Assembly: GCA_964540655.1 (NCBI GenBank)
Contig: CAZINR010000002.1
Coordinates: 1,736 to 57,708 of the forward strand
Origin: an uncultured archaeon
Lineage (GTDB): Archaea > Altiarchaeota > Altiarchaeia > JAFGQM01
DNA length: 55,973 nucleotides
Direction of reading: 5' to 3'
Under the pieces are notes generated by a model that was given only the letters and a program-made list of their open reading frames with translations, was not told the origin of the DNA and did not search any database. Shown piece by piece: positions 1 to 55,973 of the stretch. Numbering within the stretch: position 1 is the stretch's first letter; each line of letters opens with the position of its first letter. The position numbers were made by a program, and so were the translations under genes.

Positions 1-290
1 GCCAGCATCATGCCCTCTTTCGGCTCCACGTCCTTGGGGAAAGCCTCTCGCGGCACCTTCTTCTTGAGTTTTTCGTCCGGCTGGCCGTAGGCCTGCTCCG
101 GCTCTATACTGACCTTCTTGCTCTCCCCCTTCTCCATGCCGATCACGGCCTTGTCGAATCCGGGTATCACCTGCCCGGCACCGGCCTCGAACTGCAGGGG
201 CTTTCCGCCCTTCGAGCTGTCGAAAACCGTCCCGTCGTCCAGGGTGCCCGTGTACTCCACCTTCACCTTGTCTCCCCTTTTCACAGTCAT
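1..290 (-). CDS. FKBP-type peptidyl-prolyl isomerase (SlyD-like), N-terminal part; the gene runs off the window start
   Basis: Own minus-strand translation from ATG (cat at 288-290): MTVKRGDKVKVEYTGTLDDGTVFDSSKGGKPLQFEAGAGQVIPGFDKAVIGMEKGE..., an FKBP signature. Absent from the ORF track because there is no stop in the window. G+C-rich like the backbone. Confidence 0.75.
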   Translation of the reverse strand, partial: MTVKRGDKVKVEYTGTLDDGTVFDSSKGGKPLQFEAGAGQVIPGFDKAVIGMEKGESKKVSIEPEQAYGQPDEKLKKKVPREAFPKDVEPKEGMML

Positions 291-804
291 CTTTTAACGG
301 ACCCTAATTCAAATTAGTAGTATAAAAGTGCCGGGGTTTTTCCAAGCCCAGAAGCTAAATGTGACATGCCTGGAAAAACTCATTAGTGTCCCGCGCCCCC
401 ATAAATTGCATGGGAGAGGCGGTTCCGCCCCTCTCCGGGCATATGAATCGAGCTGGAGCATGACCGACAACTATGAACTGCTTACAGTCTGCGCTTTACA
501 GCTCTGTTTAGATATACCGTCATCGGGATTGTCAATACCATATTCTTCACCTCTTTAATTCTTTATGGGCACATCCGAGAGGCTATATTGCTGAATCTGC
601 GTTATAGGGTCGAAAGCGATGTAAAACGGGTGCTCAGAACTCTGTGAAGTAGTGAATACCTGATACTCGTACTTTGATTGATTCCCTCGTCTGTGCTCGT
701 TATATTAGAAGGTTGTCGCATATAAAGCCGTTTGCGGGTTATAGCCGGCTTCTCTGGCCGGGATAAAAATAAAAAAAGAAGAAAAAAGGCGCGCTTGCAA
801 AAGC

Positions 805-993
805 TTATGCCTTTGCCACGTTCTCTGCCTTTTTGCCTTTCTCGCCCTCAGCAGGGTCAAAAGTGACGGCGTCGCCGTCATACAGGTTTCCGCTTTTCAC
901 AGCGTCGGTATGAACAAAGTAATCGTTACCATCGTCTCCTTCGATGAAACCGTATCCCTTTCGCTCATTGAACCACTTTACTTTTCCGTCCAT
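805..993 (-). CDS. cold-shock domain protein (CspA family)
   Basis: 62 aa with KWFNERKGYGFI and DYFVH, the RNP1/RNP2-like motifs of CSD proteins. Confidence 0.85.
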   Translation of the reverse strand: MDGKVKWFNERKGYGFIEGDDGNDYFVHTDAVKSGNLYDGDAVTFDPAEGEKGKKAENVAKA

Positions 994-1064
994 TTTATTT
1001 ACCTTCGGGCGATATACGCCCGCATGCTTTTGCGGTCCGCAGCTTAAAAAGGCGTTTTTAGGGT

Positions 1065-1247
1065 ATGCGAGCCATTTACCTTGACTGTGCTTCTAAAAGT
1101 ACCGTGGAAAACAAAGAAAACTACGTGTGCTCCAATTGCCGCAAACAGGTTGAGTTCATCGCAGAAGACAGCGCCCTGTGCCAGACGTGCAAGACAAACT
1201 TGCCGACCGCCAAGTTCAACAGCAGGATAAAGGAGAAAGCAGAGTGA
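1065..1247 (+). CDS. small zinc-ribbon protein, hypothetical
   Basis: 60 aa ORF with CSNC...CQTC cysteine pairs; no family recognised. Confidence 0.35.
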   Translation: MRAIYLDCASKSTVENKENYVCSNCRKQVEFIAEDSALCQTCKTNLPTAKFNSRIKEKAE

Positions 1248-1249
1248 GG

Positions 1250-1525
1250 GTTTTCGGGTCTAGAGTTTACTGACGCACGAGGCGGCGTGACTTCAAGTCC
1301 CGCCTCACCAATCCAGGCGCTTCGGGAATGTTCACGAGCTTCGACTTCGTCGAAGCTGTGCGCAGGTTCTCCTTGAGAACCTCGCGTTGGGTTTTCTGTC
1401 CTGGGTCACGAGGTTCATCTGCGATGAACCTGTGCGCAACTGCCTTGCGGGCAGTTCGCGTTTCCTCAGGTTTACAGTTCTCAGTCCTGTAGATGAAACC
1501 ATTTTGAACACCTGTTAGACTTATG
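1250..1525 (+). repeat. junction repeat JY1 (distal, degenerate)
   Basis: Degenerate core tcccgcctcacca at 1298-1310. Two 54-nt hairpin double-modules at 1333-1386 and 1407-1460. Terminal box accattttgaacacc at 1498-1512. It lacks the GAAGAC-rich left arm. Confidence 0.7.
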
Positions 1526-1596
1526 ATGCTAATAAGAAATGGTTTTTATTGATTTTATGTATAATTAAACACATCTGTATAAATCTACACACTAAA

Positions 1597-1740
1597 ATGA
1601 AAAGAACAACCTTTTCCATACCCAAGGAACAGAAGAAAAAACTCGACCAGTTTCCTGAGATAAACTGGCCGATGGTGATAGCGAATGCAATAAATAAAAG
1701 GTTAAAAGAACTTGAAAGGTTTGGGGAATGGCAAGCATAA
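1597..1740 (+). CDS. ribbon-helix-helix-like antitoxin candidate
   Basis: Internal ATG at 1597 gives MKRTTFSIPKEQKKKLDQ..., an RHH-like N-terminal strand. It overlaps the next ORF in a 3-gene module. Confidence 0.45.
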   Translation: MKRTTFSIPKEQKKKLDQFPEINWPMVIANAINKRLKELERFGEWQA

Positions 1741-2015
1741 TCGTACCTTTAGAGGATGCCGTAAGGGAGCGGATGAATCATTTCGGCTGGGTTAACTGGT
1801 CTTATGTGGCTCAGGAAGCATGCGCCAAGAGAAGGATATTCGAGGAATTTATGAAGGCAAGGGAGATATCAAAGGAAGACTCCCAATATTGTGAAAAGAT
1901 AGACTGGCATCCCGTCGATTGGCTTCCCCTAAAAGAAGAGTTCATTAAGAGGCTAGAAGAGGCTGAAAAGGAAGAGGCCATTCCGATAAAAGACCTGTCA
2001 GATATCTTTGAATAA
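1728..2015 (+). CDS. hypothetical protein, middle gene of a TA-like module
   Basis: 95 aa ORF, translationally coupled to both neighbours; no family recognised. Confidence 0.45.
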   Translation: MASIIVPLEDAVRERMNHFGWVNWSYVAQEACAKRRIFEEFMKAREISKEDSQYCEKIDWHPVDWLPLKEEFIKRLEEAEKEEAIPIKDLSDIFE

Positions 2016-2016
2016 A

Positions 2017-2289
2017 ATGTACTACTCCTCTTCTATTAAGCCCTCCTGCAAGAAGACAATAAAGAAGCTGTGCAAGAAGAATTCTGAATTAAAGAAAGCC
2101 CTTTGGAACAAGATGCAAGAGGTGATTGAAGACCCCTTGCGTTACAAGCCCCTTAAATACGACTATTCCAGCAAAAGAAGAGTCCACATACTGAAGAGCT
2201 TTGTCTTGGTTTTCGAGGTATACGAGGAGGCAAATCATATAGAATTCCTAAAGCTTGAGCATCATGATGATGCTTACAAGAGGAAATAA
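2017..2289 (+). CDS. RelE/ParE-superfamily toxin (HHD-type C-terminus)
   Basis: ATG at 2017. The C-terminus RVHILKSFVLVFEVYEEANHIEFLKLEHHDDAY parallels the toxin at 16238-16519 (FVITFRIDGDYVRFVRVAHHDVVY). Confidence 0.55.
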   Translation: MYYSSSIKPSCKKTIKKLCKKNSELKKALWNKMQEVIEDPLRYKPLKYDYSSKRRVHILKSFVLVFEVYEEANHIEFLKLEHHDDAYKRK

Positions 2290-2510
2290 GTTCTCAGTCT
2301 TGTGTCTATCCGGTCGGCGGGCCAAGAAAACCGAAGACTGAAGACCGCAGACCCTTTTCGCCCAAAGGCGAAAAGTAAAATCCCGCCTCCTGGAATCCAT
2401 GCTCTTCGAGCATGTTTTGGGTTGTCTGTTTTCGGTTTTCCAAGGGTTTACAGTTCACGGTTCTCAGTGAAATGGTCATCTTGGGAACACCGATTAATCT
2501 AATGAGCCTA
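2290..2510 (+). repeat. junction repeat JY2
   Basis: Left terminus ccggtcggcgg, then a GAAGAC arm. Hairpin cttttcgcc/ggcgaaaag at 2354-2375. Core tcccgcctcctgga at 2381-2394 (1 mismatch). Loop-TTC hairpin at 2398-2414. Right arm and terminal box ggtcatcttgggaacacc. Confidence 0.8.
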
Positions 2511-2611
2511 AGCTTAAAAACTCCCTGCCGAGATAATTGACAAATTAATTCTGTAGGATAATTGTACTCCCTGAACTTTTGTTTTTTTCCTTATTGCTGA
2601 AAATAAGCGAG

Positions 2612-2941
2612 ATGAGTAAGAAAAAGGAAAAGGAAGCCACATTAGGAGAACTCTTGGATAGCTTAAACACCGAAGAAGAAATCGATTTAGATAGTACTGA
2701 TTATTTACTTGATTCGTTGGTCAAACATGAATGGGGCTCTAGAACCAAGAAACCAGTAGCCAAGGAAGAATTTGAAAGGTTAAGCGCAACTCTGAAAGAT
2801 TTGATATCGGAACACAGATGGGATGATGCCGAAGAGACCATCGGAAAGATTTATTACTACGAAAAAACTGAGAAAGGGGGAGAGTTCGCCAGACGTGAGC
2901 GGGCGGTTCGGTGGTTACACTCAGCAGTGAATGTAATGTGA
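2612..2941 (+). CDS. hypothetical acidic protein
   Basis: ATG at 2612 (MSKKKEKEATLGELL...). An ORF only, with no recognised domain. Confidence 0.4.
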   Translation: MSKKKEKEATLGELLDSLNTEEEIDLDSTDYLLDSLVKHEWGSRTKKPVAKEEFERLSATLKDLISEHRWDDAEETIGKIYYYEKTEKGGEFARRERAVRWLHSAVNVM

Positions 2942-3091
2942 TGTATTGAGTGAGCATTAGACATCCCTATGTAAACCGATATTGGTCGTCACTATTTCTC
3001 GCAGGGAATAAACTTATGTCTTGCGGATAACTTATTGCGGAGACAACTATTAATCCCTTAACAGCGATAATAATGGGAGTTCACACATCAA

Positions 3092-3967
3092 GTGTCAATT
3101 CCCGAAATGTCTACTGCTTTTAGGAAACTACTGGAGGAAAGGACGCCAGCCGTTCTTGCAGGCGCGCATTCTGGCATCAGCGCAAAGATAGTCGAAGAGT
3201 GCAGCTTTGACGGCATATGGGCCAGCAGTTTTGAGATTTCTTCGCTTTTCGGCGTCCCTGATGCAAACCTGCTTTCGTTTAAAGAAATCTATGATATAGT
3301 CAGCAGTATCAGATCAGCTACTGCCTTGCCAATAATCGTTGACTGTGACAACGGGTACGGTGGTCCGATGAACGTCATCCGCACAGTAAAGGATTATGAG
3401 GCATTGGGCATCGAAGGGGTCTGCATAGAGGATAACCTGTTCCCAAAAAGGTGCAGTTTCTATGAATCGAATAACAGGGGTCTTGAGGATGCAAGGGTAT
3501 TCGCAAAGAAGATAGTTGCTGCAAAAGAGGCCCAGTGCGACCCAAACTTTTTCGTCATCGCTAGGACTGAGGCGCTTATAGCTGGGCTGAGTATGGAAGA
3601 AGCCCTAAGAAGAGCAAGAATGTATGACGACGCAGGAGCCGATGCGATACTTGTGCACTCAAAGAAAACTACAGCTGATGAGGTGAGGGAGTTTGCAGGG
3701 CTCTGGGACTCAAAAACCCCGCTGGTAGTTGTACCCACCAAGTTCCTCTCAGTGTCGTGCAAGGAGCTAGGAGATATGGGATTCAGGATAGTAATCTTTG
3801 CCAACCACGGTCTTCGGGCATCTATAAACGGCATGAGAAAAAGCCTAGCGAAACTAAGGGAAACTGGCATGCAAGAGAGCATATCCGACGGCATCTGCCC
3901 CTTGGAGGATGTTTTTAAGCTCGTAGGCCTTGCGGACTTTTTACAGAAGGAAGAGCGCTACTCATAG
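3092..3967 (+). CDS. isocitrate lyase / PEP mutase superfamily enzyme (PEP-mutase-like, atypical active-site loop)
   Basis: Superfamily hallmarks GVPDAN, IVDCDNGYG and CIEDNLFPKRCS. GTG start at 3092, with an alternative ATG at 3107. Confidence 0.8.
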   Translation: MSIPEMSTAFRKLLEERTPAVLAGAHSGISAKIVEECSFDGIWASSFEISSLFGVPDANLLSFKEIYDIVSSIRSATALPIIVDCDNGYGGPMNVIRTVKDYEALGIEGVCIEDNLFPKRCSFYESNNRGLEDARVFAKKIVAAKEAQCDPNFFVIARTEALIAGLSMEEALRRARMYDDAGADAILVHSKKTTADEVREFAGLWDSKTPLVVVPTKFLSVSCKELGDMGFRIVIFANHGLRASINGMRKSLAKLRETGMQESISDGICPLEDVFKLVGLADFLQKEERYS

Positions 3968-3968
3968 C

Positions 3969-5282
3969 ATGGACGTATTGCTTATAAATCCTGAATTTGC
4001 GGTTGCAGAGAAATACTCTAGTAACCATTTTACAGTGTGGCCGCCACTTGGGCTTCTGTCACTGGCAAGTTATCTGCGCAAGGATGGCCACAGCATACGC
4101 ATATTAGATTTGGCTTCCTATGGCGGGGATAGCTATGCAGCAATGGAACGGGCGCTATCAAAAAATCCAGATGTGGTCGGAATAACCTCCACTACCCCTC
4201 AGTTTGAGAATGCCATTGGCATAGCTAAGCTTTCAAAAAAGCTGTCGGAAGGCTCAACCGTGGTCTTTGGTGGCGTACATGCAACCGTAAAATGGCAAGA
4301 GGTTCTATCTGAAGATAGTGTAGACTATGTTGTCGCGGGGGAGGGTGAAATAGCGTTTAGCAATCTGGTTGACGCCCTAAGCACAGGCAAAAAACCGGAT
4401 TCGCCCGGCATATGCTTCAAGAGCGGCAAATGCCTGAAAAAACTGGGTGGGCAGAGCACAGTCAAGAGCCTAGATGATCTCCCGATACCAGCGTATGACT
4501 TGCTTAATATTCAAATATACCTAGACTATGTTAAACAGACTGAGGGGTTTGAGGGCCTTGCGTACATAGCCAGCAGAGGCTGCCCATTTGAATGCATATT
4601 TTGCGCGGTGAACTGCATGATGGGGAAAAAGCTTAGGCAAAAAAGCCCCGAAAGAACCGTCGAGGAGATAGAATGGCTCATCTCCAAACATGGTGCCGAG
4701 GGGATTTGGTTTAAAGACAGTACCTTCACAGCGGACAGGCGATGGGTGTTAGAGTTCTGCAAAGAGGTAAAAGAAAGAGGTTTGGATTTCGTTTGGAAAT
4801 GCAATACACGGGTGGATTGCGTAGATTCAGAGCTCCTAAGAGCCATGAAAGGCGCCGGATTGGACGGCATTTGGTTTGGCATAGAGTCTGGATCGGATCG
4901 CATCCTAAGGGTATTAAAGAAGGGATATACCACCGATCAAATAATGCGGGCAATGTCGCTTTGTGAGGAGAACGAATTGGCTGTGAGTTCCTGGATGATA
5001 ATTGGTAGCCCGACAGAGGATCTGCAGGACGTGAGGGCCTCAGTCAGGCTCGTCAGGAAGCTAAAGCTTAATAACGTCCATTGGCATACGCTAGTGCCAT
5101 TGCCGGGCAGCGAAATCTATGAGCGCATAGGTGCTATGGCGAAGGACTATTCAGATTTGAGATTTAATAAGGCAGTGATGGCGACAGGTGCGCTTACAAA
5201 GGAACAGGTACAGGTTTTATATGATCAGGTGGTCTGCCAAAATGTAAGCGGCGAACTGGATGAGAGAAAAATAGCATTATGA
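3969..5282 (+). CDS. B12-binding radical SAM enzyme (class B, methyltransferase-like)
   Basis: N-terminal cobalamin-binding-type Rossmann region, then SRGCPFECIFC (CxxxCxxC). The ATG at 3969 abuts the upstream stop. Confidence 0.85.
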   Translation: MDVLLINPEFAVAEKYSSNHFTVWPPLGLLSLASYLRKDGHSIRILDLASYGGDSYAAMERALSKNPDVVGITSTTPQFENAIGIAKLSKKLSEGSTVVFGGVHATVKWQEVLSEDSVDYVVAGEGEIAFSNLVDALSTGKKPDSPGICFKSGKCLKKLGGQSTVKSLDDLPIPAYDLLNIQIYLDYVKQTEGFEGLAYIASRGCPFECIFCAVNCMMGKKLRQKSPERTVEEIEWLISKHGAEGIWFKDSTFTADRRWVLEFCKEVKERGLDFVWKCNTRVDCVDSELLRAMKGAGLDGIWFGIESGSDRILRVLKKGYTTDQIMRAMSLCEENELAVSSWMIIGSPTEDLQDVRASVRLVRKLKLNNVHWHTLVPLPGSEIYERIGAMAKDYSDLRFNKAVMATGALTKEQVQVLYDQVVCQNVSGELDERKIAL

Positions 5283-5285
5283 AAA

Positions 5286-6701
5286 ATGGCACGAATAGCG
5301 CTGATAAATTGTCCGCCCAATGACAACCGGGAGTTCATAAGAGATGCGGTTAAATATGATGAGAAGCTCCCACTGGGCCTCTGTTATATAGCCGCGTATC
5401 TCGAGAGGAATGGTCATAACGCCTTCCTTATAGACGCATACGCGGAGGGGATAGACTCGAATGGCATAGCCGACAGGATCAAAAGGCTAAATCCGGACTT
5501 TGCAGGTGCAACCATGTTGCACCCAAATTCGCAGGAAGTTGGTCTTGTGATGTCAAAGATAAAGGAAGTCACACCTAATGTAACGACCGTTGTCGGGGGC
5601 GTACAGCCCACCCTGGAGCCAGAGTCCGTCCTGAAATCAAACCAGGGGATAGATTTGGCGGTGATTGGTGAAGGTGAAATCACGATGAAGGAGATTATGG
5701 ACAATTTTGATGCCAGAAAAGACTGTAGGAAAGTGCAAGGGGTGGCATACCGAAAAGCGGGAGAAGTGCGGCGATCTGCCGCACGGGAGAGAATATCCAA
5801 TCTAGACATATTGCCGTTCCCCGCTTTGGACAAGATACCGCTGGAGAAATACTGGGGTGAAAAGAAGGTTATGTGTATGGTCACTTCCCGAGGATGCCCG
5901 TTCCATTGCATTTTCTGTGCGAGCAGCGTCTTGTGGGGACATAGCATAACATATAGAAGCATAGAAAATGTTATGGCCGAGATAAGGCATTGGAGAGATG
6001 CATACGGATGCGATTTCTTTTATTTCAATGACATGACATTCACGATTGACCGTGGAAGGATCGATGAATTGTGCAGACGACTCACCTCAGAAGGCCTGGA
6101 CATAGAATGGAAATGCCTTACGCGGCTTGACAACCTCGACGAGGCGTTGATAGCAAGAATGGCCGACGCCGGGTGTAGGGAAATGGCCGTCGGCATAGAA
6201 AGCGGCAACCAGGATATGCAAAGGATGATACGAAAGCATCTTGACTTGAAAAGGGTGAAATGCATGATTAGGACATTGAGTTTGAATAATATAAACGTAC
6301 TGGGGCTTGCGATAATAGGCTTTCCCCGGGAGACGCCAGAGCAGATCCTGGATACTTTGAACTATCTCATATCTCTCAAAGAGGAAGGCATGAAGGAATT
6401 TGATTTGTTCCAAGCAACGCCCTATCCCGGGACAGAGCTTTACAGGATGTGCAATGGTGCTAACCCGCAATCCCACATAATAGAGGACGGCAACTGCTGC
6501 AAGGAACCAGTTATGAAGAAACAGATGAGAAGACACTCCTTCATGCCTTGTTCTTCACCAAACGAGTTCTTCAGCAGTGAAGAGCTGAGGGGGATAATCC
6601 ATCTTACCTACGAACGATTTAAGAGTGGCAAACCGTTATCTATAGACGATTTGAATCTTGGTTGTGAAAAATGGAAGAATCTTCATATGTCAGTGAGCTG
6701 A
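5286..6701 (+). CDS. B12-binding radical SAM enzyme (class B), second paralogue
   Basis: Same architecture, with TSRGCPFHCIFC. The N-terminus MARIALINCPP... parallels the upstream paralogue. Confidence 0.85.
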   Translation: MARIALINCPPNDNREFIRDAVKYDEKLPLGLCYIAAYLERNGHNAFLIDAYAEGIDSNGIADRIKRLNPDFAGATMLHPNSQEVGLVMSKIKEVTPNVTTVVGGVQPTLEPESVLKSNQGIDLAVIGEGEITMKEIMDNFDARKDCRKVQGVAYRKAGEVRRSAARERISNLDILPFPALDKIPLEKYWGEKKVMCMVTSRGCPFHCIFCASSVLWGHSITYRSIENVMAEIRHWRDAYGCDFFYFNDMTFTIDRGRIDELCRRLTSEGLDIEWKCLTRLDNLDEALIARMADAGCREMAVGIESGNQDMQRMIRKHLDLKRVKCMIRTLSLNNINVLGLAIIGFPRETPEQILDTLNYLISLKEEGMKEFDLFQATPYPGTELYRMCNGANPQSHIIEDGNCCKEPVMKKQMRRHSFMPCSSPNEFFSSEELRGIIHLTYERFKSGKPLSIDDLNLGCEKWKNLHMSVS

Positions 6702-8218
6702 ATAGCAAGGTGTTAAGCAACCTGCCAAAGAGAGTGTACGTATACGATTGCACGCTCCGAGATGGGGAGCAAACACCAGGAGTGGTATTTACGGAGGAGG
6801 AAAAAGTGCTGATTGCCGAAGCATTGGAAGGTGCTGGCGTTGACTGTATAGAAGCTGGTTTCCCGACCAACTCCAGTGGCGAGGAGCATGCTGTCGCACG
6901 CGTGGCTGCTTTAGGGCTTAAATCCAAGGTTTCTTGCCTGAGCCGCTGTTTGCCTGGCGATATAGAAGCCTCAATCAGATGCGAGCCGGATCTCGTGCAT
7001 TTGTTCATCTCTACATCGGACATACATCTGCAACATCAGATTAAAAAGAGCCGGGAGGAGGTTTACGGCATGGCCGTAGAGTCTGTGAAAAGCGTAGTCG
7101 ACAGAGGGTTCGAATGCCTGTTCTCGGCAATGGACGCAAGCAGAAGCAATTTGGACTACCTTAAAAAGGTGTATGCGGGAGTAGTTAATGCAGGAGCAAC
7201 TACCATAAACGTTCCTGAGACGGTGAATTCCCTTTGCCCCGAAGCAATGAAATACCTGGTGGGCCAATTAAAGGGGATAGGTGCCAGGATAGACGTGCAT
7301 TGTCATAACGATCTGGGGATGGCCTTGGCAAACACGCTGGCTGCGATCGAGGCTGGGGCCGAGGAGGCACAAGTCACTGTCAATGGCCTTGGTGAGAGAG
7401 CTGGCAATACCAGCCTAGAGCAGCTGGCGGTCATACTCGAGCTGGTGTATGGCGTCAAAACGGGCATAAAGCTGGAGAAGCTCACTGAGTTGTCAAACCT
7501 CATGGCAAAGTACAGCGGCATAGAACCATACCCGCTGCAGCCGATAATAGGAAGGAACGCTTTTGCGCACGAAAGCGGGATTCATGTGCAGGGCATACTT
7601 GAAAGGGCCAAGACTTTCGAGGCCTTTGCCCCAGAGCTCGTTGGTCAGAGGAGAAGACTAGTGCTAGGTAAACATGCCGGAAAGCATGGGGTAGACGCAA
7701 CTCTCAAGTCGATGGGATACTCTGGGTACTCTTCAAGTGAATTGGGAGCCATCAGCAGGCGGGTGAAGGAACTAGCAGAAAAGCAAAAAAAGGTATTCGA
7801 TGAGGACATCAGGGCTATTGTAGACTCGGCACTCGGTAAGGGTCAAGATGAAGGGCCAATCAAACTGGAGGAAATTGAGATAATGACGGGCAACAAGGTG
7901 AAGCCAAGGGCCAAAGTCAGCCTTCGGGTCAATGGCAAGCTGATTGAAGCATGCGGGAATGGAGTAGGGCCGGTAGATGCCGCCATAAGCACAATAGAAT
8001 CGGCGATAAAGGGGTTTGCAAACATAAGGCTCGTGAAGTATGAACTTGCCGCAATAACCGGCGGTACGGATTCCCTAAGCGACTGCAAAGTCACGATAAA
8101 AGACACTATGGGGGAGGACTATGTGGGGCACGCTGTGCATGAGGACATTGTGCAGGCTTCTATCAAGGCCATAATAAACGCCATGAACTCTGCAATGAGG
8201 CGTAGGGGGGGACGGTGA
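6671..8218 (+). CDS. 2-isopropylmalate / homocitrate / citramalate synthase family enzyme (DRE-TIM plus LeuA-type C-terminal domain)
   Basis: YDCTLRDGEQTPG, HCHNDLGMALANTLAA and HESGIH motifs; 515 aa including the regulatory domain. Confidence 0.85.
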   Translation: MEESSYVSELNSKVLSNLPKRVYVYDCTLRDGEQTPGVVFTEEEKVLIAEALEGAGVDCIEAGFPTNSSGEEHAVARVAALGLKSKVSCLSRCLPGDIEASIRCEPDLVHLFISTSDIHLQHQIKKSREEVYGMAVESVKSVVDRGFECLFSAMDASRSNLDYLKKVYAGVVNAGATTINVPETVNSLCPEAMKYLVGQLKGIGARIDVHCHNDLGMALANTLAAIEAGAEEAQVTVNGLGERAGNTSLEQLAVILELVYGVKTGIKLEKLTELSNLMAKYSGIEPYPLQPIIGRNAFAHESGIHVQGILERAKTFEAFAPELVGQRRRLVLGKHAGKHGVDATLKSMGYSGYSSSELGAISRRVKELAEKQKKVFDEDIRAIVDSALGKGQDEGPIKLEEIEIMTGNKVKPRAKVSLRVNGKLIEACGNGVGPVDAAISTIESAIKGFANIRLVKYELAAITGGTDSLSDCKVTIKDTMGEDYVGHAVHEDIVQASIKAIINAMNSAMRRRGGR

Positions 8219-8841
8219 AGGAGACAAAAGAAAGCATTGAGCACCTGGAGCGTGTAGCTGATTGTTTGAGAAAAAATGGGTTCGATGCAAAAGTTTTTAT
8301 CGATCCTAATGGCATGGCCGATTATTTTCTGGATAAGATAGGCGCACATGATACTGTGGGTCTGGGCGGTTCGGTAACTATTGCAGAAACTGGCATAATC
8401 GAGCGGCTGGAGCTCAGGGGCAACATTATCTACAACCCATATGTCCAGCGCACAAGAAAGGAAGAGATGGACACAAGACGGAAGTGTCTACTGTCAGACT
8501 GGTTCATAACTGGGTCAAATGCAGTGACCGAGAATGGCCAGTTAGTCAATGTAGATGGCTTAGGCAGTAGGGTTTCAGCGATAGCATTCGGGCCGAAAAA
8601 TGTTCTGATAGTCGTTGGGAAGAACAAGATAGTGCCTGATGTTGAAGGGGGCTTCCAAAGGATAAAGGATCTGTCAGCACCGAAAAATGCGAAAAGGCGC
8701 GGCAATAAAACACCATGCGTAGACGGTAGATGCCCAGGATATGTCCCCGGGGAATGCATATGCAACATCCAGTCAGTTATTAATGGAGATGCTGCAGGCA
8801 GGATACATATCGCGCTAATATATCAAGAAATGGGCTATTAA
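8215..8841 (+). CDS. LUD-domain (LutC/YkgG-like) protein
   Basis: GTG start overlapping the upstream stop. TGSNAVTENGQLVNVDG and a C-terminal Cys cluster resemble the lactate-utilisation LUD family as I remember it. Confidence 0.5.
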   Translation: MKETKESIEHLERVADCLRKNGFDAKVFIDPNGMADYFLDKIGAHDTVGLGGSVTIAETGIIERLELRGNIIYNPYVQRTRKEEMDTRRKCLLSDWFITGSNAVTENGQLVNVDGLGSRVSAIAFGPKNVLIVVGKNKIVPDVEGGFQRIKDLSAPKNAKRRGNKTPCVDGRCPGYVPGECICNIQSVINGDAAGRIHIALIYQEMGY

Positions 8842-8855
8842 CGGAGCGGTTAAAG

Positions 8856-9959
8856 ATGTACGGCATAGAATCGGATGTATGCAAATTCATAGCAGACGGA
8901 GGTTATGGCAGGATTGTCTACGTCCCTTCGAGCAGTCTGGCTAAGTTGATAAGCCTCATTGAAAAAAGATGCCATTGCGAAGTCGCCACAAACGAGTCGG
9001 AAGCTACTGGGCTTGCAATAGGGTACCATCTTGCGGGCATAAAGCCGATTTTGCTTTGCCAGAGCGATGGTGTTGCTGTCATGTTGAATACCCTGTGCTC
9101 CACATGCTTGCCTTACGGGATAGACCTGCTAGTTCTTGTTGACGTTAGGGGCGGCCCCGAAGAGGAGAATCCCGTACACATACCCTTCGGCCAAGGCTTG
9201 CCGTCAGTTCTGGACGCACTGGGGTTCCCATACCTGGAGGTTCGGAAGAGCGCGGATTTTGAGGGTTTTGTGCTCAAACATGCGAGCAAGCCTAGGCAGA
9301 CACCCTTTTTCCTTTTGATATACCCATCCGCACTGACAAAGCCTGAAAAGAAGAACCCGCGGGATGTTCTGCAGAATCCAGATACAGGTGATACGACAAT
9401 TGATGCATTGAAAAAGATGTTTCCAAGCTCCAAATTCGTTTCCAGTCTTGGCTTGACTAGCCGGTTGCTGCATGGGGGCTGGGACGATAAGCACAATTTT
9501 TATGTGCTGGGATCAATGGGCGATTCCTTGGGCATTGCAAACGCTATATCAAAAACTAATAGCCGAAAGACTGTATGTGTAGTGGGCGATGGAGAGCTCT
9601 TAGCGGGCCTTGGCACTCTGGCAAAGATTGCTATTGACAAAAGTAATCTGCTTGTCGTAGTCCTGGATAACGAATGTCATCTGAGCACCGGAGGACAGAA
9701 CACCCTAACAGCAGAGGGTCTGAGATTTGATTTGGTAGCCAACGCTGTTGGTATCAAGCACACTAAGATGCTAGATGGTGTGGGGCAACTAAACGCCGAG
9801 CTTAATATTATACGCAAGAGCAGGGAGCCCGCTCTCATAGTCATAAAGGCGCAGCGGTGCGTACCGAGTTATCCTAGGATAAGAATGTGCCCTAACGAGA
9901 TAAAACATAGGTTCATGAAAGGATTCGAAAATAGCCCTATTAATGGGGACAAGGGGTAG
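8856..9959 (+). CDS. ThDP-dependent 2-oxoacid decarboxylase, fused alpha-beta, of the phosphonopyruvate / sulfopyruvate decarboxylase family
   Basis: N-terminal NESEATGLAIGY-type PYR domain. C-terminal GSMGDSLG...VGDGELL...LDNE ThDP-binding motif. Confidence 0.7.
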   Translation: MYGIESDVCKFIADGGYGRIVYVPSSSLAKLISLIEKRCHCEVATNESEATGLAIGYHLAGIKPILLCQSDGVAVMLNTLCSTCLPYGIDLLVLVDVRGGPEEENPVHIPFGQGLPSVLDALGFPYLEVRKSADFEGFVLKHASKPRQTPFFLLIYPSALTKPEKKNPRDVLQNPDTGDTTIDALKKMFPSSKFVSSLGLTSRLLHGGWDDKHNFYVLGSMGDSLGIANAISKTNSRKTVCVVGDGELLAGLGTLAKIAIDKSNLLVVVLDNECHLSTGGQNTLTAEGLRFDLVANAVGIKHTKMLDGVGQLNAELNIIRKSREPALIVIKAQRCVPSYPRIRMCPNEIKHRFMKGFENSPINGDKG

Positions 9960-9960
9960 A

Positions 9961-10980
9961 ATGGCGGCATCTTGGAACTTATTGGACTGCACATTAAGGG
10001 ATGGCGGATCAACCATCGGGTTTAACTTTCAGTTTGATGTCATCAATAGGGTACTTACTGGTCTTTCAAACGCAGGCATTGATTATGTCGAGCTGGGCTA
10101 TAGATCGGGGTCAGGGAGCGTACATGTTGAGAAGCCAGGCCCCACAGCTGACGTGAACAGAAGCTTCTTGGAGCAGATTGACTTCAGCACAAAAATAAAA
10201 AAGGCCGTGATGATAATACCTGCGGTTGCCAAAACCGAAGATTTGGATGTCCTTGCCGAATTCGGCATAGACCTTGTTAGGATAGCCGTGTACCCGCATA
10301 ACTTCGAAAATGCCATGGCCTTCGTTGATGCTGCGCTTAGATTGGGGCTTGAGTGCAGCGTGAATCAGATGGCCTCAAGCTATATGAGTGCAGATGACTT
10401 AGTGAAAAATGCTCTCGCAGTACAAGAGTGTGGCGCAAGCGTCTTTTATTTTGCGGATTCGTATGGGCATTTCATGCCGGAGGATGTCAACAGGCGAGTA
10501 GAGGCGTTAAAAGAGCAGTTAGATATGGAAATAGGCTTTCACGCCCATAACAACCTATCGCTGGGTTTATCAAATGCTATTGCTGCTATACGCTCTGGCG
10601 CAGACTTCATTGACGCCTCTCTTTGTGGCATGGGCAGAGGGGCGGGAAATGTGCAGATAGAGCTATTACCGTTCGTTCTTGATCTGGCAGACTTGAGTCG
10701 CCCGCAGGTTGACAAATCAGCACTGATGGAACTAAGTTCCATAATTGCCCCCCTGCGAAAAAATCCGTATTTGGGCACCGCAGAGATAATCTCTGGATCT
10801 TGCAACCTGCATTTCTTTTTCTATGAGCTCATACAACGGGCATCTCAGAAACTGGGCGTTTCGGAAATGGACATTGCGAGGGGGCTAAGTGCAATAAAAC
10901 CAAAGAAGGTAAGCGAGGAGCTGACCTTTGAAGTCGCTAGACAGATTTTATCCAACCATGGAGATAACATTCAGATCTAA
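9961..10980 (+). CDS. DRE-TIM metallolyase, 4-hydroxy-2-oxovalerate aldolase (DmpG)/HMG-CoA-lyase-like
   Basis: ATG at 9961 just after the upstream stop. LLDCTLRDGG and FHAHNNLSLGLSNAIAA motifs; DmpG-like length. Confidence 0.65.
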   Translation: MAASWNLLDCTLRDGGSTIGFNFQFDVINRVLTGLSNAGIDYVELGYRSGSGSVHVEKPGPTADVNRSFLEQIDFSTKIKKAVMIIPAVAKTEDLDVLAEFGIDLVRIAVYPHNFENAMAFVDAALRLGLECSVNQMASSYMSADDLVKNALAVQECGASVFYFADSYGHFMPEDVNRRVEALKEQLDMEIGFHAHNNLSLGLSNAIAAIRSGADFIDASLCGMGRGAGNVQIELLPFVLDLADLSRPQVDKSALMELSSIIAPLRKNPYLGTAEIISGSCNLHFFFYELIQRASQKLGVSEMDIARGLSAIKPKKVSEELTFEVARQILSNHGDNIQI

Positions 10981-11368
10981 GGGCTTCGGAGACTTGCAAG
11001 ATATCACAAAAGAAGTAGAAAAGATTGCGAACCTATCGAGCGTATCAAGCGGCATCATAACCCTATTCATCAGGGGCTCAACAACAGCCCTTGTGATTTA
11101 TAAAAATGATGCGGGTTCCATCCAAGATTTGATGGAAGCGCTTGGGGATCTCGCCCCGGCTGACAAAATATACAAGCACGAACAGACTTCGGGCGACAGC
11201 AATGGCGCGTCGCATATAAAGTCGGGGTTATTGGGGCCCTGCCTCACAATACCCTTTGTGGAAAACGAACTTTGTATCAGCAAAACACAAACAATTTTTG
11301 CCGTAGATTTTGATCCAAAGGAATCAAATCGAAGTATAATTGCGTGTGTATCAAAGGCGGAAGTCTAG
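10958..11368 (+). CDS. YjbQ/UPF0047 family protein (secondary thiamine-phosphate synthase-like)
   Basis: ATG at 10958. Family-typical GIITLFIRGSTTAL...NGASHIKSGLLGP. Confidence 0.7.
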   Translation: MEITFRSKGFGDLQDITKEVEKIANLSSVSSGIITLFIRGSTTALVIYKNDAGSIQDLMEALGDLAPADKIYKHEQTSGDSNGASHIKSGLLGPCLTIPFVENELCISKTQTIFAVDFDPKESNRSIIACVSKAEV

Positions 11369-11435
11369 ATGTAAAGACAGCTTGGATGCATCATTATCTT
11401 ACGGATGAGCAAAGCGGTTTATCATGGTCTCCGAG

Positions 11436-11561
11436 ATGAAGACGAAGATCTTCATAGTCCGTCACGGCAAATCCGAGGGTAACCTGAAGAGATGCTTCCA
11501 GGGCAGGGATGATATGCCTCATATACCCAGCAATTTGCATATTCTCTCAATTGCCACATAG
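11436..11561 (+). pseudogene. N-terminal remnant of a histidine phosphatase (PGAM-like) gene
   Basis: Own translation MKTKIFIVRHGKSEGNLKRCFQGRDDMP carries the RHG catalytic motif. It then runs into the 3' end of the convergent gene and stops after 41 codons. The full-length paralogue at 22058-22645 starts MRAILVRHGKTERSE. Confidence 0.55.
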
Positions 11562-12193
11562 CGGGTGCCCAGGAAATACTGCAGCTGTTTCCTTGCCAAA
11601 TCCATCCCGCCTATGAGTTCATCGAGCAGCTGCCCAGTGCCGATCAGTTCGGCGTATAACTTAATGTCGGGCATCTGCTCGCCGATAGAACTGTAATAAT
11701 TCGCAACCTTTCGGGCAGAATCCCCATCAACTGGAAGAATCAGTCTTAGATCCTTTTCATGTCTGAATGGATTGCGCATTCCGGGAATAAATCTCTCGGG
11801 TATCCCAGCTTCCTTTAATGCCGCGTCCCTATAGCCCATCTGGACAGAGTGTATGCGCGTCTTGTTAGCTGCATAGAAACGGATCACTTCGCCTTTGATA
11901 CTTTCAGGTATCTCCGTCTCGGGTTTTCCGAGCCACGAGCTTATAAGGTCCTCTGCGACTTTCCCATCTTTTTCGCCAAACAAGCGCTCGTATACGCCTA
12001 TGTTGATGATGTCCAGCTTTTTTGGTGTGGGCGTGCTATTTGCCATGATTTTGTCGACGTCAATTCCTGCGCTGTCAAAAATCAAACCCTCCGGAAGGCG
12101 CATCTTGGATGCAGTCCACCTGAATACTGCCTGAAAGGTCGGGCTGCGCTGGATGTTGCCGGAATCCACGCACCTGATTATGCATTTCTCCAT
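11519..12193 (-). CDS. hypothetical protein with a low-molecular-weight phosphatase-like N-terminus
   Basis: CVDSGNIQRSP resembles the LMW-PTP P-loop CxGNxCRS, but the C-to-R spacing is longer. The functional call is weak. Confidence 0.4.
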   Translation of the reverse strand: MEKCIIRCVDSGNIQRSPTFQAVFRWTASKMRLPEGLIFDSAGIDVDKIMANSTPTPKKLDIINIGVYERLFGEKDGKVAEDLISSWLGKPETEIPESIKGEVIRFYAANKTRIHSVQMGYRDAALKEAGIPERFIPGMRNPFRHEKDLRLILPVDGDSARKVANYYSSIGEQMPDIKLYAELIGTGQLLDELIGGMDLARKQLQYFLGTRYVAIERICKLLGI

Positions 12194-12295
12194 TGCATTC
12201 TAGTTAGAGTTCAGAAAAAGAAAAGCCGGCTTTTGATTAACCTCTTTTGACCGGGATGGCGCCCTTTGACCTCAAAGCACGAAGCCTGCTGCCAT

Positions 12296-12536
12296 CTACA
12301 AAGCCGCCAAAGCTAAGGAAGCAAGTGAAGGTCCAACCAATGTAACTGGTTTGAACCGAGGATAATGTCCCGCCTCCCGGAATCTAGGCGCTTCGCGCCT
12401 GTTTTCAGTTTTCTGTCCTGGGTCTTCCTTGGGTTTCCAGCACGAAGGTCCCGACGGGACCTTGTGCGCAGGTTTGTCTTCGGCAAACCTCGCGTTCTCG
12501 GTTTTCGAACTGGTCATTTTGAACACTGTTTTAGCA
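12296..12536 (+). repeat. junction repeat JY3
   Basis: Core at 12368-12381. Hairpin aggcgc-ttc-gcgcct at 12386-12400. Double-module at 12441-12494. Terminal box ggtcattttgaacac. The left flank lacks the GAAGAC arm. Confidence 0.8.
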
Positions 12537-12863
12537 TTAATAACCAAACCGCCTTTCGTAGTTCTTGTGGTCAAGCCACTCTAAGATGATGGAAATAATC
12601 TTCACTTCATCATCCGCCACAGAGTACATCAGCCTCCACCCGTTGGGCAGGTCGTATTTCCAGAGGTTGTCAATCCCATACTTCTTATAATCCTTTGAGA
12701 TTAGCCTTTTCGGCACATGGATTCCTGCTGAATGATCTCTCTTAAGATCCTCAATAGCCCTACTGATATATTCATGGAGGCGCTTGTCCTCATACTTTCC
12801 CCCTTTCAGATTTTCGTATGCTTCCTTAAGCTTTTCATCAACAAAATAGACCTCAGTTTTCAT
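12537..12863 (-). CDS. RelE/ParE-superfamily toxin-like protein
   Basis: 108 aa with C-terminal WRLMYSVADDEVKIISIILEWLDHKNYERRFGY, typical of a RelE-fold toxin. 4-nt overlap with the upstream partner. Confidence 0.55.
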   Translation of the reverse strand: MKTEVYFVDEKLKEAYENLKGGKYEDKRLHEYISRAIEDLKRDHSAGIHVPKRLISKDYKKYGIDNLWKYDLPNGWRLMYSVADDEVKIISIILEWLDHKNYERRFGY

Positions 12864-13117
12864 GCCTTCAACCTCGGATTGCTCGTTATCCTCCTTACAA
12901 GTTCAGGGTTCCAGACCCAGATTATCTGTCCGTCCTTTATTATGATCTTTCCAGAGTCCTGCAGGTAATCAAGGATGACGTTGAACGTCTGGTACATAAC
13001 CTTCTTCGGCAGGGATTTCCAAAGCTGCTTCTTTGTAGGATAGTCCTCATGTTCTTGTATGGCTTTTTCCACCATCAACACCGTATCCAACCTCGGATAA
13101 TGTAAAACCGCTTGCAT
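12860..13117 (-). CDS. antitoxin candidate (winged-helix-like)
   Basis: 85 aa, translationally coupled upstream of the toxin-like gene. Confidence 0.45.
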   Translation of the reverse strand: MQAVLHYPRLDTVLMVEKAIQEHEDYPTKKQLWKSLPKKVMYQTFNVILDYLQDSGKIIIKDGQIIWVWNPELVRRITSNPRLKA

Positions 13118-13157
13118 TTTTCAGTTATATATGTTTATACAATTAAAGAATAAAAAG

Positions 13158-13490
13158 GTTTTCTGTTTTCTAACCGGTCGGCGGTCAGGAAGACTCAAGA
13201 CCGATAACTGAAGACTGAAAATAATCCCGCCTCCCGGAAGGTATGCCCTTCGGGCATGTTTTGGGTTTTCTGTCCTGCGTCTTCCTCAGGTTTCCAGTTC
13301 ACTGTTTTCTGTGAACTGGTCATCTGGGAAACCCCGGGTAGGTTAATGAAAGTACAAAGAAAAATTACGCGCTCCGCCCGAATGTCACAAAGTGACATTG
13401 GGCGCAACTTCGCTTCGCGAAGTTCGCGCGCTAAGGACATAAAGGTAGGTGTTACACTACGACATGGACCATATGTAGTGTAAAACGCTC
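13158..13490 (+). repeat. junction repeat JY4
   Basis: taaccggtcggcgg terminus and GAAGAC arm. Core at 13225-13238. Hairpin atgccc-ttc-gggcat at 13243-13257. Hairpin at 13294-13319. Box gtcatctgggaaacc, then A-box acaaagaaaaa. Module at 13378-13429. TTACACTAC hairpin at 13452-13482. Confidence 0.85.
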
Positions 13491-13556
13491 ATTCTGTCTA
13501 ATAAATAGGCACTACAAAATTTAAAAGGTTTTTATTTCTGTAGCGCCTAAGTATAC

Positions 13557-14489
13557 ATGTCTTATTTAAGAGAAAAGAGGTCTGGAAAGAAAACTGGAAT
13601 TTACCTCACACAGAGTATACGTCTCAACGGTAAAATCAGGAATATTAGTGTTCTTTTGGGGTACAAACCAATAAGCGACATAGATAAATTAAAAAAACAA
13701 AAAGAGCCGATACTGAAAAAGAAGATAGAGCGGCTTCTATCTTCCGAAAGAGAGGATTACATGCTTTTGTCCGAGCAGGAAAGGCAAACCCTAAAGAATC
13801 TGGCTGAAGCTTATCAAAAAGCCCTCAAAAAATTCGACCCCGTCACCAAACAGAAATATCTTGACTGGTTCCTGACGCAGTTCACTTACGATACCAATGC
13901 GATAGAAGGCTCAAGCGTCCCTCTGGAAGAAGTCGGCCTGATATTATTCGACAAGGTAGTGCCTGCAGACAGGAATTTGAGGGAGGTCTACGAGGTCCAG
14001 AATCATAAGAAGGCATACGATTTCATAAACAAATATGTGGGCGATCTCAACTTTAAATTCATTATGGATGTCCATAGGCGCTTGATGTCAGAGATTATCT
14101 CAGATGCGGGAAAGACGCGTAAGGTTCGCGTGTTTGTAAGGGGATCTGACTTAAAGCCGCCCAAACCGGAAGACGTCTCAAAACATCTGGAAAATCTGGT
14201 CAAATGGTACAAGTCAAACAAATCTTTGCACCCTGTCTTGTTGGCAGCCCATATCCACTCGGAATTCGAGAGGATCCATCCGTTCAGGGACGGAAACGGC
14301 AGGACCGGCAGGCTCCTTCTTAACTTCATATTAATAAAGAACGACTATCCGCCGATAAACATACTGAATGAGAAGAGGGGCGCGTATTATTCGGCCCTTA
14401 GGGCTTGGGACAAAGGCGAAAAAAGACCTTTTGTCGAGCTTGTAATCTCATACATAAAAGACAGTGTCGGTTTTGTCACTAATCCCTAA
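13557..14489 (+). CDS. Fic/DOC family protein (AMPylase-type) with an internal inhibitory helix motif
   Basis: HPFRDGNGRTGRLL matches the Fic motif HxFx(D/E)GNGRxxR. TNAIEG matches the (S/T)xxxE(G/N) auto-inhibition motif. Confidence 0.9.
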   Translation: MSYLREKRSGKKTGIYLTQSIRLNGKIRNISVLLGYKPISDIDKLKKQKEPILKKKIERLLSSEREDYMLLSEQERQTLKNLAEAYQKALKKFDPVTKQKYLDWFLTQFTYDTNAIEGSSVPLEEVGLILFDKVVPADRNLREVYEVQNHKKAYDFINKYVGDLNFKFIMDVHRRLMSEIISDAGKTRKVRVFVRGSDLKPPKPEDVSKHLENLVKWYKSNKSLHPVLLAAHIHSEFERIHPFRDGNGRTGRLLLNFILIKNDYPPINILNEKRGAYYSALRAWDKGEKRPFVELVISYIKDSVGFVTNP

Positions 14490-14855
14490 CCTGTCGGCGG
14501 TCAGGAGGACTCAAGACCGATAACTGAAGACTGAAAATAATCCCGCCTCCCGGAATCCAGGCGCTGCGCCCGAAGGTCCCACCGGACCTTGGGCGCAACT
14601 TCTCTTCGAGAAGTTCGCGCGCCTGTTCACGAGCTTCGACTTCGTCGAAGCTGTGCGCAGGTTCTCCTTGAGAACCTCGCGTTCGGTCTTCTGTTCTGGG
14701 TTTTCCTCAGGTTTGCAGTCCACGGTTTTCTGTGGACTGGTCATCTTGGAAACACCCGGACTTTAACGAAAATACAAAGAAAAACTTATGCGCCTCCGGC
14801 GCAAAGGACATGAATCAGTGTTACACTACAACACGGGCAAGTGTAGTGTAAAACG
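14490..14855 (+). repeat. junction repeat JY5
   Basis: Core at 14541-14554. Double-modules at 14571-14621 and 14628-14681, the latter identical to 1333-1386. Hairpin at 14716-14739. Box gtcatcttggaaacaccc. A-box. TTACACTAC hairpin at 14821-14851. Confidence 0.85.
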
Positions 14856-14956
14856 CTTTTTAATTCTTGAATCCATAATATTAACACCACCTCACGGTGC
14901 CGAACCGTGAGACCCTCCTGGGCAACTTCGGTTGCGTCCAGGGGGACTTTACTCTT

Positions 14957-15643
14957 ATGACCAACAAGATACGCGTCAATTTCTACATAGATGGCTTCAA
15001 CGTTTATCACAGATTAAAGGACTACACCGAAAAGGCTGGTATTTGCTACAACTGGCTCGATTACAAAAGCCTGCTCAGTTCTCTACTCAAAGAGGGCGAG
15101 GAACTGGGCGAGATCTATTTCTTCACGGCCATATCTCAAAGGCACGGCGCTGACTCGGTTGTCAGACACAACAAATACGTCACCGCCCTAGAAGCCACTG
15201 GCGTTAATGTAGTCAAGGGCTATTTTACCAAGAAATACCGCAAGTGTAAGGTCAGGAGTTGCACTTATAAGGGCTTTAAGGAGTATCCTGACGAAGAAGA
15301 AAAAGAGACTGATGTCAAGATTGCTGTCCAAATGCTGAAAGATGCGGTAAATGATAAATTTGACAGATGTTTCCTGATGTCGGGCGATAATGATTTCGGC
15401 CCCGTTCTATTAGCGATTAAGGAATTGCGTCCAGACAAACAGGTCGGTTTGATAACGCCTCCTTTTGAACCCGGTATAGTGGACCTGATTAAGATGAGTG
15501 GGTTGAAAAAGGCATGTAGCGAGTGCAAAGGCCCGAGAATAAAAATGACGTTTGATAGACTTAAGGGGCATTCTTTGCCAAAGGAGGTAACAATTCCTGG
15601 AAAGCCGCCTGTCAAGATGCCAAAGGGTTATCGTACTTTTTAA
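14957..15643 (+). CDS. NYN-domain (LabA-like) putative RNase
   Basis: ATG at 14957. The N-terminus RVNFYIDGFNVYH and the later SGDNDF are the acidic motifs of NYN/LabA-like PIN-fold proteins. Confidence 0.65.
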   Translation: MTNKIRVNFYIDGFNVYHRLKDYTEKAGICYNWLDYKSLLSSLLKEGEELGEIYFFTAISQRHGADSVVRHNKYVTALEATGVNVVKGYFTKKYRKCKVRSCTYKGFKEYPDEEEKETDVKIAVQMLKDAVNDKFDRCFLMSGDNDFGPVLLAIKELRPDKQVGLITPPFEPGIVDLIKMSGLKKACSECKGPRIKMTFDRLKGHSLPKEVTIPGKPPVKMPKGYRTF

Positions 15644-15950
15644 CCGGTCGGCGGTCAGGAGGACCCAAGACTGAAGACCGCAGACCCTTTTCGCCCAAAG
15701 GCGAAAAGTAAAATCCCGCCTCCCGGAATCCAGGCGCGAAGCGCCTGTTCTCAGTTTTCTGTTTTGGGTCACTAGGTTCATCTGCGATGAACCTGTGCGC
15801 AACTGCCTTGCGGGCAGTTCGCGTTTCCCCAGGTTCCCAGTTCACGAGATTCGCCTTTAGCGAATCTGTGCACAGGTTCTCGGAGAGAACCTCGTGCTCT
15901 GCCGGAACCATCTCGGAAACACCTAGAGCGTAAGGAAAGCACAAAGAAAA
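15641..15950 (+). repeat. junction repeat JY6
   Basis: The taaccggtcggcgg terminus contains the NYN stop codon. Hairpin cttttcgcc/ggcgaaaag. Core at 15714-15727. Hairpin aggcgc-gaa-gcgcct at 15732-15746. Double-modules at 15770-15823 and 15843-15896. A-box. Confidence 0.85.
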
Positions 15951-15983
15951 ACATTTTTATCGACTAAGCCCCTAATATACACT

Positions 15984-16241
15984 ATGGATACACTGAAAGT
16001 CAACATATCCTTTCCGGTAGAGATGTACAAAAACGCCAAACTATTGGTGGACAATGGGTTTTATGGCTCTTTTTCCGAGATGGTTCGTAGTGGGATCAGG
16101 AATGAGATAGATATGCAGAGCCAGATAAATCCCGAATTCGTTGAGTCTATAAAAGTCGCTGAAGCTAGCGGATATAAAGACTACAAAACTGGGGAGGACA
16201 TGATTAGAGATCTCCACAAGGCCGCCAAGGAGAAGCGATGA
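15984..16241 (+). CDS. ribbon-helix-helix (CopG-like) antitoxin
   Basis: MDTLKVNISFPVEMYKNAKLLVDNGFYGSFSEMVRSGIRNE is a paralogue of the ORF at 25523-25789. ATGA overlap with the toxin. Confidence 0.6.
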   Translation: MDTLKVNISFPVEMYKNAKLLVDNGFYGSFSEMVRSGIRNEIDMQSQINPEFVESIKVAEASGYKDYKTGEDMIRDLHKAAKEKR

Positions 16242-16519
16242 TAGGCAACAAGGAATACAAGCCAAAACGCTCTAAATACTTCGAGAAGGATTATGTCTCG
16301 CTTGTGAGAAAGAACAGAGGTTTGCAAGAAAGACTTGACAAGAAGATACTGCAGATACTCGGGATGCCTGAGGTTTACAAGAACCTGAAGAAGCCCTTAC
16401 AGAGGTACAAAGCCGCGCATGTCGACCCATTTGTCATCACCTTCAGGATAGACGGGGATTATGTGAGGTTTGTCAGGGTTGCACACCATGATGTGGTTTA
16501 TGGGCTTCCACACGATTAG
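16238..16519 (+). CDS. RelE/ParE-superfamily toxin (HHD-type C-terminus)
   Basis: 93 aa; FVITFRIDGDYVRFVRVAHHDVVYG; coupled to the RHH gene. Confidence 0.6.
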   Translation: MIGNKEYKPKRSKYFEKDYVSLVRKNRGLQERLDKKILQILGMPEVYKNLKKPLQRYKAAHVDPFVITFRIDGDYVRFVRVAHHDVVYGLPHD

Positions 16520-16705
16520 TTCTCAGTTCTCTGTTTTTGCATTCCAACCGGTCGGCGGTCAGGAAGACTCAAGACTGAAGACTGAAAAAGGTCCCGCCTC
16601 CCGGAATGTAGGACCTTCGGCCCTGTCTTCGGTCTTTGTGTGGTTCACTGTCTACGGTCTTGTCTATAGGCCTGACCATTTTGAACACCGGACAGACTAA
16701 CGAAA
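16520..16705 (+). repeat. junction repeat JY7 (short form, no double-modules)
   Basis: ccaaccggtcggcgg plus GAAGAC arm. Core at 16592-16605. Hairpin aggacc-ttc-ggccct at 16610-16624. Terminal box gaccattttgaacacc. Confidence 0.8.
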
Positions 16706-16718
16706 CTATTGACATGAC

Positions 16719-16988
16719 TCATCTGATTCTGCGAAGATGTTTATATGCATTTCCTCTGTAGTCGACCATACGGATGACCAATAGGTCCTCCTTCTTATAA
16801 TAATCGACGAAGAGTCTGTAATCGCCGACGCGAATCTTAAGGAAGTCATAGCCTTTGACCGACTCAAGATATCTCTCCACGCTTTTGCCTATCTTCTGGT
16901 TGACTGTAGTGTAAATACGGTTGGCTATGTGTTTGTCGAGCTTCCTAAGATAATCTCTGGCTTTGGGGTCCCAGATTACGCGACTCAT
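16719..16988 (-). CDS. RelE/ParE toxin
   Basis: 89 aa; KIRVGDYRLFVDYYKKEDLLVIRMVDYRGNAYK is the classical RelE/ParE core. Confidence 0.7.
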   Translation of the reverse strand: MSRVIWDPKARDYLRKLDKHIANRIYTTVNQKIGKSVERYLESVKGYDFLKIRVGDYRLFVDYYKKEDLLVIRMVDYRGNAYKHLRRIR

Positions 16989-17179
16989 CCTCCGAACTCG
17001 GCCTTCATCTCTTCGTTTGAGATGAATTCGTCATTGGGCCTGTTCCTGGATTCCTCCACTCCTTTGACTATGTGGTCTGACAATTCACCCTCTTCGTCCA
17101 GGACTAATCTGATATGCGCAACCTCCTTCTTGAGGCCCATCAACTCTTTATGTATCTGATTCAGAGTCACGTTTTGCAT
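16985..17179 (-). CDS. antitoxin candidate
   Basis: 64 aa with a 4-nt overlap upstream of RelE. Confidence 0.5.
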   Translation of the reverse strand: MQNVTLNQIHKELMGLKKEVAHIRLVLDEEGELSDHIVKGVEESRNRPNDEFISNEEMKAEFGG

Positions 17180-17219
17180 TCTTATCGCATTAAGTTGATA
17201 GTCTAGGGATTAAAATTAA

Positions 17220-17500
17220 GGCTTTCCGTCTTGTCCGGTCGGCGGTCAAGTCGGTCTTCAGTCTTGGGTTTTCAGTCCTCGCTTGGATATCAAAAACCGA
17301 AGACTGTAAACTGTAGACCACTCCCCGAAGGGGAGTAAAATCCCGCCTCCCGGAGGGCCGCTTCGCCCGAAGGTCCCACCGGACCTTGGGCGCAACTTCT
17401 CTTCGAGAAGTTAGCGCGGCTGTCTACGGTCTTCTGTCTAGAGTCTTGGAAAGGTCTTCTGTCTACGGTCTGCGTAGACAGAGCCATTTTGAATCCTGCA
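17220..17500 (+). repeat. junction repeat JY8
   Basis: ccggtcggcgg. An inverted arm copy gtcggtcttcagtcttgggttttcagtcc. Hairpin ctcccc-gaa-ggggag. Core at 17341-17354. Module at 17368-17418, equal to 14571-14621 with 1 difference. Hairpin gtctacg/cgtagac. Box gccattttgaatcc. Confidence 0.8.
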
Positions 17501-17614
17501 CACTTACGATTCTGATATTATAAACCCATGACTAACAAAGGTGGCTGCAGATTGACAATATGGCATTTTTTAACAAGAAAGCCTTATATTAGCGCAAAAT
17601 TTGTAGGTGATAAA

Positions 17615-18313
17615 ATGACCGCGGCCACGAAGGAAATCGGAAAAATCAACAGGATAGGCATAGGCATACCTGAAGTGAACAAGCTGATTGAAGGCGGCAT
17701 ACCGGAATGCTCAATAGTCTTGCTCGCTGGTGAGCCTGGAACTGGAAAGACGATATTTGGCCTCCACTACATATCGGCCGGGGTAAAAGAAGGCGAAAAA
17801 TGTGCTTATGTGGCAATAGAACAAAATCCTGAGGAACTAAAGATACAAGCAAAGATACTCGGAAAGGATGTGGGCCCTGCGGAGTTTATCTCAGCCAAAG
17901 ACATTAAATATGATCTCGGTCTCGGCAAAAAGCCTGAAGACGTTATTGAGAAAATCAAACTCGTTCTTGAGAAGCTACAAAAGCTTAAAGTAAAGAGGGT
18001 AGTTATCGATTCTGTCAGCTCCCTTCAACTGGAGGATGGAATCAAGGCTAGGCTTGTTGTCAAAATGCTCGTGGACGGGTTGAAGAAACTGGGCGCAACC
18101 GCAGTGATTACAGGAGAATCCTTGAACGGAATTTACCCCGATGAGGTCACCCCTTTCCTCGTTGACGGGATGATTGTGCTTAAGAGGACTCACATTGGGA
18201 ACGAAACTCGCCGGGTTTTGGAGGTGATTAAGATGAGGCTTACGGACTGTAACGACTCGCCCCAACAATTTGAGATAACTAAAAAGGGAATTAAGATCAT
18301 TGCGGGCGAATAA
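17615..18313 (+). CDS. KaiC/RecA-superfamily ATPase (single-domain, archaeal KaiC-like)
   Basis: ATG at 17615. Walker A GEPGTGKT, Walker B-like VVIDSVS. The GIPE...VLLAGEPG context is typical of KaiC-like proteins. Confidence 0.7.
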   Translation: MTAATKEIGKINRIGIGIPEVNKLIEGGIPECSIVLLAGEPGTGKTIFGLHYISAGVKEGEKCAYVAIEQNPEELKIQAKILGKDVGPAEFISAKDIKYDLGLGKKPEDVIEKIKLVLEKLQKLKVKRVVIDSVSSLQLEDGIKARLVVKMLVDGLKKLGATAVITGESLNGIYPDEVTPFLVDGMIVLKRTHIGNETRRVLEVIKMRLTDCNDSPQQFEITKKGIKIIAGE

Positions 18314-18342
18314 GCTATACTCGCCCCTCCTTCATTCTTGAA

Positions 18343-19491
18343 ATGGCGGGGCCCGGCAAAGTATTTGAGGACATAAAAGCCAAGATTTACGACAAGTTCA
18401 TTCAATACTTTGTGATAACAAGGGGCGAAGTAATAGACCAACCCGGTTTTATACTCTGTAGATTTACCAGCGGTTCTTATGATATTTCCTTAAGGGAGTT
18501 CGTATTTCCCGAAAGCCTGTTCTGTGAACTTGAAAGCGCCATTGTAAAAAAATACGGGGACAAAGGCAAACAGGCCCTCTATTCTGCCGGAAAGAAATTT
18601 GGCTATAGGTATGCTAAAATTTCCGGCCTTGCCACAATTGCCAAATCTGGAGAGAAAAGATTTAAGAAAGAATTGTATGATGCAGTTAGGTATATGGAGA
18701 CAATTTATGCAGAGGGTATTCGGCATATTGTCGATTTGAAAAAAAGCCTTTTTGAGGCCAGTCTAAACCAATACGTAGTCTGTAGACTGAATGGTTTGGG
18801 GTATCTGCTTACCGAAGGCTCTGTGGCGGGCACTCTTGCGTATATGCTGGATAACAAAGATGTCGAAGGCACACAGATTCAATGCCAGGGGAGAGGGGAC
18901 AAGCTCTGTAAACTCATTTGTGCGCCCAAGCAGTACCTGAAAAACAAAAAAATAGCATTCCTTGAGGAAAATGACTACACAAAACTCGAGCTGAGCATTG
19001 ATTATCCAAGAATGAACGCAGTGCGCCAATGCAAATTTGCTACACAGTCATTCAAATCATTGGTGGATTCGGGATTCTATAAATATGAGCCCGGAGTCGC
19101 TAAATTTGGAAATGAAAGGTATCTTTTTTGCGAATCCAGCATATGGTATCTCATTGAAATTGAGCTGGGTAAATTAGGCGCGAATGGCCTAATATTCGAC
19201 GTTGCATTTGAAACTGGGAAAAAAGTGGGCAAGGAGCATAAGAGATACGGCGCAAAGGGGTTCCTTACGGACTATCTTTCCTCTTTGGGGTATGGAGATG
19301 TCCAGCAACTCAGCGAAAGGGAAGTGTCCATAGACTATTTCCCATGGACCCGCTACGTTGATGAAATACAGTTTGATTTACTTCGGGGGCTTGTTTCAGG
19401 ATTGCTAAGTGGGCTTACTGGAAAAGAGATTAAGCTAAGAAAAGTGGAGTATAGGGAAGATGACGGTTTCCTGAGCATAGCCATTAAATAA
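18343..19491 (+). CDS. hypothetical protein, possibly a tandem V4R-like (4-vinyl-reductase-type) ligand-binding protein
   Basis: 382 aa. CQGRGDKLCKLIC and the surrounding pattern resemble a V4R domain from memory only, so the functional call is weak. Confidence 0.4.
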   Translation: MAGPGKVFEDIKAKIYDKFIQYFVITRGEVIDQPGFILCRFTSGSYDISLREFVFPESLFCELESAIVKKYGDKGKQALYSAGKKFGYRYAKISGLATIAKSGEKRFKKELYDAVRYMETIYAEGIRHIVDLKKSLFEASLNQYVVCRLNGLGYLLTEGSVAGTLAYMLDNKDVEGTQIQCQGRGDKLCKLICAPKQYLKNKKIAFLEENDYTKLELSIDYPRMNAVRQCKFATQSFKSLVDSGFYKYEPGVAKFGNERYLFCESSIWYLIEIELGKLGANGLIFDVAFETGKKVGKEHKRYGAKGFLTDYLSSLGYGDVQQLSEREVSIDYFPWTRYVDEIQFDLLRGLVSGLLSGLTGKEIKLRKVEYREDDGFLSIAIK

Positions 19492-20329
19492 GAAAAACTG
19501 CCGCAAAAAGAAGAACGAAAATATCGACAAGAAGCATAACCTCTATATGTATTCTCCTATATTCCGCCCGGGTGCGTGCCTTCATGAAATTATCAAATAA
19601 GATTATATATGCCGGCAATACTAAGAACCCCAACATAAATTTGGAGGGAAGGGCTCCTGTAAGTATCATAATGAAAAGGGTGAGAAAAAAGACATAGTTA
19701 AGAATCACATAGGTCGTTGGTTTATAATACCTCTTGAGCTTGGGGAGTGTGGAACCGTTTTTATCGCCCTCAACATCTTCAAAATCCTTAATCTGCGAGG
19801 CGATGAAGATATAGGCGCCCATTATCGCTATTACATTCCACTGAAGCGCGCTTATCTGATGGGCGGACACTGCTAAGCCTATGATGGTGCCCAGGGCGCC
19901 CCAGGTAAGCCCCATAACAAGATAGTTTACAAGAAGAACCTCCTTCAGCCTTAGTTTTTCAAATGAATAAAGAACCCCGATTAGCAGGCTTACAAGAACT
20001 GCAGATTGTAAGAGTTGCGTTCCCAAAAAACTAAGAACAATAGAGGCCCCCGCCAAGAAGATGAAAAAAGGGAAAAGCTCTTTTTTTGAAAGATTTTTAT
20101 GGACAAATAAATTTTTCCTGTTTATGGTGTCAACTTCCCAGTCGGCTATCACATTTAATACAGTTATTGAGGAGACTAAAAACCACCATACTGCAAATGC
20201 AAAAGCAATGTTTATAATGGTCAGCGAACCGCCCATAGCCAAACCCAAAATAACAAAGACCGAAAGCAGGAAATTGTGGGGATAAGTCGCAATTAGCAAC
20301 GCCTTTAATTTGCTTATGGGCGAATCCAT
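19484..20329 (-). CDS. UbiA-family aromatic/isoprenoid prenyltransferase (integral membrane)
   Basis: 281 aa, multi-TM. NVIADWEVD and KDFEDVEGD are the two Asp-rich UbiA motifs. Confidence 0.7.
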   Translation of the reverse strand: MDSPISKLKALLIATYPHNFLLSVFVILGLAMGGSLTIINIAFAFAVWWFLVSSITVLNVIADWEVDTINRKNLFVHKNLSKKELFPFFIFLAGASIVLSFLGTQLLQSAVLVSLLIGVLYSFEKLRLKEVLLVNYLVMGLTWGALGTIIGLAVSAHQISALQWNVIAIMGAYIFIASQIKDFEDVEGDKNGSTLPKLKRYYKPTTYVILNYVFFLTLFIMILTGALPSKFMLGFLVLPAYIILFDNFMKARTRAEYRRIHIEVMLLVDIFVLLFAAVFLI

Positions 20330-20419
20330 TGTAGGGGCACTATTTAGTGGGTTGGGAACTAAAAACAGAATTTGATTAAGGTTGCTGGCAAAATATGGTG
20401 CCTTTGATTGGGGCTAGCT

Positions 20420-20505
20420 TTCTCTTGGCTTAGACTGAAAACCTCTCCGGGCAGACCCTGGACTGAAGACCGCAGACCCTTTTCGCCCAAAGGCGAAAAG
20501 TAAAA
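20420..20505 (+). repeat. junction half-repeat JY9 (left arm only) abutting the tRNA-Tyr 3' end
   Basis: agactgaaaacc...ggactgaagaccgcagac, then the hairpin, then gtaaaa. The same left arm occurs in JY2 and JY6. The core here is the functional tRNA 3' end. Confidence 0.8.
20479..20500 (-). terminator. T-tract plus 9-bp hairpin immediately downstream of tRNA-Tyr
   Basis: The minus strand reads ...GGGA TTTTAC CTTTTCGCC TTTG GGCGAAAAG. The same element is copied in JY2 (2354-2375) and JY6. Confidence 0.4.
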
Positions 20506-20616
20506 TCCCGCCTCCCGGATTTGAACCGGGGATCTTCCGGTAACCGTCTTTTCTCAGGCTCTCGCCCGAAAGCAAACTACAGCCAGACGCGTTAAACCAG
20601 ACTACGCTAAGGCGGG
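20506..20616 (-). tRNA. tRNA-Tyr(GTA) with a 35-nt intron at 37/38
   Basis: Manual fold of the minus strand: CCCGCCT-TA-GCGT-AGTCTGGTTTA-ACGC-G-TCTGG-CTGTAG[intron]A-CCGGA-AGATC-CCCGG-TTCAAAT-CCGGG-AGGCGGG-A. C1-G72 is the archaeal/eukaryal Tyr identity pair. No CCA is encoded. Confidence 0.85.
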
Positions 20617-20637
20617 AAAAAGCTCGCTCGAAAGCGC

Positions 20638-20646
20638 GATATATTG
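20638..20646 (-). promoter_or_regulatory. candidate TATA box for tRNA-Tyr
   Basis: The minus strand reads AATATATC about 22-29 nt upstream of tRNA position 1. Confidence 0.35.
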
Positions 20647-20705
20647 CTGATTCTCGGTTAAAAAGCTATTGTTTTTAAGCCTTCTGACTATATTAATTGC
20701 CCAAT

Positions 20706-21653
20706 ATGCCCAAAAAGAAGCCGGAGAAACTCAGGCAGTACCATGGCCCCATAGAGAAGGGTCCCGACGGCAAGTACTATGTTGCGAAGCCGAAGCCAAA
20801 GAAAAAGCCCAAGAAAAAAACCCCCGAGCAGAAGAAGGCCCCCGGCGCCAAATTCGTCCCCCTAACCTTCTCCGAGGGCGGGGTCAGGAGGGGCAGAGAC
20901 CGGGGAGTGCATCTCTCGGATATGCTTGTCGATAAGAGGGTGATGCGCCGCCATTACAAGGACGTTCTGGCGGACAGGGTCTACAACGCTGTCTTCTTCA
21001 ACGGAAAAAAGCTGACCGACCACCCCTGGGAAGGGGATTTCAAGGATTACGTCCGCCGACACCTCGGCAATTACAGGAACTACCGCAAGATGCTGGTAAG
21101 GGCCCTCGTGGCGCGCGAGGTCCTGATGAGGGGCGCCAGCAGCAAGACGGAAGCCGCCGAGCGATTCGGCGACCAGATAAAGACCCAAAGGGCCCGGCTC
21201 GCAGAGATCTCCAGCGCTCTGAGTGATCTAGAAGAGGTCGGCCTGGTGACGACTATAGACGACGTCTTTCATGTCAGCAGGGAATTCCACGCCGACCGCG
21301 CTTCACTGAACTCCCAGGTGCAGGCCGCTAACGAGAGGAAGGGCAGGTTCAAATCCAAGCCCGGGAAGCCCGCGGGCGACATCAGAGCCCGCCGGAGGGC
21401 CGAGCTCAAGAGGCGGGGCCTGCTGCAGCATGTCAGAAAGGTGTCGCCTAAAAAAGCCCTCCACAGGGCCCGCATGTTCGACCTCTACGGCAGAAAAGTC
21501 GAGCCGGACAAGCTCGGATGGAGCGACAGGAGGCTGGTCGCATATCTCGAGGGCATGGAGCTGCCGCCCAAGCAAGGGCTGCATGCGCGCCCCAGGCACA
21601 GGACGCATTTCGGGCCAGGAATGGAGTTCCATGACGAAGGTCCCGAATTCTGA
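20706..21653 (+). CDS. hypothetical highly basic protein (Lys-rich N-terminus, HTH-like middle)
   Basis: ATG at 20706 (MPKKKPEKLRQYHG...). G+C-rich codon usage; no family recognised. Confidence 0.55.
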   Translation: MPKKKPEKLRQYHGPIEKGPDGKYYVAKPKPKKKPKKKTPEQKKAPGAKFVPLTFSEGGVRRGRDRGVHLSDMLVDKRVMRRHYKDVLADRVYNAVFFNGKKLTDHPWEGDFKDYVRRHLGNYRNYRKMLVRALVAREVLMRGASSKTEAAERFGDQIKTQRARLAEISSALSDLEEVGLVTTIDDVFHVSREFHADRASLNSQVQAANERKGRFKSKPGKPAGDIRARRRAELKRRGLLQHVRKVSPKKALHRARMFDLYGRKVEPDKLGWSDRRLVAYLEGMELPPKQGLHARPRHRTHFGPGMEFHDEGPEF

Positions 21654-21685
21654 CCTTTTTTAACTTTAAACTTAACTTAGTGCGA

Positions 21686-22051
21686 ATGCCCCGAGAAGGC
21701 AAACCTCACGGAAAAGGCATCCCAAAAGGCAGGTCTCCCGGCCGCCACGGGGAGGAGTTTGGAAGCAGAGCTCGCGGTTCGAGGGGCAAAAAGCGGCACC
21801 CGTTCCTTGCAGCTGTGGATCGCCTCGAGGCCGGCAGGGGCCTTTCGCCATCCCAGCTGGAAACTGTGAGGGGCATTGCACTCTCGGTCTTCGAATCCCG
21901 GGATCAGCGGCTTCCGGCGGAAGAGGTTTTAGTCCGGCACGGCGTCAGGGACCGACGGAGGCAAAAAGAGGTTCTGACCGTATTGAACGACCTCGGCTTG
22001 CTCAAGAAGGCGCACGGGCATCTGACCATACCCGAGTGGCACCGCGAGTGA
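21686..22051 (+). CDS. hypothetical basic protein
   Basis: ATG at 21686; ORF only. Confidence 0.45.
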   Translation: MPREGKPHGKGIPKGRSPGRHGEEFGSRARGSRGKKRHPFLAAVDRLEAGRGLSPSQLETVRGIALSVFESRDQRLPAEEVLVRHGVRDRRRQKEVLTVLNDLGLLKKAHGHLTIPEWHRE

Positions 22052-22057
22052 TCCTTG

Positions 22058-22645
22058 TCAGAATAGCCCCAGAACCTTGCCCCCCTCCAGCCGTATCTCC
22101 TCGGCGGATATCTTGTCCACCTCGAGGGCTATGTACTTCGAATAGTCGGGCACCTTCTTGCAGGCCTCCTCGCACGGGATGTCCAGGAAGAGCGACAGCA
22201 TCGCCATTATCGGGCACCGGTGGCTCACCACCAGCACCGTGTCGTTCAGGTGCCTTGAGTAGAGCTCTTCAACGAACCCTTTAACCCTCTTCTTCAGCTC
22301 GCCGAACTCCTCGCCGCCGGGAGCGTCCCGGTCGCAGAGGCTGAGATACTCGTCCCAGCACTCGCTGTGATGCTTGCCCTGATGAGAGCCATAGTCCCTC
22401 TCCCGCAGCCTGTCCCTCAGCTCGTAGTCCACCCCTTTGTGATGCCTGGCTATGATGTCGGCCGTCTCGACGGACCGCTCCAAATCGCTGACGTACATCA
22501 CGTCTATCCTGACGTGCTTCAGCTCGTCCGCCAGCTTCTCAGTCTCCCTCCCCCCGTTCTTCGAGAGGCCTCCGTCCAGCTGCCCCTGTATTATCCCCTT
22601 CTCGGACCTCTCGGTCTTTCCGTGCCTAACCAAGATTGCTCTCAT
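22058..22645 (-). CDS. histidine phosphatase family protein (phosphoglycerate-mutase-like)
   Basis: N-terminal LVRHGKT (RHG motif) and later VSH, the second catalytic His region. Confidence 0.85.
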   Translation of the reverse strand: MRAILVRHGKTERSEKGIIQGQLDGGLSKNGGRETEKLADELKHVRIDVMYVSDLERSVETADIIARHHKGVDYELRDRLRERDYGSHQGKHHSECWDEYLSLCDRDAPGGEEFGELKKRVKGFVEELYSRHLNDTVLVVSHRCPIMAMLSLFLDIPCEEACKKVPDYSKYIALEVDKISAEEIRLEGGKVLGLF

Positions 22646-22764
22646 CCCCGTTCTTCCGCTAATATTAACGTCAGTTATACAAAAAGATGGGGCATTTGGT
22701 TTAATTTCTCAACTTCAGACTTGCTAAAAGAATTTTAATTCTTTCAAGTGTTATATCCATCAGA

Positions 22765-23220
22765 ATGCCCGCAAGAGCCAAGCGCAGCCTTACACACCCC
22801 AAATGGCTCAAGCTACTCGACAAGATAAGTCCGGAGGCGAAGAAATCGGGAAGATGCGCGCAGTTCGTCAGAGAAGCCGCCGAGCACCTCTATGACATGC
22901 GGTACAAACGCGGGCATGCCTGGGAGATGGCCGAGAGGAACCGCAGCGTCTGGAGGCGGGTTGAAGGGGGCCGAAGGCCGGAGCTCCGCCCAGGACAGAT
23001 ATTGGGATTGTTCTTCCCGGACACGGAGGAGAGGCCCAAGGGCCGGGAGTACACGCACATGGCGCTTTACACAGGCAACGGTACCATAGTCCACAATTTC
23101 CTGGGGACGCTGCTCCACGAGCGCCTCGATGATTTCGTGCGCCGGTCGGGATGTGATTTGAGAGAAATCATAGCGCTCAGGAAGGAACATAAAGCTAAAA
23201 GGAGGGGTCCCGAAAGCTGA
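22765..23220 (+). CDS. hypothetical protein, possibly an NlpC/P60- or CHAP-like cysteine peptidase
   Basis: GRCAQFV (candidate Cys) followed by THMALYTGNGTIVHN (candidate His). Pattern-level resemblance only. Confidence 0.35.
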   Translation: MPARAKRSLTHPKWLKLLDKISPEAKKSGRCAQFVREAAEHLYDMRYKRGHAWEMAERNRSVWRRVEGGRRPELRPGQILGLFFPDTEERPKGREYTHMALYTGNGTIVHNFLGTLLHERLDDFVRRSGCDLREIIALRKEHKAKRRGPES

Positions 23221-23262
23221 CTGGTCCCAGAAGCCCGCCAGCGACATTTACATGCTAGGCAC

Positions 23263-24522
23263 TTAGAACTCGCTCTCCACGATGTCGAGAGCCGCGTCGC
23301 AGTATTTCAGCCTCCTGTTAACCGCTTTCTTCCCTCCCTTTGGAAGGATGTACCCAGGCCGTTCTTCTATCTGCCCCCGGGCCAGCCCCCGGGCCTTGTC
23401 GTAGTAATATCGGGAAAGGACCAGAAACCTCTCGTTGTTCTCCGGCGCGCTCTTGTAAAGCTCATAAGCTGCGTCGCCCATCCGCTGGTTGAACATGTAG
23501 TTGTCGGAGGCGAATGCATCTCGATTGCCCGGGAAGTCATTGAACCGTGTCTTTGCATGCTGCCTGACGCTCCAAGCCTCGTCTTCATACCTTTTAATGC
23601 CTCTTCCCTCAACCTTCTCCATCTTCGGCGCGGAGGCCGTAGCCACCTTGATCTCGTCCTTCTCCGGTTCCTTCTCCTTCTCCGGCCCGGCCTCTTCGAC
23701 CTTGCCGCCCTCGTGCAGCCTTTTGTAAGCCAGGACCTTGTAGGAATAGGCGGGAGACTGGCGTATGTAATAAGGCCCCTTCATCACCGGCTTCTGCCAT
23801 CTCTTCCAGTCGCCGGCGTATTTGGTTGTCATGTAGTGGAACAGCCCCTCTCCGCCGTGCTTGGCATGCTCATCCACCTCCTTGCGCACGCTATTCTCTT
23901 TGTTCATGACCTCCATCGCCCTCTGCATGTGGTGCTCGCCCGAGTTGAAGGCGTTGATTACCGCGAGGTGGAGGAACCGGTCGTCCTTCAGGCCGTACCT
24001 CTTTTTGATGGCCCTGTAGTTGGGGTCCTTTGATAGTTTCCGGTAGATGTCCTCGAAGTACCTGACCGCCGCTTTTGTCGCCTTCTTCGGGTCCCGCCGG
24101 TGGTCGAACTTCTTGCCCACCAGCCCGTACCTCCTGCCCGTGCTACTCATGAACTGCCACATCCCCACGGCTCCGGCGCTGCTCTTGGCCGAGGTCCTGA
24201 AGGCGGACTCCACGAACGGGACATAGGGCAGGGTCTTCTTGAGGTAGTCGGGCAGCACCCTGGAAGCGGAGAATGCCTGCTTGGCGTGCTGGAGCCTGGT
24301 GGGTTCGCCGGGCGCGACCATCTGCAAAGCCAGCTCCCGAGCCGCGCTGTAGTGCTTCTCGTGGCGGGCCGCGGTCCTGGAGACGCGCTCCCTGAAGCCC
24401 TTGTGGCCCTCAAGCTCGCTCTTTCCGAATGCTTTTCCGGCCGCGAGAGCTCCGATTCCGGCCGCAGCTCTCCTGAGGAAGCTTCTTCTCGTGACTGCGG
24501 GTGCCAGCCTTCTTGCGGGCAT
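23263..24522 (-). CDS. secreted lytic-transglycosylase-like (SLT/MltD-type) protein with a twin-arginine signal
   Basis: N-terminus TRRSFLRRAAAGIGALAAG. AGAVGMWQFMSSTGRRYGL resembles the LT catalytic region. Confidence 0.6.
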   Translation of the reverse strand: MPARRLAPAVTRRSFLRRAAAGIGALAAGKAFGKSELEGHKGFRERVSRTAARHEKHYSAARELALQMVAPGEPTRLQHAKQAFSASRVLPDYLKKTLPYVPFVESAFRTSAKSSAGAVGMWQFMSSTGRRYGLVGKKFDHRRDPKKATKAAVRYFEDIYRKLSKDPNYRAIKKRYGLKDDRFLHLAVINAFNSGEHHMQRAMEVMNKENSVRKEVDEHAKHGGEGLFHYMTTKYAGDWKRWQKPVMKGPYYIRQSPAYSYKVLAYKRLHEGGKVEEAGPEKEKEPEKDEIKVATASAPKMEKVEGRGIKRYEDEAWSVRQHAKTRFNDFPGNRDAFASDNYMFNQRMGDAAYELYKSAPENNERFLVLSRYYYDKARGLARGQIEERPGYILPKGGKKAVNRRLKYCDAALDIVESEF

Positions 24523-24567
24523 GGGTTGTTATCGGGTTCAAGGCTTAAATATCTTATGTGCGAATCA

Positions 24568-24812
24568 CTAGCTGGAAAGCTCGACTGCGGCCGCCGGGGA
24601 AATTTTGAAAGGTTTTCGGTTTTGAGTTTTCGGGTTTGTCTAAGGGAAGCCCAGTTTACAGTTCTGGGTCCTGAGTTTCGCATTTAGCGAAACTGGGCGC
24701 GAAGGTATGTAGGACCTTGCGCGCAACTTGCTTTGTGGCAAGTTCGCGCACAGTTCGCTTCGCGAACTTCGTGTTCCTGTTACGCTCCAGCCACTTAAAG
24801 AAACTAAAAAGA
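24568..24812 (+). repeat. junction repeat JG1 (distal)
   Basis: Core at 24586-24598. Right arm ggttttcggttttgagttttcggg...cccagtttacagttctggg. Hairpin modules at about 24674-24772. A-box aaaaagaaaaac. No left GAAGAC arm. Confidence 0.8.
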
Positions 24813-24816
24813 AAAA

Positions 24817-25038
24817 CTAATCCAAAAGCTCCAAGAACTCCTCAACCTTTAACTCTGCCTGCTTGATAATACTCATTACAGTCTTAATGCTCAGTTCGCC
24901 TTTAGCAGGGATTGTAGCAGGAGGCTTGGTTGGGTGCCTCATTCTAACATGCGAACCTCTTTGTCTAACAAACTCATAACCGAGTTTACTTAGGGCTTTG
25001 ATTGCGTCTTTTCCAGAAATAACAGGTATCCGCCTCAT
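24817..25038 (-). CDS. hicA: HicA toxin
   Basis: 73 aa. GKDAIKALSKLGYEFVRQRGSHVRMRH is the HicA/YcfA signature. Confidence 0.85.
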   Translation of the reverse strand: MRRIPVISGKDAIKALSKLGYEFVRQRGSHVRMRHPTKPPATIPAKGELSIKTVMSIIKQAELKVEEFLELLD

Positions 25039-25256
25039 GCCGGCATTGCTAGTTTTTGTAGCTTAGGTGGCGTGGGAGCTTGAATCGGTATCCCTTCTTC
25101 TCTTAGGCCCTCTAAATGTAAGTCTAAAGCCTCCCTCATATTGGCTAGGGCTTCTTTCTCAGTCTTACCCTGCGTTACGCAAATGCCCGGCAAGCCTGGC
25201 ACTGTGGCGACATAATATCCGTCTTCGGATTTCTCTAAGAGGACTGTAAATTCCAT
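25035..25256 (-). CDS. hicB: HicB antitoxin (UPF0150-type)
   Basis: 73 aa. EDGYYVATVPGLPGICVTQGKTEKEALANMREAL is the typical HicB N-domain. 4-nt overlap with hicA. Confidence 0.85.
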   Translation of the reverse strand: MEFTVLLEKSEDGYYVATVPGLPGICVTQGKTEKEALANMREALDLHLEGLREEGIPIQAPTPPKLQKLAMPA

Positions 25257-25295
25257 TTTTGTGCAGTAATTAGAAGGTTGGACTAAAAGAATCTT

Positions 25296-25470
25296 TAACC
25301 GCCGGCCCCATTAACCAAAACTGAAAACCGCAGACTGAAGACTGCTTTCGAAGAAAGCTTGAGTGCGGCCGCCGGGGAAATTTTGAAAGGTTCTCGGTTT
25401 TGAGTTTTCGGTTTTGTCTAAGGGAAGCCCAGTTTACAGTTCTGGGTTTCCTGGCCCGTTCTGATTTTCT
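25296..25470 (+). repeat. junction repeat JG2
   Basis: Left arm aaaactgaaaaccgcagactgaagact plus hairpin gctttc-gaa-gaaagc. Core at 25364-25376. The right arm is nearly identical to that of JG1. Confidence 0.85.
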
Positions 25471-25522
25471 AGAGGCTTTCCAAAGAAAGGTTTTTATCCT
25501 TAATGTATCAAAATGATACACT

Positions 25523-25789
25523 ATGGAAAACGCAAGAGTGAATATTGTACTGCCTAAGAAGATGTATGCGTCCGTGAATAAGTTAGTGGACATGGGGTAT
25601 TACAAATCGTTTTCCGAGGCAGTCCGAACAGGTTTGAGGGATGAGGTTATGAAGTATCAGGTCCCCACGGCAGATCTTACAGAGTCCGAGTTGAAGGAAA
25701 TCAATGAAGGATTTGCAGATATAGACGCAGGTCGAACGAAGTCCGCCACCGAGCTAGCAAAGGAGCTTGGATATGACGTTCAGTGTTGA
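25523..25789 (+). CDS. ribbon-helix-helix (CopG-like) antitoxin
   Basis: MENARVNIVLPKKMYASVNKLVDMGYYKSFSEAVRTGLRDE is a paralogue of 15984-16241. Confidence 0.6.
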   Translation: MENARVNIVLPKKMYASVNKLVDMGYYKSFSEAVRTGLRDEVMKYQVPTADLTESELKEINEGFADIDAGRTKSATELAKELGYDVQC

Positions 25790-26027
25790 GTTCACCAACA
25801 AGGCGGAAAAGAACCTGAAGAAAATCCCTGAACCGTTTAGAAAGAAACTGTTTATAGCAGCCGTCGCTCTGAGTAAGAATCCTTATCCTCGAGGATTGGA
25901 GAAGTTGACCGATAGGGGGGATACCTATAGGATCCGAATTGGACAATACAGAATGGTTTGGTTCGTTAACAAGAAGGCAGACCTGATCCAGATAGTTAAT
26001 ATCGATAAGCGACCCAAAGTATATTAG
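25773..26027 (+). CDS. RelE/ParE toxin
   Basis: ATG at 25773. YRIRIGQYRMVWFVNKKADLIQIVNIDKRPKVY is the classical RelE/ParE core. Confidence 0.7.
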   Translation: MTFSVEFTNKAEKNLKKIPEPFRKKLFIAAVALSKNPYPRGLEKLTDRGDTYRIRIGQYRMVWFVNKKADLIQIVNIDKRPKVY

Positions 26028-26184
26028 GTCCGTCGGCCTCATTAAGAAGACCGGGAACCAAGACTAAAGACTGCTTTCGAAGAAAGCTTGAATGCGGCCG
26101 CCGGATGGCAAGGTGGACACGGCCTCCAGGCATATGACCTTGCCAGTAGCGGGCGCACCGGGGCTAAGCCGAGAGAAAGTAAGG
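26027..26184 (+). repeat. junction repeat JG3 plus an 80-bp gene-less unit
   Basis: ggtccgtcggcc terminus, left arm, and hairpin gctttc-gaa-gaaagc. Core at 26093-26105. Then a 9-bp-stem hairpin tggcaaggt...accttgcca before the true tRNA end. Confidence 0.8.
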
Positions 26185-26303
26185 TGCGGCCGCCGGGATT
26201 CGAACCCGGGTTCTGGGCTTTCTCCACGCTTTCTTTTCATCGACTTTTCTTTTGAAAAGATCGTGTGGAAGGCCCAAGTGATACCAGACTACACCACGGC
26301 CGC
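26185..26303 (-). tRNA. tRNA-Gly(TCC) with a 46-nt intron at 37/38
   Basis: Manual fold: GCGGCCG-TG-GTGT-AGTCTGGTA-TCAC-T-TGGGC-CTTCCA[intron]A-GCCCA-GAAC-CCGGG-TTCGAAT-CCCGG-CGGCCGC-A. Confidence 0.85.
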
Positions 26304-26374
26304 AAGCGGTCTTGAGTTTTCAGTCTTCCGTCCTCTGACGAAGGCGCTTAGTTAGAATATTCCGGAATAAAAGA

Positions 26375-27037
26375 TTAATATCCTGGGAAGTTCTCTTTCT
26401 TGAAGCCCTTGACGCCGAGGCCCCCCACCACCCCGGTCATCGCCTCCACCATCTTCGGAGGGCCGGCGGTGTAGAAGACCCTTTCCTTGTAGTCGGGCAC
26501 TTCCTCCTTAACCATGGCTTCGTCTATTCGGCCCCGCCTTCCGCTCCAGGATTCGTCGTCTCCTGTCAGTGTGTAAACCACCTTTATGTTCTCCCTCCCG
26601 CTGAACTCATCCAGATCTTCTTTGAACGGGATGTCGCTGTCGCGGCTGCTGTAGAGTAGCACGACGTCTTTGTCCGACCCTGTGTCAGAGATGTACTTCA
26701 GCATGCTCCTGAACGGCGTTATCCCTATCCCGCCGGTCAGGAAGGCGATTTTCTTCTCCCCACCCATGACGAACTCGCCGCTCGGGTTCTCCACAACCGC
26801 ATCGTCGCCCGGCTTGAGCCTCTTCAGAGCCTGCGAGTAGTCGGAGTCGCTCAGCTTCTTGGTGAACTCCACGAAACCCTTCTCGGTGGGAGAGGACGAA
26901 AAAGAGAAGTGCTTGGTCTTGTCCCCCTCCAAAGTCACGAAAAAGAACTGCCCTGCCTTGTAGTCCATGTCTCCCTCGAACCGGAAGCTCTTTATGCCCC
27001 CGGCCCTCTCGATTATCTCCTTGACGCGCGTTTCCAT
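26375..27037 (-). CDS. FAD/NAD(P)-binding oxidoreductase of the ferredoxin-reductase (FNR-like) type
   Basis: RSFSFSSSP-like FAD site (KHFSFSSSP) and the GGIGITP NAD(P)-binding motif. Confidence 0.75.
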   Translation of the reverse strand: METRVKEIIERAGGIKSFRFEGDMDYKAGQFFFVTLEGDKTKHFSFSSSPTEKGFVEFTKKLSDSDYSQALKRLKPGDDAVVENPSGEFVMGGEKKIAFLTGGIGITPFRSMLKYISDTGSDKDVVLLYSSRDSDIPFKEDLDEFSGRENIKVVYTLTGDDESWSGRRGRIDEAMVKEEVPDYKERVFYTAGPPKMVEAMTGVVGGLGVKGFKKENFPGY

Positions 27038-27064
27038 TGCCAGGTTAATTATAAGATCCCTTGA

Positions 27065-28408
27065 TTAAAGACCGCACTTCCCGCAAAGCTTGCGGAAGTG
27101 GTGCTCTACCCAGCCGAACCCGAAGGTCGCGGTTATGACCGCCGCGACGGCTATCCCGAGCCAGACCCCCGCGGTCCTCAGACCAGTGTGATACGCCAGG
27201 TAGTATGATATGGGGAGCACCAGCCCGATTGCCCTGGTCATGGTCAGGATGAAGGACGGCACTCCCCTGCCAAGGCCCTGGAAGCTCGCCGAGACTATTA
27301 TGACCGTCCCGATGAACGGATAGCTGAAGGCGATTATCCTGAGGTAGTTGGACGCCATCTCTATCACCGCCGGGTCGGAGGTGAAAACGGAGGGCAGTGT
27401 TCCCGCCAGCAGGAATATGGCCGCCCCCACCAGGACGCTGAAGCCCAGCACCAGCTTCAGCGCCAGACGGTTGACCTTCCGCGCCCCGGCATAATCTTTC
27501 GCCCCCTTGAAGTATCCTATCAGCGGTATCACCCCGGCCGCCAGACCCAGCATGGGGAGTATGGCCAGCGAGTCTATCCGGAACCCTATGCCGTACGCCG
27601 ATATCGGCAAATCGCCGAAGCCCGAGAGTATGAGATTCACGCCCAGCACGGCTATCGAGAGAGCTATCTGCGACATGGCCGCGGGTATCCCCACCCTGAG
27701 TATGTTCTTGATTATAGGCGGCGTGTAGATGAACTCGCGCGGCCTGACCTGCAGCATCGACCTCTTGGCCAGCACGACGTACCAGAAGTAGACGGACAGC
27801 GAGATGACCTCTGCCAGAACGGTCGCCAGGGCCGCTCCGGCTATGCCCATGCCCAGGACGTAGATGAAGATCGGGTCCATTATTATGTTGGCCACCGTGA
27901 ACAATATGGCCAGCTTCATCGGAGTCTTGGTGTCCCCCTCTCCCTGCAGGATGGCGGTCATGGAGAAGACGGTGAAGAAGACTATGACCCCGCTGAATAT
28001 GACCGTAAGATACTCGGACGCCAGCTGCGCGACCTCGGGGCTCCCGCCCAGCCCCTGGGATATGCCGCCCATGAACGGCAGGAGTGCCATGAACGCCACC
28101 GACAGGATAATCCCCAGGAGCAGCGCATGCAGGGCGGTCTCTTCGGCCCATTTTTTGTTTCCTTCCCCCAGCCTGCGCGCAATGAGAGACGTGCCGCCTA
28201 TGCTGACGCCGCTCCCTATGGCAACTATCAGAAAGAAGATGGGGAATGACAGCTGCACACCCGCCAGGGCGTCGGGCCCCAGGCCCCCCACGAAGAAGAA
28301 GTCCACGAAGTGCAGCAGGGTGCTGAACAGCATCGACACTATCGCAGGCCACGCCAGCTTTAGCAACCCCCTTTGCGGGTCGGACATCAGCTCTCTCACC
28401 CTTTCCAT
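27065..28408 (-). CDS. MATE family efflux transporter
   Basis: 447 aa, about 12 TM. The N-terminus LLKLAWPAIVSMLFSTLLHFVDFFFVGGLG is typical of MATE. The overlapping ORF at 27045-28352 is rejected. Confidence 0.85.
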   Translation of the reverse strand: MERVRELMSDPQRGLLKLAWPAIVSMLFSTLLHFVDFFFVGGLGPDALAGVQLSFPIFFLIVAIGSGVSIGGTSLIARRLGEGNKKWAEETALHALLLGIILSVAFMALLPFMGGISQGLGGSPEVAQLASEYLTVIFSGVIVFFTVFSMTAILQGEGDTKTPMKLAILFTVANIIMDPIFIYVLGMGIAGAALATVLAEVISLSVYFWYVVLAKRSMLQVRPREFIYTPPIIKNILRVGIPAAMSQIALSIAVLGVNLILSGFGDLPISAYGIGFRIDSLAILPMLGLAAGVIPLIGYFKGAKDYAGARKVNRLALKLVLGFSVLVGAAIFLLAGTLPSVFTSDPAVIEMASNYLRIIAFSYPFIGTVIIVSASFQGLGRGVPSFILTMTRAIGLVLPISYYLAYHTGLRTAGVWLGIAVAAVITATFGFGWVEHHFRKLCGKCGL

Positions 28409-28451
28409 AAGCGGGTTATTTTAATCTCCGAAAACAAAAAACAGAGGTTTA

Positions 28452-28994
28452 ATGACCGTCTATCAGCCGTCGGACGACAGCTACCTCATGCTGGACGCCC
28501 TCGAGGACTGCGGACTGAACACCGGAGACCGGGTGCTTGACATGGGCGCCGGCTCGGGCATCCTGGCCGTAGCAGCGGCCAAAAAAGGATGCCGAGTAAC
28601 CGCGGCAGACATAAACCCCGAAGCAATTGAGGCAGTCAAGAGGAACGCAGAGGAAGCTGCCGTGAAGATAGATTTAGTCCTCTCCGATTTGTTCGAGAAC
28701 ATAGACGGAACCTACGACCTCATAATCTTCAACCCCCCTTACGTCAGGACAGAGGACTCGGAGACTCTGGACATGGAGTCGAGAGCCTGGGATGGGGGAA
28801 GGGACGGAATGAACGTCATAAACAGTTTTCTGTCTTCGGTCCCCGGTTTTCTGAAGCCTGAAGGCAGGGTGCTGCTGCTGGTCTCGACGCTCGATGAAAA
28901 CCCGCCGCCATTCCCGGGATTCGAGTCGCGCGTTCTGAGAAGAAAGTCTCTCTTCTTCGAGCGGCTGTGGGTCTTGGAGCTAAGGTTTAAGTAG
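28452..28994 (+). CDS. SAM-dependent methyltransferase, HemK/Mtq2-like (N5-glutamine MTase family)
   Basis: VLDMGAGSGILA SAM motif and the FNPPYV catalytic NPPY motif. Confidence 0.8.
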   Translation: MTVYQPSDDSYLMLDALEDCGLNTGDRVLDMGAGSGILAVAAAKKGCRVTAADINPEAIEAVKRNAEEAAVKIDLVLSDLFENIDGTYDLIIFNPPYVRTEDSETLDMESRAWDGGRDGMNVINSFLSSVPGFLKPEGRVLLLVSTLDENPPPFPGFESRVLRRKSLFFERLWVLELRFK

Positions 28995-29016
28995 TCTCTT
29001 TCATTACTTTCAACCA

Positions 29017-30621
29017 ATGGACTGGGTGCTCGTTTCCTTCTATGTCGTCGGGGGTCTGGCAGTTTTCATATATGGGATGAGGCTCCTGAGCGAAGGCCTT
29101 CAGAAGACTGCCGGAAGTCGTCTAAGAAGCCTTCTTGAGAGACTCACCCGCAACCGATTCAGGGGACTTGCCGTCGGCGCGGCATTCACATCCATAGTGC
29201 AGAGCTCCAGCCTGACGACCGTCACTCTGGTCGGGCTCATAAGCGGCGGCGTCATGACGCTGGAAGCGGCAGTCCCCGTGATAATGGGGGCGAACATCGG
29301 CACCACAGTCACGGCCCAGATAATCGCGTTCAAGATAACCCAACTGGCGTTCCCGGCGATAGCGGCAGGGCTGGTCCTCATGGGAATCAAAAAGGGAAAA
29401 TACTCCGGCATCGGGCAGGTTATAATGGGTTTCGGCTTCCTGTTCTTGGGGATGATACTCATGGGAGAAGGCGTCCAGCCTCTTAAGTCAGAGGCCGTCT
29501 TCCAGGAATTCATAGGCGGGTTTTCATCGAACCCTCTGCTAGGACTCCTGGTGGGGGCGGTCTTCACAGGGATAATACAGAGCAGCTCCGCCACCTCAGC
29601 ACTGACCGTGGCCATGGCGGCCGAGGGGTTCCTCACGCTAGGAGCTGCCGTGCCTATCATCCTCGGAGCCAACATAGGCACTTGCATAACCGCGGTGCTG
29701 GCTTCCATAGGGACTTCACTTTCCAGCCGCCGCGCGGCCCTGATCCATGTAATTTTCAACGTTATAGGTGTGATGGCCTTCCTCCCGCTTCTGCCTCTTT
29801 TCACAAGCTTCATAGCCGGCACTTCTGCGGACCTGGCGCGTCAGGTGGCGAACGCGCACCTGGCTTTCAATGTGATTACGACCCTGATGCTGTTGCCCTT
29901 CGCCGGAGTGCTGATATTGCTGGTCAAGAGGATCCTACCGGGCGAAGTGATAAAGGTCGATAACGGGACCAAATACATAAACGACCACCTGCTTAGAGCC
30001 CCGTCCGTCGCCATGAGGCAGGCTGAGCTGGAGGCCCATTACATGGGGGGGATTGTCGTTGGGATGATGGCAGACGCCAGAAAGCTGATAATGGAGGGCA
30101 AGCTCAGATACGCGAAGATCATCGAGAAGAAGGAGGCTTCTGTTGACGACATATACGCGGCCCTCGACAATTTCCTTAAGCAGCTCAGCGAGAAGGATCT
30201 GTCCGCCCAACAGTCCGATACCCTCTCCATTCTAGTTCACAGCATCTCAGACATAGAGCGGACCTCCGACCATATAAACCATCTGGCAAAGCACGGCCGG
30301 AGGAAGATAAAAGAGAATATAAGATTCTCAAAGAAGGCCATGGGCGAGTTGGACGGCATATTCTCAAAATCCGACAAGAGCCTATCCGGGGCCATCAGGG
30401 TTCTAGAGACGAAGGACCGCAGGCTCGGGGAGGACGTGCTGCACCTGGAGGCGGAGATAGACGCGATGAAAGACGCCATGATACGCTCCCATATACGACG
30501 CACTGACGAGGGCATATGCAATGCGAAGTCCGGCCCGACATACCTCGGCATAGTCAACCATCTGGAGAGGATATCGGACCACGCCCACAACATAGTGAAC
30601 GTTGTGATCTGGGGCTTCTAA
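29017..30621 (+). CDS. Na/Pi cotransporter family protein with a C-terminal PhoU-like domain
   Basis: Duplicated QSSS(L/A)T motifs in the membrane domain. C-terminal DHINHLAK / ERISDHAHNI PhoU-like repeats. Confidence 0.85.
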   Translation: MDWVLVSFYVVGGLAVFIYGMRLLSEGLQKTAGSRLRSLLERLTRNRFRGLAVGAAFTSIVQSSSLTTVTLVGLISGGVMTLEAAVPVIMGANIGTTVTAQIIAFKITQLAFPAIAAGLVLMGIKKGKYSGIGQVIMGFGFLFLGMILMGEGVQPLKSEAVFQEFIGGFSSNPLLGLLVGAVFTGIIQSSSATSALTVAMAAEGFLTLGAAVPIILGANIGTCITAVLASIGTSLSSRRAALIHVIFNVIGVMAFLPLLPLFTSFIAGTSADLARQVANAHLAFNVITTLMLLPFAGVLILLVKRILPGEVIKVDNGTKYINDHLLRAPSVAMRQAELEAHYMGGIVVGMMADARKLIMEGKLRYAKIIEKKEASVDDIYAALDNFLKQLSEKDLSAQQSDTLSILVHSISDIERTSDHINHLAKHGRRKIKENIRFSKKAMGELDGIFSKSDKSLSGAIRVLETKDRRLGEDVLHLEAEIDAMKDAMIRSHIRRTDEGICNAKSGPTYLGIVNHLERISDHAHNIVNVVIWGF

Positions 30622-31817
30622 AGAAAGGCCTCTTTGTAGTAGTTGTAGGCCAGTATGTACTCGGCGTGCGGCCAGATGAGCGGCACCACCACGTAGGCCA
30701 GCCCCTCCTTCCACATAGGGTGCTTCTTTATCCCTCTGCGCATCACAATCTTGTCATCCCTCATTATGCGCGCGCGGGTGTACTCCTCCTCCCACAGCTG
30801 GAACCTCTCTCTGGTCGAGATGTGCTCTGGGAGAAGATAGTTGTATGCCTTGTCCACCACCCACCGCATGTACATGTCGGCCATCCACTTCATCCCTGTC
30901 CTGGAGTAGTGCCTAGAAAGCATGGCTGTGAAATGGCACCAAGGTCCGTAGCCGCCGTTGTTCCTGCCCCAGCTCTCCGGATAGCGGTTCAGACCGCCCA
31001 GCTCCAGATCCCAGAGCTCCCGGTGCACCCTCTCGACCGTGAGCTTGACCTTCTGGTCGCTGTCCGGGAAGATGTTGAAATAGGCGGGAGAGTAGAGGAC
31101 TGCGTCCACGTCCGTGACGACAGAAGAATATGGGTCGTATCCCAGCGGGCTGCTGTGCTTGTCCTTTATCCTGATGTTCTTGATGAAAGACCTCCTCTTG
31201 GGGCTCCACAACGCCTTTCCTATGCCGTCCTTTATCCTCTTCGCGGCTTTGGCTATCTTGGGCGCCTTCTCCCCCCTCTCTTTGGCCATCTTCACCACTT
31301 CGTTCAGCCCGCCGCCGCAGGCGCAGTTGGCGTATATCTCAAAGCCCTGCTCGAAGGCCGGGTATTCGTGTATGCTGTTTATGGTGTGAACCAGATTGAC
31401 CTCTTCGTTCATGTTGTGCAGTATGAACTCCGCGCCCCTCATCACATGCTCCCAATATTCATCCGCCAAATCGTAATCGCCGCTCTTCTCGCAGTAGTCA
31501 CCCAGCGCGAACAGCACCAGCCCGTTGCCGTCTATCTGCAGCTCTTTGTAGGAGCGGTCGTTCCCCTCGACGTCGTACCGCTGCGCGAACTCTCCGCTGG
31601 GCTTCTGGTACCTTAGCATGAACTCAAGGCCTTTCTTTGCCTCTTTGAGCAGCCCGGCACCGGTGGCCCCCATGACGTCGATGGAGTGGTCCCTGGCGTA
31701 GACATAGGGATAGCGCGTGCCCGGGGGGGACGCGTAGAAACCGCCGTTCTTGTGCTGATTCTGCTTTAAGATGTCCTTACTCTTCTCGTAGAGCTTCTGG
31801 GCTTCTTTCAAATTCAT
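30618..31817 (-). CDS. glycoside hydrolase family 15-like (glucoamylase/trehalase-type) protein
   Basis: NGGFYASP...YPYVYARDHS and QIDGNGLVLFALGDY match the GH15 catalytic-domain pattern. The antisense ORF at 30516-31616 is rejected. Confidence 0.7.
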   Translation of the reverse strand: MNLKEAQKLYEKSKDILKQNQHKNGGFYASPPGTRYPYVYARDHSIDVMGATGAGLLKEAKKGLEFMLRYQKPSGEFAQRYDVEGNDRSYKELQIDGNGLVLFALGDYCEKSGDYDLADEYWEHVMRGAEFILHNMNEEVNLVHTINSIHEYPAFEQGFEIYANCACGGGLNEVVKMAKERGEKAPKIAKAAKRIKDGIGKALWSPKRRSFIKNIRIKDKHSSPLGYDPYSSVVTDVDAVLYSPAYFNIFPDSDQKVKLTVERVHRELWDLELGGLNRYPESWGRNNGGYGPWCHFTAMLSRHYSRTGMKWMADMYMRWVVDKAYNYLLPEHISTRERFQLWEEEYTRARIMRDDKIVMRRGIKKHPMWKEGLAYVVVPLIWPHAEYILAYNYYKEAFL

Positions 31818-32300
31818 TTAAACATAAAAATTGATGCAGTCGTGCTTCTTCAGCAGTTTTTCGATGTCCTTGACCTTGAGCCCGGCCTTCTCTATGGCGT
31901 CTTTATTGATGTTCTGCTCCCCGGTCAGCCGGTATTTTGCGCCCAAATGCAGAAGGTCCTTCTTGCCGGATAGCTTGCCCCTCCTCTTGCGGTAGGCGTG
32001 GCACATCGAGCAGCAGACGTTGACCGCAGCAGGCCCCTTGGGCCCCTTGTCCCTGACCTTGACGTATTTCAAGACCTCTTCATGCCCCTTGGGCAGCCCA
32101 ATCTCCTCGAGGAACTCGTCCAGCTTGGGCGCGAAGAGGCATATCCGGAAGCAGTAAAGCCCGTCGACGTCCTCTCCCATCAGCCCGGGCCCCTCGAACT
32201 CGGCCAGCTGCTCTCCTATGCGCCGCATCCACTCATCAGTGGCTTCAGGACCCAACTTCTTCTCGATATCGTGGACGCCGACCAGAAAGGCCTTCGTCAT
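31818..32300 (-). CDS. hypothetical protein
   Basis: ATG at 32300 (MTKAFLVGVHDIEKK...); abuts the GH15 gene start. Confidence 0.5.
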   Translation of the reverse strand: MTKAFLVGVHDIEKKLGPEATDEWMRRIGEQLAEFEGPGLMGEDVDGLYCFRICLFAPKLDEFLEEIGLPKGHEEVLKYVKVRDKGPKGPAAVNVCCSMCHAYRKRRGKLSGKKDLLHLGAKYRLTGEQNINKDAIEKAGLKVKDIEKLLKKHDCINFYV

Positions 32301-32380
32301 GGTGCGCCTTCGGAGCATTTTATTGTTAATGCTCCATGATATAAAAACCCTCTTTTATTGTCCGAGCATCTAGACTTCCC

Positions 32381-33583
32381 ATGATGGATGTGTATGAGGA
32401 ATCCCTGAGGATGCACGAGAAGCACAAGGGGAAGCTGGCAGTGCGCTCCAAGGTGCCAATAAAGACCCGGAGGGACCTGAGCCTGGCCTACACTCCAGGG
32501 GTCGCGGAAGTCTGCAGGAGGATAGCCAAGGACAAGAATTTGGCTTACAAGTACACTATAAAATCCAACACAGTCGCCATAGTGACCGATGGCTCGGCCG
32601 TCCTCGGCTTGGGGAACATAGGCGGACAGGCCGCCCTGCCCGTCATGGAGGGGAAGGCCATACTGTTCAAGGAATTCGCGGACATAGACGCCTTTCCCAT
32701 CTGCTTCGAGGAGTGCCATGCCGATTTCATAGAGGACGTCAGGAGCATAGCCTCGGTGTTCGGGGGCATAAACCTGGAGGACATCGCTGCCCCGCGGTGC
32801 TTCGAGATAGAGGAGCAGCTCCAGGACATAGGCATACCCGTCATGCACGACGACCAGCACGGCACGGCTATCGTGGTCTTGGCCGCTCTCATCAACGCGT
32901 GCAAAGTGACTGGCAGAGAACTGCAGGACTTGAACGTCGTCATAAGCGGCGCCGGGGCAGCCGGTTACGCCATAATGAAGATGCTCCACTGCCTGGAGAT
33001 AGACAAGGACATCTGCACACAGGTCCATGAGATGATAGTCTGCGACAGCAGGGGCATAATCCACCGCAGCAGGCCGGACATGCTTCGCAACAAGTACAAG
33101 TACATAATAGCGCAGGAGACCAACCATGCCAAGAAGACTGGGAGCCTGGCCGACGCCATGGAGGGCGCCGACGCCTTCATAGGAGTCTCGGCGCCGGACA
33201 TAGTGAGTGAGGAGATGGTCAGGAGCATGAACGACGATGCCATAGTGCTCGCCATGGCAAATCCGGTCCCGGAGATAATGCCTGACAAGGCCAAGAAGGC
33301 GGGGGCTGAAGTGGTCGGCACGGGCCGGTCTGATTTCCCTAACCAGACAAACAACGTGCTGGCGTTCCCCGGCATGTTCAGGGGCGCCCTGGACGCCTGC
33401 GCGAGCAGGATAACCGAGGAGATGAAGATAGCGGCCGCCCATGCGCTGGCGGATTACGTGAAGAGTCCGGCGCCGGATAACATACTCCCAGACATACTCG
33501 ACAAAAAGGTGACGAAGGCGGTCGCCGATGCGGTAAAGAGGTCGGCCATAGACTGCGGCGTCGCCAGGGAGGACTACATATGA
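32381..33583 (+). CDS. NAD(P)-dependent malic enzyme (short, about 400 aa type)
   Basis: LSLAYTPGVAEVC, VTDGSAVLGLGNIG, PVMEGKAILFKEFA and the GAGAAG dinucleotide motif. Confidence 0.9.
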   Translation: MMDVYEESLRMHEKHKGKLAVRSKVPIKTRRDLSLAYTPGVAEVCRRIAKDKNLAYKYTIKSNTVAIVTDGSAVLGLGNIGGQAALPVMEGKAILFKEFADIDAFPICFEECHADFIEDVRSIASVFGGINLEDIAAPRCFEIEEQLQDIGIPVMHDDQHGTAIVVLAALINACKVTGRELQDLNVVISGAGAAGYAIMKMLHCLEIDKDICTQVHEMIVCDSRGIIHRSRPDMLRNKYKYIIAQETNHAKKTGSLADAMEGADAFIGVSAPDIVSEEMVRSMNDDAIVLAMANPVPEIMPDKAKKAGAEVVGTGRSDFPNQTNNVLAFPGMFRGALDACASRITEEMKIAAAHALADYVKSPAPDNILPDILDKKVTKAVADAVKRSAIDCGVAREDYI

Positions 33584-33615
33584 TTTTTTGCTCGTCTGCT
33601 CCTAACTAAACCAAC

Positions 33616-34149
33616 ATGGCCAACATATCTCAGCTGGCGGAGACGCTCAGGAAGTATGCGGATTTGATAGGCGACATCCCCCAGAAAGTAGACAAGGTCC
33701 CCTTCCAGAAGGGCGAGCCGAAGCTCAAGATGCTGATAGACCTGCAGAGGGGCTACGAGACGACCGCCAGGATATCCGAGATACTGGAGCGCCTGGTCGC
33801 CCACAAGCACGGGGAGGACGGCGCACTCGAATCCAACATACTGGAGCGGCTCAAGTTCCTCACCATCAAGATTCAGACGCTTCTCGAGGACATGTCCATG
33901 GATGAGCTCAAAGTGCTGGCTTATTTCCTCCCCTACGGTCTAGAATCGGAGTCAAAATACATGCACAATCTGGACTTGTCCCGACCCGGGGAGAAGCTCC
34001 AGATGCTCAAGGAGGAGAAGAACTTTTTCGAGGTTCTGGACAAAATCAACGATGCCCTGCGCGTCTCATTCCTGCGCGGCAGCCTCGCCCTGGCCTGCTA
34101 CCCGGAGATGGATATCGCCGAGACGGTCGTGGAGCGGGTGAAGCCCTGA
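33616..34149 (+). CDS. hypothetical protein
   Basis: 177 aa ORF with backbone codon usage. Confidence 0.45.
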   Translation: MANISQLAETLRKYADLIGDIPQKVDKVPFQKGEPKLKMLIDLQRGYETTARISEILERLVAHKHGEDGALESNILERLKFLTIKIQTLLEDMSMDELKVLAYFLPYGLESESKYMHNLDLSRPGEKLQMLKEEKNFFEVLDKINDALRVSFLRGSLALACYPEMDIAETVVERVKP

Positions 34150-34179
34150 TTTTTAAGATTTTTCATGTAATCTAGCCTG

Positions 34180-34551
34180 ATGGTCAAAGTACCGAAGGAT
34201 AAGCCGAAGACGGGTGACATCGCTTTCGCCTGCCCCCATTCCGTGTGTAGGAAACACGCAAAGCCAAGTTTTCGAGTTGAACTCTCAGAAGGATATCACG
34301 AAGGAAAACCGATAATGCTCACCTGCCCCGAGTGCAGTGGTCTGGTGGTGCTGCATAAACAGTTCCCGAGGCATATCCTGACACTCTCCCAGTGGGAAGC
34401 CCTGCACGAAAACATGACCGATCGGGAGAGGGAGACTGCCGAATCGGGCCAGCTGACGGATGCGCAGATTTTAGCGATACTTAAAAGAGCCGCAGCAAGG
34501 GAAAACTCCGGCGTGCCCCGCAGGCCTAGATACCGGGGAAGAGACTTCTGA
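34180..34551 (+). CDS. hypothetical zinc-ribbon protein
   Basis: CPHSVC...CPEC cysteine pairs. Confidence 0.45.
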   Translation: MVKVPKDKPKTGDIAFACPHSVCRKHAKPSFRVELSEGYHEGKPIMLTCPECSGLVVLHKQFPRHILTLSQWEALHENMTDRERETAESGQLTDAQILAILKRAAARENSGVPRRPRYRGRDF

Positions 34552-35335
34552 CTGCCTGCGCCCACCCCCTTGGGCCGGGAGCGCCTGCCCTTATCAAGCC
34601 GGGAACATCCACTCTCGAATCGTAGCTGCCATCCTTCTTCTGCACAAGTATCGGAATCTCCACCGCCTCAAGCATCGGAAGGTCGTTCAGGGAGTCGCCC
34701 AGACCGACAGTCCTGAGTATACAGTCTTCGGTCCTCGAGTACAGCTCCGAGAGGATCTTCACGGCCTTGCCTTTGTCATTGTCGCCCATGATGTGCCAGT
34801 ATCGCCCGCCTTTGGTCCAGTTTAACCCGGCCTTCTCGATAGCCTTTTTTAACCCCCCCTCGTCTCCGCTGAACTTGAAGGCCTCGTCGTACTCCCTCTG
34901 CTTTGCCATGCGCGCCTCCTCTAAAGACAGTCCGGTGTCCCTTGCCACTTCCTCCGCGCTCATATCGCCGAAGCCGACTATGTCGCCGAAGCTGCGCATC
35001 TCGTCCAGCGCGCATCTTATCTCCCGGTAGGGCGTTCCCAATTCTATGACTCTGTGTTTCCCCTCCTCCCTGTCATAATCGAGCTCGAAGTCGAAATAAT
35101 CTCTCGGTATGAAGATCGCCCCGCCGTTCTCGGATATGAACGGGTCCTCCAGCCCTATGCGCTTGCGGTAGAACTCTATCTCTGCGCGCGTCTTGGAGGT
35201 GCAGGGCACTATCGGGACGCATCTCCCTTTCAGCAGCCTAATCGCGCCTTCGGCCGGCTTCCAGGAGTAGGTGTCGTGGTCTATGAGGGTGCCGTCAAGG
35301 TCGGTGAACACCAGAGTACTTCTGTATGATGTCAT
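34526..35335 (-). CDS. HAD-IIB phosphatase, mannosyl-3-phosphoglycerate phosphatase (MpgP/YedP)-like
   Basis: LVFTDLDGTL, PCTSKT and GLGDSLND HAD motifs; MpgP-like length. Confidence 0.7.
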   Translation of the reverse strand: MTSYRSTLVFTDLDGTLIDHDTYSWKPAEGAIRLLKGRCVPIVPCTSKTRAEIEFYRKRIGLEDPFISENGGAIFIPRDYFDFELDYDREEGKHRVIELGTPYREIRCALDEMRSFGDIVGFGDMSAEEVARDTGLSLEEARMAKQREYDEAFKFSGDEGGLKKAIEKAGLNWTKGGRYWHIMGDNDKGKAVKILSELYSRTEDCILRTVGLGDSLNDLPMLEAVEIPILVQKKDGSYDSRVDVPGLIRAGAPGPRGWAQAVRSLFPGI

Positions 35336-36713
35336 CTGATTTGTCGATGTAGATAGAAGAGAGTATGATGTTGGAGGTGAATTTGTTTATCCTCTTCCGC
35401 AGCGACAGCTTGAGGTTCTGGTAGGAATAGTCCTTCACCTGGTTGGCCCTGTCCTCAATCTCCTTCCAGGAATGCAGCAGTTTGGGCTCCTCGGCCTTCT
35501 TCCAAGCCTCCTTCATTATCTCCTTGAACTCGTCTATTCGCTTGGAGTCGGCCTGCCTATCCCTGCTGTCGTAGGTAAAACCGTCCATGCTCAGGGCCTT
35601 GTTCCAGTACTCCTGGAGGATGTCGTAGGCCTCTTTGGAATAATCGCTCGCCAGCTGCTTCATGTCGGTCTCCATGCCGTACTCCTTCATCCAGTAGTAT
35701 ACCGCGTTGGCGACCTCGCGCATCATGTCCCTGACATGGCCTTCGTCTCCTGGTATGTGCTGGTAGATGCCCAGGTCCACCTGCGCTATGCGGTCCATGC
35801 CGAACTGCTTCCACAGCTGGCAGAGGACGGACGTCTCGATGTCGTAGCCGTTTGAGAAGCGTATGCTCTTCAGAGCGTCTATGGCGAAGGCGCATTCGCC
35901 GCTGACGTGGTACTTGATGTCTTCCACGCCTTCGAAAAAGCCCTTCTTAGACAATGCCCGCCATAGCGGCCTTATGCCCACCCTCTCCAGCCTGCCGCCG
36001 AACTTGAACCCTTTCCCCGTCTCGTTCTTGCGGGTGTAGACGGCCTTGGTGAAGACTATGCCGGGATCGCAGACCCTCGATTTGCAATCGGACTCCCAGG
36101 TGTCCAGTATGGGCTTGCAAAGCGAGTTGACGTAGAACTTCCTGAACGATTTTATGTCTGAATCGATGAAGCAGAGTATGTCGCCGTATGTGACCGGGAT
36201 GGAGTACCACAGCCCGGCGCCCTTGCCCTTCTTAAGCGATTCGACTTCCTCTTCCGTCAGGAGCTCATGCTCCAGGAATATCCTGTGCAGCAATGGGTCG
36301 AGCTGACTCAAAAAGCGCACCGAGAAGTCGAACCTGCCCTCCATGCTCTTCTGCTTGCCGTCGGGCATGCCCCTCACGAACTCCACCTCCTTGGCGAAGG
36401 TCTTGCAGTGTTTCATGCACAAGGCCAGCATGAACTTGATGAACTCGGAGTCGGGCTGGCCGTTCTCGTCGCGGGAGCCGTCCACTATGACCAGCTCGTC
36501 CACGGCCCCGCGGTCTATGAGCTTGCCGATTTTGCGCATGATCATGAGCATGGTCTCGATGTACTCCCGGTTGCCGTTGTTGAAGGTGGGCAGCACAACA
36601 GAAATAGTCACGGGGTTGGTCCCGCTCTCTTGGTAGACTTTGAGCCCGAGCTTCAGAGCCTCGATGTCCTGCTCCTTTATCTGCTCGTTGTCTTCGACCT
36701 TGGTCGATATCAT
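35295..36713 (-). CDS. GT-A fold glycosyltransferase, glycosyl-3-phosphoglycerate-synthase-like
   Basis: ISVVLPTFNN, VIVDGS and FIDSDI (DxD). Operonic overlap with the MpgP-like gene. The family assignment is tentative. Confidence 0.5.
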   Translation of the reverse strand: MISTKVEDNEQIKEQDIEALKLGLKVYQESGTNPVTISVVLPTFNNGNREYIETMLMIMRKIGKLIDRGAVDELVIVDGSRDENGQPDSEFIKFMLALCMKHCKTFAKEVEFVRGMPDGKQKSMEGRFDFSVRFLSQLDPLLHRIFLEHELLTEEEVESLKKGKGAGLWYSIPVTYGDILCFIDSDIKSFRKFYVNSLCKPILDTWESDCKSRVCDPGIVFTKAVYTRKNETGKGFKFGGRLERVGIRPLWRALSKKGFFEGVEDIKYHVSGECAFAIDALKSIRFSNGYDIETSVLCQLWKQFGMDRIAQVDLGIYQHIPGDEGHVRDMMREVANAVYYWMKEYGMETDMKQLASDYSKEAYDILQEYWNKALSMDGFTYDSRDRQADSKRIDEFKEIMKEAWKKAEEPKLLHSWKEIEDRANQVKDYSYQNLKLSLRKRINKFTSNIILSSIYIDKSDDIIQKYSGVHRP

Positions 36714-36778
36714 GGCTTAAACTAGAAGGGGAAGCGTAAAAAGAATTTAGAAGGGGGCATAATGCATCCTCCCGATCC

Positions 36779-37165
36779 TTATATTCTTTTAAGGTCCTTC
36801 ATCTCGCTCTTGAACCTCCTGCTGCGCTCTTCTATCTCGCGCAGGTTGTTCTTGGACTCGGCGCCGTCGATGACCTCCATCTGCTTCTTGACCAGGCTGG
36901 TGAAGACGTCCATGATGTTTACGAATTTGTTGGCCATGATGTCGCTCCTGCGCATCAGACCCCGCGTCGTCCCGACGAAGATTATCGCCATGCCTATTAT
37001 CTGGACCACCCCGTAGATGATCTCGTTGCTGTATATGGCATCCACGTCGATGTTCCTCCTCTGCACCTGCTCCAGGTTCTGGAAGTTGAGATAGACCCCG
37101 GAGACCGTCAGCAGGAAACCCACAAGAATTATAGCCGCCACCTCTGTATTGACCGTCCTGACCAT
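36779..37165 (-). CDS. hypothetical membrane protein
   Basis: ATG at 37165 (MVRTVNTEVAAIILVGFLL...); two predicted TM segments. Confidence 0.45.
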   Translation of the reverse strand: MVRTVNTEVAAIILVGFLLTVSGVYLNFQNLEQVQRRNIDVDAIYSNEIIYGVVQIIGMAIIFVGTTRGLMRRSDIMANKFVNIMDVFTSLVKKQMEVIDGAESKNNLREIEERSRRFKSEMKDLKRI

Positions 37166-37214
37166 TTTAGAAATTAGATACCCCCGTAAGTATAAGGGGG
37201 CGAAGTATAAAAGC

Positions 37215-38603
37215 TTAGCGCATGACCCTGAGTATCCCGCGCGCGGCAAGAACTCCGGTCGCCGCTGCGTTGATTATGTCTCTGGAGAGTCCGCACCCGT
37301 CTCCGGCGGCGAACAGATTCTTGACCGAAGTCTGCATGTTCTCATCCACCGCGGTCATGGTCGAGTAAAACTTTATCTCCGGGGCGTAGAGCAGCGTGGA
37401 GTCCGACACTACCCCGGGTATGACCTCGTTGAGCTTCTCCAGACCCTCTATGATGTTCATGACTATGCGATGCGGCATGGCCATGGATATGTCGCCGGGC
37501 GTGACATCAGTCAGAGTGGGCTCCACACTGTTCTTTCTTATCCTGCCCCACGTCGATCTCCTCCCGTTGAAAAGGTCTTTCATCCTCTGCACTATGGGCT
37601 TGCCGCCCCCTATCGTCGTGGCCAGCTTTCCTATGGACTTGCCGTACTTGGTCGTGTTTTCAAGCGGCTCGGTCAGCCGTATGCGCTGCAAAAAGGCGAA
37701 ATTGGTGTTCTTGGACTGCTTTCCCTGCAGAGAGTGGCCATTGACGCCTATATGGCCGTCATAGGTCTCCTTGACCACGAAGCCCTCGTGGTTGGTGCAG
37801 AACGTCCTGATGAAGTCATCATATTTGCGGGTCCTTATGTGAAACTTCGGGTCCCTGTTTATCTTGACCACCTTGTCCATGACGATCGAAGGCACCTCCA
37901 CTCGCACCCCTACATCCAAAGGCCCGAATGAATACTCGACCCCATGGGCGGTAAAAACTCCATCTATCCACTCCCCGCCTATCCTGCCGGGTGCTGCTAT
38001 GACATATCTTGCCGATATCCTGCTGCCGTCCTTCAAAACCACCCCCGTGCAGGAGCCCTTGACTATAAGGAGGTCCTTGACCTCGGTCTCCATCAGAAGA
38101 TCCACGCCCAACTCTTTCAACTCTCTCTCGAAGTTGCCTATGACTGCCGGGGCGTTGTCGCTGCCAATGTGCCTCTGCTCGATGTCGATGAATTCAACTC
38201 CAACAGAGGCGGCCTTGAGCTTCAGTTCATCGGCATCCTTGCCGCTGGCCTTGTAGAGCTTCTCCGGCGCGCCGTGCTTCAGGAATATGTCATCGACATA
38301 TCTGATAAGCTCCCAGGATTTCGAGTTGTCATGCGTGAAGAGGTCCAAATCCCCGCCGATGTCCGGCCTCAGGTTGAGCGTTCCGTCAGACCATGTGCCG
38401 GCTCCCCCCATGCCGCACATGATGTCGGTGCCGCGGGTGTATCCATTGTTCTTGACGATCTCGCCCTTGGTCCGCCCCTTGATGTCCTTTCCCTTGTCTA
38501 TGAGCAGTATGGAGAGCTTCTTTGGCGCCTTTGCTAGCTCGTGCGCGGCGAACATGCCGGCCTGGCCGGCGCCTATTATAACGACGTCGTATTTCTTAGG
38601 CAT
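37215..38603 (-). CDS. FAD-dependent oxidoreductase (uncharacterised dehydrogenase family)
   Basis: ATG at 38603. YDVVIIGAGQAGMFAA dinucleotide motif and C-terminal FAAGDG. Confidence 0.75.
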   Translation of the reverse strand: MPKKYDVVIIGAGQAGMFAAHELAKAPKKLSILLIDKGKDIKGRTKGEIVKNNGYTRGTDIMCGMGGAGTWSDGTLNLRPDIGGDLDLFTHDNSKSWELIRYVDDIFLKHGAPEKLYKASGKDADELKLKAASVGVEFIDIEQRHIGSDNAPAVIGNFERELKELGVDLLMETEVKDLLIVKGSCTGVVLKDGSRISARYVIAAPGRIGGEWIDGVFTAHGVEYSFGPLDVGVRVEVPSIVMDKVVKINRDPKFHIRTRKYDDFIRTFCTNHEGFVVKETYDGHIGVNGHSLQGKQSKNTNFAFLQRIRLTEPLENTTKYGKSIGKLATTIGGGKPIVQRMKDLFNGRRSTWGRIRKNSVEPTLTDVTPGDISMAMPHRIVMNIIEGLEKLNEVIPGVVSDSTLLYAPEIKFYSTMTAVDENMQTSVKNLFAAGDGCGLSRDIINAAATGVLAARGILRVMR

Positions 38604-38678
38604 CTTGACGGATTGCAACCGGTCCACCCCGGACCGGGAAAATCGCCCTTGTAGTTAGTGGAAGGCGTCTTAAAAACC

Positions 38679-39059
38679 TTATTTTCTATGCTTCTTGGGC
38701 CAGATGCGGCCCCTCCGGTTTGAGGGCCCTGATGGTCGAACCACCCTTCTATTGAGAACAATCCTCTCAACCTCCCCATCAGCCTCCCTGAGCTTCCTCT
38801 TGGCAAGGCTTACTGCGTTCCCAAACCAGCGGTCGAATTCCTGAGGCCCTTTGATTCTCTCCCTTAGGATGAGCTCCCTCCTCAACTTCTGCCTCTCCGC
38901 TGGGTCGCTTGCGGCCCTCACCAGGTAGGCCAGGACCCTCCCTGCGCTCTCTTGGTTCTCCAGCGCCTCTATGCGCGGCTCCTCAAAGCCTATGCCCATC
39001 ATCTTGGACGTGTACAGGAAGACCTCGATAGGGTCAACACCCTCCGGAAGATTATCCAT
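38679..39059 (-). CDS. hypothetical protein
   Basis: 126 aa ORF immediately downstream of purP. Confidence 0.45.
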   Translation of the reverse strand: MDNLPEGVDPIEVFLYTSKMMGIGFEEPRIEALENQESAGRVLAYLVRAASDPAERQKLRRELILRERIKGPQEFDRWFGNAVSLAKRKLREADGEVERIVLNRRVVRPSGPSNRRGRIWPKKHRK

Positions 39060-39061
39060 CT

Positions 39062-40090
39062 TCAGCTCAACACCTCATCCAGCTTCCCCTTCTTCGCGGC
39101 CAGCTTCAGCTCCTGGGCGATGCGCCGCCCGGTGGTCAGCCCCGGCTGGATGAAGGCGGAATAGGCCGACTCGGGGACCGCTATGTTGGTGCCGGCCACT
39201 ATGCGCGCGCTTATCTCAAAAGCATAGATGTTGAGCTCCTTGTCGATTATGCACTCCAGGCAGAACGGCCCCCACAGACCGCCGAAGAGCTTTATGCTCT
39301 CCTCCACGGTGCGCGCGCCCATATCCAGGACCCGCGGCAGGACAGACTCTCGCAGAACCAGCTGGACGTTGCCAGCCACCGTGAAGCCGGGCGTTATCCC
39401 GGCGTCCATAAGCTCGCTCATCGAGCCCAGCTTGAATATCTCGTCTATGTCGCTCTCCACCCTCCGGTCCATCGACAGCATCTCCAGCGTCCCCCTGCTC
39501 AGCTTGTAGCCGTCCTCCTTCAGCGGGGAGTAGAAGTAGTGGAAGTAGAAGCGCGCGCCGGGTATGAACTCCTGGATGGTGTACTTCTGGCTCTTGTCGA
39601 GGTTGTCATCGAACTCCCTTTTGTTTTTGGCTATGAAGAAGCCGTGACCGCCCTTGGCGCCGTGGTACTTGACTATGACCGGGCCCTTGATGTCTTTCGG
39701 GTCCTTTATCTCTCGCGGCATGCGGACTCCTGCGCCCTCAAGCCATTCCCGCTCCTTCCCGCGGTCGGACTCCCAGTCCAGCACCGCTTTGTTTCCGTAA
39801 ACGGGGATTTCCAGCTTCTTGAAGTTCTGCGCGCCCATGTACTCCACGAACGAGCCGTGGGGTATGATGACCGCCCCTTTCTCCTTAAGCTTCTTGGCGA
39901 CCTCGGGCTTGAGCAGGTCCTGGTAATCGTCTATGACGAAGAACTCGTCCGGTTTGGCGAGGGGGAACGCGTCGTAGAAGCGCGGGGGCTCCTTTAGGCA
40001 TATGCCGATGGTCTTCAGACCCTCCTTGCGCGCGCCGTGGAATATCTGCAGCGACGAGTGCGAGCAGACCGTTGTTATCACAGGTTTCAT
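39062..40090 (-). CDS. purP: 5-formaminoimidazole-4-carboxamide ribonucleotide (FAICAR) synthetase PurP
   Basis: N-terminal CSHSSLQIFHGARKEGLKT and an ATP-grasp body, typical of archaeal PurP. Confidence 0.8.
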   Translation of the reverse strand: MKPVITTVCSHSSLQIFHGARKEGLKTIGICLKEPPRFYDAFPLAKPDEFFVIDDYQDLLKPEVAKKLKEKGAVIIPHGSFVEYMGAQNFKKLEIPVYGNKAVLDWESDRGKEREWLEGAGVRMPREIKDPKDIKGPVIVKYHGAKGGHGFFIAKNKREFDDNLDKSQKYTIQEFIPGARFYFHYFYSPLKEDGYKLSRGTLEMLSMDRRVESDIDEIFKLGSMSELMDAGITPGFTVAGNVQLVLRESVLPRVLDMGARTVEESIKLFGGLWGPFCLECIIDKELNIYAFEISARIVAGTNIAVPESAYSAFIQPGLTTGRRIAQELKLAAKKGKLDEVLS

Positions 40091-40374
40091 TTTTCGATTA
40101 AGTCGACTTCGTGCTCTCCCCCTTGCTCGTCATAGACGTGCAGTTTGCCGTCTTTCACTTCAAGCTTCGTGATGAAGACATACTGCGTGTCAGCCTCCAT
40201 CTCGGGAGAATACTCCGTAGTGTAAACCTTTACGAGTTTGACTCTCTTGCCGTCTTCATCTAACACCTCCACCATGCCCCCTACCTGGCTCTCGCCCCCT
40301 ATCCAGTGCGGCGCAGTGTACTTCAGCCCGCCGTGCTCGACGGGCTCCACCTCCTTCGGCGCAGCTCGGCTCAT
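40087..40374 (-). CDS. hypothetical small protein
   Basis: 95 aa, 4-nt overlap with purP. Confidence 0.45.
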   Translation of the reverse strand: MSRAAPKEVEPVEHGGLKYTAPHWIGGESQVGGMVEVLDEDGKRVKLVKVYTTEYSPEMEADTQYVFITKLEVKDGKLHVYDEQGGEHEVDLIEK

Positions 40375-40461
40375 TTTGGTTCCTTTGCTTAAAGATACTC
40401 ACAGCTCAACCTTCGGTTGAGCGTCGGGAAAGGTGAAACCTTTCCCTCGCATATGCGAGAC

Positions 40462-40659
40462 TTAACCCCTCTTCGAGGATTTTTGCTCCAACTCTTCGAT
40501 TTTCCTCTCGACCTTCTCTTTCTGCTCCGGCGTCAGCATCCGGTTCTCCAGCCCCAGCTCTCTAAGAGCGACCTCCCTGAGGGCGTGCTCCATTATGTCG
40601 GAGACCTCGGTCTCACTCACTTCCGGCTCTACAGTATTCGGAACATCTGAATCTTCCAT
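40462..40659 (-). CDS. hypothetical acidic small protein
   Basis: 65 aa ORF between the two purP genes. Confidence 0.4.
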   Translation of the reverse strand: MEDSDVPNTVEPEVSETEVSDIMEHALREVALRELGLENRMLTPEQKEKVERKIEELEQKSSKRG

Positions 40660-40660
40660 C

Positions 40661-41782
40661 TTATGTCACGATCTCCTTGAGTTTGTTTTGCTTTACGGCG
40701 TTTTTGATTTCAATCGCTATCCTCCTCCCTACGCTCATCTCCTCCCTGTGCAGATAACCGGAGTACGGAGTGAATTTGGTCCCTGGCGAGCCCTGGACCC
40801 TCAAGCTGATGTCGAACGTGACGGCCGTCTCCTTCGGCGGTCCCGGAATGAAAGTCGCCTGCAGTGCGAACGGCCCGATTATGCCGGGCGCGTATTCCTT
40901 CTTGCTGACCTCCACGAACCTCTCGCCCAGCTCGAAAACCTGCTCCAGCAGCGACTCTTTCATGGTGCAGGCGATGTGCCCCGCCTCTATGGACTTGGCC
41001 TCCACGTACTTGAGCGCTTCAATCTGCTGCGGTGCCGGCAGCCGCAGTATTCCGTCGAGGTTCGTTTGCCTTCGCGTGTCCGTCCCGAGCAGCTCCAGCC
41101 GATCCTCCAGCGGAGAATAGAAATAATTGAAGTTGACCTGCGCGCCCATTACGAACTCCTCGATTACCGCCTCCTTCAGCGCGTCTTCCGTTATGCGCCC
41201 GGCCTCGATGAGCTCGTTGGCCTTCTCCACGAACTCTTCCGGAGACGAGCAGAGGAAGAAGGCCCGTTCGTAGCTGCGCTGCTTCTCCGCCACCTTCACC
41301 AGCGCAAGCCGGTCGATGTCCTTGGCCTTTTTGAAAACCTTGGGAAACGGTATCCCTGCCTCCTCCATCAGCCAGTACTGGTTCTTGGGCGCGGTCCTCT
41401 CCTCTGCGCGCAAGAGGTTGCGCGACCCGAACAGCGGGATCTTGAACTCGTCCTCGATTTTATCGTAACCAACATACACCTCGAAAGAGCGGTGCGGCAG
41501 GAAGATGGTCCCCCGGTCCGCGAGCTTCTTCAGCACGTCCGGCTTTGTTATCTGCTCGAACTTGTCCAATATGATAGTCTCATCCACGACTCCCACGTTC
41601 CCACGGGCCTTGAAATACTCGTCATACGTCTTCTCACGGCCCTTCTGGCAGACCACGATGGTCTTGAATCCCTCGTCCTTGGCGCCCTTGGAGATGTCGA
41701 GCGCGGAATGCGAGCCCAGGGCCCCTATGGCGATGCCTTTGTACCCCGATACCATCCCCTGGATTTCGCTCCTCTCAATCAT
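40661..41782 (-). CDS. purP: PurP paralogue (FAICAR synthetase family)
   Basis: IGALGSHSALDISKGAKDEGFKT and an ATP-grasp body. The antisense ORF at 40595-41803 is rejected. Confidence 0.8.
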   Translation of the reverse strand: MIERSEIQGMVSGYKGIAIGALGSHSALDISKGAKDEGFKTIVVCQKGREKTYDEYFKARGNVGVVDETIILDKFEQITKPDVLKKLADRGTIFLPHRSFEVYVGYDKIEDEFKIPLFGSRNLLRAEERTAPKNQYWLMEEAGIPFPKVFKKAKDIDRLALVKVAEKQRSYERAFFLCSSPEEFVEKANELIEAGRITEDALKEAVIEEFVMGAQVNFNYFYSPLEDRLELLGTDTRRQTNLDGILRLPAPQQIEALKYVEAKSIEAGHIACTMKESLLEQVFELGERFVEVSKKEYAPGIIGPFALQATFIPGPPKETAVTFDISLRVQGSPGTKFTPYSGYLHREEMSVGRRIAIEIKNAVKQNKLKEIVT

Positions 41783-41821
41783 CTTTTTCCCCTGATTAAT
41801 TAGAAGCCGAGAGCTATAAAA

Positions 41822-42259
41822 CTACTCCACGGTTATGAAGATCTCCTTGTCGGCCTTGCCGTCCGCGTTTATGTCGAACTCGGTCTTGAACCGGCCCCTC
41901 TCATTCTGGGCTGACACCTTGAAATCCCTCTTTACTGTGTCGCCGGGTGCCATGGCCTCGATGCTCTGGACTGTGGAAGACAGATTGTCCAGATTGGGGG
42001 AGAGCCTCATAGTCACGGCCGCGTCAGATATCGTCTCCCGGAGGTTGGTCACCTCTGTGGTTATGGTCGTGGCGTCGAACCTCCCTACGGTGGTCCTGGA
42101 TGCGGAGAAGCAGACCTTGATACCGCCCTTCTCGACGCAGTCTCCGTACAGGACCACGGTTATTATCGAGACCAGGTATACCAGCGCGAAGACCACCAGT
42201 ATCAGAACCAGCAGCCCGACTATGTTCTTCCACTTGATTCTTCTAAACGTATCTAACAT
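41822..42259 (-). CDS. hypothetical membrane-anchored protein
   Basis: N-terminal TM segment (IVGLLVLILVVFALVYLV), then a beta-rich domain. Confidence 0.5.
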   Translation of the reverse strand: MLDTFRRIKWKNIVGLLVLILVVFALVYLVSIITVVLYGDCVEKGGIKVCFSASRTTVGRFDATTITTEVTNLRETISDAAVTMRLSPNLDNLSSTVQSIEAMAPGDTVKRDFKVSAQNERGRFKTEFDINADGKADKEIFITVE

Positions 42260-43100
42260 CTTGTTCCTCCGTCCCTATCCTGACCATGAGTCTGTCCCTT
42301 CCCGCGGACCGCAGTCTGTCGTCCTCGTTGCTGACCTCCGCCTCTATGACGTATTCTCCCTCTTCTGCGTCTCCGCCGACCGTCATCGGGAAATAGACCT
42401 CCCTCGAGCCGCCGGTTTCCAACTCGGGTATGATTTTGACATCGACCTCGCCCTCTCTGAATGATATGCCGCTGCCCTCGGGCGCTCTGACCAGGACCCT
42501 CACCGACTCCAGACTCTCGTCGTGCGTATTGGTCATCTCGACCCTGAGCCCGGCCGAGCTGCCCGGATACGTCCCCTCGACAGGCACGGCCGTCACCGTT
42601 ATTGGGATGGAGACTTCTTCGATAGCCGGGCCATCCTGCTCCGCCTCGCCGAATTCGACGCCCAGCAGGGCGGATGCGGCCATTATTATGACCACGATTA
42701 TGACAAAGATGAGCACCACCGATTTGGCCGCCACGTTGGCGAGCATGAGCTTCTCGGATTTCCGCACATCATCGCTCTCTTCTTCAAGCCTCTTCTTGTC
42801 TTCCATCTCATGCTTCTTTATCGTGCGCATAAGCGGCTTCTCCTTTATGTCCATCATGCGGTCCTGCACCTCCCGCAGCTTCTCCTCGTACTCGAATATC
42901 TTGTCCTGAGCCTCCTTCTCGTCTATCTTCTTGTGGTAGAACGATAGCTTTACATGCTCTATGGATTTCATCAGCCGCAGCCGCTCTGCCTGCAGCTTGC
43001 TGAGCACCTTCTGGAGCCGGTGCCTGCGGTGGTCGGTGGTCAGCATCAGGAATAGGATGAAAAGGGCTATGATTATGAGCACTATGGTCACCGGATCCAT
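42243..43100 (-). CDS. hypothetical membrane protein with a TM plus coiled-coil N-terminal module
   Basis: The N-terminal module LMKSIEHVKLSFYHKKIDEKEAQDKIFEYEEKL is shared with the protein at 50597-52156. Confidence 0.55.
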   Translation of the reverse strand: MDPVTIVLIIIALFILFLMLTTDHRRHRLQKVLSKLQAERLRLMKSIEHVKLSFYHKKIDEKEAQDKIFEYEEKLREVQDRMMDIKEKPLMRTIKKHEMEDKKRLEEESDDVRKSEKLMLANVAAKSVVLIFVIIVVIIMAASALLGVEFGEAEQDGPAIEEVSIPITVTAVPVEGTYPGSSAGLRVEMTNTHDESLESVRVLVRAPEGSGISFREGEVDVKIIPELETGGSREVYFPMTVGGDAEEGEYVIEAEVSNEDDRLRSAGRDRLMVRIGTEEQDVRYV

Positions 43101-43125
43101 CGAGGAAACTTAAGGGTGGAAATTA

Positions 43126-43353
43126 TTAAAATACCTGTGAGCACATCAGGGCTATGGCAAGGGTGACCACGCCTGCTGTTACTACCAGGGGCTCTCGTAT
43201 CACCAGCCCGCCCATTATCATGACGCCGCCGCCTATGAGCAAGATGGCGGGCATGGCCATCTGGTAGTCCTGGGCATAGAAGGTTATCGCCAGCAGCAAC
43301 AGAAATACGGCGACCAGCATCTCATAAGCGTATCCCGTTCCCTTCTCCTTCAT
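43126..43353 (-). CDS. small hydrophobic protein
   Basis: 75 aa, 2-3 TM segments. Confidence 0.4.
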   Translation of the reverse strand: MKEKGTGYAYEMLVAVFLLLLAITFYAQDYQMAMPAILLIGGGVMIMGGLVIREPLVVTAGVVTLAIALMCSQVF

Positions 43354-43463
43354 GTCAGTTTTAACGGGTTGAAGAATAAAAAGGTCAAGTCTTCGCCACT
43401 ATTTGGCCGGCTTGACCAGACCATAACTAATCCCGGGCAATCGGGTACCTTAGCGGTAAAAAA

Positions 43464-44603
43464 TCAGGAGAGGCCCTTCACAGTCGCCATCCGGTCGAAG
43501 GCCTGACCCAGGGTCTTGACGTCCGCGTTGCCGTAGCTCATGCGGATGCAACCCCGGCCTTGAGTGCCGAAGGGCGAACCGGGCACGGTCCCAACACCCG
43601 CCTCGATGAGCGAGTCGGCCAGCTTGACGTCGTCCTTGCCCTCGAAATACGGGAATATGTAGAAAGCCCCTCCGGGCTCTTGGCATGTGCAGTCGAACTC
43701 CTTTATCCGCTCCATGGAATAGTCTCGCCTCTTTTTGAATTCGGCCACCATGCTCTTCATCGCCTCCTGCGCCTCGCCGCTGAAGCAAGCCAGCGCCCCG
43801 TACTGCGCGAAAGTCACCGGGTTCGAGACGGACTGCTGCTGCAGCACGTTCATCTTCTGTATGACGTCGAACTCCGGGCATGCAGCATATCCCAGCCTCC
43901 AGCCGGTCATGGAGAACGGCTTGGAGAAGGCGTTGACCGTTATGGTCTTGTCATACTCGGACCCTATGCTGAAGTGCTCTCCCTCGTAGATTATAGTCTC
44001 GTAGCATTCGTCGGATATTATCCACATGTCGTTTGCTTTGGCGACCTTGATTATCTCCTTCAGGGCCTCTTCGGGGTACGCCGCTCCGGTGGGATTGTTG
44101 GGTGTGTTTACCACCACCATCTTGGCGCCCGAGCCGTCCAGCTCGCTGAGGAAGTCCTCATCCGGCACGAACCCGTTCTCGGCCTTCAATGGCAGCCAAG
44201 CAGTCTCGCCCCTGGCCAACTTTATCATGCTCTCATAGCTGACCCATGAGGGATTGGGCAAAGCTACTTTATCCCCCTCCTGCACCATCACCATGAATAT
44301 CTCGAAAAGTATGTTCTTGGCCCCCATGCTCACGATGACCTTCTCCGAGTCTATGTCCTTGATTCCGTTCTGTTTGCTCAACTTCTCGGCAATCTTCTCC
44401 CTCAGCTCGGGGATGCCCTTGCTCGGGCCGTAGTGCACCTTGCCCTCGTCCAGGGCCTTCTTGGCCGCCTCTTTCACCACTTCCGGGGTGTCGAACCCGG
44501 GCCTGCCTATGGTCAGGTTTATCATCCCCTCTTTCTTGGCCATCGCTGCGTACTTGAACGTGGCCGAAGGGGGTACGTCCAATATCCTGTCAGCAAACAT
44601 CAT
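43464..44603 (-). CDS. class I/II pyridoxal-phosphate aminotransferase (aspartate aminotransferase-like)
   Basis: Start moved to ATG at 44603 (MMFADRILDVPPS...) to avoid overlapping the eL15 gene. NPTG and SKPFSMTGWRLGY (PLP Lys) motifs. Confidence 0.85.
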   Translation of the reverse strand: MMFADRILDVPPSATFKYAAMAKKEGMINLTIGRPGFDTPEVVKEAAKKALDEGKVHYGPSKGIPELREKIAEKLSKQNGIKDIDSEKVIVSMGAKNILFEIFMVMVQEGDKVALPNPSWVSYESMIKLARGETAWLPLKAENGFVPDEDFLSELDGSGAKMVVVNTPNNPTGAAYPEEALKEIIKVAKANDMWIISDECYETIIYEGEHFSIGSEYDKTITVNAFSKPFSMTGWRLGYAACPEFDVIQKMNVLQQQSVSNPVTFAQYGALACFSGEAQEAMKSMVAEFKKRRDYSMERIKEFDCTCQEPGGAFYIFPYFEGKDDVKLADSLIEAGVGTVPGSPFGTQGRGCIRMSYGNADVKTLGQAFDRMATVKGLS

Positions 44604-44632
44604 TTTTATCGTAATGTTGCGCGCGGAAGGCC

Positions 44633-45232
44633 TTATCTCGCCTTCTCCGCGCCCTTGCCCCGCCTTCTCAGCCCCCTGCTCTTCCTGCCCGAGGGCGTGA
44701 GGCCCCTGTAGACCCTCCCGGAATGCTGCTTGGCGCATATCCAGTTGAGCTCCTTGTCTTTCTTGACATGGGGGTTGTCGGGGTCGATTAATATTATCTC
44801 GAAATACTTGTACTGTCCGTCCTCCCAGAGCCAGTATGAGCAGAGAACCTCGCAGTTGGGGAACTTGCGGTTAGCCCTCTCTTCGGCCAGGGTCTGCTTG
44901 CTCTTGCTGAGAGTGGCGTAATCGAACGCCTTCTTGGGCTTCCTGCCGCCGGAGGTCTGCCGCCTCTTGCGGCCGCCCTTGCCCACTCTCACGACCACTG
45001 CGACCAGCCCGGGCTTGTCCTTCCAGCCCAGCTCCCTGGCCCTCCAGGCCTTGAGCGGCTTGTCCTCTTTTACCACGGCCTCGCCCTTCCTCCAGGCGCG
45101 GCCCCTTTCCACCCAGACCTGCCGCAGCTCCTTTATGGTCTGCTTGTACTCGTCCGGGTCCTTCTCTTTGAGGGCCAGCACGGCTGCCCTCTTCTTCGGC
45201 TCTATTACGGTAAGAAATTTCTTCTCGTTCAT
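44633..45232 (-). CDS. rpl15e: 50S ribosomal protein L15e (eL15)
   Basis: VWVERGRAWRKGE...VVVRVGKGGRKRR...YWLWEDGQYKYFEIILIDP is the typical eL15 pattern. The family occurs only in archaea and eukaryotes. Confidence 0.85.
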   Translation of the reverse strand: MNEKKFLTVIEPKKRAAVLALKEKDPDEYKQTIKELRQVWVERGRAWRKGEAVVKEDKPLKAWRARELGWKDKPGLVAVVVRVGKGGRKRRQTSGGRKPKKAFDYATLSKSKQTLAEERANRKFPNCEVLCSYWLWEDGQYKYFEIILIDPDNPHVKKDKELNWICAKQHSGRVYRGLTPSGRKSRGLRRRGKGAEKAR

Positions 45233-45358
45233 TTTCAGCTCCTTGTTGCCTGCGCACTGAGCGCAGGAACCCTCAACTTACGTCGAGGTTCCGGTTCGGG
45301 GTCAGTCCCCACATTCCACACGGAGTCTTTTATGTTTGTAGGTGCTGCTATAAAAATC

Positions 45359-45805
45359 CTATTCCGGCGGCCCTTCCCATCCCGGGAGCCGTTGGCCTGT
45401 CGGGATCACGACATCCGCGCCCTTCTCATGCTGCGCATATATGTAAAAGTTCCCGCCATCGTCCACAAATCCGTGCTTCCTCAGGGAGCAGTCCACACCC
45501 CTTACATTCTTTCCGTCCGGCGTCTTCTTGGTCTCCCACTTCCCGCTGCGCACGGCCCTGTCAAGCCTCCTCTGCGCGAAGACATAACCGTCCCCGCATC
45601 TCCTGAACTCGCAGAACGAGGCGCTGCCGGGATTTTCTCCCCTGTCCGCGATGTTTATCCACGGGCCCTCCCCCCACCCGTCCCCGCCGTGCCTCATGTT
45701 GCAGCCGTCTGGCATGTAACCGGACTCTGCGCATTCCCGGCACGTAGTCCTCATGTCTTGCGGCCTCGTCAGCCTGCGCTGGTTTTTCTTGGGCCTAGTG
45801 GGCAT
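45359..45805 (-). CDS. hypothetical Cys-containing protein
   Basis: Start trimmed to ATG at 45805 (MPTRPKKNQRR...); no family recognised. Confidence 0.4.
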   Translation of the reverse strand: MPTRPKKNQRRLTRPQDMRTTCRECAESGYMPDGCNMRHGGDGWGEGPWINIADRGENPGSASFCEFRRCGDGYVFAQRRLDRAVRSGKWETKKTPDGKNVRGVDCSLRKHGFVDDGGNFYIYAQHEKGADVVIPTGQRLPGWEGPPE

Positions 45806-45868
45806 CCACCTTTTTTGCGGAGAAAGAATAAAAGCCCTCTTTTTTATCCCCCGACCCAAAATACTGGC

Positions 45869-46588
45869 ATGAACAAAAAGCGCTTCCTGCTGCCGCTCGT
45901 AATGCTGCTTATAGCGCTTCTTCTGCTGTTCCGCCTGCTTCGCACCACGTTCCTGACCCGCTTCCTCACAGTGGCCGCGGTCTTCGGCCCGGGCATGGCG
46001 GTCTCCTACGGCTTGACCTATCCCGGCTTCCAGCCACTGGCTTATCTCGCACTCCTCCTGTTCTTCGAAGTCATTTCCGTGCTGCTGGTTTACGTCGCCC
46101 TGAACCTCCTGCCGATCGAGCAGCGCTTTGAGAACAAGATACTCGACAAGGTGGCCCTCCACGTCCACAAGACCCGCCGCGACATGATGGGCAGGATGGA
46201 CTCCCTGTCCGTGAGGTTCCGCAGGAACTTCGGAGACTTGGGCTTCTACATGGCCCTCGCCCTGATAAGCTTTGCCTACGGTGTCTACGTGGCCGGGGCC
46301 ATAGCCTACTTCCTCAGGATACGCCTCAGGCGGGCCATGGTCGCCATAGGGATGGGCGCGCTCGTATCCATAGTCTTCTGGTGGTTCCTGGCCATAGGGG
46401 CGATACCCTTCGTCACCCCTCTGTTGGTCATCGGTGTGACCACCGGCGCATCCATAGTCTTCTTCGCCTATGGGTGGGTCCGTGAGAACAGGATAATCGA
46501 GAGGATAAGCGGGGAGCTGATGGACAAAGGAGGAAAGCTCGCCAGGGGCGTGATGGACAACATTGACAAGGTGGATCCGAGGATTTGA
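45869..46588 (+). CDS. small membrane protein (putative small multidrug-export-like family)
   Basis: Start trimmed to ATG at 45869 (MNKKRFLLPLVMLLIALL...); about 6 TM segments. The upstream 179 codons of the track ORF are rejected. Confidence 0.5.
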   Translation: MNKKRFLLPLVMLLIALLLLFRLLRTTFLTRFLTVAAVFGPGMAVSYGLTYPGFQPLAYLALLLFFEVISVLLVYVALNLLPIEQRFENKILDKVALHVHKTRRDMMGRMDSLSVRFRRNFGDLGFYMALALISFAYGVYVAGAIAYFLRIRLRRAMVAIGMGALVSIVFWWFLAIGAIPFVTPLLVIGVTTGASIVFFAYGWVRENRIIERISGELMDKGGKLARGVMDNIDKVDPRI

Positions 46589-46631
46589 GCCTTGCCCCTC
46601 TTTTTATTCCGAGCGACGCAAATAGCAGGAG

Positions 46632-47642
46632 ATGGGCGGCGTGAAAAAGACCTTAGATGCGATTGAAATAGACGGGCTGACCAAGGCTTACAACGGATCC
46701 AAGGCTGTCGATTCGGTCGGACTGTCAGTGGAGCCGGGTACGGTCTTCGGCCTCTTGGGCCCCAACGGCGCCGGCAAGACCACCCTCATCTCCATGCTCG
46801 TGACAATGCGGAGGCCTACTTCCGGGACAGCGCGGGTCAACGGCTTCGACATCTCGAAGCAGGCCGACTCGGTCAGGAAGAGCATAGGCATAGTATTCCA
46901 GGACCCTAGCCTAGACGACGAGCTGACCGCTTTGGAGAACCTTGAGATACACGCCGCCATGTACGGCGTTCCCAAGGACGTCAGGCAGAAGAGAATCGCT
47001 GAGCTGATGCGCATAGTCGGGCTGGAGGACAAACTGGGCGTAATCGTGAAGAAGTTCTCCGGCGGCATGAAGAGGCGCTTGGAGATAGCGCGAGGGCTGC
47101 TGCATCACCCCAAGGTTCTCTTCCTCGACGAGCCGACCATAGGGCTGGACCCCCAGACGCGCGCAGGCATATGGGAGCACATCGAGCAACTGAACAAATC
47201 CGAGAGCATCACCATCATCCTCACGACGCACTACATGGACGAGGCCGACAGCGTGTGCGACAAGATAGCGATAATAGACCACGGCAAGATAATCGCAGTC
47301 GGCTCGCCTGCGAGCCTAAAGAACAAGCTGGGCGGCGACGTCATATCAGTGAAGTGCAGCGACGGAGATTCCTGCATATCCAGACTTTCGGGTCTCGGGT
47401 GGGTCAAGTCGGTGGTGAAGCACGACGGGCACATAAACGTGCGCGTGGAGAAGGGGGAGGAGAAGATACCCGTGCTGCTGCAGCTGATGGAGAAGGCGGG
47501 CATTGCCGTGGAATCAGTGAGCCTCAGAAAACCCTCACTGGACGACGTCTTTTTGCACTACACGGGCCGCACCATACGGGAGGGCGAGGCCGACCCGAGG
47601 GCGGAGATGCGCCTCAGGCGCAAGGCATGGGGAAGACGATGA
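46632..47642 (+). CDS. ABC transporter ATP-binding protein (DrrA/ABC-2 type)
   Basis: Walker A GPNGAGKTT, signature FSGGMKRRL, Walker B LFLDEPT. Confidence 0.9.
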   Translation: MGGVKKTLDAIEIDGLTKAYNGSKAVDSVGLSVEPGTVFGLLGPNGAGKTTLISMLVTMRRPTSGTARVNGFDISKQADSVRKSIGIVFQDPSLDDELTALENLEIHAAMYGVPKDVRQKRIAELMRIVGLEDKLGVIVKKFSGGMKRRLEIARGLLHHPKVLFLDEPTIGLDPQTRAGIWEHIEQLNKSESITIILTTHYMDEADSVCDKIAIIDHGKIIAVGSPASLKNKLGGDVISVKCSDGDSCISRLSGLGWVKSVVKHDGHINVRVEKGEEKIPVLLQLMEKAGIAVESVSLRKPSLDDVFLHYTGRTIREGEADPRAEMRLRRKAWGRR

Positions 47643-48394
47643 ACAGGGAGATTGAAGGGATATACGCGCTTTGGAAGAGGGAGCTTGTCAGGTTCTTCAG
47701 GTCTAAATCCAGGCTCATAGGCAGCCTGGGGATGCCGTTCTTCTTCCTCGCCATCCTGGGAAGCGGCCTTAACAGCGCCATTGCGGTCCCGGCAGAGGGC
47801 GGCTACCTCCAGTTCATAACCCCCGGCATCATAGGGATGGTTTTGATGTTCGCATCGATGTTCTCCGGGATAATAGTCATCATGGACCGGCAGTTCGGTT
47901 TCTTGAAGGAGACTCTTGTGGCGCCCATAAGCAGGCTCTCGGTGGTGCTGGGCAAGGCGCTCGGCGGCGCCACCACCGCCGTGGTCCAGGGGATTCTGAT
48001 AATGGCCATGGCGATGCTGCTTGGAGCGCAGATTATGCTCGCCAATTTAATCCTCCTGCTTGTCTTCATGTTCCTGATTTCCCTGATGTTCGTCTCCCTG
48101 GGCATAGCCATCGCCTCGACCATGACGGACATGCACGGCTTCCAGCTTATAATGAACTTCTTGATAATGCCGCTCTTCTTCCTCAGCGGCGCGCTGTTCC
48201 CGCTTTCGTCGGCGCCGGAGATCCTCCGAACAGCCTCGCTCCTTGACCCGCTGACATATGGGGTCAATGGCCTACGTCATCTTCTACTCGGCATCTCCGA
48301 GATAGACTTCAGCATCTCTCTTCTGGTAATAACGGGATTCACTGCCGCGTTCATCCTGCTCGCCATCAGGCAGTTCAACCGCATAGAGGAGTAA
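47639..48394 (+). CDS. ABC-2 type transporter permease
   Basis: The ATG at 47639 overlaps the ATPase stop (ATGA). 6 TM segments. The start WKRELVRFFRSKSRL is typical. Confidence 0.8.
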   Translation: MNREIEGIYALWKRELVRFFRSKSRLIGSLGMPFFFLAILGSGLNSAIAVPAEGGYLQFITPGIIGMVLMFASMFSGIIVIMDRQFGFLKETLVAPISRLSVVLGKALGGATTAVVQGILIMAMAMLLGAQIMLANLILLLVFMFLISLMFVSLGIAIASTMTDMHGFQLIMNFLIMPLFFLSGALFPLSSAPEILRTASLLDPLTYGVNGLRHLLLGISEIDFSISLLVITGFTAAFILLAIRQFNRIEE

Positions 48395-48427
48395 GGTTTT
48401 TATTGCTCTGGACATAACCAAATTGGA

Positions 48428-49177
48428 ATGAGACTCGGGGACAAGGTGGCTATAGTGACCGGCTCCAGCAAGGGCATAGGCAGGGCGATAGCATTGGAGT
48501 TCGGCAAGGAGGGGGCAAAGGTCGTCACCAACGACCGCAAGCTCAAGGGCTCCGAGAAGACGGCCGACGAGATAGTCGCCAACGGCGGCGTGGCGATTGC
48601 GGTAAGGGCGGACGTGTCGAAGAAAAAGGACGTGGACCGCATGATTAAGCAGGTCGTCAAGCGCTTCGGGCGCATAGACGTGCTGGTCAACAACGCGGGC
48701 ATAGTCCGCTTCGACCCGATAACCAAGGTCAGCGAGAAGGAGTGGGACAAGGTCCTGGATGTCAACCTCAAGGGAACCTTCCTCTGCAGCCAGGCGGTCG
48801 CGAAGACCATGCTCAAGCAGAAGAGTGGAGTCATAATCAACATAGCATCCATAGCCGGCATGGTGGGCTTCCCCCAGCTGGCTCCCTATTGCGCCTCCAA
48901 GGGCGGCATAATCGAGCTTACCCGCGAACTGGCCATCGAGCTGGCTCCCAATAAGATAAGGGTCAACTGCATAGGCCCCGGTGCGATAGACACCGACATG
49001 ACCAAATCCATAAAGGAGGATAAGAAATCCATGAAATCTTATCTGGCCAAGATACCCCTGGCCCGCCTCGGAAAGCCGGAGGAGATTGCAAAGGCTGCGC
49101 TCTTCCTGGCTTCCGACGACTCCAGCTACATGACCGGCCAGGCGATTTTCGTGGACGGCGGCTGGCTGGCCCGCTGA
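48428..49177 (+). CDS. short-chain dehydrogenase/reductase (FabG-like)
   Basis: TGSSKGIGRA, NNAG and YCASKGG (YxxxK) motifs. Confidence 0.9.
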   Translation: MRLGDKVAIVTGSSKGIGRAIALEFGKEGAKVVTNDRKLKGSEKTADEIVANGGVAIAVRADVSKKKDVDRMIKQVVKRFGRIDVLVNNAGIVRFDPITKVSEKEWDKVLDVNLKGTFLCSQAVAKTMLKQKSGVIINIASIAGMVGFPQLAPYCASKGGIIELTRELAIELAPNKIRVNCIGPGAIDTDMTKSIKEDKKSMKSYLAKIPLARLGKPEEIAKAALFLASDDSSYMTGQAIFVDGGWLAR

Positions 49178-49211
49178 TTTTTTAGTCCGTCCCGTATAAC
49201 ATCATAACCCG

Positions 49212-50117
49212 ATGAGCGATTTGGTAATAACAGTATTGGAGGGAGCAGTCTTTGCCATCACGCCGTTTGTGTCAGCCTTGATAGTGGCCTTTCTGTTCAA
49301 GGTCTTCGCCAGAGAGGAGTTCCCGTCATGGATGGGGATACTCATCGGAATGGCCTTCGTGGGATTCGATGCCGGGGTACTGGGCCTGGCTGAGGCGGCC
49401 TCACTCCTGACTGGTTTCAAAATAATATTCGCCATGGTTCTGGCTGCCTGGGGGGTGAGGTTCGGCAATAAAATGGCGGAGAGGTTCTCCAAGCATCAAT
49501 TCAAGCAGGATGGCTACCGCCTGCTGAAGAGGAGTCTCTACAAGGTCAAGGGGCAGAACTTCATCGAGATAACCATGCCGCCCTACTCCGACATAGAGAA
49601 CATATACGGCAAGAAGCCGGTCAGCCATGATCTGAAGAAGGAGATAGGCGGGAAGAAGTTCGTTCTCCCGGCCGACCTCCCGGTGGAGATTCTAGAGGCG
49701 CGCATAAAGCGGCGCCTGCTCAACGACTGGAGGGTCGGCGACGCTATAATAAAGATGGACGAGAGCGGCCATGTGGTCAAGCTGGCGGTCTCTGCCAAGA
49801 AGACCCGCATAAGCAGCATAATCCCCAAGGACAAGGTCCTCCTCTCGTTCAAGCCGGAGAGCATACCGTTCGAGCTGGGCTACGGCGATATGATAGACAT
49901 AGTGGCGGAGGGGCTGACGGTCAAGAAGGTCGAGGTACTCAACGTTTCCGAGGGGGTCGTATCCGTTATACTGGACCCGGAAGACGCCGGCAAAATAGCC
50001 AAGAAGGTCAGCGGAGGGGTGCGCCCCTCGGTGGTAGTCTTCCCACACGTCAAGGAATCTGAAAAACCCATAAAGGAGAAGGACATCGAGAACCTGAAGG
50101 AAGCTCCCGATTCCTGA
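49212..50117 (+). CDS. hypothetical membrane protein with a soluble C-terminal domain
   Basis: Three N-terminal TM segments; no family recognised. Confidence 0.45.
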   Translation: MSDLVITVLEGAVFAITPFVSALIVAFLFKVFAREEFPSWMGILIGMAFVGFDAGVLGLAEAASLLTGFKIIFAMVLAAWGVRFGNKMAERFSKHQFKQDGYRLLKRSLYKVKGQNFIEITMPPYSDIENIYGKKPVSHDLKKEIGGKKFVLPADLPVEILEARIKRRLLNDWRVGDAIIKMDESGHVVKLAVSAKKTRISSIIPKDKVLLSFKPESIPFELGYGDMIDIVAEGLTVKKVEVLNVSEGVVSVILDPEDAGKIAKKVSGGVRPSVVVFPHVKESEKPIKEKDIENLKEAPDS

Positions 50118-50157
50118 CAGGCGAGCATTTATCTAACTTAGATGCTAAACTAGTCCC

Positions 50158-50550
50158 ATGGACAAGAAATACGCAATCGAATTCGCAAACGAAAACCCCG
50201 CCTGCTATCTCGCGACCGCCGACGGCAGCCAGCCGAGAGTGCGCGCGTTCATGCTCTGGTTCGCCGACGAGACGGGCTTCTACTTCGACACGGCCGACTA
50301 CAAGGACGTGTGTAAGCAACTGAAGAAGAACCCGAATGCCGAAGTCTGCTTCTACTCACCATCTGAGCACCGCATGATGCGCGTCTCCGGCAGCGTGGAG
50401 TTCGTGGAGGATGTCGATTTGAGGAGGAAGCTGTTCGAGGGAAAGGAGGACAACCCCAAGACAGTCATATTCAGGATGGGCTCCGGCAGGGTCCTCTTCT
50501 GGTGGAGGGATGAAGCCGGAAAGTCACAAAAAGAGGAAACCCCCTTTTAG
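50158..50550 (+). CDS. pyridoxamine 5'-phosphate oxidase-like FMN-binding protein
   Basis: CYLATADGSQPRVRAF...FYFDT...NPNAEVCFY matches the split-barrel PNPOx-like pattern. Confidence 0.65.
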   Translation: MDKKYAIEFANENPACYLATADGSQPRVRAFMLWFADETGFYFDTADYKDVCKQLKKNPNAEVCFYSPSEHRMMRVSGSVEFVEDVDLRRKLFEGKEDNPKTVIFRMGSGRVLFWWRDEAGKSQKEETPF

Positions 50551-50596
50551 GATGCCCGACACTTCCGTTTTTTAACGAGTCCCCCTTAATTAGACG

Positions 50597-52156
50597 ATGG
50601 CAGCGGAGGAGCTCATAATACCCGGCCTGGCCTGCATGGGCATCGCTGGTTTCCTGCTCTACCGCCTTTTCAGGGGCCGCGGGCCCGGCGACGAGATGTC
50701 CCGCCTCGAGCTGAGGACGAAGCAGCTCAAGGATTTGATAAAGACCACCCGCCTCGACTTCTACAAGCGGAGGATAGAGGGCGACAAGGCCGACAAGCTG
50801 ATAAGAGAGTATGAAGAGGAGCTCTCCCTCGCCAGCAAGCAGATAGAGGGCATGCGCAAGAAATACGGCGGCTCTAAAGCCTCTGGGGGATTGTCCAGCC
50901 CGAAGGGCATAGCCACTCTGGCGGCGGCCGTGGCGCTCTTCGTTTTGGGGCTGTTCTTGCTACTCGGCGCGCTCAGAGAGCCTCCGGATGCGATGGGCCC
51001 GGAGCTCTACGACGAGTTCTCTGGCGGCGGCCCCGAGGATTGCTCTTCTATTACGGACCTAGATAATCGTGACCGGTGCTATGAAGACAAGGTGGAGAGC
51101 ATGGCCGATGAGAATCCTCAAAAAGCAGCCCAATACTGCGACAGGGTCTCTGATTCGGAGATGAGGGACGAATGTTATCGCAAGGTTAGTTCTGAAGCCG
51201 TAGACCGGAACCTATCTCTGGCCCTGGATCTTTGCGGCAAGATCGGGGGCGAGGCCGATTCAAAGGAATGCTATTGGAATCTGCTTCAGGAGTATGAAGA
51301 TTTCATAGTGAAGCATCCTGACAAGGCCTTGGGACTCTGCGATTTGGTTTCCGAGAGCGACTCTGACGACTGCTTTTATACAGTCGCGAATCGTCTAAAA
51401 GAGCAGGACGTCCAGAAGGCAATCAGAGCTTGCCTGGGGATAGGCAACAAGAATCGCAGGGATGACTGTCTTTTCAACAACGCAGTGCGGGCTATGGACA
51501 ACGAGTCCGCGATATTGCAGATATGCAAGGAGTACATGGGAGAGAATCGCAGGGAAGATTGCCTCAAGATTGCCTGTTCCCAGGATTTCATACTGGGGAA
51601 TCCTGAAATTGCAAGAGAGGACTGCTGCGGCTCTATGGATAGCGGCATGGCCGGAGACTGCTATATCCGGATAGCCATGCTTATGGCGCAATCCGACCTT
51701 GATTTCGCTTTGGAGACCTGCGGGATGATGGAAAGCACTCCCTTCGGCAGGCCACCAGACGACTGTTATAGGTCGGTGATGGAGTCTGCGGAGAGCACAT
51801 CCGAGAAAATCCAGGTCTGCCGCCACGTCTCCGGGGCCTGGAGCGAGGAGAAATGCCTGCAGGACCTGATGTGGTCCGCCGAGACCTGCCGGGAGATTAT
51901 CGAGGTGTGTGAGAACCTGGATGATGAATTTTGCGAGATGAAGGGCATAATAGACAACAACTACGGGGGGATGGTCAAAGACTGCCCTCAAACCGCAATC
52001 GATGTCTGCCTGGATATCGGCAATGAGCAGCAGTCCGACAACTGCCTCCGGAGGGTGGCCGAGATACTCGCCTCCGACAACCCGTCCATGGCCCGTAAGG
52101 CCTGCAACGAGATAGAGGACGAGTGGCAGAGGGACAGCTGCAAGGACAAGCTCTAA
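50597..52156 (+). CDS. membrane-anchored cysteine-repeat protein
   Basis: TM plus coiled-coil N-terminus, then at least 12 repeats of an acidic-x-C-aromatic/aliphatic motif (DRCYEDKV, DECYRKVS, KECYWNLL, DDCFYTVA, DDCLFNNA, EDCLKIAC, GDCYIRIA, DDCYRSVM...). Confidence 0.6.
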   Translation: MAAEELIIPGLACMGIAGFLLYRLFRGRGPGDEMSRLELRTKQLKDLIKTTRLDFYKRRIEGDKADKLIREYEEELSLASKQIEGMRKKYGGSKASGGLSSPKGIATLAAAVALFVLGLFLLLGALREPPDAMGPELYDEFSGGGPEDCSSITDLDNRDRCYEDKVESMADENPQKAAQYCDRVSDSEMRDECYRKVSSEAVDRNLSLALDLCGKIGGEADSKECYWNLLQEYEDFIVKHPDKALGLCDLVSESDSDDCFYTVANRLKEQDVQKAIRACLGIGNKNRRDDCLFNNAVRAMDNESAILQICKEYMGENRREDCLKIACSQDFILGNPEIAREDCCGSMDSGMAGDCYIRIAMLMAQSDLDFALETCGMMESTPFGRPPDDCYRSVMESAESTSEKIQVCRHVSGAWSEEKCLQDLMWSAETCREIIEVCENLDDEFCEMKGIIDNNYGGMVKDCPQTAIDVCLDIGNEQQSDNCLRRVAEILASDNPSMARKACNEIEDEWQRDSCKDKL

Positions 52157-52159
52157 ACA

Positions 52160-52400
52160 AAGTAGCGGATCCGCCGGTTCGAGCGAATGCGAGAAGCACG
52201 CTTCACGACACGAAGTTCACAAAAGTGAACTTGTGCCCAATTTGGCTTTGCCAAATTCGGGAGTGAAGCGAAGGGGCCGTCGAGCATACGCTAAGCCTTG
52301 GTAAGACGGACCCGCCGGGATGTTGAGAAGAAACCTTCCTTAGCATAAGCTTCTCGACATAAGGCGGGACCGGCCGAGGCTGAGCTAAGGCATATGAGGA
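52160..52400 (+). repeat. tRNA-Arg-anchored gene-less junction copies JR1/JR2
   Basis: Degenerate copy gcggatccgccggttcgagcg at about 52165-52186. Exact 16-nt copy gacggacccgccggga at 52305-52320. Hairpin double-module at 52204-52263. The flank gctaag is also duplicated. Confidence 0.7.
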
Positions 52401-52533
52401 CGGACCCGCCGGGATTCGAACCCGGGTCACGGGATCTCTTCAACCATCTCAGCTCCCCGTTTTGGGGATAAAACACCTTTTTTGAAAGGGGTTTCCGAAG
52501 TCCCGTAGTATATCCTGGCTAACCCACGGGCCC
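52401..52533 (-). tRNA. tRNA-Arg(TCG) with a 59-nt intron at 37/38
   Basis: Manual fold: GGGCCCG-TG-GGTT-AGCCAGGATA-TACT-A-CGGGA-CTTCGG[intron]A-TCCCG-TGAC-CCGGG-TTCGAAT-CCCGG-CGGGTCC-G. The D-stem has one mismatch. Confidence 0.75.
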
Positions 52534-52645
52534 GCGCGCGTAGGTGCTTTTTATTAGAACTTTACTTAAATTAAACCCAAGCAGGCATCCAGCAAGCTGG
52601 AGGGACTTTTATTGTTCGTTTTCATATAGATACTCTCACAATAAA

Positions 52646-52978
52646 ATGGACGACGACAACGACGAATTCGGCGGACCCTCCGGGTTTGAGGGCTTCGGCA
52701 TGACGACGACAGACTTCGAGATGCCCGATTTCAGCTCAATAGGCCGCACCATGAAGATGCTCTCCTGGCTGCCGGCAATAATCTCTTTTGTGACCGTTAC
52801 CTTCCTCCTGTTCGTGGCCCTGGTCGTTTACAACGGCCTGGCCCAGCCCGACTACAACATCACTTACTGGGGCTTTATGACGATAGTCATAATCTCGATT
52901 CTGGCCGGACTGATAACCGGGACTCTGGTCAAGTTCGCGGCTGGCAGGAAGGCCAAGAGCGCAGGGTTTGGAATGTGA
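52646..52978 (+). CDS. hypothetical membrane protein with an acidic N-terminus
   Basis: Start trimmed to ATG at 52646 (MDDDNDEFGG...); two TM segments. Confidence 0.45.
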   Translation: MDDDNDEFGGPSGFEGFGMTTTDFEMPDFSSIGRTMKMLSWLPAIISFVTVTFLLFVALVVYNGLAQPDYNITYWGFMTIVIISILAGLITGTLVKFAAGRKAKSAGFGM

Positions 52979-53046
52979 ATATTAAGGGCTCTCTAATCTC
53001 TTTCCAAGTTCCCCAGGCTTTTATATAACGCCGTTATAAACTAAAC

Positions 53047-53367
53047 ATGAAACTCCCCTGCGAGACCGTCGTCTGGTACCTAGTGCCAGTCATAAAGTCC
53101 GAGCTGGCCAGAGAGCTGTCCGGCCGGGGCATGACTCAGAAGAAAACTGCCGACATAATCGGCGTCACCCAGGCCGCTGTCTCCCAATACCTCTCCAAGA
53201 AGCGCGGAGGCTCGGTGAAGCTGACCGGAGATATGAAGAAAGAGATAAAGCTCTTCGCCGACAGAGTGGTCAACGACAAGGTCGGCGAGAAGGACCTTCA
53301 GAAGCTCATCTGCAAGGAATGCGCGATAGGCCGCAAGTCCGGCATCCTCGAGGACTTCGTCTGCTAG
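53047..53367 (+). CDS. HTH-type transcriptional regulator (XRE-like) with a C-terminal Cys pair
   Basis: MTQKKTADIIGVTQAAVSQYLS helix-turn-helix; CKECA...C. Confidence 0.6.
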   Translation: MKLPCETVVWYLVPVIKSELARELSGRGMTQKKTADIIGVTQAAVSQYLSKKRGGSVKLTGDMKKEIKLFADRVVNDKVGEKDLQKLICKECAIGRKSGILEDFVC

Positions 53368-54536
53368 GCCAGGTCGTACTTCCTGGCGATGTCCAGGAAC
53401 GAGTCCTTCAGGTACTTTATCTGTCCGCCAGTCAATCCATAAGTGTTCAGCTTCCAGACCCGAGTCGCGCCCGCGAACTCGCCGACTATGCCCCTCTCCT
53501 TGAGCTCGTCGGAGAAAAAGTAGCCTCTCCTCTTGTGCGTCTTGGCGACCTTGTCGAACGTCTCCCTCGTGTCCACCTTGGTCAGCGTGTTCTTCCTGGG
53601 CATCTCCGACAGCACTTTGTTGCCCTCCACACTCAGGAAAGATTCCAGGAATTCGTTGGCGTTGGCCAGCTCCTTGCCCCAGTTCTTGACCCTCTCCTTG
53701 ACATAAGGCAAGGTCGCTATCATCGCCATCATGTTCCCGCCCATGAGAGTGCAGCCCAGCATCTCCACCTCTTTGATGCCGAACTTCCTGCCGGTGACGT
53801 CGCCCTTCATCTCGGTGGTCCGCAGAACATTGTCCACCCACTCCTCTTTGACCCCCAATATGCCGGAAGGCGCCGGCGAGGCAAAGGATTTGTGCCCGGA
53901 ACCCACTACGAAATCCGCACCCAGTTTTTTGCCGTCCACCGGCGCTATCCCGACGGTGTAAGCCCCGTTGTAGAGGAAGGGGATATCATACTCTTTGGCC
54001 ACCTTGCCTATGCCGTGCACGTCGTGCTCGTTGGCCAGGGAATAGTCAAAGTGGTCCATCATTATGAGCTTGGGAAGCTTGCCGTCCTTCTTCTTGACCT
54101 CCTCTATCTTCTGAGCCACTGCCTCGGACGTAATCACGCTCTTGTCGTTCAGCGGGACCTCCCGCACCAACCCTCCGGCGTGTTCCACCGCCAGGAACTC
54201 GGTGTAGTGCGCCAGAGCCGAGACTATGACCGGGTCGTCCTTGCCGACAAGAGAGGAGACCACCGCCTGGAAGCCCCTCCGGGCCCCCGGGACCACCCTC
54301 GCCTCGTCCATGTTGATGAATTCGGCCAGCCCCTCGTGGAACTTGTGGATGTCAGGTTTGGTTATCTTGTCCAGACGGAAGGGTTTGCGGCAGTAGTCGC
54401 AGGTCGAATAGCCGTCTCCATAAGACGCGAGCGCGTTCATGGCCTCGACGCTCAGCCTGCCCGCTGCCTGTATCGGATGTATGTTTATGTACTGCTCCTC
54501 CACTATCCGAAGTGGCAAGTCCTCAGTTATGTCCAT
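53364..54536 (-). CDS. pscS: O-phospho-L-seryl-tRNA(Cys):Cys-tRNA synthase (SepCysS)
   Basis: INIHPIQAAGRLS, GDGYSTCDYC, GADFVVGSGHKSFASPAPSG (PLP Lys), EVEMLGCT and VWKLNTYGL match the SepCysS pattern as I remember it for methanogen enzymes. The antisense ORF at 53319-54581 is rejected. Confidence 0.8.
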   Translation of the reverse strand: MDITEDLPLRIVEEQYINIHPIQAAGRLSVEAMNALASYGDGYSTCDYCRKPFRLDKITKPDIHKFHEGLAEFINMDEARVVPGARRGFQAVVSSLVGKDDPVIVSALAHYTEFLAVEHAGGLVREVPLNDKSVITSEAVAQKIEEVKKKDGKLPKLIMMDHFDYSLANEHDVHGIGKVAKEYDIPFLYNGAYTVGIAPVDGKKLGADFVVGSGHKSFASPAPSGILGVKEEWVDNVLRTTEMKGDVTGRKFGIKEVEMLGCTLMGGNMMAMIATLPYVKERVKNWGKELANANEFLESFLSVEGNKVLSEMPRKNTLTKVDTRETFDKVAKTHKRRGYFFSDELKERGIVGEFAGATRVWKLNTYGLTGGQIKYLKDSFLDIARKYDLA

Positions 54537-54567
54537 TTTCGTTTCGTTTGCTCATTACAATCCCGTA

Positions 54568-54846
54568 ATGATATGGTTTAAGATCATATCTCCTTGGACT
54601 ATTAAATCCGGATTCTGTAGCCCACTCAACACATTCACTGTGGAGGCGGGCAAGCCGGTGAAATGGACGATAATAGGTGACCATGTTACGGGCTGCTCCA
54701 ACGAGATAATACAGGCGGATTTCGGCATAGACGTGCCCCTAGAGACGGGAGAGGTTAAAAGCGTATTTTTCACTCCGGAAAAGAAAGGTAAATATACGTT
54801 CTCGTGCTGGATGGAGATGCTGTTCGGCGAGATAAACGTGGTGTGA
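54568..54846 (+). CDS. cupredoxin-like small protein
   Basis: C-terminal FTPEKKGKYTFSCWMEMLFGEINV is the typical cupredoxin Cys/Met ligand region. The start is uncertain (ATG at 54568). Confidence 0.5.
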   Translation: MIWFKIISPWTIKSGFCSPLNTFTVEAGKPVKWTIIGDHVTGCSNEIIQADFGIDVPLETGEVKSVFFTPEKKGKYTFSCWMEMLFGEINVV

Positions 54847-54848
54847 AG

Positions 54849-55067
54849 ATGAAAAAGGCGATTTTCGTCGTGGGCGGCATGCACTGCAAGAGCTGCAACG
54901 TTCTGCTGCATGACGTGCTCATCGACATAGAGGGGGTCAAGTCCGTGCACGCGGATTTCGAGAGCGGCACGGTGAAGGTCGAGTTCGAGGACTCGGTCAG
55001 CGAAGACAAATTAAAAGAGGAGATAGGCGAGGCCGGATACGAGGTCGAAGAAGTGAAATATGTCTAG
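54849..55067 (+). CDS. copZ: heavy-metal-associated (HMA) copper chaperone
   Basis: ATG at 54849; GMHCKSC metal-binding motif. Confidence 0.85.
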
Positions 55068-55973
55068 GGTGGAGGTCAAACTAGCCGTCAAGGGGATGCA
55101 TTGCGCGTCCTGCGTGAAGGTCATAGAGCTCGCGCTCAAGCGCGCCGAGGGCGTAAGCGAAGCCAGTGTCAACCTCTCGACCGAGACGGCCCTCGTCGAG
55201 TATGACGAGGACAAAATAGATAAGGGGGAAATAATAAATATAATAAAGGACAAGGGCTACGACGCAACCGTGTTCGGCGAGAAGGATCAGGAGATGCTGG
55301 AGCTGGAGAAGAAGAAAGATTTAGACAGGACGAAAAAGCTCCTCCTCTTTTCCGTCTCACTGGCCGTGCCCGCGCTTATATTCGGCATGGTTCTGATGAA
55401 TTTTCCCTACAGGGCATATGTACTATTCCTCTTGGCCACGCCGGTCCAACTGGGCGCAGGATACAGATTCTACAAGGGGGCGTGGGTCGCTCTGAAGAAC
55501 AAGACGGCCAACATGGACACTCTGATAACCGTGGGGACCACTACCGCTTATGTGTACAGCATAATCGTGGTCCTCCTGGCCTCGCAGCAGGATATAATGG
55601 CCGGCGGCCCGGAGCAGTACTTCGAGACCTCGGCCGTCTTGATAACGTTCGTCCTTCTGGGCAAGTATCTCGAGGACAAGGCCAAGGGCCGGACCTCCTC
55701 CGCTATAAAGAAGCTAATGGGATTGGCCCCCAAAACAGCCCGGGTAATCAGGGAAGGAAAGGAGGTGGAGATTCCCGTAGGCGATGTCAAAGTGGGTGAC
55801 ATCGTCAGGGTGCGTCCCGGCGAGAAGGTCCCGGTGGACGGGGTTCTGACAGAAGGCTCCAGCAGCCTGGACGAGTCCATGATAACCGGCGAGAGCATAC
55901 CCGTAGAGAAGGTGAAGGGCGACAAGGTCTTCGGCTCGACCATCAACCAGCACGGCACGTTTTTGTTCAAGGC
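55060..55973 (+). CDS. copA: copper-translocating P-type ATPase, N-terminal part (continues beyond the window end)
   Basis: Own translation from ATG at 55060: [23 protein letters not shown]... (HMA domain), then TM helices, NMDTLI and the DESMITGES actuator region. No stop in the window. Confidence 0.9.

Follow-up and report, generated by a model that had tools for sequence, protein, structure and literature searches.

The window, i.e., the whole 55,973-nt stretch of archaeal DNA that was analyzed, carries on its minus strand at 20506-20616 a tRNA gene (50.3 bits to Rfam RF00005) that was called as an intron-containing Tyr(gta), with the anticodon GUA, when introns were allowed (aragorn -i); the default ARAGORN run gave no call at this position. 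As read from the sequence, TCCCGCCTCCCGGA is complementary to one T-loop base of this tRNA, to the 3' strands of its T-stem and acceptor and to its discriminator A. Exact copies of this 14-nt core were located at 12368, 13225, 14541, 15714, 16592, 17341, and 20506, one copy with a single mismatch at 2381, and a decayed copy at 1298. When up to two mismatches were tolerated, eight copies were observed against 0.64 expected by chance, and none of 100 shuffles reached that number. All of the core copies are on the plus strand, and the match to tRNA-Tyr ends at the same base (±1) in every one of them. These data bore out the initial annotation, which had described eight cassettes behind tRNA-Tyr bounded by copies of the tRNA 3' end, junctions of a single polarity and an identity to the tRNA that stops at a fixed base. 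The eight cassettes (C1-C8) are low in G+C, and their gene contents were assigned by Pfam:

1298-1309, plus strand: decayed core, distal-most, TCCCGCCTCACC
1310-2380: C1; right arm ~1310-1512; three small genes 1549-2289, the last ParE-like; left arm 2310-2380, type A with hairpin
2381-2394, plus strand: core with 1 mismatch, TCCCGCCTCCTGGA
2395-12367: C2; right arm ~2395-2495; 10-gene phosphonate-type biosynthetic cluster, with PEP mutase at 3092-3967
12368-12381, plus strand: exact core
12382-13224: C3; right arm 12382-12526; YoeB/ParE-like toxin 12537-12863 (minus); 85-aa partner 12860-13117 (minus); left arm 13174-13224, type B
13225-13238, plus strand: exact core
13239-14540: C4; right arm ~13239-13365; Fic protein 13557-14489; left arm 14490-14540
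14541-14554, plus strand: exact core
14555-15713: C5; long right arm, 14555 to ~14785; NYN protein 14897-15643; left arm 15644-15713, type A
15714-15727, plus strand: exact core
15728-16591: C6; right arm 15728 to ~15952; RHH 15984-16241; ParE 16238-16519; left arm 16548-16591
16592-16605, plus strand: exact core
16606-17340: C7; right arm 16606 to ~16690; ParE 16719-16988 (minus); 64-aa partner 16985-17179 (minus); left arm 17235-17340, composite
17341-17354, plus strand: exact core
17355-20505: C8, tRNA-proximal; right arm 17355 to ~17500; KaiC-like 17528-18313; V4R-like 18343-19491; UbiA 19484-20329 (minus); left arm 20437-20505, type A
20506-20519, read on the plus strand: proximal, attB-like core, the last 14 nt of tRNA-Tyr
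20506-20616, minus strand: tRNA-Tyr(GUA), intron-containing

The Pfam assignments agreed with the cassette contents as first described, and toxin-antitoxin and defence genes make up most of the cargo. In C2, the PEP mutase is accompanied by two B12-radical SAM enzymes and by HMGL/LeuA-like, LUD, TPP enzyme, HMGL and UPF0047 matches. The Fic protein of C4 matched the SoFic and PDC-S04 defence models and the NYN protein of C5 the HEC-09 model; the V4R match in C8 was weak. The cassettes are filled completely by arms and cargo and therefore leave no room for integrase remnants. To the left of the core at 1298 lies ordinary chromosome, with the end of a Zn-ribbon gene (1065-1247), and to its right a right arm, which makes this a B-O-P'-type junction. 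The array had been reported as lower in G+C than both flanks; this was clear for the right flank (0.562) and for the DNA between the two arrays described here (0.579) as compared with 0.464 in the tRNA-Tyr array, but the left flank reached merely 0.502.

A second array and a duplicated 3' end at a third tRNA were also found:

24586-26184: second array, G+C 0.465; cores at 24586, 25364, 26093 (1 mismatch)
24599-25363: K1, HicA/HicB
25377-26092: K2, RHH and ParE
26106-26184: cargo-less 79-nt unit, adjoining the second tRNA
26185-26303, minus strand: second tRNA, intron-containing (Rfam 52.1 bits)
52307-52534: third tRNA locus; tRNA at 52398-52534 (minus), Arg(tcg) with intron, called by aragorn only

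The second tRNA was identified as Gly(UCC) by reading of the anticodon loop and as Ser by ARAGORN, which placed the intron differently. The second array has as its core the 3' end of this tRNA, TGCGGCCGCCGGG, of which there are four copies against 0.13 expected. Ordinary chromosome lies to the left of 24586, the distal-most junction, and the arms are of one family with those of the tRNA-Tyr array. The two arrays have a common G+C of 0.465, compared with ~0.57 in the host. At the third locus, the tRNA 3' end, CGGACCCGCCGGGAT, has a second exact copy at 52307-52321 (two copies against 0.00 expected), and a 79-nt hairpin-containing unit lies between this copy and the tRNA. Simple integration and excision would not be expected to produce such cargo-less 79-nt units with a core on either side, a point against the explanation preferred below.

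The junctions extend far beyond 14 nt and form units of ~150-350 nt. At all of the internal junctions, a left arm (~60-110 nt) is followed by the core and a right arm (~100-240 nt), and at the proximal junction the left arm and the core are followed by the tRNA body. The arms contain hairpins with covariation support, inverted GAAGAC/GTCTTC heptamers and side-specific markers. They are array-specific, since clusters of the heptamers are almost confined to the cassette ends, with one stray cluster in ~30 kb of core flank. All six occurrences of the left-arm marker CCGGTCGGCGG are at tRNA-proximal ends, and the right-arm markers are at the distal ends only, on a constant strand, in nine of the ten cassettes; the polarity of the cassettes is uniform. 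The core-adjacent right-arm hairpin is 94.6% paired, with compensatory changes in five of seven pairs, and none of 500 shuffles scored equally high, a pattern showing that it is under structural selection. Additionally, nested GC-rich hairpin modules occur within the C5 right arm and the hairpin ACTCCCC-GAAG-GGGGAGT in the composite left arm of C7, and the C8 left arm is the source of a hairpin and T-run directly 3' of tRNA-Tyr. No recognizable left arm precedes the core at 12368 in C2, an observation that counts against the explanation preferred below.

A profile scan of the window detected no recombinase family in the island genes or in the flank ORFs scanned. The statement of the initial annotation that the 56 kb hold no recombinase was therefore upheld for these genes, the remaining flank ORFs having been judged by eye. 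Integrase, Cas1 and transposase genes were likewise absent from the window, beyond which lie ~15.6 kb of the 71,581-bp source contig and the rest of the genome, and from every related array locus seen; no recombinase was present in the Pfam-annotated neighbourhoods of related arrays. Since no cassette carries a recombinase, the system looks integron-like and dependent on an enzyme encoded elsewhere.

A comparison of tRNA-Tyr loci in relatives, as had been proposed, revealed that at least three further lineages of uncultured archaea (L064, L078, and L080/L081) have the same design at this gene. The cores are identical and the arms 85-97% identical, whereas chromosomal genes share just 64-74% identity. 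Arm types and cargo are shuffled between lineages, appearing in different combinations and at different positions. The long structured arms, the second array, the duplicated 3' end at the third tRNA and the occurrence in other lineages are new here. The best-conserved cassette gene is the 85-aa partner of the YoeB-like toxin, but it was also found, 91% identical, in contexts without cores or arms, so that its conservation is no proof of cassette transfer. Neither empty sites nor presence/absence polymorphisms nor circular junctions were detected. The five contigs of the L064 lineage showed an identical arrangement, and in L078 heptamer clusters were also seen behind genes without an obvious core; all of these observations were counted against the preferred explanation.

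With moderate confidence, we explain these arrays as integrative cassettes that are non-autonomous and were inserted, in conservative site-specific recombination, by a recombinase acting in trans and probably of the tyrosine type. The two halves of an attP-like site are present in each cassette, and the junctions are built as sequential attP x attB integration would leave them. The tandem arrays would thus be small non-autonomous cassettes docked at tRNA gene 3' ends. In a circularized cassette, the attP-like site would consist of the left arm, a 13-15-bp core equal to the end of the target tRNA, and the right arm, and a recombinase encoded elsewhere would join this site to the tRNA 3' end or to an existing junction. 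The enzyme would most likely be a tyrosine integrase of the type that works with accessory proteins on a short tRNA core and arm sites. Insertion would regenerate the tRNA, displace older cassettes outward and leave one core per junction, the orientation being set by the asymmetry of the arms. The core-side hairpins and T-runs may double as terminators or insulators and provide the tRNA 3' trailer, and the cargo (toxin-antitoxin pairs, Fic, NYN, a restriction enzyme, ATPases and the phosphonate cluster) may be retained through addiction and defence benefit. A cassette platform mobilized in trans had been suggested before; its anatomical side (attP-like halves, regenerated tRNA, polarity, shuffled arms and cargo) was substantiated, and what we infer is how the recombination proceeds chemically, that its enzyme acts in trans and that the cassettes are mobile today.

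Ordinary accretion and decay, by which the cassettes would be stumps of integrase-bearing viruses, plasmids or islands that had entered at the tRNA and later shed the integrase and most other genes, leaving CIME-like leftovers without any dedicated system, was judged unlikely. Archaeal and bacterial integrase elements are well known to use tRNA att sites repeatedly and in tandem (PMC6563490), the CIME concept includes such leftovers (PMC5704250), one arm of C2 is gone, the core copies at 1298 and 2381 are in decay, and a conventional integrase may sit just outside the window. However, random loss should often delete arms and leave pseudogenes, whereas no integrase fragment was found in the ten cassettes or in at least five more in relatives, and nearly all of these keep both long arms and tightly packed cargo (0.7-1.3 kb). 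The 91-96% identity of arm modules at non-adjacent junctions and the different cargo on the same arm types in different lineages also argue against decay. A quite improbable alternative is that of transposon-like cassettes with imperfect terminal inverted repeats, moved by a 'ruler' integrase, a casposase (Cas1) or another, whose cut would be set by its distance from the conserved T-loop box; in that case, target-site duplication would account for the 13-15-bp repeat, with no element-borne core, and the array would be a CRISPR-like gene stack. Family-2 casposons do share archaeal hosts, inverted terminal sequences, tRNA gene targets, tandem insertion and 14-bp direct repeats arising as duplications at the insertion (PMC4779613). 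The cassette ends are mutually inverted, with end-to-end alignments significant in five of the ten (z 3.6-11.4), including the imperfect inverted repeats of C3 (z 9.7) and the ends of C8 (z 11.4). Moreover, the repeat register, from the discriminator to the T-loop edge, is constant at three or four different tRNAs, and the Gly-type and Tyr-type junctions of L078 share 93% identity in the heptamer part of the arm. On the other hand, this similarity is weak or absent in the other half of the cassettes, the arms show clear asymmetry and carry side-specific markers, and all cassettes share one polarity, while casposons encode Cas1 and PolB and insert either way round, as at tRNA-Leu (PMC4779613). 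Cas1 and PolB were absent from all of the loci examined, and the core-adjacent arm sequence differs between the Tyr and Gly arrays of the window, as it should if cassettes carry their core along.

It is very improbable that the cassettes are immobile and that the junctions serve between genes as regulatory or insulator modules, made up of bidirectional terminators and protein-binding heptamers, which duplication and gene conversion have spread through a variable region lying next to tRNA genes by chance. Such modules would agree with the hairpin and T-run designs on both strands beside the core, with the core-less heptamer clusters trailing some L078 genes and with the mosaic nature of the arm modules, which suggests gene conversion, but they leave unexplained why every unit, at three tRNAs, holds an exact 3'-end copy of the adjacent tRNA, never of another one. 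Nor do they explain that the distal junction has a chromosomal flank, that the arrays are low in G+C and that identical arms enclose unrelated cargo in different lineages. Hardly credible as the mover is an IS110-family (bridge-RNA type) recombinase, for which a candidate lies in L063: MNYVGLDVHKEYC..., which we take from its motif to be an IS110-like N-terminus, is found ~230 nt from the tRNA-Tyr 3' end, where the contig ends. Its visible part comprises only 21 residues, the window and the other arrays contain no such gene, and IS110-type insertion duplicates a 2-nt core only, not 14 nt, which was counted against this mover.

The likeness to Prochlorococcus tycheposons drawn in the initial annotation extends to tRNA-targeted integration, partial tRNAs scattered over variable islands, the displacement of older elements deeper into the island by newer ones, and cargo for defence and niche adaptation (10.1101/2020.12.28.424599). 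By definition, however, tycheposons encode their own integrase, of the tyrosine or serine type, often with replication modules (10.1101/2020.12.28.424599); the cassettes here have neither, and their host is archaeal. Chromosomal integrons, to which the logic of the array had also been likened, and integrase-less att-flanked elements (CIMEs, PMC5704250) are the closer analogues. The CIMEs of streptococcal ICE/IME islands are att-flanked, lack integrase and transfer genes, build tandem arrays through repeated integration at the regenerated end of the target gene and are mobilized by the integrase of another element (PMC5704250), as would be the case here. They differ in that they are described as ICE/IME decay products, of which a site mostly holds one or two, with a functional helper alongside (PMC5704250), whereas many uniform mini-cassettes with elaborate conserved arms were found here in an archaeal host with no helper in view. 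Sedentary chromosomal integrons (e.g., the Vibrio superintegron) and archaeal integrons (PMC9668308) share the long arrays, the ~0.5-1 kb cassettes rich in toxin-antitoxin pairs and devoid of recombinase, and the structured, imperfectly palindromic repeat that bounds each cassette in one polarity. Unlike them, the arrays described here have no intI alongside, dock at a tRNA 3' end instead of attI, mix gene orientations and have junctions that are not attC, without R/L boxes and with the tRNA core as the invariant part at the palindrome center.

The junction sites had been called very different from those of the tycheposon arrays, but they are less unusual than this suggests: the SNJ2-type system, which haloarchaeal pleolipoviruses share with related elements, has exactly this att design, in which conserved arms flank a 14-bp core that repeats the 3'-distal end of the tRNA gene (PMC5861418). 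These archaeal tyrosine integrases use conserved P/P' arms of 100-250 bp and accessory proteins, integrate directionally with regeneration of the tRNA, and form subgroups that target different tRNAs with the register unchanged (PMC5861418). They are the precedent for the trans-acting tyrosine recombinase that we favor. In the SNJ2-type system, the integrase and the accessory genes orf2 and orf3 lie on the element beside att (PMC5861418), whereas the cassettes here have none of these and are cargo cassettes of ~0.7-10 kb, in stacks 2-8 deep.

Two intron-containing tRNA genes were detected by Rfam, and a third candidate, together with the Tyr(gta) call on the first gene, was obtained from aragorn with introns allowed. 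Default ARAGORN missed all three, and the Rfam gathering threshold missed the third.

20506-20616 (-), tRNA-Tyr(gta), intron of about 38 nt
26185-26303 (-), second tRNA, read by us as Gly-UCC (the aragorn call of the anticodon differs), intron of about 48 nt
52398-52534 (-), third tRNA candidate, Arg-like, intron of about 59 nt

Read on the minus strand, tRNA-Tyr ends in ...CCCCGGTTCAAATCCGGGAGGCGGGA. As had been claimed in the initial annotation, the plus-strand 14-mer TCCCGCCTCCCGGA is the complement of one T-loop base, the T-stem 3' strand, the acceptor 3' strand and the discriminator of this minus-strand reading. Exact copies were found at 12368, 13225, 14541, 15714, 16592, 17341 and 20506, with a one-mismatch copy at 2381, on the plus strand in every case, and the decayed copy TCCCGCCTCACC was recovered at 1298. 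The chance expectation was 0.64 when up to two mismatches were allowed, and no shuffle reached eight copies. The 3' end of the second tRNA, TGCGGCCGCCGGG, has further copies at 24586, 25364 and 26093 (one mismatch), against a chance expectation of 0.13, and the last 15 nt of the third tRNA are duplicated exactly, 79 nt downstream of its 3' end (52307, 52401; chance expectation 0.00). The repeat length at the junctions is 13-15 bp. A reading of the tRNA complement as a retroelement primer-binding site fails, as no TGG (the CCA complement) precedes the core.

These cores delimit eight cassettes behind tRNA-Tyr (array 1, from the distal C1 to the tRNA-proximal C8) and two behind the second tRNA (array 2, K1 and K2). 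The cargo proposed earlier for array 1 was recovered by Pfam: a ParE-like three-gene module in C1, a PEP-mutase (phosphonate-type) cluster in C2, three further ParE/YoeB-type pairs in C3, C6 and C7, Fic in C4, NYN in C5, and a KaiC-like protein with a weak V4R match and UbiA in C8. The C2 cargo (3092-12193, about 9.8 kb) comprises the PEP mutase, two B12-binding radical SAM enzymes, a homocitrate-synthase-like HMGL/LeuA protein, a LUD-domain protein, a TPP decarboxylase-like enzyme, a second HMGL, a UPF0047 protein and a 224-aa protein with a CX5R(S) phosphatase-like motif. In array 2, one cassette carries HicA/HicB and the other RHH/ParE, with arms of the array 1 family. The low G+C of array 1 also held, at 0.464 compared with 0.502 in the short left flank, 0.579 in the DNA between the arrays and 0.562 in the right flank; array 2 has an equal value, 0.465. 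At 90% identity every protein cluster of the window is a singleton, and hence there is no sister strain for a polymorphism comparison; neither an empty site nor a polymorphism was seen.

A copy of the tRNA 3' end was indeed present at each junction, but core-anchored alignment revealed that the junction is a long structured unit and not a bare 14-mer. When all junctions were aligned, the order on the plus strand was core, right arm (distal cassette end), cargo and left arm (tRNA-proximal end).

Right arm, 100-240 nt: 4 nt, a 7-bp hairpin, GTTTT, three or four GTTTTC/GTCTTC-type heptamers, a GGTTTACAGTTC-like box and an end such as GGTCATTTTGAACAC
Left arm, 60-110 nt: a start CCGGTCGGCGG, then GAAGAC-type heptamers, the inverse of those of the right arm; often a second hairpin and an A/T-rich stretch touching the next core

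The right-arm hairpin is conserved through compensatory changes. Among eight junctions from four lineages, 94.6% of the positions were paired, both sides had changed in five of seven pairs, and none of 500 shuffles matched this. The arms are mosaics of common modules, 91-96% identical across non-adjacent junctions, with GC-rich hairpin units of about 30 nt nested within them. Small GC-rich palindromic modules of about 28-38 nt (e.g., GCGCAACTTCTC-TTCG-AGAAGTTCGCGC) are chained or nested in the right arms, sometimes in the loop of the core-adjacent hairpin, with 87-96% identity between distant junctions, and look like miniature hairpin insertions.

Window 1320-1470, 12440-12500, 13394-13431, 14562-14684, 15789-15916, 17359-17419, 24680-24790 and 52170-52290: GC-rich palindromic modules

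Whole junctions fold into imperfect palindromes of modest stability with the core at the centre, and both ends of a cassette align as imperfect inverted repeats in half of the ten cassettes (z of 9.7 for C3, 11.4 for C8 and 3.6-4.4 for three more), with no signal in the other five. An attC-like single-strand fold was rejected: the arms pair, but with a stability of only z -0.4 to -4.8, contributed mainly by local hairpins. ORFs of 65-92 aa recurring across junctions were likewise dropped as genes, their translations being of low complexity and apparently non-coding. A right-arm-like heptamer cluster was also observed at 26309-26328, directly 5' of the second tRNA, which it separates from the likely promoter.

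Markers of the arms are CCGGTCGGCGG, clusters of GAAGAC/GTCTTC heptamers, and GGTTTACAGTTC...CCATTTTGAACAC. The uniform polarity described earlier was evident from both sides: the left-arm marker lay at proximal ends only (6/6), and right-arm markers at distal ends only, on a single strand, in nine of the ten cassettes. Random orientation would give nine concordant cassettes with a probability of about 2^-8. Gene orientation varied across the ten cassettes while the polarity of the arms did not, also as first read. The left arm of C2 is missing, and the core-adjacent parts of the arms differ between the Tyr and Gly arrays of the window.

Additionally, units of about 79-90 nt without cargo were found between two copies of a tRNA 3' end at three tRNAs. 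Each has a hairpin with a 9-bp stem and a GC-rich tail, an architecture common to all of them with no clear sequence homology.

Window 26106-26184: cargo-less unit at the second tRNA
Window 52322-52400: cargo-less unit at the third tRNA
L064 (a related locus, GCA_964592405.1) 9586-9968: at least four cargo-less units in tandem, at tRNA-Ser

Related loci in other uncultured archaea were reached through protein look-ups, and comparison at tRNA-Tyr, which had been suggested as a check, showed that the cassette design recurs in L064, L078 and L080/L081.

L064, cores at 2998 and 3801: TA cassette, DpnI-like restriction enzyme and, after these, an AAA_14 ATPase
L078: ParE cassette plus second junction, on a contig starting within a Gly-type junction
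L080/L081: one clean junction

Core and arms of the window match those of L064 at 85-97% identity, compared with 64-74% for chromosomal genes. C1, C5 and C8 of the window finish with the hairpin-bearing type-A left arm, as does the DpnI cassette of L064; C7 of the window and, in L064, the tRNA-proximal TA cassette finish with the ACTCCCC-GAAG-GGGGAGT arm. A homologous TA pair is third from the distal end in the window and adjacent to the tRNA in L064. In these alignments, arm types are shuffled between lineages. The identity of the TA genes themselves was dropped as evidence of cassette transfer, given that the pair is widespread in contexts without arms. Matches to defence models were obtained for Fic (SoFic and PDC-S04), NYN (HEC-09) and the AAA_14 ATPase (PDC-S01), and the cargo is defence-flavoured, including a methyl-directed restriction enzyme.

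Cassette borders in the relatives also contain direct repeats of GTTACACTACA, with GTTTACAGTTC as the window counterpart, and a repeated ORF end of about 40 codons (...YYRQIKGNWYAYESRREGGKVRSAYLGRFF...) precedes two L064 cassettes, the contig breaking inside one copy. This ORF end might belong to a small DNA-binding accessory protein.

L064 1-108, 1881-1996, 1646-1740, 2875-2935 and 3062-3095; L063 about 150-200; L079 8386 and 9614: GTTACACTACA repeats or ends of the ORF of about 40 codons

Among the island genes and those flank ORFs of the window that were scanned, Pfam, with Phage_integrase included, detected no recombinase family, in agreement with the initial annotation. Pfam also gave no match to Cas1 or PolB, either in the window or in related loci that carry annotation, and an SNJ2-family integrase accompanied by Orf2/Orf3 at the att site was absent from the window. 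In the related array loci, precomputed and our own Pfam scans gave no integrase, Cas1 or transposase, with the sole exception of an N-terminus in L063. There, a 21-residue protein start (MNYVGLDVHKEYC..., 1-63, minus strand) lies at the broken contig end, about 230 nt downstream of tRNA-Tyr. From its motif we take it to be an IS110-family-like transposase, and we give small weight to IS110 as the mover of the cassettes. A 315-aa protein encoded at 20706-21653 (+) was also considered for its intI-like position. It is very basic, adjoins tRNA-Tyr in divergent orientation and is conserved there in three lineages (58% and 54% identity). It was rejected as a recombinase, as it has no Pfam match and its AlphaFold model, of low confidence (pLDDT 58), shows a helical protein with a winged-helix-like hairpin.

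Moreover, the arms were sought beyond these loci. They were found in none of the 59 loci from a genome-collection scan with the oxidoreductase gene next to the second tRNA (best relative 54% identical), and that gene led to no close host relative among GTDB representative genomes. A metagenome scan with the core and the start of the right arm returned only the known JGI contig and eight chance matches in unrelated high-GC coding DNA. Arm and junction patterns gave zero or chance matches in viral collections, a whole junction gave nothing by blastn against plasmid and phage records, and a homology search for an empty site through the Zn-ribbon gene at the distal border found no homologue.

At the distal-most junctions (1298 and 24586) the left flank is ordinary chromosome, namely the end of the Zn-ribbon gene and the promoter region of an SLT gene. 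Internal junctions consist of left arm, core and right arm, and the tRNA-proximal junction of left arm, core and tRNA body. This topology is the one predicted for recombination between an attP (left arm-core-right arm) and an attB (tRNA 3' end), which would be repeated, either into the regenerated site or into attP-like internal junctions. The left arm next to the tRNA gives a T-run and a hairpin immediately 3' of it, and terminator-like designs are present on both strands of the junction, so the arms probably double as insulators.

One short repeat per junction can be explained by two chemistries, a core carried by the element (conservative site-specific recombination) or duplication of the target (a casposase-type staggered cut). 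The uniform polarity, the asymmetric arms and the difference between Tyr and Gly arms favour directional site-specific recombination. In the systems of SNJ2-type tyrosine integrases, the core is 14 bp long and equal to the tRNA 3' end, the arms are conserved, and small accessory proteins take part (PMC5861418). The window junctions share the core and the conserved arms, and these integrases provide an exact precedent from archaea for how the sites are built. With directional recombination favoured and this precedent, we lean somewhat towards the cassettes being non-autonomous integrative elements mobilised in trans. A casposase-like or other ruler-type integrase is improbable as the mover. Family-2 casposons likewise insert in tandem and duplicate 14 bp at tRNA genes, and the 14-15-bp duplication of casposons fits the repeat length, but they occur in both orientations (PMC4779613) in contrast to the single polarity of the cassettes, the arms are asymmetric, and neither the Cas1 casposase nor the PolB of autonomous members is present in the window. 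Ordinary accretion followed by decay, as in the CIMEs of bacteria (PMC5704250), is unlikely. Like CIMEs, the cassettes lie between two cores with arms and lack an integrase. CIMEs are defined further by descent from a decayed ICE or IME and by mobilisation through a related neighbouring element; the window itself contains no helper element. We give small weight to a non-mobile regulatory repeat. Heptamer clusters are nearly limited to cassette ends, with one stray cluster in some 30 kb of core flank; in L078, some of them come after genes without cores.

The comparison with integrons made in the initial annotation held for the recombinase-less cassettes, ten in the window, in one arm polarity and with variable gene orientation. 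It did not hold for the site or the enzyme: an integron carries intI beside an array with attI, and no intI is found by Pfam beside the window array. The attC site (R''/L''-L'/R' boxes, crossover in the GTTRRRY box) is also an imperfect palindrome, but the invariant of the window junction is the non-palindromic tRNA core at its centre, and no R-box consensus appeared in the alignments. Similarly, the likeness to tycheposons extends to tRNA integration with partial tRNA repeats, but not to the integrase, since tycheposons encode their own tyrosine or large serine integrase (10.1101/2020.12.28.424599) and Pfam found none in the cassettes. Archaeal integrase elements and casposons are described as re-using tRNA sites in tandem (PMC6563490, PMC4779613), and archaeal integrons are also described (PMC9668308). 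An incomplete search of the literature gave no description of archaeal tRNA genes backed by arrays of integrase-less cassettes that are uniform and carry long conserved arms. We rate the arrays as tRNA-targeted site-specific integrative elements in a non-autonomous, integron-like cassette form.

A more speculative proposal, possible but doubtful, is a dedicated, lineage-wide archaeal system of integron-like cassette capture that docks at the 3' ends of several tRNA genes. Cassettes of about 1 kb with some 300 nt of structured arms would be moved between tRNAs and genomes by a single arm-recognising machinery. This machinery would belong to a family so far not connected with cassettes of this kind and be encoded separately from them, perhaps by the host; the 79-nt units would be empty docking or shuttle units.

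Should mobilisation in trans prove right, the cassettes would represent archaeal integron-like gene capture needing neither IntI nor attC, would help to explain the shuffling of small TA and defence modules, and even of a 10-kb phosphonate cluster, among uncultured archaea, and would show that "partial tRNA" islands can arise from purpose-made non-autonomous cassettes and not from the remains of larger elements. With an ordinary integrase close by, the arrays would amount to no more than an unusually tidy tandem accretion. The long, structured and conserved arms offer a signature for finding such arrays and the missing recombinase in archaeal MAGs, as well as defined substrates for biochemical tests.

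The archaeal traits of the host include the intron-containing tRNAs, an eL15 nearest to euryarchaeal ribosomal proteins, a SepSecS/SepCysS-like enzyme and PurP-type DUF1246/DUF1297 proteins. Between the two arrays of this archaeon lies a gene for an SLT-domain lytic transglycosylase with a twin-arginine-like signal (window 23263-24522, minus strand). The SLT gene of L064 (8243-9487, plus strand) is inverted with respect to its neighbours, with a MazE/PemK cassette and a tRNA-Leu upstream.

Follow-up and report, generated by a model that had tools for sequence, protein, structure and literature searches.

What kind of small molecule is made by the block of co-directional genes near one end of the 55,973-nt stretch of archaeal DNA analysed here (the window)? 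The initial annotation had proposed a phosphonate or an unusual 2-oxoacid, with a product that could not be named from sequence; we agree that it cannot be named, and our evidence supports a small-molecule pathway and pushes the choice toward a phosphonate. With moderate confidence, we read the block as an operon for phosphonate biosynthesis that was gained by horizontal transfer and belongs to the RhiG (rhizocticin-type) branch. Eight genes, overlapping or abutting, occupy positions 3092–11368 of the + strand, and their seven junctions (in order −38, +3, −31, −4, +14, −17 and −53 nt) are operon-like in spacing. Pfam and NCBIfam searches recovered every gene family named initially, on the + strand and in its expected place, and models were matched approximately end to end, so the eight genes are intact. 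Apart from these, the interval between two bounding repeat copies holds only a convergent 224-aa gene and a 120-aa ORF (2579–2941, + strand; 150 nt upstream of the first gene), which has no match in Pfam or NCBIfam and likely starts at an internal ATG, giving MSKKKEK...

The cassette (approximately 10 kb) has a GC content of 0.478 compared with 0.562 for the archaeal backbone, and this low value marks it as foreign. It lies between two copies of a repeat core, TCCCGCCTCCCGGAA, one at 2381 and the other at 12368. A core search found none in between, and the window as a whole contains eight copies against 0.25 expected by chance; the tRNA at 20506–20616 has these same letters at its 3' end. At the left boundary (2320–2505, + strand; core 2381–2395; defined by repeat families D1, D2, D5 and D8 and alignment A3), a module resembling the tRNA 3' flank is followed by a stretch of about 18 nt that matches the tRNA 3' end exactly, and then by hairpin modules with compensatory stems. 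The right boundary (12296–12530, + strand; core 12368–12382; defined by repeat families, core search and alignment) has a left module unlike those of the other boundaries. The surroundings form a low-GC array of att-bounded cassettes in which ParE, YoeB, Fic and NYN genes occur, set in a chromosomal backbone that is archaeal by its PurP gene and intron-containing tRNAs, in agreement with the earlier suggestion that the genes are mobile cargo set among the addiction modules of an archaeon.

The cluster had also been described as complete-looking, which is inaccurate because a truncated histidine-phosphatase (His_Phos_1) gene remains at its end (11424–11561, + strand; PF00300, E = 3e-4); genes for the dehydratase candidate and aminotransferase of the APPA route are likewise absent. 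The remnant retains an RHG N-terminus, stops after 45 codons and is 67% identical over 27 aa to the His_Phos_1 protein of L001, the locus holding the closest relative of the cassette PepM-like protein. Recognisable homology ceases approximately at the end (11519) of the convergent gene (11519–12193, − strand), which probably came in when a rearrangement truncated the operon. This ORF was initially called phosphatase-like, a label that our searches do not bear out: it has no Pfam or NCBIfam match, its similarity to LMW-PTP in the PDB is not significant (E = 0.28), its LMW-PTP-like P-loop (VDSGNIQRSP) is degenerate, with Asp in place of the nucleophilic Cys, and a single-sequence AF2 model was unusable (pLDDT 33).

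Given the truncated His_Phos_1 gene, the pathway may be incomplete, or may no longer work. Pfam and NCBIfam searches of the cassette also revealed no transporter, regulator, self-resistance gene, aminotransferase, ligase or dehydratase candidate, and the arrangement is a singleton across every collection searched; together with the shortened last gene and the atypical boundary element adjoining it, this favours a pathway that worked in the donor and persists here as an incomplete, non-functional remnant, kept only as a recent arrival or sheltered among addiction modules. We consider such decay rather unlikely, as each of the eight enzymes spans the full length of its model, the close spacing with translational coupling at the junctions is kept and the catalytic motifs are intact (CxxxCxxC in both radical SAM enzymes, GDG...N and Glu47 of the decarboxylase, and RDGEQ and HxH of the synthase). 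The lost gene may, moreover, be dispensable, and a full-length His_Phos_1 gene is present elsewhere in the window (22058–22645).

The first gene (3092–3967, + strand; the database call begins at the ATG at 3107 and gives 286 aa) encodes a PEP-mutase (PepM) family protein (PF13714, 198 bits) with a non-canonical gating loop, EDNLFPKRCS, in which K116N and N122C (Mytilus numbering) break EDKX5NS, the field's diagnostic PepM motif; the match to TIGR02320 (282.5 bits) is under the NCBIfam cutoff of 319.55. Despite the missing motif the protein groups with PepM and not with the lyases: it shows a full-length, fold-level sequence match to canonical PEP mutases of solved structure (PDB 5unc, 244 bits; Mytilus 1m1b, 227 bits), with no more than 127 bits to lyases in the same PDB comparison, and a rough neighbour-joining tree nests it within the PepM radiation. 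The initial PepM assignment thus holds for the family but not for the canonical motif. Nine of ten listed active-site residues are kept (S46, D58, D85, D87, E114, K120, S123, R159 and H190), those from D58 to H190 being Mg2+ and substrate ligands in common with the canonical enzyme.

The tenth position is Cys here, in place of Asn122, which in PepM enzymes of solved structure is in contact with the phosphoryl group. With two motif residues altered, one of them phosphoryl-binding, it could be argued that EDN...CS enzymes are not PEP mutases at all, and that Cys for Asn122 yields a different 3-substituted pyruvate (sulfopyruvate or another 2-oxoacid), which a ComDE-like decarboxylase and the aldolase would carry to a product that is either a sulfonate or a plain methylated 2-oxoacid; the PKRCS loop recalls the loop that bears the catalytic Cys in isocitrate and methylisocitrate lyases, and we count this in favour of the same argument. 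We regard this other chemistry as unlikely. The EDN...CS variant is the hallmark of a large clade in the PepM slot, and across 80 genome loci its neighbourhoods are of phosphonate-pathway type, with phosphonopyruvate decarboxylase (Ppd) in 47, nucleotidyltransferase in 37, AEP-type transaminase in 23, aldehyde dehydrogenase in 5 and Fe-ADH in 3, and with PntC-like nucleotidyltransferase, PhnY-like and PhpC-like genes among them. Intermediate motifs (EDK...NS and EDN...NS) branch at the base of the clade, and the cassette has no sulfite-generating or cysteate-related gene. Under a published criterion, a PepM may miss as many as two residues of the motif and still be accepted, provided that there is a Ppd no more than 5 kb away (bioRxiv 10.1101/2020.11.04.368217).

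The fused (alpha+beta) ThDP decarboxylase (8856–9959, + strand; ThDP N and C domains) belongs to the phosphonopyruvate/sulfopyruvate decarboxylase family and keeps its invariant residues E47, G244, D245 and N272. It is very divergent, falling under every curated NCBIfam cutoff (TIGR03297, 162 bits against 312.5), and the sum of its matches to the two ComDE halves (114 and 77 bits) rivals the Ppd score; this equidistance between Ppd and ComDE lends some weight to a non-phosphonate substrate. Ppd nevertheless accounts for 43 of its 50 nearest relatives (counted as Ppd at TIGR03297 E ≤ 1e-60), and the refutation set out initially, in which the decarboxylase would cluster with ComDE, is not borne out. 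A word-indexed search found one relative only, P0122 (28% identity), which sits in a PepM cluster; in an exhaustive search the closest was P0243 (35%), also in a PepM cluster, where the adjoining gene is PepM-like with an EDN...CS loop. The second-closest, P0244, adjoins a PAPS-reductase-like gene with no PepM nearby, which again favours the other chemistry, and these two closest relatives are equally ambiguous in their placement between Ppd and ComDE.

The aldolase (9943–10980, + strand) was initially called DmpG-like; its HMGL-like match is upheld, but it lacks the DmpG C-terminal domain and, of 31 discriminating columns, shares 22 with the RhiG type and one with the DmpG type, so that it is a RhiG-type aldolase. 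Its nearest relatives (49–35% identical), all without PF07836, include P0124 (L087, 49%), P0127 (L090, 40%), P0128 (L092, 40%) and the aldolase of L089, a rhizocticin-type locus of Bacillus spizizenii type (37%). RhiG itself has been verified biochemically with PnAA and oxaloacetate (PMC8942020, citing Borisova 2010). The YjbQ/UPF0047 protein (10928–11368, + strand; PF01894, 88 bits; TIGR00149, 72.1 bits, over the cutoff of 67.75) is 35–40% identical to YjbQ of L089 and L090. In the five RhiG-type neighbourhoods examined (six loci, L087–L092), PepM, Ppd and aldolase occur together in every case and YjbQ in four, which makes YjbQ a conserved partner of RhiG-type aldolases within phosphonate clusters; all aldolase and YjbQ relatives examined lie in clusters with canonical or near-canonical PepM, which argues against the other chemistry.

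The order Ppd, overlapping aldolase, YjbQ is that of the RhiG-type neighbourhoods, and this places the rhizocticin (rhi) cluster of Bacillus subtilis/spizizenii ATCC 6633 and other APPA-type clusters, with their RhiE/F-RhiG-RhiH core, closer to the cassette than the phosphinothricin and FR-900098 clusters first offered as analogues. The rhi cluster and the cassette share PepM-family, Ppd, RhiG-type aldolase and YjbQ-family genes, with Ppd directly upstream of and overlapping the aldolase gene, and the cassette PepM is 45% identical to RhiH. However, the rhi PepM has EDK...NS where the cassette has EDN...CS, the rhi Ppd is split into alpha and beta subunits whereas that of the cassette is fused, and the cassette host is archaeal. 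The cassette also lacks a ScmC-like gene, aminotransferase, glutaredoxin, threonine-synthase-like self-resistance gene and ATP-grasp ligase, so its product is neither APPA nor rhizocticin. Beyond the shared core, it encodes a pair of B12-domain radical SAM enzymes along with a LeuA-type synthase and a LUD-domain protein.

The two B12-binding radical SAM enzymes (enzyme 1, 3930–5282, PF02310 and PF04055, CPFECIFC motif; enzyme 2, 5286–6701, B12-binding and Radical_SAM domains; both + strand) are paralogues (31% identity) and would probably carry out C-methylation or another radical tailoring step. They share their architecture, beside PepM and Ppd, with the class-B methyltransferases Fom3 and PhpK, and the top NCBIfam match of enzyme 2 is a P-methyltransferase family (Sden_1168). 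However, the scores are far under the cutoffs (180 against 575 bits for that family, 103–130 against 600 for PhpK), no NCBIfam family reaches cutoff for enzyme 1, the BchE, ApyD and HpnJ families score about equally on the cassette proteins, and the best solved relative is the non-methylating dehydratase AprD4 (6fd2), with 9ccb and TokK also among the best PDB matches of enzyme 1. No close relative of enzyme 2 was found in metagenome contigs.

The condensing enzyme (6671–8218, + strand; PF00682, PF22617 and PF08502) has the HMGL-like, HCS_D2 and LeuA_dimer domains of an isopropylmalate/citramalate synthase with a regulatory domain, and matches PDB 3rmj at 255 bits. Its score against NF002085 (590.9 bits, cutoff 517) puts it over a threshold for ordinary 2-oxoacid synthases, a further point for the other chemistry. 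Trapping of phosphonopyruvate by an HMGL-fold acetyl-CoA condensing enzyme is a known strategy (PMC8942020), and such an enzyme accompanies PepM in the FrbC/Pms/Psf2-type phosphonomethylmalate synthase pathways (FR-900098, phosphinothricin, Pseudomonas fosfomycin); compared by description, the cassette enzyme differs in being fully LeuA-type, with LeuA_dimer and over an IPMS subfamily cutoff, and its gene is not followed by homologues of aconitase or isocitrate dehydrogenase. The LUD-domain protein (8215–8841, + strand; PF02589, 124.9 bits) had no NCBIfam or PDB sequence match. Counterparts of the LeuA-type, LUD and paired radical SAM genes are absent from the 85 PepM-clade loci (L001–L085), from L087–L092 and from the Ppd-relative locus L086; nowhere in the collections searched does their combination with the core recur, so this tailoring gene set is unprecedented and is tied to the phosphonate core solely by the operon structure. 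A role in primary metabolism (coenzyme M through ComDE, coenzyme B or leucine-type 2-oxoacid elongation through AksA/LeuA, methanogen-type B12 radical SAM methylation) is very improbable, since the ComDE-half and IPMS matches above and TIGR04014 (MCR glutamine methyltransferase), one of many sub-threshold radical SAM matches, are set against PepM-family, RhiG-type aldolase and YjbQ proteins that play no part in such pathways, no ComDE or radical SAM family at cutoff, and a low-GC cassette with att-like repeats among toxin–antitoxin, Fic and NYN cassettes.

Our analysis shows the families and subfamilies of the genes, their conserved associations, the limits of the cassette and its truncation; for the favoured phosphonate operon, the catalytic steps, their order and whether the pathway still works are inferred. 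The EDN...CS PepM would convert PEP to phosphonopyruvate, and the fused decarboxylase would convert this to phosphonoacetaldehyde, pulling forward the unfavourable mutase equilibrium. The RhiG-type aldolase, with its YjbQ-family partner, would then join phosphonoacetaldehyde to either oxaloacetate or pyruvate, forming 2-keto-4-hydroxy-5-phosphonopentanoate. Here the pathway would depart from the APPA route, because the ScmC-like, aminotransferase and ATP-grasp ligase genes are absent; this 2-oxoacid, or phosphonopyruvate itself, may be taken by the LeuA-type enzyme for condensation with acetyl-CoA and handled further by the two radical SAM enzymes and the LUD-domain protein. The operon, its 3' end cut by rearrangement, forms a single unit among the small cassettes arrayed in the archaeal chromosome, where each cassette is flanked by a structured repeat with a core that duplicates the 3' terminus of the neighbouring tRNA gene.

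Apart from one convergent gene, the genes between the repeat boundaries of the cassette form one compact, co-directional set on the forward strand. Behind a 120-aa ORF starting at 2579 lie eight genes with end-to-end family matches: a PEP_mutase family protein (Pfam/NCBIfam; PepM-like, 3092–3967), two B12-binding + Radical_SAM enzymes (rSAM1, 3930–5282, and rSAM2, 5286–6701), an HMGL-like + HCS_D2 + LeuA_dimer synthase (6671–8218), a LUD_dom protein (8215–8841), a fused ThDP decarboxylase (8856–9959), an HMGL-like aldolase (9943–10980) and a YjbQ/UPF0047 protein (10928–11368). The successive junctions measure −38, +3, −31, −4, +14, −17 and −53 nt, distances which indicate that the eight genes form an operon, and the families, shared direction and tight packing reported in the initial annotation were thus confirmed. 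We consider that this is probably a phosphonate operon of the branch defined by RhiG, the rhizocticin-pathway aldolase.

The aldolase and YjbQ provide the strongest evidence for the phosphonate reading. The earlier description of the aldolase as DmpG-like was not upheld: Pfam found only PF00682, the DmpG C-terminal domain PF07836 being absent from this protein and from all of its nearest relatives (49–35% identical, among them the ‘aldolase’ of Bacillus spizizenii and B. tequilensis); the scores remained below the cutoffs of both DmpG/BphI models (NF006049, 206.6 bits against 229; TIGR03217, 181.9 bits against 286); the motif is RDGGS rather than the DmpG RDGSH, with His at the DmpG Tyr position; and genuine DmpG enzymes were reached only at ~30% identity. 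At the discriminating columns the aldolase agreed with the RhiG type in 22 of 31 cases and with DmpG in one of 31, and no DmpF-like (acetaldehyde dehydrogenase) partner gene was present in the cassette. The relevant passages of two sources (PMC8942020, PMC13579937) describe as biochemically established the conversion by RhiG of phosphonoacetaldehyde and oxaloacetate to 2-keto-4-hydroxy-5-phosphonopentanoate, take the gene order ppd-rhiG-ppm as diagnostic of the rare RhiG branch (1.6% of PepM neighbourhoods in one census) and name only bacterial examples. In the window, the decarboxylase (Ppd) gene at 8856–9959 overlaps the aldolase gene at 9943–10980 and the PepM-like gene lies in the same operon, so that the ppd-rhiG-ppm combination is present.

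The neighbourhoods of the aldolase relatives (six loci, L087–L092) combined PepM, Ppd and aldolase in five of five cases. Two Bacillus rhi-type loci (L089, L091) encode Ppd-alpha, Ppd-beta, aldolase, PepM, a ScmC-like protein, YjbQ, an aminotransferase, a glutaredoxin, a metallophosphoesterase and an ATP-grasp protein; L092 encodes PepM, Ppd-alpha/beta, aldolase, ScmC-like protein and YjbQ; L090 carries aldolase, YjbQ and aminotransferase; and L087 and L088 have PepM followed by a fused Ppd overlapping the aldolase. The PepMs of L089, L091 and L087 are canonical and that of L092 is non-canonical (EDA...SS). The window's YjbQ is 35–40% identical to those of L089 and L090. YjbQ/UPF0047 genes occur at 11048–11446 in L089, 1459–1914 in L090, 6930–7328 in L091 and 6071–6475 in L092, usually after the ScmC-like (PF27840) gene.

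The 3' end of the operon is where the earlier view of a complete-looking cluster fails. Downstream of yjbQ, an ORF at 11424–11561 (+ strand; PF00300, E = 3e-4) opens with MVSEMKTKIFIVRHGKSEGNLKRCFQGRDDMP, continues into unrelated sequence and stops after 45 codons. The MVSEMKTKIFIVRHGKSEGNLKRCFQGRDDMP region corresponds to the RHG N-terminus of a histidine phosphatase and shows 67% identity across 27 residues with the His_Phos_1 protein encoded at L001, the PepM-clade locus in which the closest PepM-like relative (60%) is likewise found. Recognisable phosphatase homology ceases at about the end of a convergent gene for a 224-aa protein (11519–12193, − strand), and the left module of the right boundary (b2) is atypical; together, the truncation and the atypical boundary indicate that the operon had its 3' end replaced in a rearrangement. 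The convergent gene had itself been annotated as phosphatase-like, a label we would withdraw, as it matched nothing in Pfam or NCBIfam and its best similarity to a low-molecular-weight tyrosine phosphatase (LMW-PTP) in the PDB was non-significant (E = 0.28). Its N-terminus, VDSGNIQRSP, mimics the LMW-PTP/ArsC P-loop VCLGNICRSP with Asp replacing the catalytic Cys; an LMW-PTP/ArsC identity is therefore not supported, the CX5R(S/T) motif with its Cys being absent along with any significant family match, and an AF2 single-sequence model (pLDDT 33) was unusable. Given the truncation, the pathway is possibly no longer complete, and the operon could be a dead remnant in this host; with the eight genes themselves retaining end-to-end family matches, we regard this as unlikely, while it is the best placed of the alternatives. 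The likelihoods attached here to the preferred and rival readings were rated independently and overlap.

The decarboxylase has diverged very strongly from its family. It aligned over its full length to the Ppd model TIGR03297 at 162.1 bits (cutoff 312.5), and the two models for sulfopyruvate decarboxylase (ComDE) also remained below their cutoffs (TIGR03845, 76.7 bits against 147.95; TIGR03846, 113.9 bits against 221.5). The activating Glu (E47) and the ThDP-binding GDG...N residues (G244, D245, N272) occupy invariant columns. A word-indexed search returned a single relative, and an exhaustive HMMER search 2,722, with a top identity of 35%; TIGR03297 was matched at ≤1e-60 by 43 of the 50 nearest, and four had a strong ComE-type match. 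The initial assignment to the phosphonopyruvate/sulfopyruvate decarboxylase family is borne out by the mostly Ppd character of the nearest relatives, and none of the model cutoffs was reached. The two closest relatives are themselves ambiguous between Ppd and ComDE. The closest (P0243) lies two genes from a PepM-family gene with the loop EDNAFPKICS, which indicates that a variant mutase and this decarboxylase subgroup recur as a pair, and a further relative (P0122) lies in a nucleotidyltransferase-PepM / Fe-ADH / Ppd cluster. The second-closest (P0244; L096, 10001–16617) has no PepM within 10 kb and is surrounded by a B12-radical SAM protein, a PAPS-reductase/ferredoxin fusion, an rSAM-SPASM protein and an NRPS-like gene; this locus may represent a sulfonate-type pathway, and its context is a warning on the Ppd assignment of the window's decarboxylase. 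Different chemistry on the same scaffold is accordingly an alternative to consider, though one we hold to be improbable, and a shade more so than a dead remnant.

The PepM-like protein groups with PEP mutases rather than lyases. It scored 244 and 227 bits with solved PEP mutases (5unc, 1m1b), 206 bits with phosphonopyruvate hydrolase and at most 127 bits with petal death protein, methylisocitrate lyase and other lyases, and a rough neighbour-joining tree, built without bootstrap and with the hydrolase as outgroup, placed its clade within the PepM radiation. Its best NCBIfam family was PEP mutase TIGR02320, at 282.5 bits and below the 319.55 cutoff. The gating loop EDKX5NS is used in the field to separate PepM from other members of the ICL superfamily (PMC8942020, PMC12723261); here it reads EDNLFPKRCS, departing from the motif at two of the five specified residues (K116N and N122C in Mytilus numbering). 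The lysine of EDK is K116, whereas the catalytic lysine is K120, which is conserved, and all nine other catalytic or metal-binding residues considered (S46, D58, D85, D87, E114, K120, S123, R159, H190) are kept. A relaxed criterion (Acker et al., bioRxiv 10.1101/2020.11.04.368217) admits up to two missing motif residues if Ppd (TIGR03297) or MpnS is encoded within 5 kb; exactly two are missing here, and the decarboxylase gene starts 4.9 kb downstream but at 162 bits is below the TIGR03297 cutoff of 312.5. The relaxed criterion aside, mutase and decarboxylase fail the strict family tests of motif and cutoff and pass the contextual ones. The C–As ‘mutase’ BsnN of bisenarsan biosynthesis was considered as a precedent and rejected: it belongs to the phosphoglycerate-mutase family and lacks the ICL/PepM fold, so the arsenic analogy does not carry over to the PepM-like protein.

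The variant loop is not peculiar to the window's protein, since N and C at these positions were common to 101 of its 120 nearest relatives, among which EDK...NS and EDN...NS forms also occurred. The EDN...CS clade comprises thousands of metagenomic members together with Sorangium, Streptomyces and one fungal member. A profile of the clade retrieved 80 genome loci (L006–L085), of which 73 had the N/C loop; these came from Acidobacteriota, Myxococcota (including Sorangium cellulosum So ce56, L032), Planctomycetota, Binatia, Nitrospirota, Streptomyces (including Streptomyces sp. NRRL F-5123, L082) and Kitasatospora. Neighbouring genes encoded Ppd (47/80), a PntC-like nucleotidyltransferase (37/80), an AEP-type class-V transaminase (23/80), an aldehyde dehydrogenase (5/80) and an Fe-ADH (3/80). 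Ppd, nucleotidyltransferase and transaminase neighbours are the ordinary phosphonate signature and, judged by this context, the clade occupies the PepM slot and its members are candidate C–P-forming enzymes. Our literature searches found no assayed EDN...CS member, nothing on motifs in the fosfonochlorin/fungal PepM literature and no publication on Sorangium phosphonates. The fungal member (P0119, Aspergillus violaceofuscus) has the clade loop EDN-x-FPK-R-CS; a motif-based census had reported no fungal PepM, and phosphonate surveys filtered by EDKX5NS would discard the whole clade. The PepM of the RhiG-type locus L092 (1971–2921) carries the further non-canonical loop IEDAGSLGKRSS (EDA...SS), so proteins in the PepM slot differ from one another at positions 116 and 122. 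In four bacterial loci (L033, L034, L048, L068) a B12-domain radical SAM gene stands back to back with EDN...CS PepM-like/Ppd genes; that of L034 (7180–9877) encodes the hopanoid protein HpnJ, beside HpnI, is unrelated to the window's radical SAMs, and hints at phosphonate-decorated hopanoids or a shared envelope locus.

It is also conceivable, although we give it little credence, that EDN...CS proteins are a functionally distinct sister of PEP mutase, making a 3-substituted pyruvate other than phosphonopyruvate with a co-evolving, divergent decarboxylase or forming the C–P bond in a Cys-dependent manner. If so, the operon would specify an archaeal natural product of a new, radical-SAM-tailored class, and motif-filtered censuses would either miss much C–P potential or lump in a different chemistry. 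The mutase sides with PepM and not with the lyases, and a role of the operon in primary metabolism is extremely improbable.

The remaining genes set the operon apart. The synthase, described initially as an isopropylmalate/homocitrate-synthase homologue, could be specified as a LeuA type: it matched PF00682, PF22617 and PF08502 (catalytic, subdomain and LeuA_dimer regulatory), scored 590.9 bits with NF002085 (cutoff 517), which points to a 2-isopropylmalate/citramalate (LeuA/CimA) enzyme, and had LeuA 3rmj as its best solved relative. By this full LeuA-type architecture it is not obviously like FrbC; plausibly, it traps phosphonopyruvate or elongates a 2-oxoacid product. The two radical SAM enzymes are paralogues (31% identical), both with PF02310 and PF04055 and with the CxxxCxxC motifs CPFECIFC and CPFHCIFC, which bears out their earlier description as class B enzymes. 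Neither reached the cutoff of any family, those of characterised methyltransferases (PhpK, Fom3, Sden_1168, TokK and others) included, and the best solved relatives were AprD4 (a dehydratase), 9ccb, CysS and TokK, so for both proteins a methyltransferase function is no more than likely. Scanning metagenomes with rSAM2 gave top matches only 26–28% identical, and no informative relative of the LUD protein was found. Counterparts of the LeuA-type, LUD and two radical SAM genes were absent from the PepM-clade loci (L001–L085), the RhiG-type neighbourhoods (L087–L092) and the Ppd-relative locus (L086), and the combination of core and tailoring genes is a singleton among the loci searched.

Under the preferred RhiG-branch reading, the variant PepM would convert PEP to phosphonopyruvate, the fused Ppd would decarboxylate this to phosphonoacetaldehyde, and the RhiG-type aldolase, with YjbQ, would carry out an aldol reaction of phosphonoacetaldehyde with oxaloacetate or pyruvate. 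LeuA-type condensation and radical SAM chemistry would then tailor the product in place of the rhizocticin-type late (APPA) route, divergence from which is indicated by the missing ScmC-like gene, aminotransferase and ligases. In its working the operon would correspond to the first half of the rhizocticin pathway, but with the late genes absent it falls outside the rhi/APPA cluster family. The initial judgement that the product cannot be named from sequence stands.

The description of the operon as a single cassette carried among addiction modules in an archaeon proved structurally correct. The GC content is 0.478 in the cassette, 0.45 in the remaining island and 0.562 in the backbone, which carries the archaeal markers PurP (DUF1246/DUF1297) and two intron-containing tRNAs (both found by Rfam and missed by bacterial-mode ARAGORN). 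The 15-nt core TCCCGCCTCCCGGAA occurs eight times in the window, where 0.25 copies would be expected by chance, always on the + strand (2381, 12368, 13225, 14541, 15714, 16592, 17341, 20506), the last copy being the 3' end of the tRNA gene at 20506–20616. The modular boundary elements (100–300 nt, in one orientation) lie at 1329–1530, 2320–2505, 12296–12530, 13170–13365, 14486–14785, 15653–15952, 16537–16708, 17293–17471 and 20445–20561; in alignment they consist of a module resembling the tRNA 3' flank, ~18 nt that match the tRNA 3' end exactly, and modules rich in hairpins, with compensatory changes distinguishing their stems. The array comprises at least eight cassettes; in size the biosynthetic operon far exceeds the others, which are small (ParE, YoeB, Fic, NYN and KaiC+V4R+UbiA), and no boundary interrupts the operon. 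The array resembles an integron-like or a serial tRNA-att integration system. No integrase was found in the portion of the array and island inside the window, and a scan of viral contigs with the boundary core gave a single 18-nt chance match in otherwise dissimilar sequence. Between the tRNA genes at 20506–20616 and 26185–26303, the segment 20617–26184 encodes a Lys/Arg-rich 318-aa protein, a full-length His_Phos_1 protein (22058–22645) and a 419-aa protein (23263–24522) containing a lytic transglycosylase SLT domain, which is unusual for an archaeon; GC falls to 0.50 at 24–27 kb, and a second element may have integrated here. Toxin-antitoxin genes (HepT/MNT or PIN) also flank two unrelated phosphonate-type loci (L001, 67–691; L091, 11045–12792), echoing the addiction modules around the window's operon.

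What is new here is best filed as a RhiG-branch phosphonate cluster whose PepM is non-canonical and whose tailoring set is novel, travelling as cargo of an archaeal cassette array; the RhiG-type core joined to tailoring genes unseen in the other loci searched implies a phosphonate scaffold not described before. Antibiotics and herbicides have been obtained from phosphonates, which also form a significant part of the phosphorus cycle. The findings overturn nothing and will be of note chiefly to phosphonate specialists, to whom they offer ways of testing the EDN...CS clade and YjbQ. For the widespread YjbQ/UPF0047 family no function has been agreed on, and its conserved partnership with RhiG-type aldolases provides a defined pathway for testing it, while the EDKX5NS filter removes a large clade found in textbook phosphonate neighbourhoods, so that censuses of phosphonate producers possibly undercount them.

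What the first reader, a model, noticed from the sequence alone, without database searches (positions are those of the whole stretch)
12386..12400. Core-adjacent hairpin keeps its structure and loop while the stem sequence changes between copies (covariation)
One to five nt after the tRNA-derived core (5 nt in most copies), every Tyr-type junction has a short hairpin with a TTC or GAA loop. The stems differ but stay complementary:
- catgctc/gagcatg at 2398-2414
- aggcgc/gcgcct at 12386-12400
- atgccc/gggcat at 13243-13257
- aggcgc-gaa-gcgcct at 15732-15746
- aggacc/ggccct, with one mismatch, at 16610-16624
- ggcgc/gcgcc at about 14562-14572

Compensatory change in paralogous copies is the classical signature of selection on structure rather than sequence. 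In tRNA orientation the hairpin sits where the T-arm would be. Each junction therefore looks like a hairpin plus a single-stranded acceptor-like 3' tail.
Basis: seen in the sequence. Interest (0 to 1): 0.75.

Follow-up and report, generated by a model that had tools for sequence, protein, structure and literature searches.

The report
Mini-hairpin beside archaeal integration core
A 15-17 base hairpin that keeps its pairing while its letters change sits four bases from the tRNA-derived crossover site of small mobile gene cassettes stacked behind an archaeal tRNA-Tyr gene; it is real, but it lies inside a short translated leader of an integrase-type recombination site and related genomes do without it, so it is an accessory and not a tRNA T-arm mimic.

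Summary
The hairpin is real. Five of the seven tRNA-Tyr-type junctions in the window carry a 6-7 bp stem with a 3-nt loop, always 4 nt from the 14-nt core. Four more copies occur in related archaeal contigs. Across the 9 copies, 61 of 63 stem cells pair and 5 of 7 pairs show changes on both sides; 0 of 500 shuffles match this.

The sixth listed example (14562-14572) is not that hairpin, and junction 17341 lacks it.

The context changes the reading. The window is an archaeal, probably Altiarchaeota-related, tRNA-Tyr gene followed by a tandem array of integrase-less cassettes. In relatives, a PF00589 tyrosine recombinase follows the same tRNA, and its reading frame runs through the core (..REAG..). 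The arm that holds the hairpin carries a conserved GGTG+ATG leader ORF. This ORF is in frame with the core in 9 of 10 junctions. The hairpin is exactly five codons of that leader.

Homologous arms in two related genomes and in the window's second array lack the hairpin. Two other junctions keep the true T arm. So it is a structure-maintained, optional module. It is not a T-arm surrogate required for recombination.

Its function is unresolved. My best guess is a transcript-boundary or insulator element. Rivals are a DNA-level recombination accessory and a palindrome maintained by template switching.

The parts
20506..20616 (-). tRNA-Tyr(GTA) gene with intron. Its last 14 nt (TCCGGGAGGCGGGA) are the attachment core.
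   Evidence: Rfam tRNA, 50.3 bits. Sequence read. ARAGORN misses it.
12368..12381 (-). Core copy at the junction of the finding. Other copies are at 2381-2394 (1 mismatch), 13225-13238, 14541-14554, 15714-15727, 16592-16605 and 17341-17354.
   Evidence: 9 matches against 2.6 expected; 0/100 shuffles reach this.
12386..12400 (.). Core-adjacent hairpin AGGCGC-TTC-GCGCCT (the finding). On the tRNA-sense strand it reads AGG CGC GAA GCG CCT, which is codons R-R-E-A-P of the leader.
   Evidence: (DNA fold -9.0 kcal/mol).
2398..2414 (.). Hairpin copy CATGCTC-TTC-GAGCATG.
13243..13257 (.). Hairpin copy ATGCCC-TTC-GGGCAT.
15731..15747 (.). Hairpin copy CAGGCGC-GAA-GCGCCTG. It has the same stem as 12386 with the loop inverted.
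16610..16624 (.). Hairpin copy AGGACC-TTC-GGCCCT with one uncompensated mismatch. Metagenome copies L126/L128 have the perfect AGGGCC/GGCCCT. The leader of this junction is also frameshifted.
14565..14597 (.). Larger module hairpin (TGCGCCC-G-AAGGTCC-CACC-GGACCTT-GGGCGCA). It replaces the small hairpin at junction 14541. The equivalent at about 17364-17392 serves junction 17341.
12296..12517 (-). Leader ORF of the P arm: GGTG-type SD + ATG, MTSSKTENARF..QKTENRREAPRF|REAG.. It reads through the hairpin and the core. Equivalent ORFs are 2306-2479, 13195-13323, 14511-14744, 15612-15911 and 17290-17487, all on the minus strand.
12401..12440 (.). T-rich heptamer repeats (GTTTTCA GTTTTCT GTCCTGG GTCTTCC) on the + strand directly after the hairpin. 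Inverted GAAGACT-type heptamers lie left of each core (e.g. 13189-13222).
13174..13187 (.). CCGGTCGGCGGTCA motif marking the outer end of the P' arm. There are 6 copies: 2310, 13174, 14490, 15644, 16548 and 17235.
   Evidence: 6 matches against 0.32 expected.
2395..20505 (.). Tandem array of seven integrase-less cassettes. Cargo: a phosphonate-type cluster, a YoeB-like TA pair, Fic, NYN, RHH-ParE, a ParE TA pair, and KaiC-like+V4R+UbiA.

Best explanation
What it is (well supported, about 0.85). The hairpin is a small GC-rich palindromic module. On the tRNA-sense strand it is 5 codons with the centre codon GAA. It lies in the 'P arm' of small integrase-less cassettes that have piled up, by site-specific recombination, at the 3' end of a tRNA-Tyr gene.

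The recombination system belongs to a PF00589 tyrosine-recombinase family. In this family the att core lies inside the 5' end of the integrase reading frame. The P arm supplies the promoter region, a GGTG Shine-Dalgarno sequence, the ATG and a 25-60 codon leader. The core encodes ..(I/F)REAG... The P' arm continues into the integrase body (DIYGLE..). The window's cassettes keep both arms but have lost the integrase, so they must be moved in trans.

Relative to hairpin-less homologues, the hairpin is a 12-nt in-frame insertion. It is one member of a family of A..(GAA/TTC)..T mini-hairpin modules that populate these arms.

How it works (inferred, about 0.3-0.35). Pairing is maintained because the folded strand matters, not the encoded peptide. 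The peptide varies freely: RREAP, RRFAP, MPEGH, MLEEH, RAEGP, LAEGQ, MPERH.

The most likely role is a transcript-boundary or insulator element bracketing the att core. On the cargo-sense (+) strand the hairpin is immediately followed by GTTTT-type T-rich heptamers. A mirror-image hairpin plus GTCTTC heptamers follows the core on the other strand in many P' arms, just where tRNA transcription must end. Transcripts that cross the core in either direction would meet a stem followed by a U-rich tract.

It is not needed for recombination itself.

The confidence value given (0.35) refers to the functional claim. The identity and context claim stands at about 0.85.
For: Array and core.

Cassette cargo.

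Cassette mobility:
- The Fic cassette sits in different array contexts in the window, L128, L170, L171/172, L173 and L174/175.
- The L056 array has a different order from the window.

Integrase next to tRNA-Tyr, with the frame open from REAG into the conserved body:
- Seen in L086, L165, L166 and L169.
- L169 has no start codon between the core and DIYGL.

Leader ORF:
- The ATG is in the REAG frame with 0 stops in 9/10 junctions. The other two frames hold 16 and 13 stops.
- ATG-to-core distances are 73, 85, 106, 133, 136, 184 and 190 nt, all equal to 1 modulo 3.
- The leader peptide M(T/V)SSKTVN(C/W)KP.E..EQKT(Q/E)N is conserved across genomes.

Pairing and covariation of the hairpin.

Optional nature.

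Terminator-like geometry:
- The scan flags 2398, 12385 and 13238 on the + strand.
- The 7th pair alternates C-G and U.G, and L169 has U.G at pair 19-33. These pair only on the + strand.
- Reading outward from the core, hairpins are mirrored on the two sides. Loops on the + strand are TTC in 9 of 10 TTC/GAA triloop hairpins of P arms and GAA in 3 of 3 triloop hairpins of P' arms.
Against: - Archaeal RNA polymerase terminates at oligo-T without needing hairpins (established knowledge). The T runs here are short: T4 in 5 of 9 copies.
- Terminator-like sites as a class are not enriched in the region (24 against 21 in shuffles).
- Two of the five window hairpins follow cassettes with no + strand gene to terminate.
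- cGAAg triloops are best known as exceptionally stable DNA, not RNA, mini-hairpins (own knowledge). This favours a DNA-level role.
- Hairpin-less relatives apparently work fine.
- No transcript data are available.
Confidence: 0.35

Rival explanations
1. DNA-level recombination accessory (closest to the first reader). Mini-hairpins on both sides of the core fold in single-stranded or supercoiled DNA. They shape the attP site, for example as a bend or hinge between the core site and the heptamer arms, or as a surrogate for the lost T-arm inverted repeat. In this way they modulate integrase synapsis or directionality.
For: - The register is fixed, 4 nt from the core, in all 9 copies.
- The two window junctions without it have a larger hairpin within 9-10 nt.
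- Many P' arms have a hairpin 3-7 nt after the core: CTTTTCGCC-TTTG-GGCGAAAAG, CTCCCC-TTC-GGGGAG, CCCTTTCC-TTC-GGAAAGGG, CTGCCC-TCC-GGGCAG.
- On each side, the strand running 5'->3' toward the core carries cGAAg or GNA-type loops. These are known as very stable DNA triloops (own knowledge).
- Whole junctions fold as a forked structure with the core between two hairpins (z = -3.3 and -4.1 for two of five).
- The 12-nt insertion roughly preserves the helical phase between the core and the heptamers.
Against: - Homologous arms without any hairpin occur in L170, L174 and the second array. These include the tRNA-proximal, presumably newest, cassette of L174.
- The stems are too short (6-7 bp) for stable cruciform extrusion from duplex DNA (inference).
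- A tyrosine recombinase with a duplex core site (AAATCC-GGGAGGCG-GGATTT, seen in the sequence) needs no folded strand.
Confidence: 0.25
2. No cellular function. The hairpin is a small palindromic insertion, selfish or accidental, whose perfect pairing is created and kept by template-switch (quasi-palindrome) mutation during replication. Only in-frame versions are tolerated in the leader.
For: - It is a discrete 12-nt insertion relative to hairpin-less homologues.
- Similar single and double hairpin modules are inserted in variable numbers in the arms, and also at 40404-40446 and 52213-52257 in the core genome.
- Copies 12386 and 15732 have identical stems and an inverted loop. This is a footprint described for template switching (PMC8794818).
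- Template switching can produce multi-base 'compensatory' changes in one event (same paper).
Against: - Eight distinct stems occur at one conserved site with only 2 of 63 unpaired cells. One of the two unpaired cells lies in a copy whose leader is also frameshifted, W16605. This suggests that pairing decays when the junction decays.
- The loop is strongly non-random: TTC or GAA in 13 of 24 triloop hairpins of the junction regions.
- The module is retained in several genomes.
Confidence: 0.2
3. mRNA-level control of the leader or integrase. The hairpin, together with the other leader hairpins, folds in the sense transcript. It tunes translation of the leader-integrase ORF, or couples translation to read-through of the T-rich start of the P' arm, as an attenuator would.
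For: - The hairpin lies in a frame-conserved translated leader.
- A second covarying hairpin sits 6 nt after the ATG: CAGTTCAC..GTGAACTG against CAGTCCAC..GTGGACTG.
- P' arms begin with T runs directly after the core, e.g. ATTTTACTTTT.
Against: - The window's cassettes have no integrase to regulate.
- The hairpin is absent from integrase-proximal junctions seen so far (L166, L169-18781).
- The inverted-loop copy is tolerated.
Confidence: 0.12

Closest known systems
SSV-type ('suicidal', type I) archaeal integrases (SSV1, pTN3, pT26-2)
   Same: - The att site, a tRNA 3' end, lies inside the integrase ORF.
- Integration at the tRNA separates an N-terminal piece that carries the start codon from the catalytic piece that then abuts the tRNA (PMC8371274, PMC7253208).
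   Different: - The integrase here hits only PF00589, not PF16795, and looks XerC/D-like.
- The N-terminal piece is only a 25-60 aa leader. The whole conserved body is in the C piece, and P0010 starts at M-DIYGL.
- The hosts look like Altiarchaeota and DPANN-type archaea, not hyperthermophiles.
- Large tandem arrays occur, and a tandem insertion restores a start codon (L166). Tandem insertions were 'never observed' for the known suicidal integrases (PMC7253208).
Integron cassette arrays and attC sites
   Same: - There are many small cassettes, often single-gene and rich in toxin-antitoxin pairs, in tandem at one attachment site.
- The junction repeats keep their structure while their sequence varies.
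   Different: - There is no IntI and no R''/L''/L'/R' organisation.
- The core is a duplex-type tRNA-derived site.
- The hairpin is optional.
- Cassettes carry their own arms on both sides.
Integrase-less cis-mobilizable elements and tandem accretion at tRNA genes (CIME-type; arrays of tyrosine-recombinase elements, PMC6563490)
   Same: - The elements are flanked by att repeats and lack integrase.
- They accumulate by re-use of one site.
   Different: - The cassettes are miniaturised (0.75-3 kb, one of 10 kb).
- They carry a conserved, frame-maintained leader module. It is identical over 130 nt on two different cargos in L126 and L128.
Intrinsic-terminator-like hairpins and REP/BIME-type extragenic palindromes
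   Same: - A GC-rich stem with a small loop is followed by a T-rich tract.
- The structure is conserved while the stem sequence is free.
- Related modules are dispersed in intergenic DNA.
   Different: - The host is archaeal.
- The module lies inside an ORF.
- No conserved REP foot and no RAYT gene was seen.
- The T tracts are short.
d(GCGAAGC)-type GNA-triloop DNA mini-hairpins (own knowledge, not tested here)
   Same: A C-GAA-G loop and closing pair occurs on the strand running toward the core in most copies.
   Different: Those are defined biophysically. No biological role at att sites is known.

Membership tests
SSV-type suicidal integrase system | The attP core lies inside the integrase ORF | tested here: met
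   The frame ..REAG.. is open from the core into the conserved body in L086, L165, L166 and L169. In L169 no start codon lies between the core and DIYGL.
SSV-type suicidal integrase system | Integration leaves int(C) at the tRNA and int(N) at the far junction | tested here: met
   In L169 the order is tRNA-Tyr, then the int body, and 9 kb further a junction at 18781 with an ATG-initiated ORF ..SPVQI|REAG.
SSV-type suicidal integrase system | Catalytic domain of the Phage_integr_3 (PF16795) type, superfamily 25_02 (PMC8371274) | tested here: not met
   hmmscan of the L086 integrase gives only PF00589, E = 1e-17. Precomputed Pfam for the 120 listed homologues gives PF00589, PF13495, PF02899, PF22823 and PF13240, never PF16795.
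SSV-type suicidal integrase system | No tandem insertions at one site (an empirical property, PMC7253208) | tested here: not met
   There are seven cassettes behind one tRNA in the window, and arrays in L169, L170, L171 and L174.
Integron (attC / IntI) | An IntI-type integrase next to attI | tested here: not met
   No recombinase is present in the window. The recombinase in relatives sits at a tRNA 3' end.
Integron (attC / IntI) | An obligatory folded attC with R''-L''/L'-R' boxes (RYYYAAC / GTTRRRY) | tested here: not met
   The heptamers are GAAGACT/GTCTTCA, not GTTRRRY. The hairpin is absent from homologous junctions.
tRNA T-arm mimic | A 5-bp stem and 7-nt loop directly 5' of the acceptor strand, using CCGGG of the core as its 3' half | tested here: not met
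   The stem is 6-7 bp and the loop 3 nt. There is a 4-nt spacer and the core TCCGGG is left unpaired.
Structured element under selection for pairing | Compensatory changes beyond shuffled and slid controls | tested here: met
   61/63 cells paired, 5/7 pairs with changes on both sides, 0/500 shuffles. The sample is small (9 related copies), and no R-scape test could be run.
Intrinsic terminator-like element | A GC-rich stem immediately followed by a T/U run on the transcribed strand | tested here: inconclusive
   Three of the five window copies are flagged on the + strand. T4 is present in 5/9 copies. The class is not enriched over shuffles, and no transcript ends are available.
REP/BIME-type palindromic elements | Dispersed extragenic copies with a conserved foot motif and a RAYT-type transposase | tested here: inconclusive
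   Related double-hairpin modules lie at 40404-40446 and 52213-52257. Only 56 kb of the genome is available. No RAYT was seen in the window.
Integrase-less cis-mobilizable cassette | att repeats on both sides, no recombinase, and the same unit in different contexts | tested here: met
   Searches show the repeats and the absence of a recombinase. The Fic cassette occurs in at least 6 contexts.

The most novel reading that the evidence does not exclude
Archaea related to Altiarchaeota and DPANN may carry an integron-like gene-capture platform at tRNA genes, built on a XerC/D-like integrase whose ORF spans the att core.

Each incoming integrase-less cassette would bring a promoter-SD-ATG-leader module. 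After insertion at the tRNA, this module is fused in frame to whatever lies behind the next core. It could therefore re-arm a resident start-less integrase, as seen in L166.

The cGAAg mini-hairpins that bracket the core would be DNA-level structural determinants that tune this recombination.
Probability: 0.15. Interest if true: 0.85.

Novelty: new variant of a known kind. Interest (0 to 1): 0.6.

Why it matters
The hairpin on its own is a modest accessory element. Following it, however, exposes an apparently undescribed arrangement with three features:
- An att-inside-ORF integrase layout occurs outside the PF16795 'suicidal' superfamily, which was thought to have arisen once.
- Long tandem arrays of miniature, integrase-less cassettes occur, whereas tandem insertions were reported as never observed for known suicidal integrases. 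Their cargo includes toxin-antitoxin pairs, Fic, NYN, restriction enzymes and a whole phosphonate-type cluster.
- A leader ORF is kept in frame across the crossover site even in cassettes that have no integrase.

If this holds, it gives a testable model for how poorly known archaea shuffle defence and metabolic genes. It also offers a clean natural system for separating selection on nucleic-acid structure from template-switch mutation, because hairpin-bearing and hairpin-less homologous sites can be compared.

Tried and rejected
1. The genome-contig scan with GAAGAC-N(8-38)-core was too loose. Only L056, L086 and L101 were useful.
2. Three viral-contig scans returned only chance matches with no similarity to the window.
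3. The metagenome scan gave 11 loci, of which 3 were real (L120, L126, L128).
The array left of position 1 and the missing ~15 kb of the 71.6-kb contig could not be read.
5. At first I rejected the minus-strand ORFs as spurious, because two similar DNA stretches were read in different frames. That was an artefact of taking the longest ORFs. Frame-anchored analysis reversed the conclusion.
6. Integron attC reading: rejected (no IntI, wrong boxes, optional hairpin).
7. T-arm mimic: rejected on geometry and on the hairpin-less homologues.
8. Strand assignment from G.U pairs: the 6-bp stem pairs equally well on both strands. Only the 7th pair and L169 favour the + strand, which is weak evidence.
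9. A search for an integrase inside the window with Pfam and NCBIfam on all larger ORFs found none.
10. Rfam at the gathering threshold finds only the two tRNAs.

Full report
**1. The observation**

The window contains two intron-bearing tRNA genes that ARAGORN misses and Rfam finds. They lie at 20506-20616 and 26185-26303, both on the minus strand.

The first is tRNA-Tyr(GTA). Its last 14 nt are TCCGGGAGGCGGGA, read as TCCCGCCTCCCGGA on the + strand. This sequence recurs at 2381 (1 mismatch), 12368, 13225, 14541, 15714, 16592 and 17341 (0/100 shuffles give as many matches).

- CATGCTC-TTC-GAGCATG
- AGGCGC-TTC-GCGCCT
- ATGCCC-TTC-GGGCAT
- (C)AGGCGC-GAA-GCGCCT(G)
- AGGACC-TTC-GGCCCT (one A.C mismatch)

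The sixth example, around 14562-14572, is not this hairpin. There the left arm AGGCGC is fused to a larger module hairpin (about 14565-14597). Junction 17341 likewise has only the larger hairpin, 9 nt away.

As single-stranded DNA, 40-nt segments containing the five small hairpins fold at -4.7 to -11.1 kcal/mol.

**2. Covariation**

On the seven copies first available, 95.9% of stem cells pair and three pairs change on both sides.

Two more copies came from related contigs: L169-19542 (TTGGCC-TTC-GGCCAG) and L171-7857 (CATGCCT-TTC-AGGCATG). With these, the nine distinct copies carry eight different stems. Pairing holds in 61 of 63 cells, and 5 of 7 pairs change on both sides (11 cells). The covariation score is 0.595 against 0.231+-0.056 in shuffles, with 0/500 shuffles as high. 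Sliding the partner columns reduces pairing to 16-48%.

The two unpaired cells are in W16605 and L056. W16605 is also the one junction whose leader is frameshifted. The metagenome copies L126 and L128 carry the intact version of its stem.

The structural conservation is therefore real, though the sample is small and the copies are related.

**3. What the junctions are**

Between the cores lie small cassettes:
- a ParE-like toxin with a partner
- a YoeB-like pair
- Fic
- an NYN protein
- RHH-ParE
- another ParE pair
- KaiC-like+V4R+UbiA
- one 10-kb phosphonate-type cluster (PEP mutase and others)

No recombinase is encoded in the window.

Related contigs show that the array is dynamic. L056 has the same tRNA, including its intron, but a different cassette order. 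The Fic cassette occurs in at least six different contexts.

L174 comes from an NCBI MAG whose proteins are labelled Candidatus Altiarchaeota. It is syntenic with the window around the two tRNAs. The lineage is rare: only three homologues of the flanking protein exist among 5.8 billion clusters.

**4. The recombinase and the reading frame**

In L086, L165 and L169, a PF00589 tyrosine recombinase lies directly behind tRNA-Tyr in the tRNA's orientation. In L166 (and its near-identical copies L167 and L168) it lies behind a tRNA-Tyr 3' fragment. These recombinases are 60-67% identical to the L086 integrase used as query.

In all four loci the frame that reads the core as (I/F/W)-R/W-E-A-G is open and continuous into the conserved body DIYGLE(K/R)QY... 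In L169 there is no start codon between the core and that conserved N-terminus.

In L166 an integrase-less ATPase cassette sits between the tRNA and the integrase. The cassette's arm supplies an ATG (MVQIWEAG..) to the integrase ORF.

More distant family members, labelled Nanoarchaeota and Aenigmatarchaeota, also start over a tRNA-3'-like segment followed by AGTCTTC heptamers.

This is the layout known for SSV-type 'suicidal' integrases. Those, however, carry PF16795, are held to be monophyletic, and were never seen in tandem (PMC8371274, PMC7253208). Here only PF00589 is found and tandem arrays are the rule.

**5. The arm that holds the hairpin**

On the tRNA-sense strand, every window-type junction has a conserved GGTG followed 7-8 nt later by an ATG. 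In 9 of 10 junctions this ATG is in the REAG frame, with no stop before the core. The other two frames contain 16 and 13 stops.

The ATG-to-core distances are 73, 85, 106, 133, 136, 184 and 190 nt, all equal to 1 modulo 3. Even arms that have gained one or two double-hairpin modules stay in frame.

The leader peptide is recognisably conserved between genomes: M(T/V)SSKTVN(C/W)KP.E..EQKT(Q/E)N..(F/I)|REAG.

The hairpin is exactly five codons of this leader. It translates as RREAP, RRFAP, MPEGH, MLEEH, RAEGP, LAEGQ or MPERH. The peptide is therefore unconstrained while the pairing is kept.

L126 and L128 share an identical 130-nt arm (core, hairpin, leader, ATG, upstream region) joined to two different cargos. 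The arm behaves as a discrete module.

**6. The hairpin is optional**

Homologous leader arms in L170 (12309, 11024, 7942) and L174 (8260, 7362, 1859) have 7 nt (CCTTTAA-like) where the hairpin-bearing arms have 19 nt. This is a 12-nt in-frame difference.

L174-8260 belongs to the cassette next to the tRNA. If new insertions use the intact tRNA, this is the most recent one.

The window's second array, behind the other tRNA, has the same kind of leader (..RTVNW..KLKTENLSKF|PRRP) and no hairpin.

Junctions L169-18781 and L171-9065 keep the authentic T arm, with 29 nt of tRNA identity.

A role as an obligatory recombination determinant, or as a T-arm mimic, is therefore not supported.

**7. What the hairpin resembles**

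It belongs to a class of A...T-closed stems with TTC or GAA loops. These loops account for 13 of 24 triloop hairpins in the junction regions.

Perfect hairpins are twice as frequent in the window as in shuffles (57 against 26), and 31 of them lie in junction regions. Double-hairpin modules (hpA-GTGCGC-hpB-CGCG) also occur at 40404-40446 and 52213-52257 in the core genome.

Around the core the arrangement is mirror-symmetric. Reading outward on either strand, one meets a hairpin with a TTC or TTTG loop and then GT(C/T)TTC(A/G) heptamers.

With TTTTAC-type P' arms, the tRNA end forms AAATCC-GGGAGGCG-GGATTT. This is a plausible duplex core site with an 8-bp overlap region (read directly from the sequence; an inference).

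**8. Mechanism**

Shown: the array, the in-frame leader, the integrase linkage, the covariation, and the optional nature of the hairpin.

Inferred:
- The cassettes are integrase-deleted derivatives moved in trans.
- The crossover lies in the shared 14 nt.
- The hairpin acts as a folded strand.

I rank the candidate functions as follows.

(a) Transcript-boundary or insulator element, about 0.3-0.35.
- For: a stem followed by T-rich heptamers on the cargo-sense strand.
- For: three of five window copies flagged by the terminator scan.
- For: C-G/U.G alternation that pairs only on that strand.
- For: the mirror partner behind the tRNA.
- Against: archaeal termination does not need hairpins, the T runs are short, and the class is not enriched over shuffles.

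(b) DNA-level accessory of the att site, about 0.25.
- For: the fixed register, hairpins on both sides of the core, GNA-type loops on the strand running toward the core, and the forked fold of whole junctions.
- Against: the hairpin-less homologues.

(c) A neutral or selfish palindrome kept perfect by template switching, about 0.2.
- For: the insertion-like origin and the loop inversion between 12386 and 15732 (PMC8794818).
- Against: the very low rate of unpaired cells, and the fact that one of the two mismatches sits in a copy whose leader has also decayed.

(d) Translational or attenuator control of the leader-integrase mRNA, about 0.12.

**9. Verdict**

The element is a new variant of known kinds: an att-in-ORF integrase system and tandem integrase-less cassettes. 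The hairpin is an optional, structure-maintained module within it.

Noticed in passing
window 2395-12367: A 10-kb phosphonate-type biosynthesis cluster sits as a single cassette between two att cores. It holds PEP mutase, two B12-binding radical SAM enzymes, HMGL/homocitrate-synthase-like proteins, a LUD-domain protein and a TPP-dependent decarboxylase-like protein.
   Followed up: partly
window 24585-26303: A second cassette array lies behind another intron-bearing tRNA (26185-26303, minus strand). Partial 3' copies are at 26092, 25363 and 24585. It has the same kind of in-frame leader (..RTVNW..KLKTENLSKF|PRRP) but no core-adjacent hairpin.
   Followed up: partly
L166:8031-10570 (also L167, L168): An integrase-less AAA_14/DUF4143 ATPase cassette is inserted between tRNA-Tyr and the integrase. 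The cassette's arm provides the ATG (MVQIWEAG..), so the integrase ORF regains a start codon. Such a tandem reconstitution is reported as never observed for known suicidal integrases.
   Followed up: partly
window 40404-40446 and 52213-52257: Double-hairpin modules of the same architecture as those in the junction arms (hairpin - GTGC(G/C)C - hairpin) occur in intergenic DNA of the core genome. This suggests a genome-wide family of palindromic units.
   Followed up: no
window 12386-12400 vs 15731-15747: The two copies have identical stems and an exactly inverted loop (TTC against GAA). This is a footprint described for template-switch mutation.
   Followed up: partly
window 16592-16680: This is the only junction whose leader ATG is out of frame with the core. 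It is also the only window copy with an uncompensated stem mismatch. The intact version of its stem exists in metagenome loci L126 and L128.
   Followed up: yes
L056:2850-3100 (reverse strand), L131:140-200, L169:9830-9880 and 18690-18760: The repeated motif in the arms differs by element: GAAGACT heptamers in the window, GTTACACTACA in L056 and L131, and GAGTACC/GGTACTC in the integrase-bearing L169 element. In the window and in L169 the motif is inverted on the two sides of the core. This suggests binding sites that co-evolve with a protein.
   Followed up: no
L126:364-507 and L128:34-177: An identical 130-nt arm (core, hairpin, leader, ATG and upstream region) is joined to two different cargo genes in one metagenome. 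The arm behaves as a separate, exchangeable or homogenised module.
   Followed up: partly
L176:9990-10110, L177:7500-7640: Distant members of the integrase family (40-44% identity; proteins labelled Aenigmatarchaeota and Nanoarchaeota) also begin their ORF over a tRNA-3'-like segment followed by AGTCTTC heptamers. The att-in-ORF layout may be family-wide.
   Followed up: partly
window 13290-13323 and 14712-14744: A second hairpin sits 6 nt after the leader ATG and also covaries: CAGTTCAC..GTGAACTG against CAGTCCAC..GTGGACTG.
   Followed up: no
window 20500-20525: With the TTTTAC-type arm, the tRNA 3' end reads AAATCC-GGGAGGCG-GGATTT. This is a perfect 6-bp inverted repeat around 8 bp, a plausible duplex core site for a tyrosine recombinase.
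   Followed up: no
L056, L166, L169, L170: Cassette cargo in relatives is rich in defence genes: a DpnI-like endonuclease, a Vsr + C5 methylase pair, a type I R-M system, PD-(D/E)XK proteins, HEPN/NTase and HicAB.
   Followed up: no

Follow-up and report, generated by a model that had tools for sequence, protein, structure and literature searches.

Archaeal integrases of the SNJ2 type rely on a 14-bp core situated at the 3′ end of a tRNA, on conserved P and P′ arms and on a DNA-binding helper (PMC5861418), and in tycheposons successive integrations at one tRNA displace older elements outward (bioRxiv 10.1101/2020.12.28.424599). Casposons of Methanosarcina show 14-bp duplications and integrate into tRNA-Leu genes (PMC4779613; PMC5137440). 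The locus analysed here, JY4 (13158–13490, 333 bases), is the joint linking two neighbouring recombinase-less gene cassettes stacked at a tRNA gene of an uncultured, Altiarchaeota-related archaeon; it lies in a 56-kb stretch of DNA that was analysed whole (the window). About 15 units of this type are present in the window, at three tRNA genes and in an abundance far above chance, and the layout of the joint suggests integron-like gene capture. Our overall reading, which we hold with a probability of roughly 0.55, is that these units serve non-autonomous cassettes as composite recombination sites, the cassettes having accreted at the 3′ ends of tRNA genes through an enzyme encoded in trans. Many of the copies counted below are not independent, because the related loci are few and come from one lineage.

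Architecture of the JY4 joint

An earlier note on this DNA had dissected JY4 into nine parts, and all nine were located within 13158–13490 (plus strand throughout) and recur in other units. The 14-nt core TCCCGCCTCCCGGA (13225–13238; repeat family D7) corresponds, in reverse complement, to the final 14 nt of tRNA-Tyr, comprising one T-loop base, the 3′ strand of the T-stem, the 3′ strand of the acceptor and the discriminator. Eight copies with at most two mismatches were observed against 0.71 expected, and every cassette is bounded by the core as a direct repeat. The tRNA-Tyr gene itself (20506–20616, minus strand; Rfam score 50.3 bits) bears an intron and is intact, with a GTA anticodon as read by eye; ARAGORN detected no tRNA in the window, missing this one where Rfam detects it, owing to the introns in these genes. 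Integrative elements that target tRNA genes are characterized by flanking direct repeats that copy the 3′ part of a tRNA gene left intact beside them, and this is the arrangement found here. The same layout occurs at a tRNA-Gly gene, with a different core, and at a third tRNA.

Upstream of the core lies the terminus, or inverse core, AACCGGTCGGCGG (13172–13184; 7 copies versus 1.26 expected), in which CCGG-TC-GGCGG forms an imperfect inverted copy of the core's CCGCC-TC-CCGG. Inverse core and core (CCGGTCGGCGG and CCGCCTCCCGG) are both derived from tRNA-Tyr, and other tRNAs yield other sequences: at five different tRNA loci the terminus repeats, inverted and imperfectly, the tRNA-derived core of its own unit. 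The match has p = 0.0015–0.05 per joint at tRNA-Tyr, 0.005 and 0.0115 at the tRNA-Gly joints, 0.014, 0.014 and 0.002 in gene-less mini-elements and 0.025 at a further tRNA in the related contig L128, with a central mismatch or wobble in every case. Terminus and core pair in the minimum free energy (MFE) folds of JY4, JY7, JY8, JG2 and JG3, and the stem also appears in folds of the mini-elements; in JY2 and JY6 the MFE fold pairs the terminus elsewhere. JY9, JY3 and both Tyr joints of L128 have no recognisable terminus, and in L133 and L137 it is shortened to TCGGCGG(G). The stem is short, the fold scores (z −0.9 to −5.4) are modest and carried mostly by internal hairpins, and the preferred strand is inconsistent, being plus in the mini-elements and by the wobble pairs of the post-core hairpin and minus in JG2, JG3 and JY8. 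A tendency of terminus mismatches to share the core's same-strand base (6 of 9 by eye) was set aside as too weak and too non-independent.

Arrays of heptamers flank this pair. The upstream cassette closes with GTTTTCT GTTTTCT (13158–13171), an in-phase pair of heptamers oriented as in a right arm, and comparable runs precede the terminus in JY2 (2290–2310) and JY7 (16519–16540). The left arm (13185–13224; families D4 and D8) comprises five purine-rich heptamers, GAAGACT CAAGACC GATAACT GAAGACT GAAAATA, which on the minus strand form the T-rich trailer after the tRNA-derived core. Its mirror image, the right arm (13258–13289), reads GTTTTGG GTTTTCT GTCCTGC GTCTTCC plus TCAG. In correction of the previous description, the arms keep a strict 7-nt period: 106 in-phase heptamers give the consensus G-T-Y-T-T-C-N, in which the invariant GT was demanded by the search pattern and position 3 is a pyrimidine in 97%. 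Tandem in-phase heptamers number 22 against 1.7 expected, 18 of them in joints, and their orientation is mirrored around the core at two different tRNAs as well as in L133 and L137. The GAAGAC/GTCTTC words are consistent with putative protein-binding iterons. The earlier note had also proposed that the two arms can pair across the core as a long stem. The likeness between arms is real but is a general property of the heptamer family. Left-by-right duplexes beat shuffles (z −1.8 to −3.8), but two arms taken from one joint or one cassette pair no better than arms of different joints, so we dropped the specific long cruciform across the core, the pairing being generic and not co-evolved.

Hairpins also recur in the unit, and as a further correction their loops are 3-nt triloops. 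The post-core hairpin H1, TATGCCC-TTC-GGGCATG (13242–13258; alignment A2), covaries across units, with 94.6% of alignment cells paired and five of its seven pairs changed on both sides, a result reached by 0 of 500 shuffles. A second conserved hairpin, CCAGTTCAC-TGTTTTCT-GTGAACTGG (13294–13319), is still in heptamer phase and has compensated variants in JY5 (CAGTCCACGG..CTGTGGACTG) and, in another form, JY2 (family D5). It runs into the conserved box GGTCATCTGGGAAACCCC (13318–13335; variants GGTCATCTTGGRAACACC and CCATTTTGAACACC; families D5 and D14–D16), followed by the A-box ACAAAGAAAAA (13354–13364; family D14), which is confined to JY4, JY5 and JY6. Beyond it, a double module (13373–13431; family D3) consists of two abutting hairpin units in opposite orientation. 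Each unit is built from a 3-bp G+C base (CRC/GYG), a 1-nt bulge (mostly G), a variable stem of 8–9 bp closed by A-T and a loop of 3–5 nt. Double modules are indeed present at zero to two per joint, at a length of 57–60 nt by the present delimitation versus the 51–54 nt claimed before. The last element, an inverted repeat (GTTACACTAC..GTAGTGTAA / GTGTTACACTAC..GTAGTGTAAAAC; 13449–13486), lies upstream of a Fic gene, and its word recurs as direct repeats beside cassettes in the contigs L127, L128 and L139.

The hairpin units were counted with an explicit structural descriptor, the MAFFT alignment A1 having placed the first hairpin out of register. By this count the window holds 20 bulged units versus 0.3 in shuffles, all 20 in tRNA-linked joints and none in the other 53 kb. 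Their shape is kept while the stem sequence varies, with compensatory changes; near-identical modules occur in different joints (families D6, D12 and D13), and their position shifts from within the H1 loop (JY5 and JY8) to after the A-box (JY4). Perfect hairpins of at least 8 bp show the same concentration, with 18 in the 3.0 kb of joints versus 6 in the other 52.9 kb and ~3 expected window-wide. Double-module-like hairpins in host DNA (40404–40446) were rejected because they did not fit the unit descriptor.

Taken whole, 13158–13490 folds with z = −7.7 as DNA and −6.3 and −6.6 as plus- and minus-strand RNA, and 0 of 100 shuffles fold as well. Recognition as a folded strand, proposed in the earlier note, is better supported, yet for elements other than those it named: the post-core hairpin, the hairpin units and the terminus, which varies along with the tRNA. 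Its suggestion of an RNA role found no positive evidence; Rfam 15 gives no match at E ≤ 1 in 13100–14900, and at gathering threshold two tRNAs are its sole matches in the window.

Arrays, cassettes and recurrence

On the plus strand, the tRNA-Tyr array opens with the distal joint JY1 (1255–1545), which has a decayed core TCCCGCCTCACC, no left arm, two double modules and the box CCATTTTGAACACC, and the full unit JY2 (2290–2530), whose core carries one mismatch (CCTCCTGG); these two most distal cores are the decayed ones. JY3 (12340–12545) lies directly after a 10-kb phosphonate cassette and lacks the left arm. Full units follow at JY5 (14470–14865), with one double module inside the H1 loop and a second after it, and JY6 (15630–15965), with a left-arm hairpin and two double modules. 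JY7 (16530–16715) is a compact unit free of modules, and in JY8 (17220–17525) the segment from terminus to core is a palindrome of heptamers plus a hairpin. JY9 (20430–20616, minus strand) has the left arm only and is joined to the intact, intron-bearing tRNA-Tyr.

The second array (24580–26303, minus strand) is anchored on the tRNA-Gly gene (26185–26303). Its joints JG1–JG3 combine the core TGCGGCCGCCGG with heptamer arms of the kind seen at tRNA-Tyr and an inverse core to match, and the array holds two toxin–antitoxin cassettes and an 80-nt gene-less mini-element (26105–26184). At the third tRNA-like gene (52160–52540, minus strand) we find direct partial copies of its own 3′ end, an 80-nt mini-element and one double module, a layout identical in the ortholog of this gene in contig L142. 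Gene-less mini-elements of ~89 nt (hairpin, terminus, core) also stand in tandem beside a tRNA in L128. Tandem arm–core–arm joints bounded by attL/attR-like ends, as envisaged in the earlier note, are supported by these arrays: the tRNA-proximal joint JY9 has the left arm only, the distal joints (JY1, JY3 and JG1) have the right arm only, and the cassettes are alike only at their ends.

Cassettes span 0.76–10 kb at 44–48% G+C, versus 56% for the host. Their likeness extends over no more than ~320 nt from the start and ~90 nt before the end, and the cargo carried in between is unrelated. This cargo, which includes ParE/YoeB/HicAB toxin–antitoxin pairs, Fic, NYN and KaiC proteins and the 10-kb phosphonate cluster, is typical of mobile cassettes. 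Cassettes lie in either orientation and seem to carry their own promoters. The unit directly follows the cargo, and in JY5 and JY6 the stop codon overlaps the terminus. One cassette (12368–13238) recurs in four other metagenomic contigs (L133, L137, L128 and L139), in other positions and contexts; the L133 copy, at another array position, is 79% identical over 655 bp, with collinear homology starting at the cassette's box (CATTTTGAACAC, 12515).

A metagenome scan for terminus, gap and core gave 8 matches, of which 7 are chance matches in high-G+C DNA and one is real: a 0.75-kb cassette adjoining tRNA-Tyr in L121 (32% G+C). The corresponding scan of genome contigs with CCGGTCGGCGGNCARGARRAC gave 118 single chance matches in G+C-rich bacteria, the pattern being too degenerate. 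Scans of viral contigs returned no match or chance matches in coding DNA only, a BLAST search with the unit matched no plasmid or phage, and exact look-up of the window's proteins found none on record. Contigs L134 and L144 contain cassette-like islands with quite different repeated joints.

Pfam scans over the ~60 ORFs of the window identified no recombinase of any kind. None of the more than 10 cassettes carries an integrase gene, and no recombinase was found beside the arrays in L128, L133 and L137. The integron hallmarks intI, attI and a Pc promoter are absent, the array being anchored on a tRNA gene, and neither an excised circle nor an empty site was seen in this analysis.

Candidate mechanism and rival readings

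We propose that cassettes were inserted successively at the 3′ end of tRNA-Tyr, with a recombinase encoded elsewhere joining a site on the cassette to the terminal 14 nt of the tRNA gene, leaving that gene intact and displacing older cassettes outward. Each cassette would bring both halves of a composite recombination site, one per end, and the integrated unit would then consist of one cassette's right end, the shared 14-nt core and the next cassette's left end. The functional kernel may be the core plus its imperfect inverted copy, the terminus, 25–95 nt upstream; together they could fold into a short stem with a central mismatch that mimics the tRNA acceptor/T-arm duplex, following the logic of integron attC sites and the CTX-phage attP hairpin. 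Mirrored 7-bp iteron arrays could provide accessory sites for the recombinase or a helper protein, and they probably also stop transcription, that of the tRNA included, because the sequence is T-rich after the core in both reading directions. The small bulged hairpins may be nested, structure-selected modules whose presence makes the units mosaic. While the anatomy, the repeat statistics, the hairpin covariation, the tRNA-dependent terminus, the ends-only likeness of cassettes and the recurrence of one of them are seen directly, we infer that recombination occurs and that the iterons may bind protein; to the site acting as a folded single strand or as a duplex we give roughly even odds. In a more specific form, tentative and well short of an even chance, the arrays would represent archaeal integron-like capture built from other parts, with tRNA 3′ ends as landing sites, an inverse-core/core hairpin as single-stranded analogue of attC and an enzyme that moves cassettes down to ~90 nt. 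Were that enzyme a solo Cas1, the arrays would be a living intermediate between casposons and CRISPR arrays.

The main rival, unlikely in our estimate, is casposon- or CRISPR-like insertion, with the 14-nt core as a target-site duplication by a Cas1-type casposase or another transposase. Here the enzyme would anchor on the conserved T-loop and cut at a fixed distance, the mirrored arms would be terminal inverted repeats, and mini-casposons lacking PolB and Cas1 would be mobilised in trans, growing at the tRNA-proximal copy as CRISPR arrays do at the leader. The 14-nt repeat fits, as does its tRNA-side boundary, which at each of the three tRNAs falls 1–2 nt inside the T-loop (for the Aciduliprofundum casposase, a requirement for the T-loop part of tRNA-Pro beside a 15-bp duplication is reported); both cassette ends mirror each other in architecture (a few nt, a hairpin, then ~4 heptamers), the same arms serve different tRNAs, and distal copies are decayed. 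However, the window and related loci yielded neither Cas1 nor PolB, the two ends do not form inverted repeats at their outermost nucleotides (ATCCA.. versus TTTTA..), repeat length varies by tRNA (14, 13–15 and 17 nt), and a duplication model neither needs nor explains a tRNA-specific inverse core. Improbable, too, is a purely transcriptional punctuation: between separately expressed cassettes and behind the tRNA, arms and hairpins would terminate or insulate in both directions and stabilise RNA, and they would play no part in recombination. Archaeal transcription terminates at oligo-T tracts, and whichever way the unit is read, a purine-rich stretch leads into the core and a T-rich one follows (GTTTTCN runs, TTTT tracts); H1 followed by TGTTTTGGGTTTTCTG resembles a hairpin plus U-tract, and on the minus strand the left arm opens with ATTTTACTTTTCGCC right after the tRNA. 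Yet the strict 7-nt phase and the 97% pyrimidine at position 3 (the GT being set by the search pattern) exceed T-richness, half of the heptamers are GTCTTC, with a run of just two Ts, and no Rfam family matches; the tRNA-derived direct repeats, the tRNA-specific inverse core and the variable hairpin units would be left unexplained.

Selfish palindromic repeats (REP/BIME, MITEs) that colonise non-coding DNA independently of cassette movement could account for modules that occur zero to two times per joint at differing places, are near-identical between joints and form BIME-like pairs of inverted hairpin units. All 20 units, however, sit in tRNA-linked joints and 0 in the other 53 kb, so they are not a class of intergenic repeat spread over the genome; neither a RAYT nor an IS200/IS605 TnpA was found nearby. 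As a full account this is again doubtful, since it covers the modules but not the core, terminus, arms or box, and it is more a complement to our overall reading than a competitor. Against a history without mobility, in which tRNA flanks were duplicated locally and exchanged by unequal crossing-over and genes were captured later by illegitimate recombination, stand the unrelated cargo of neighbouring cassettes, foreign in composition, the presence of the same cassette in different arrays and positions in other organisms, and the joining of one end architecture to different tRNA cores; slippage or unequal exchange could yield the identical ~89-nt tandem mini-elements of L128, but we regard this history as highly improbable. 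IS110-type bridge-RNA-guided recombination, with the structured unit encoding or mimicking the guide RNA of a DEDD recombinase, seems scarcely credible. It would draw on the length and high structure of the units and on a gene start in L127 (MNYVGLDVHKEYCQAAILDEK, 21 residues, which we take to be an IS110-like N-terminus) that lies on the edge of its contig, with 230 nt that include GTTACACTACA repeats between it and the 3′ end of tRNA-Tyr. Neither Pfam nor a six-frame search for the IS110 N-terminal motif found a DEDD transposase in the window, though, and the terminus simply reverse-complements the core rather than being split into guides for the two strands. The core that IS110 elements have in common with their target is just 2 nt long, and they are not known to be flanked by 14-nt repeats such as those here.

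Comparison with known systems

If accretion of non-autonomous cassettes by a trans-encoded enzyme is the true reading, this lineage uses several tRNA genes as sites at which tiny cassettes without a recombinase are assembled into islands of defence, toxin–antitoxin and biosynthetic genes. Candidates for the missing enzyme are a new single-strand recombinase and a casposase acting in trans; each would bear on the origins of integrons and CRISPR arrays, and each could give a compact tRNA-targeted insertion system. A tRNA-end repeat with an inverted copy 25–95 nt away and GTYTTCN arrays provides a search signature for archaeal genomes.

Tyrosine-integrase elements at tRNA genes (lambda-like attP and SNJ2; CIME/ICE, tycheposons and Islander islands) share the direct repeat of the tRNA 3′ end and the restored tRNA; SNJ2 shares in addition the 14-bp core and conserved arms (PMC5861418), and tycheposons the outward push of older elements by newer ones. 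They differ in that 0 of more than 10 cassettes here carry an integrase, cassettes shrink to 0.76 kb and, gene-less, to ~90 nt, and the 7-bp iteron arms are mirror-symmetric and accompanied by an inverse core. Casposons likewise combine a 14-bp repeat, targets at tRNA 3′ ends, tandem arrays sharing the repeat, inverted ends (mirrored here in architecture) and solo-end remnants (PMC4779613), whereas the present elements have no Cas1 or PolB, end tips that are not inverted repeats and a tRNA-specific inverse core inside the element. With REP/BIME sequences the units have in common inverted pairs of imperfect palindromes of ~30 nt, a conserved base and a mosaic arrangement; unlike those, they are confined to tRNA-linked joints in an archaeal host and have no RAYT. 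CTX-phage-type attP sites (XerCD at dif) also present two inverted target-like copies tens of nt apart, potentially foldable and with a mismatched centre, and such elements also pile up in tandem at one chromosomal site, but the target here is a tRNA end rather than dif and phage genes are absent.

Integrons likewise have arrays of small, mostly single-operon cassettes, rich in toxin–antitoxin genes and with only the recombination sites in common. As with attC, the site comes directly after the cargo, inverse core and core are inverted around a variable, partly palindromic middle, and a hairpin shape with bulged bases appears to be conserved over changing sequence. The joints here are nonetheless without intI, attI or Pc and lack the RYYYAAC/GTTRRRY boxes, their core coming instead from the 3′ end of a tRNA gene; the arrays are anchored on more than one tRNA, the host is an archaeon, cassettes lie in either orientation and seem to carry their own promoters, and a further 100–250 nt of conserved sequence (H1, iterons, box) follows the core. 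The proposed site would unite features so far known separately: a tRNA-end core, the inverse-core/core hairpin of attC and CTX attP, and iteron arms.

Cassettes and their tRNA anchors

The stretch at ~1.3–20.5 kb forms a 47% G+C block against the 56% G+C of the adjoining host DNA, and the host genes in the window include L15e and PurP-type enzymes. The host is an archaeon, the best named relative of its L15e being Candidatus Altiarchaeota (65% identity). Rfam detects two intron-bearing tRNA genes that ARAGORN overlooks, at 20506–20616 and 26185–26303 (both minus strand), whose anticodons read by eye as GTA (Tyr) and TCC (Gly). A third tRNA-like gene (52160–52540, minus strand, 3′ end near 52399) has a long intron and anticodon TCG by eye; it falls below the Rfam gathering threshold and is likewise missed by ARAGORN.

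The tRNA-Tyr array comprises eight cassettes, seven of 0.76–3.2 kb and one of 10 kb. The small ones carry ParE/YoeB-type toxin–antitoxin sets, Fic, NYN, and KaiC with two other genes, and the tRNA-Gly array contributes two more toxin–antitoxin cassettes. The 10-kb cassette (2381–12381), with a tRNA-Tyr core at each end, encodes a PEP mutase, two B12-binding radical-SAM enzymes, HMGL/LeuA-like enzymes, a LUD-domain protein, a TPP-dependent enzyme (possibly phosphonopyruvate decarboxylase) and others; it looks like a phosphonate synthesis cluster. G+C is 44–48% in all cassettes, and Pfam scans of ~60 ORFs revealed no recombinase in them or in the rest of the window. One gene without a Pfam match (12860–13117, minus strand, 85-aa product) opens a three-gene set with a YoeB-like toxin; its family is very conserved, with 1396 matches (60–90% identity among the 120 matches listed), with hosts in Aenigmatarchaeota, Micrarchaeota, Nanoarchaeota, Diapherotrites and Acidiplasma.

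Architecture of the joints

Every part that the earlier note ascribed to JY4, the type joint of the Tyr array, is present at 13158–13490, and a hairpin and word map of all 13 joints bears out its account of the ends: JY1, JY3 and JG1 (the last at tRNA-Gly) are without a left arm, and the tRNA-proximal JY9 has a left arm only. Reverse-complementing the final 14 nt of tRNA-Tyr gives the 14-nt core TCCCGCCTCCCGGA, which lies at 2381 (one mismatch), 12368, 13225, 14541, 15714, 16592, 17341 and 20506 (8 in the window versus 0.71 expected), with a decayed core near 1297; the terminus occurs 7 times (1.26 expected). The JY4 unit folds much more stably than its shuffles (z = -7.7 as DNA; -6.3 and -6.6 for the two RNA strands). 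Rfam holds no family matching the unit. The joint feature is real and highly non-random.

On their T-rich strand the arms are runs of two to four in-phase heptamers with consensus G-T-Y-T-T-C-N (n = 106; the GT is a search requirement), position 3 being a pyrimidine in 97%, positions 4 and 5 T in 73–75% and position 6 C in 70%. Tandem runs number 22 (1.7 expected), 18 of them in joints; their orientation is mirrored about the core, and additional runs in right-arm orientation often lie upstream of the terminus. The identical arm type surrounds a different core at tRNA-Gly, and recurs in arrays from other samples (contigs L133 and L137). Four right-arm-orientation heptamers (GTCTTGA GTTTTCA GTCTTCC GTCCTCT; 26304–26340) also stand immediately upstream of the tRNA-Gly 5′ end, so that the whole tRNA gene is framed by arms, like a core.

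The earlier note proposed that the arms can pair across the core as a long stem. Left-by-right arm duplexes exceed shuffles in stability (z -1.8 to -3.8), and arms from the same joint or cassette pair no better than arms from different joints. The complementarity follows from the arms being inverted arrays of one word family, and does not itself point to a selected long stem across the core; the arm–arm cruciform is thus not specifically supported, and the pairing is generic.

More telling than that stem are two other structures, the pair of inverse core and core and the bulged hairpin units. The post-core hairpin has 94.6% of its cells paired, with changes on both sides in 5 of the 7 pairs; no shuffle or slid register among 500 approaches this covariation. 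In the double module two hairpin units abut, pointing in opposite directions; each is built on a 3-bp G+C base and has a single bulged base (mostly G), a free-sequence stem of 8–9 bp closed by A-T, and a loop of 3–5 nt. A descriptor of this unit finds 20 in the window (0.3 in shuffles), all in tRNA-linked joints, plus one each in an L133 and an L137 joint. The module's position varies between joints; in JY5 and JY8 it sits inside the post-core hairpin loop, giving T-shaped structures. Perfect hairpins of ≥8 bp number 18 in the 3.0 kb of joints versus 6 in the remaining 52.9 kb. These local hairpins are selected for structure.

Two further elements were observed. Adjacent perfect hairpins in a host intergenic region (40404–40446; GCTCAACC-TTC-GGTTGAGC and GGGAAAGGT-GAA-ACCTTTCCC) do not satisfy the descriptor and may be a terminator. 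The word GTTACACTAC(A) forms inverted pairs at 13449–13486 and 14818–14855, upstream of Fic and NYN genes, and in relatives appears as 2–3 direct repeats ~22 bp apart at cassette borders (L128 2879–2935 and 3064–3095; L139 4564–4595); it may be a second type of protein-binding site.

The terminus as an inverted core

In Tyr joints the terminus CCGG-TC-GGCGG mirrors the core CCGCC-TC-CCGG. The tRNA-Gly core is TGCGGCCGCCGG, and its termini, CCGCCGGCCCCA and CCGTCGGCCTCA, each match the inverted core at 10/12 positions by eye, or at 9/12 in an ungapped 12-mer shuffle test (p = 0.005 and 0.0115). Gene-less elements of 80 nt, bounded by tRNA-end copies, lie at tRNA-Gly and at the third tRNA-like gene. 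Inside each are a hairpin and a copy, in inverted orientation, of the element's own tRNA end (p = 0.014 in both). The former (26105–26184, between two tRNA-Gly 3′-end copies) is homologous to the element at the third tRNA of a relative, L142 (GGCRAGGTGGACAC...CATATGACC); the latter shares with one hairpin double module the interval between two partial direct copies of the tRNA 3′ end, which precede the gene. The orthologous L142 locus has the same arrangement (inverted copy, p = 0.002). Directly downstream of yet another tRNA, L128 carries at least four tandem ~89-nt units (9560–9968, an array containing an assembly gap of Ns), each a hairpin, inverted core and 17-nt tRNA 3′ end (inverted core, p = 0.025).

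Minimum-free-energy folds pair terminus with core in JY4, JY7, JY8, JG2, JG3 and all mini-elements. The stem is short, always contains a mismatch or wobble close to the centre, and varies in its favoured strand. The terminus is absent at JY3, at JY9 and at the Tyr joints of L128, and L133 and L137 have it shortened to TCGGCGG(G). As the inverse core changes with the tRNA, each cassette bears target-specific information to either side of a variable spacer.

Related loci and origin of the joints

Reading the units as cassette joints proved sound, the cassettes being alike only at their ends (first ≤320 nt and last ≤90 nt) and one of them recurring in other arrays and positions. Related loci and the state of the cores speak for cassette movement. 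In L133 a collinear counterpart of this cassette (12368–13238) shares 79% identity along 655 bp, the match running from the box up to the first heptamers ahead of the terminus; the cassette ranks second from the tRNA there and sixth in the window; homologues lie beside tRNA-Tyr (L128), beside a Tyr core (L137) and between other cassettes (L139). A one-gene cassette in L121 (32% G+C) has the same terminus and core with AT-rich spacers. Decayed cores are the most distal ones (JY1, JY2). Two large DNA database scans gave mostly chance matches in G+C-rich bacteria, and searches of plasmid, phage and viral sequences found no joint unit.

Other loci show related or different arrangements. In the L139 copy of cassette 12368–13238 (L139 3830–3960), right-arm heptamers and a box-like sequence directly follow the terminus, and the left arm, core and post-core hairpin are absent; the central part of this joint may have been lost, perhaps through recombination or deletion. 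A contig-edge gene in a relative, L127 (1–300), begins MNYVGLDVHKEYCQAAILDEK, which we take to resemble the N terminus of an IS110-type DEDD transposase; it lies 230 nt from the 3′ end of tRNA-Tyr, and the interval contains two to three GTTACACTACA words. In L144 (Aenigmatarchaeota, 31% G+C), a toxin–antitoxin island directly after the EF-1alpha gene (3960–11100) has 86–134-nt repeats every 0.6–1.5 kb, and may be another cassette array, anchored on a protein gene, or a repeated small gene. Toxin–antitoxin/defence genes at L134 6365–8461 have unrelated repeated joints (TTTATCCCCCCGGGATAA...) 719–780 bp apart.

We favour, at a probability of roughly 0.55, a reading in which one cassette family has a composite recombination site and the units are its hybrid joints, built up at tRNA 3′ ends with the enzyme acting in trans. 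The iterons would then be putative accessory protein sites, which their repetition and orientation fit, and the T-rich sequence after the core, in both directions, would terminate tRNA and cassette transcripts. The main rival is casposon-like insertion with target duplication; casposons make 14-bp duplications, use tRNA-Leu targets and form tandem arrays with a common duplication and solo ends (PMC4779613). Such insertion accounts for one arm family at several tRNAs and for a repeat boundary 1–2 nt into the T-loop, but leaves both the inverse core and the non-inverted tips unexplained, and with no Cas1 seen in the window or related loci we consider it improbable.

Taking the units as joints of a composite site, we class the elements as tRNA-targeted integrative cassettes with integron-like logic. 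SNJ2-type archaeal integrases, assisted by a winged-helix helper, act on a core of 14 bp located at a tRNA 3′ end, with P/P′ arms that are conserved (PMC5861418), and in tycheposons one tRNA takes successive integrations (bioRxiv 10.1101/2020.12.28.424599). The target information flanking a variable spacer in the window's cassettes follows the same logic as attC and the CTX-phage attP hairpin, unlike plain duplex attP or target duplication, neither of which requires an inverse core.
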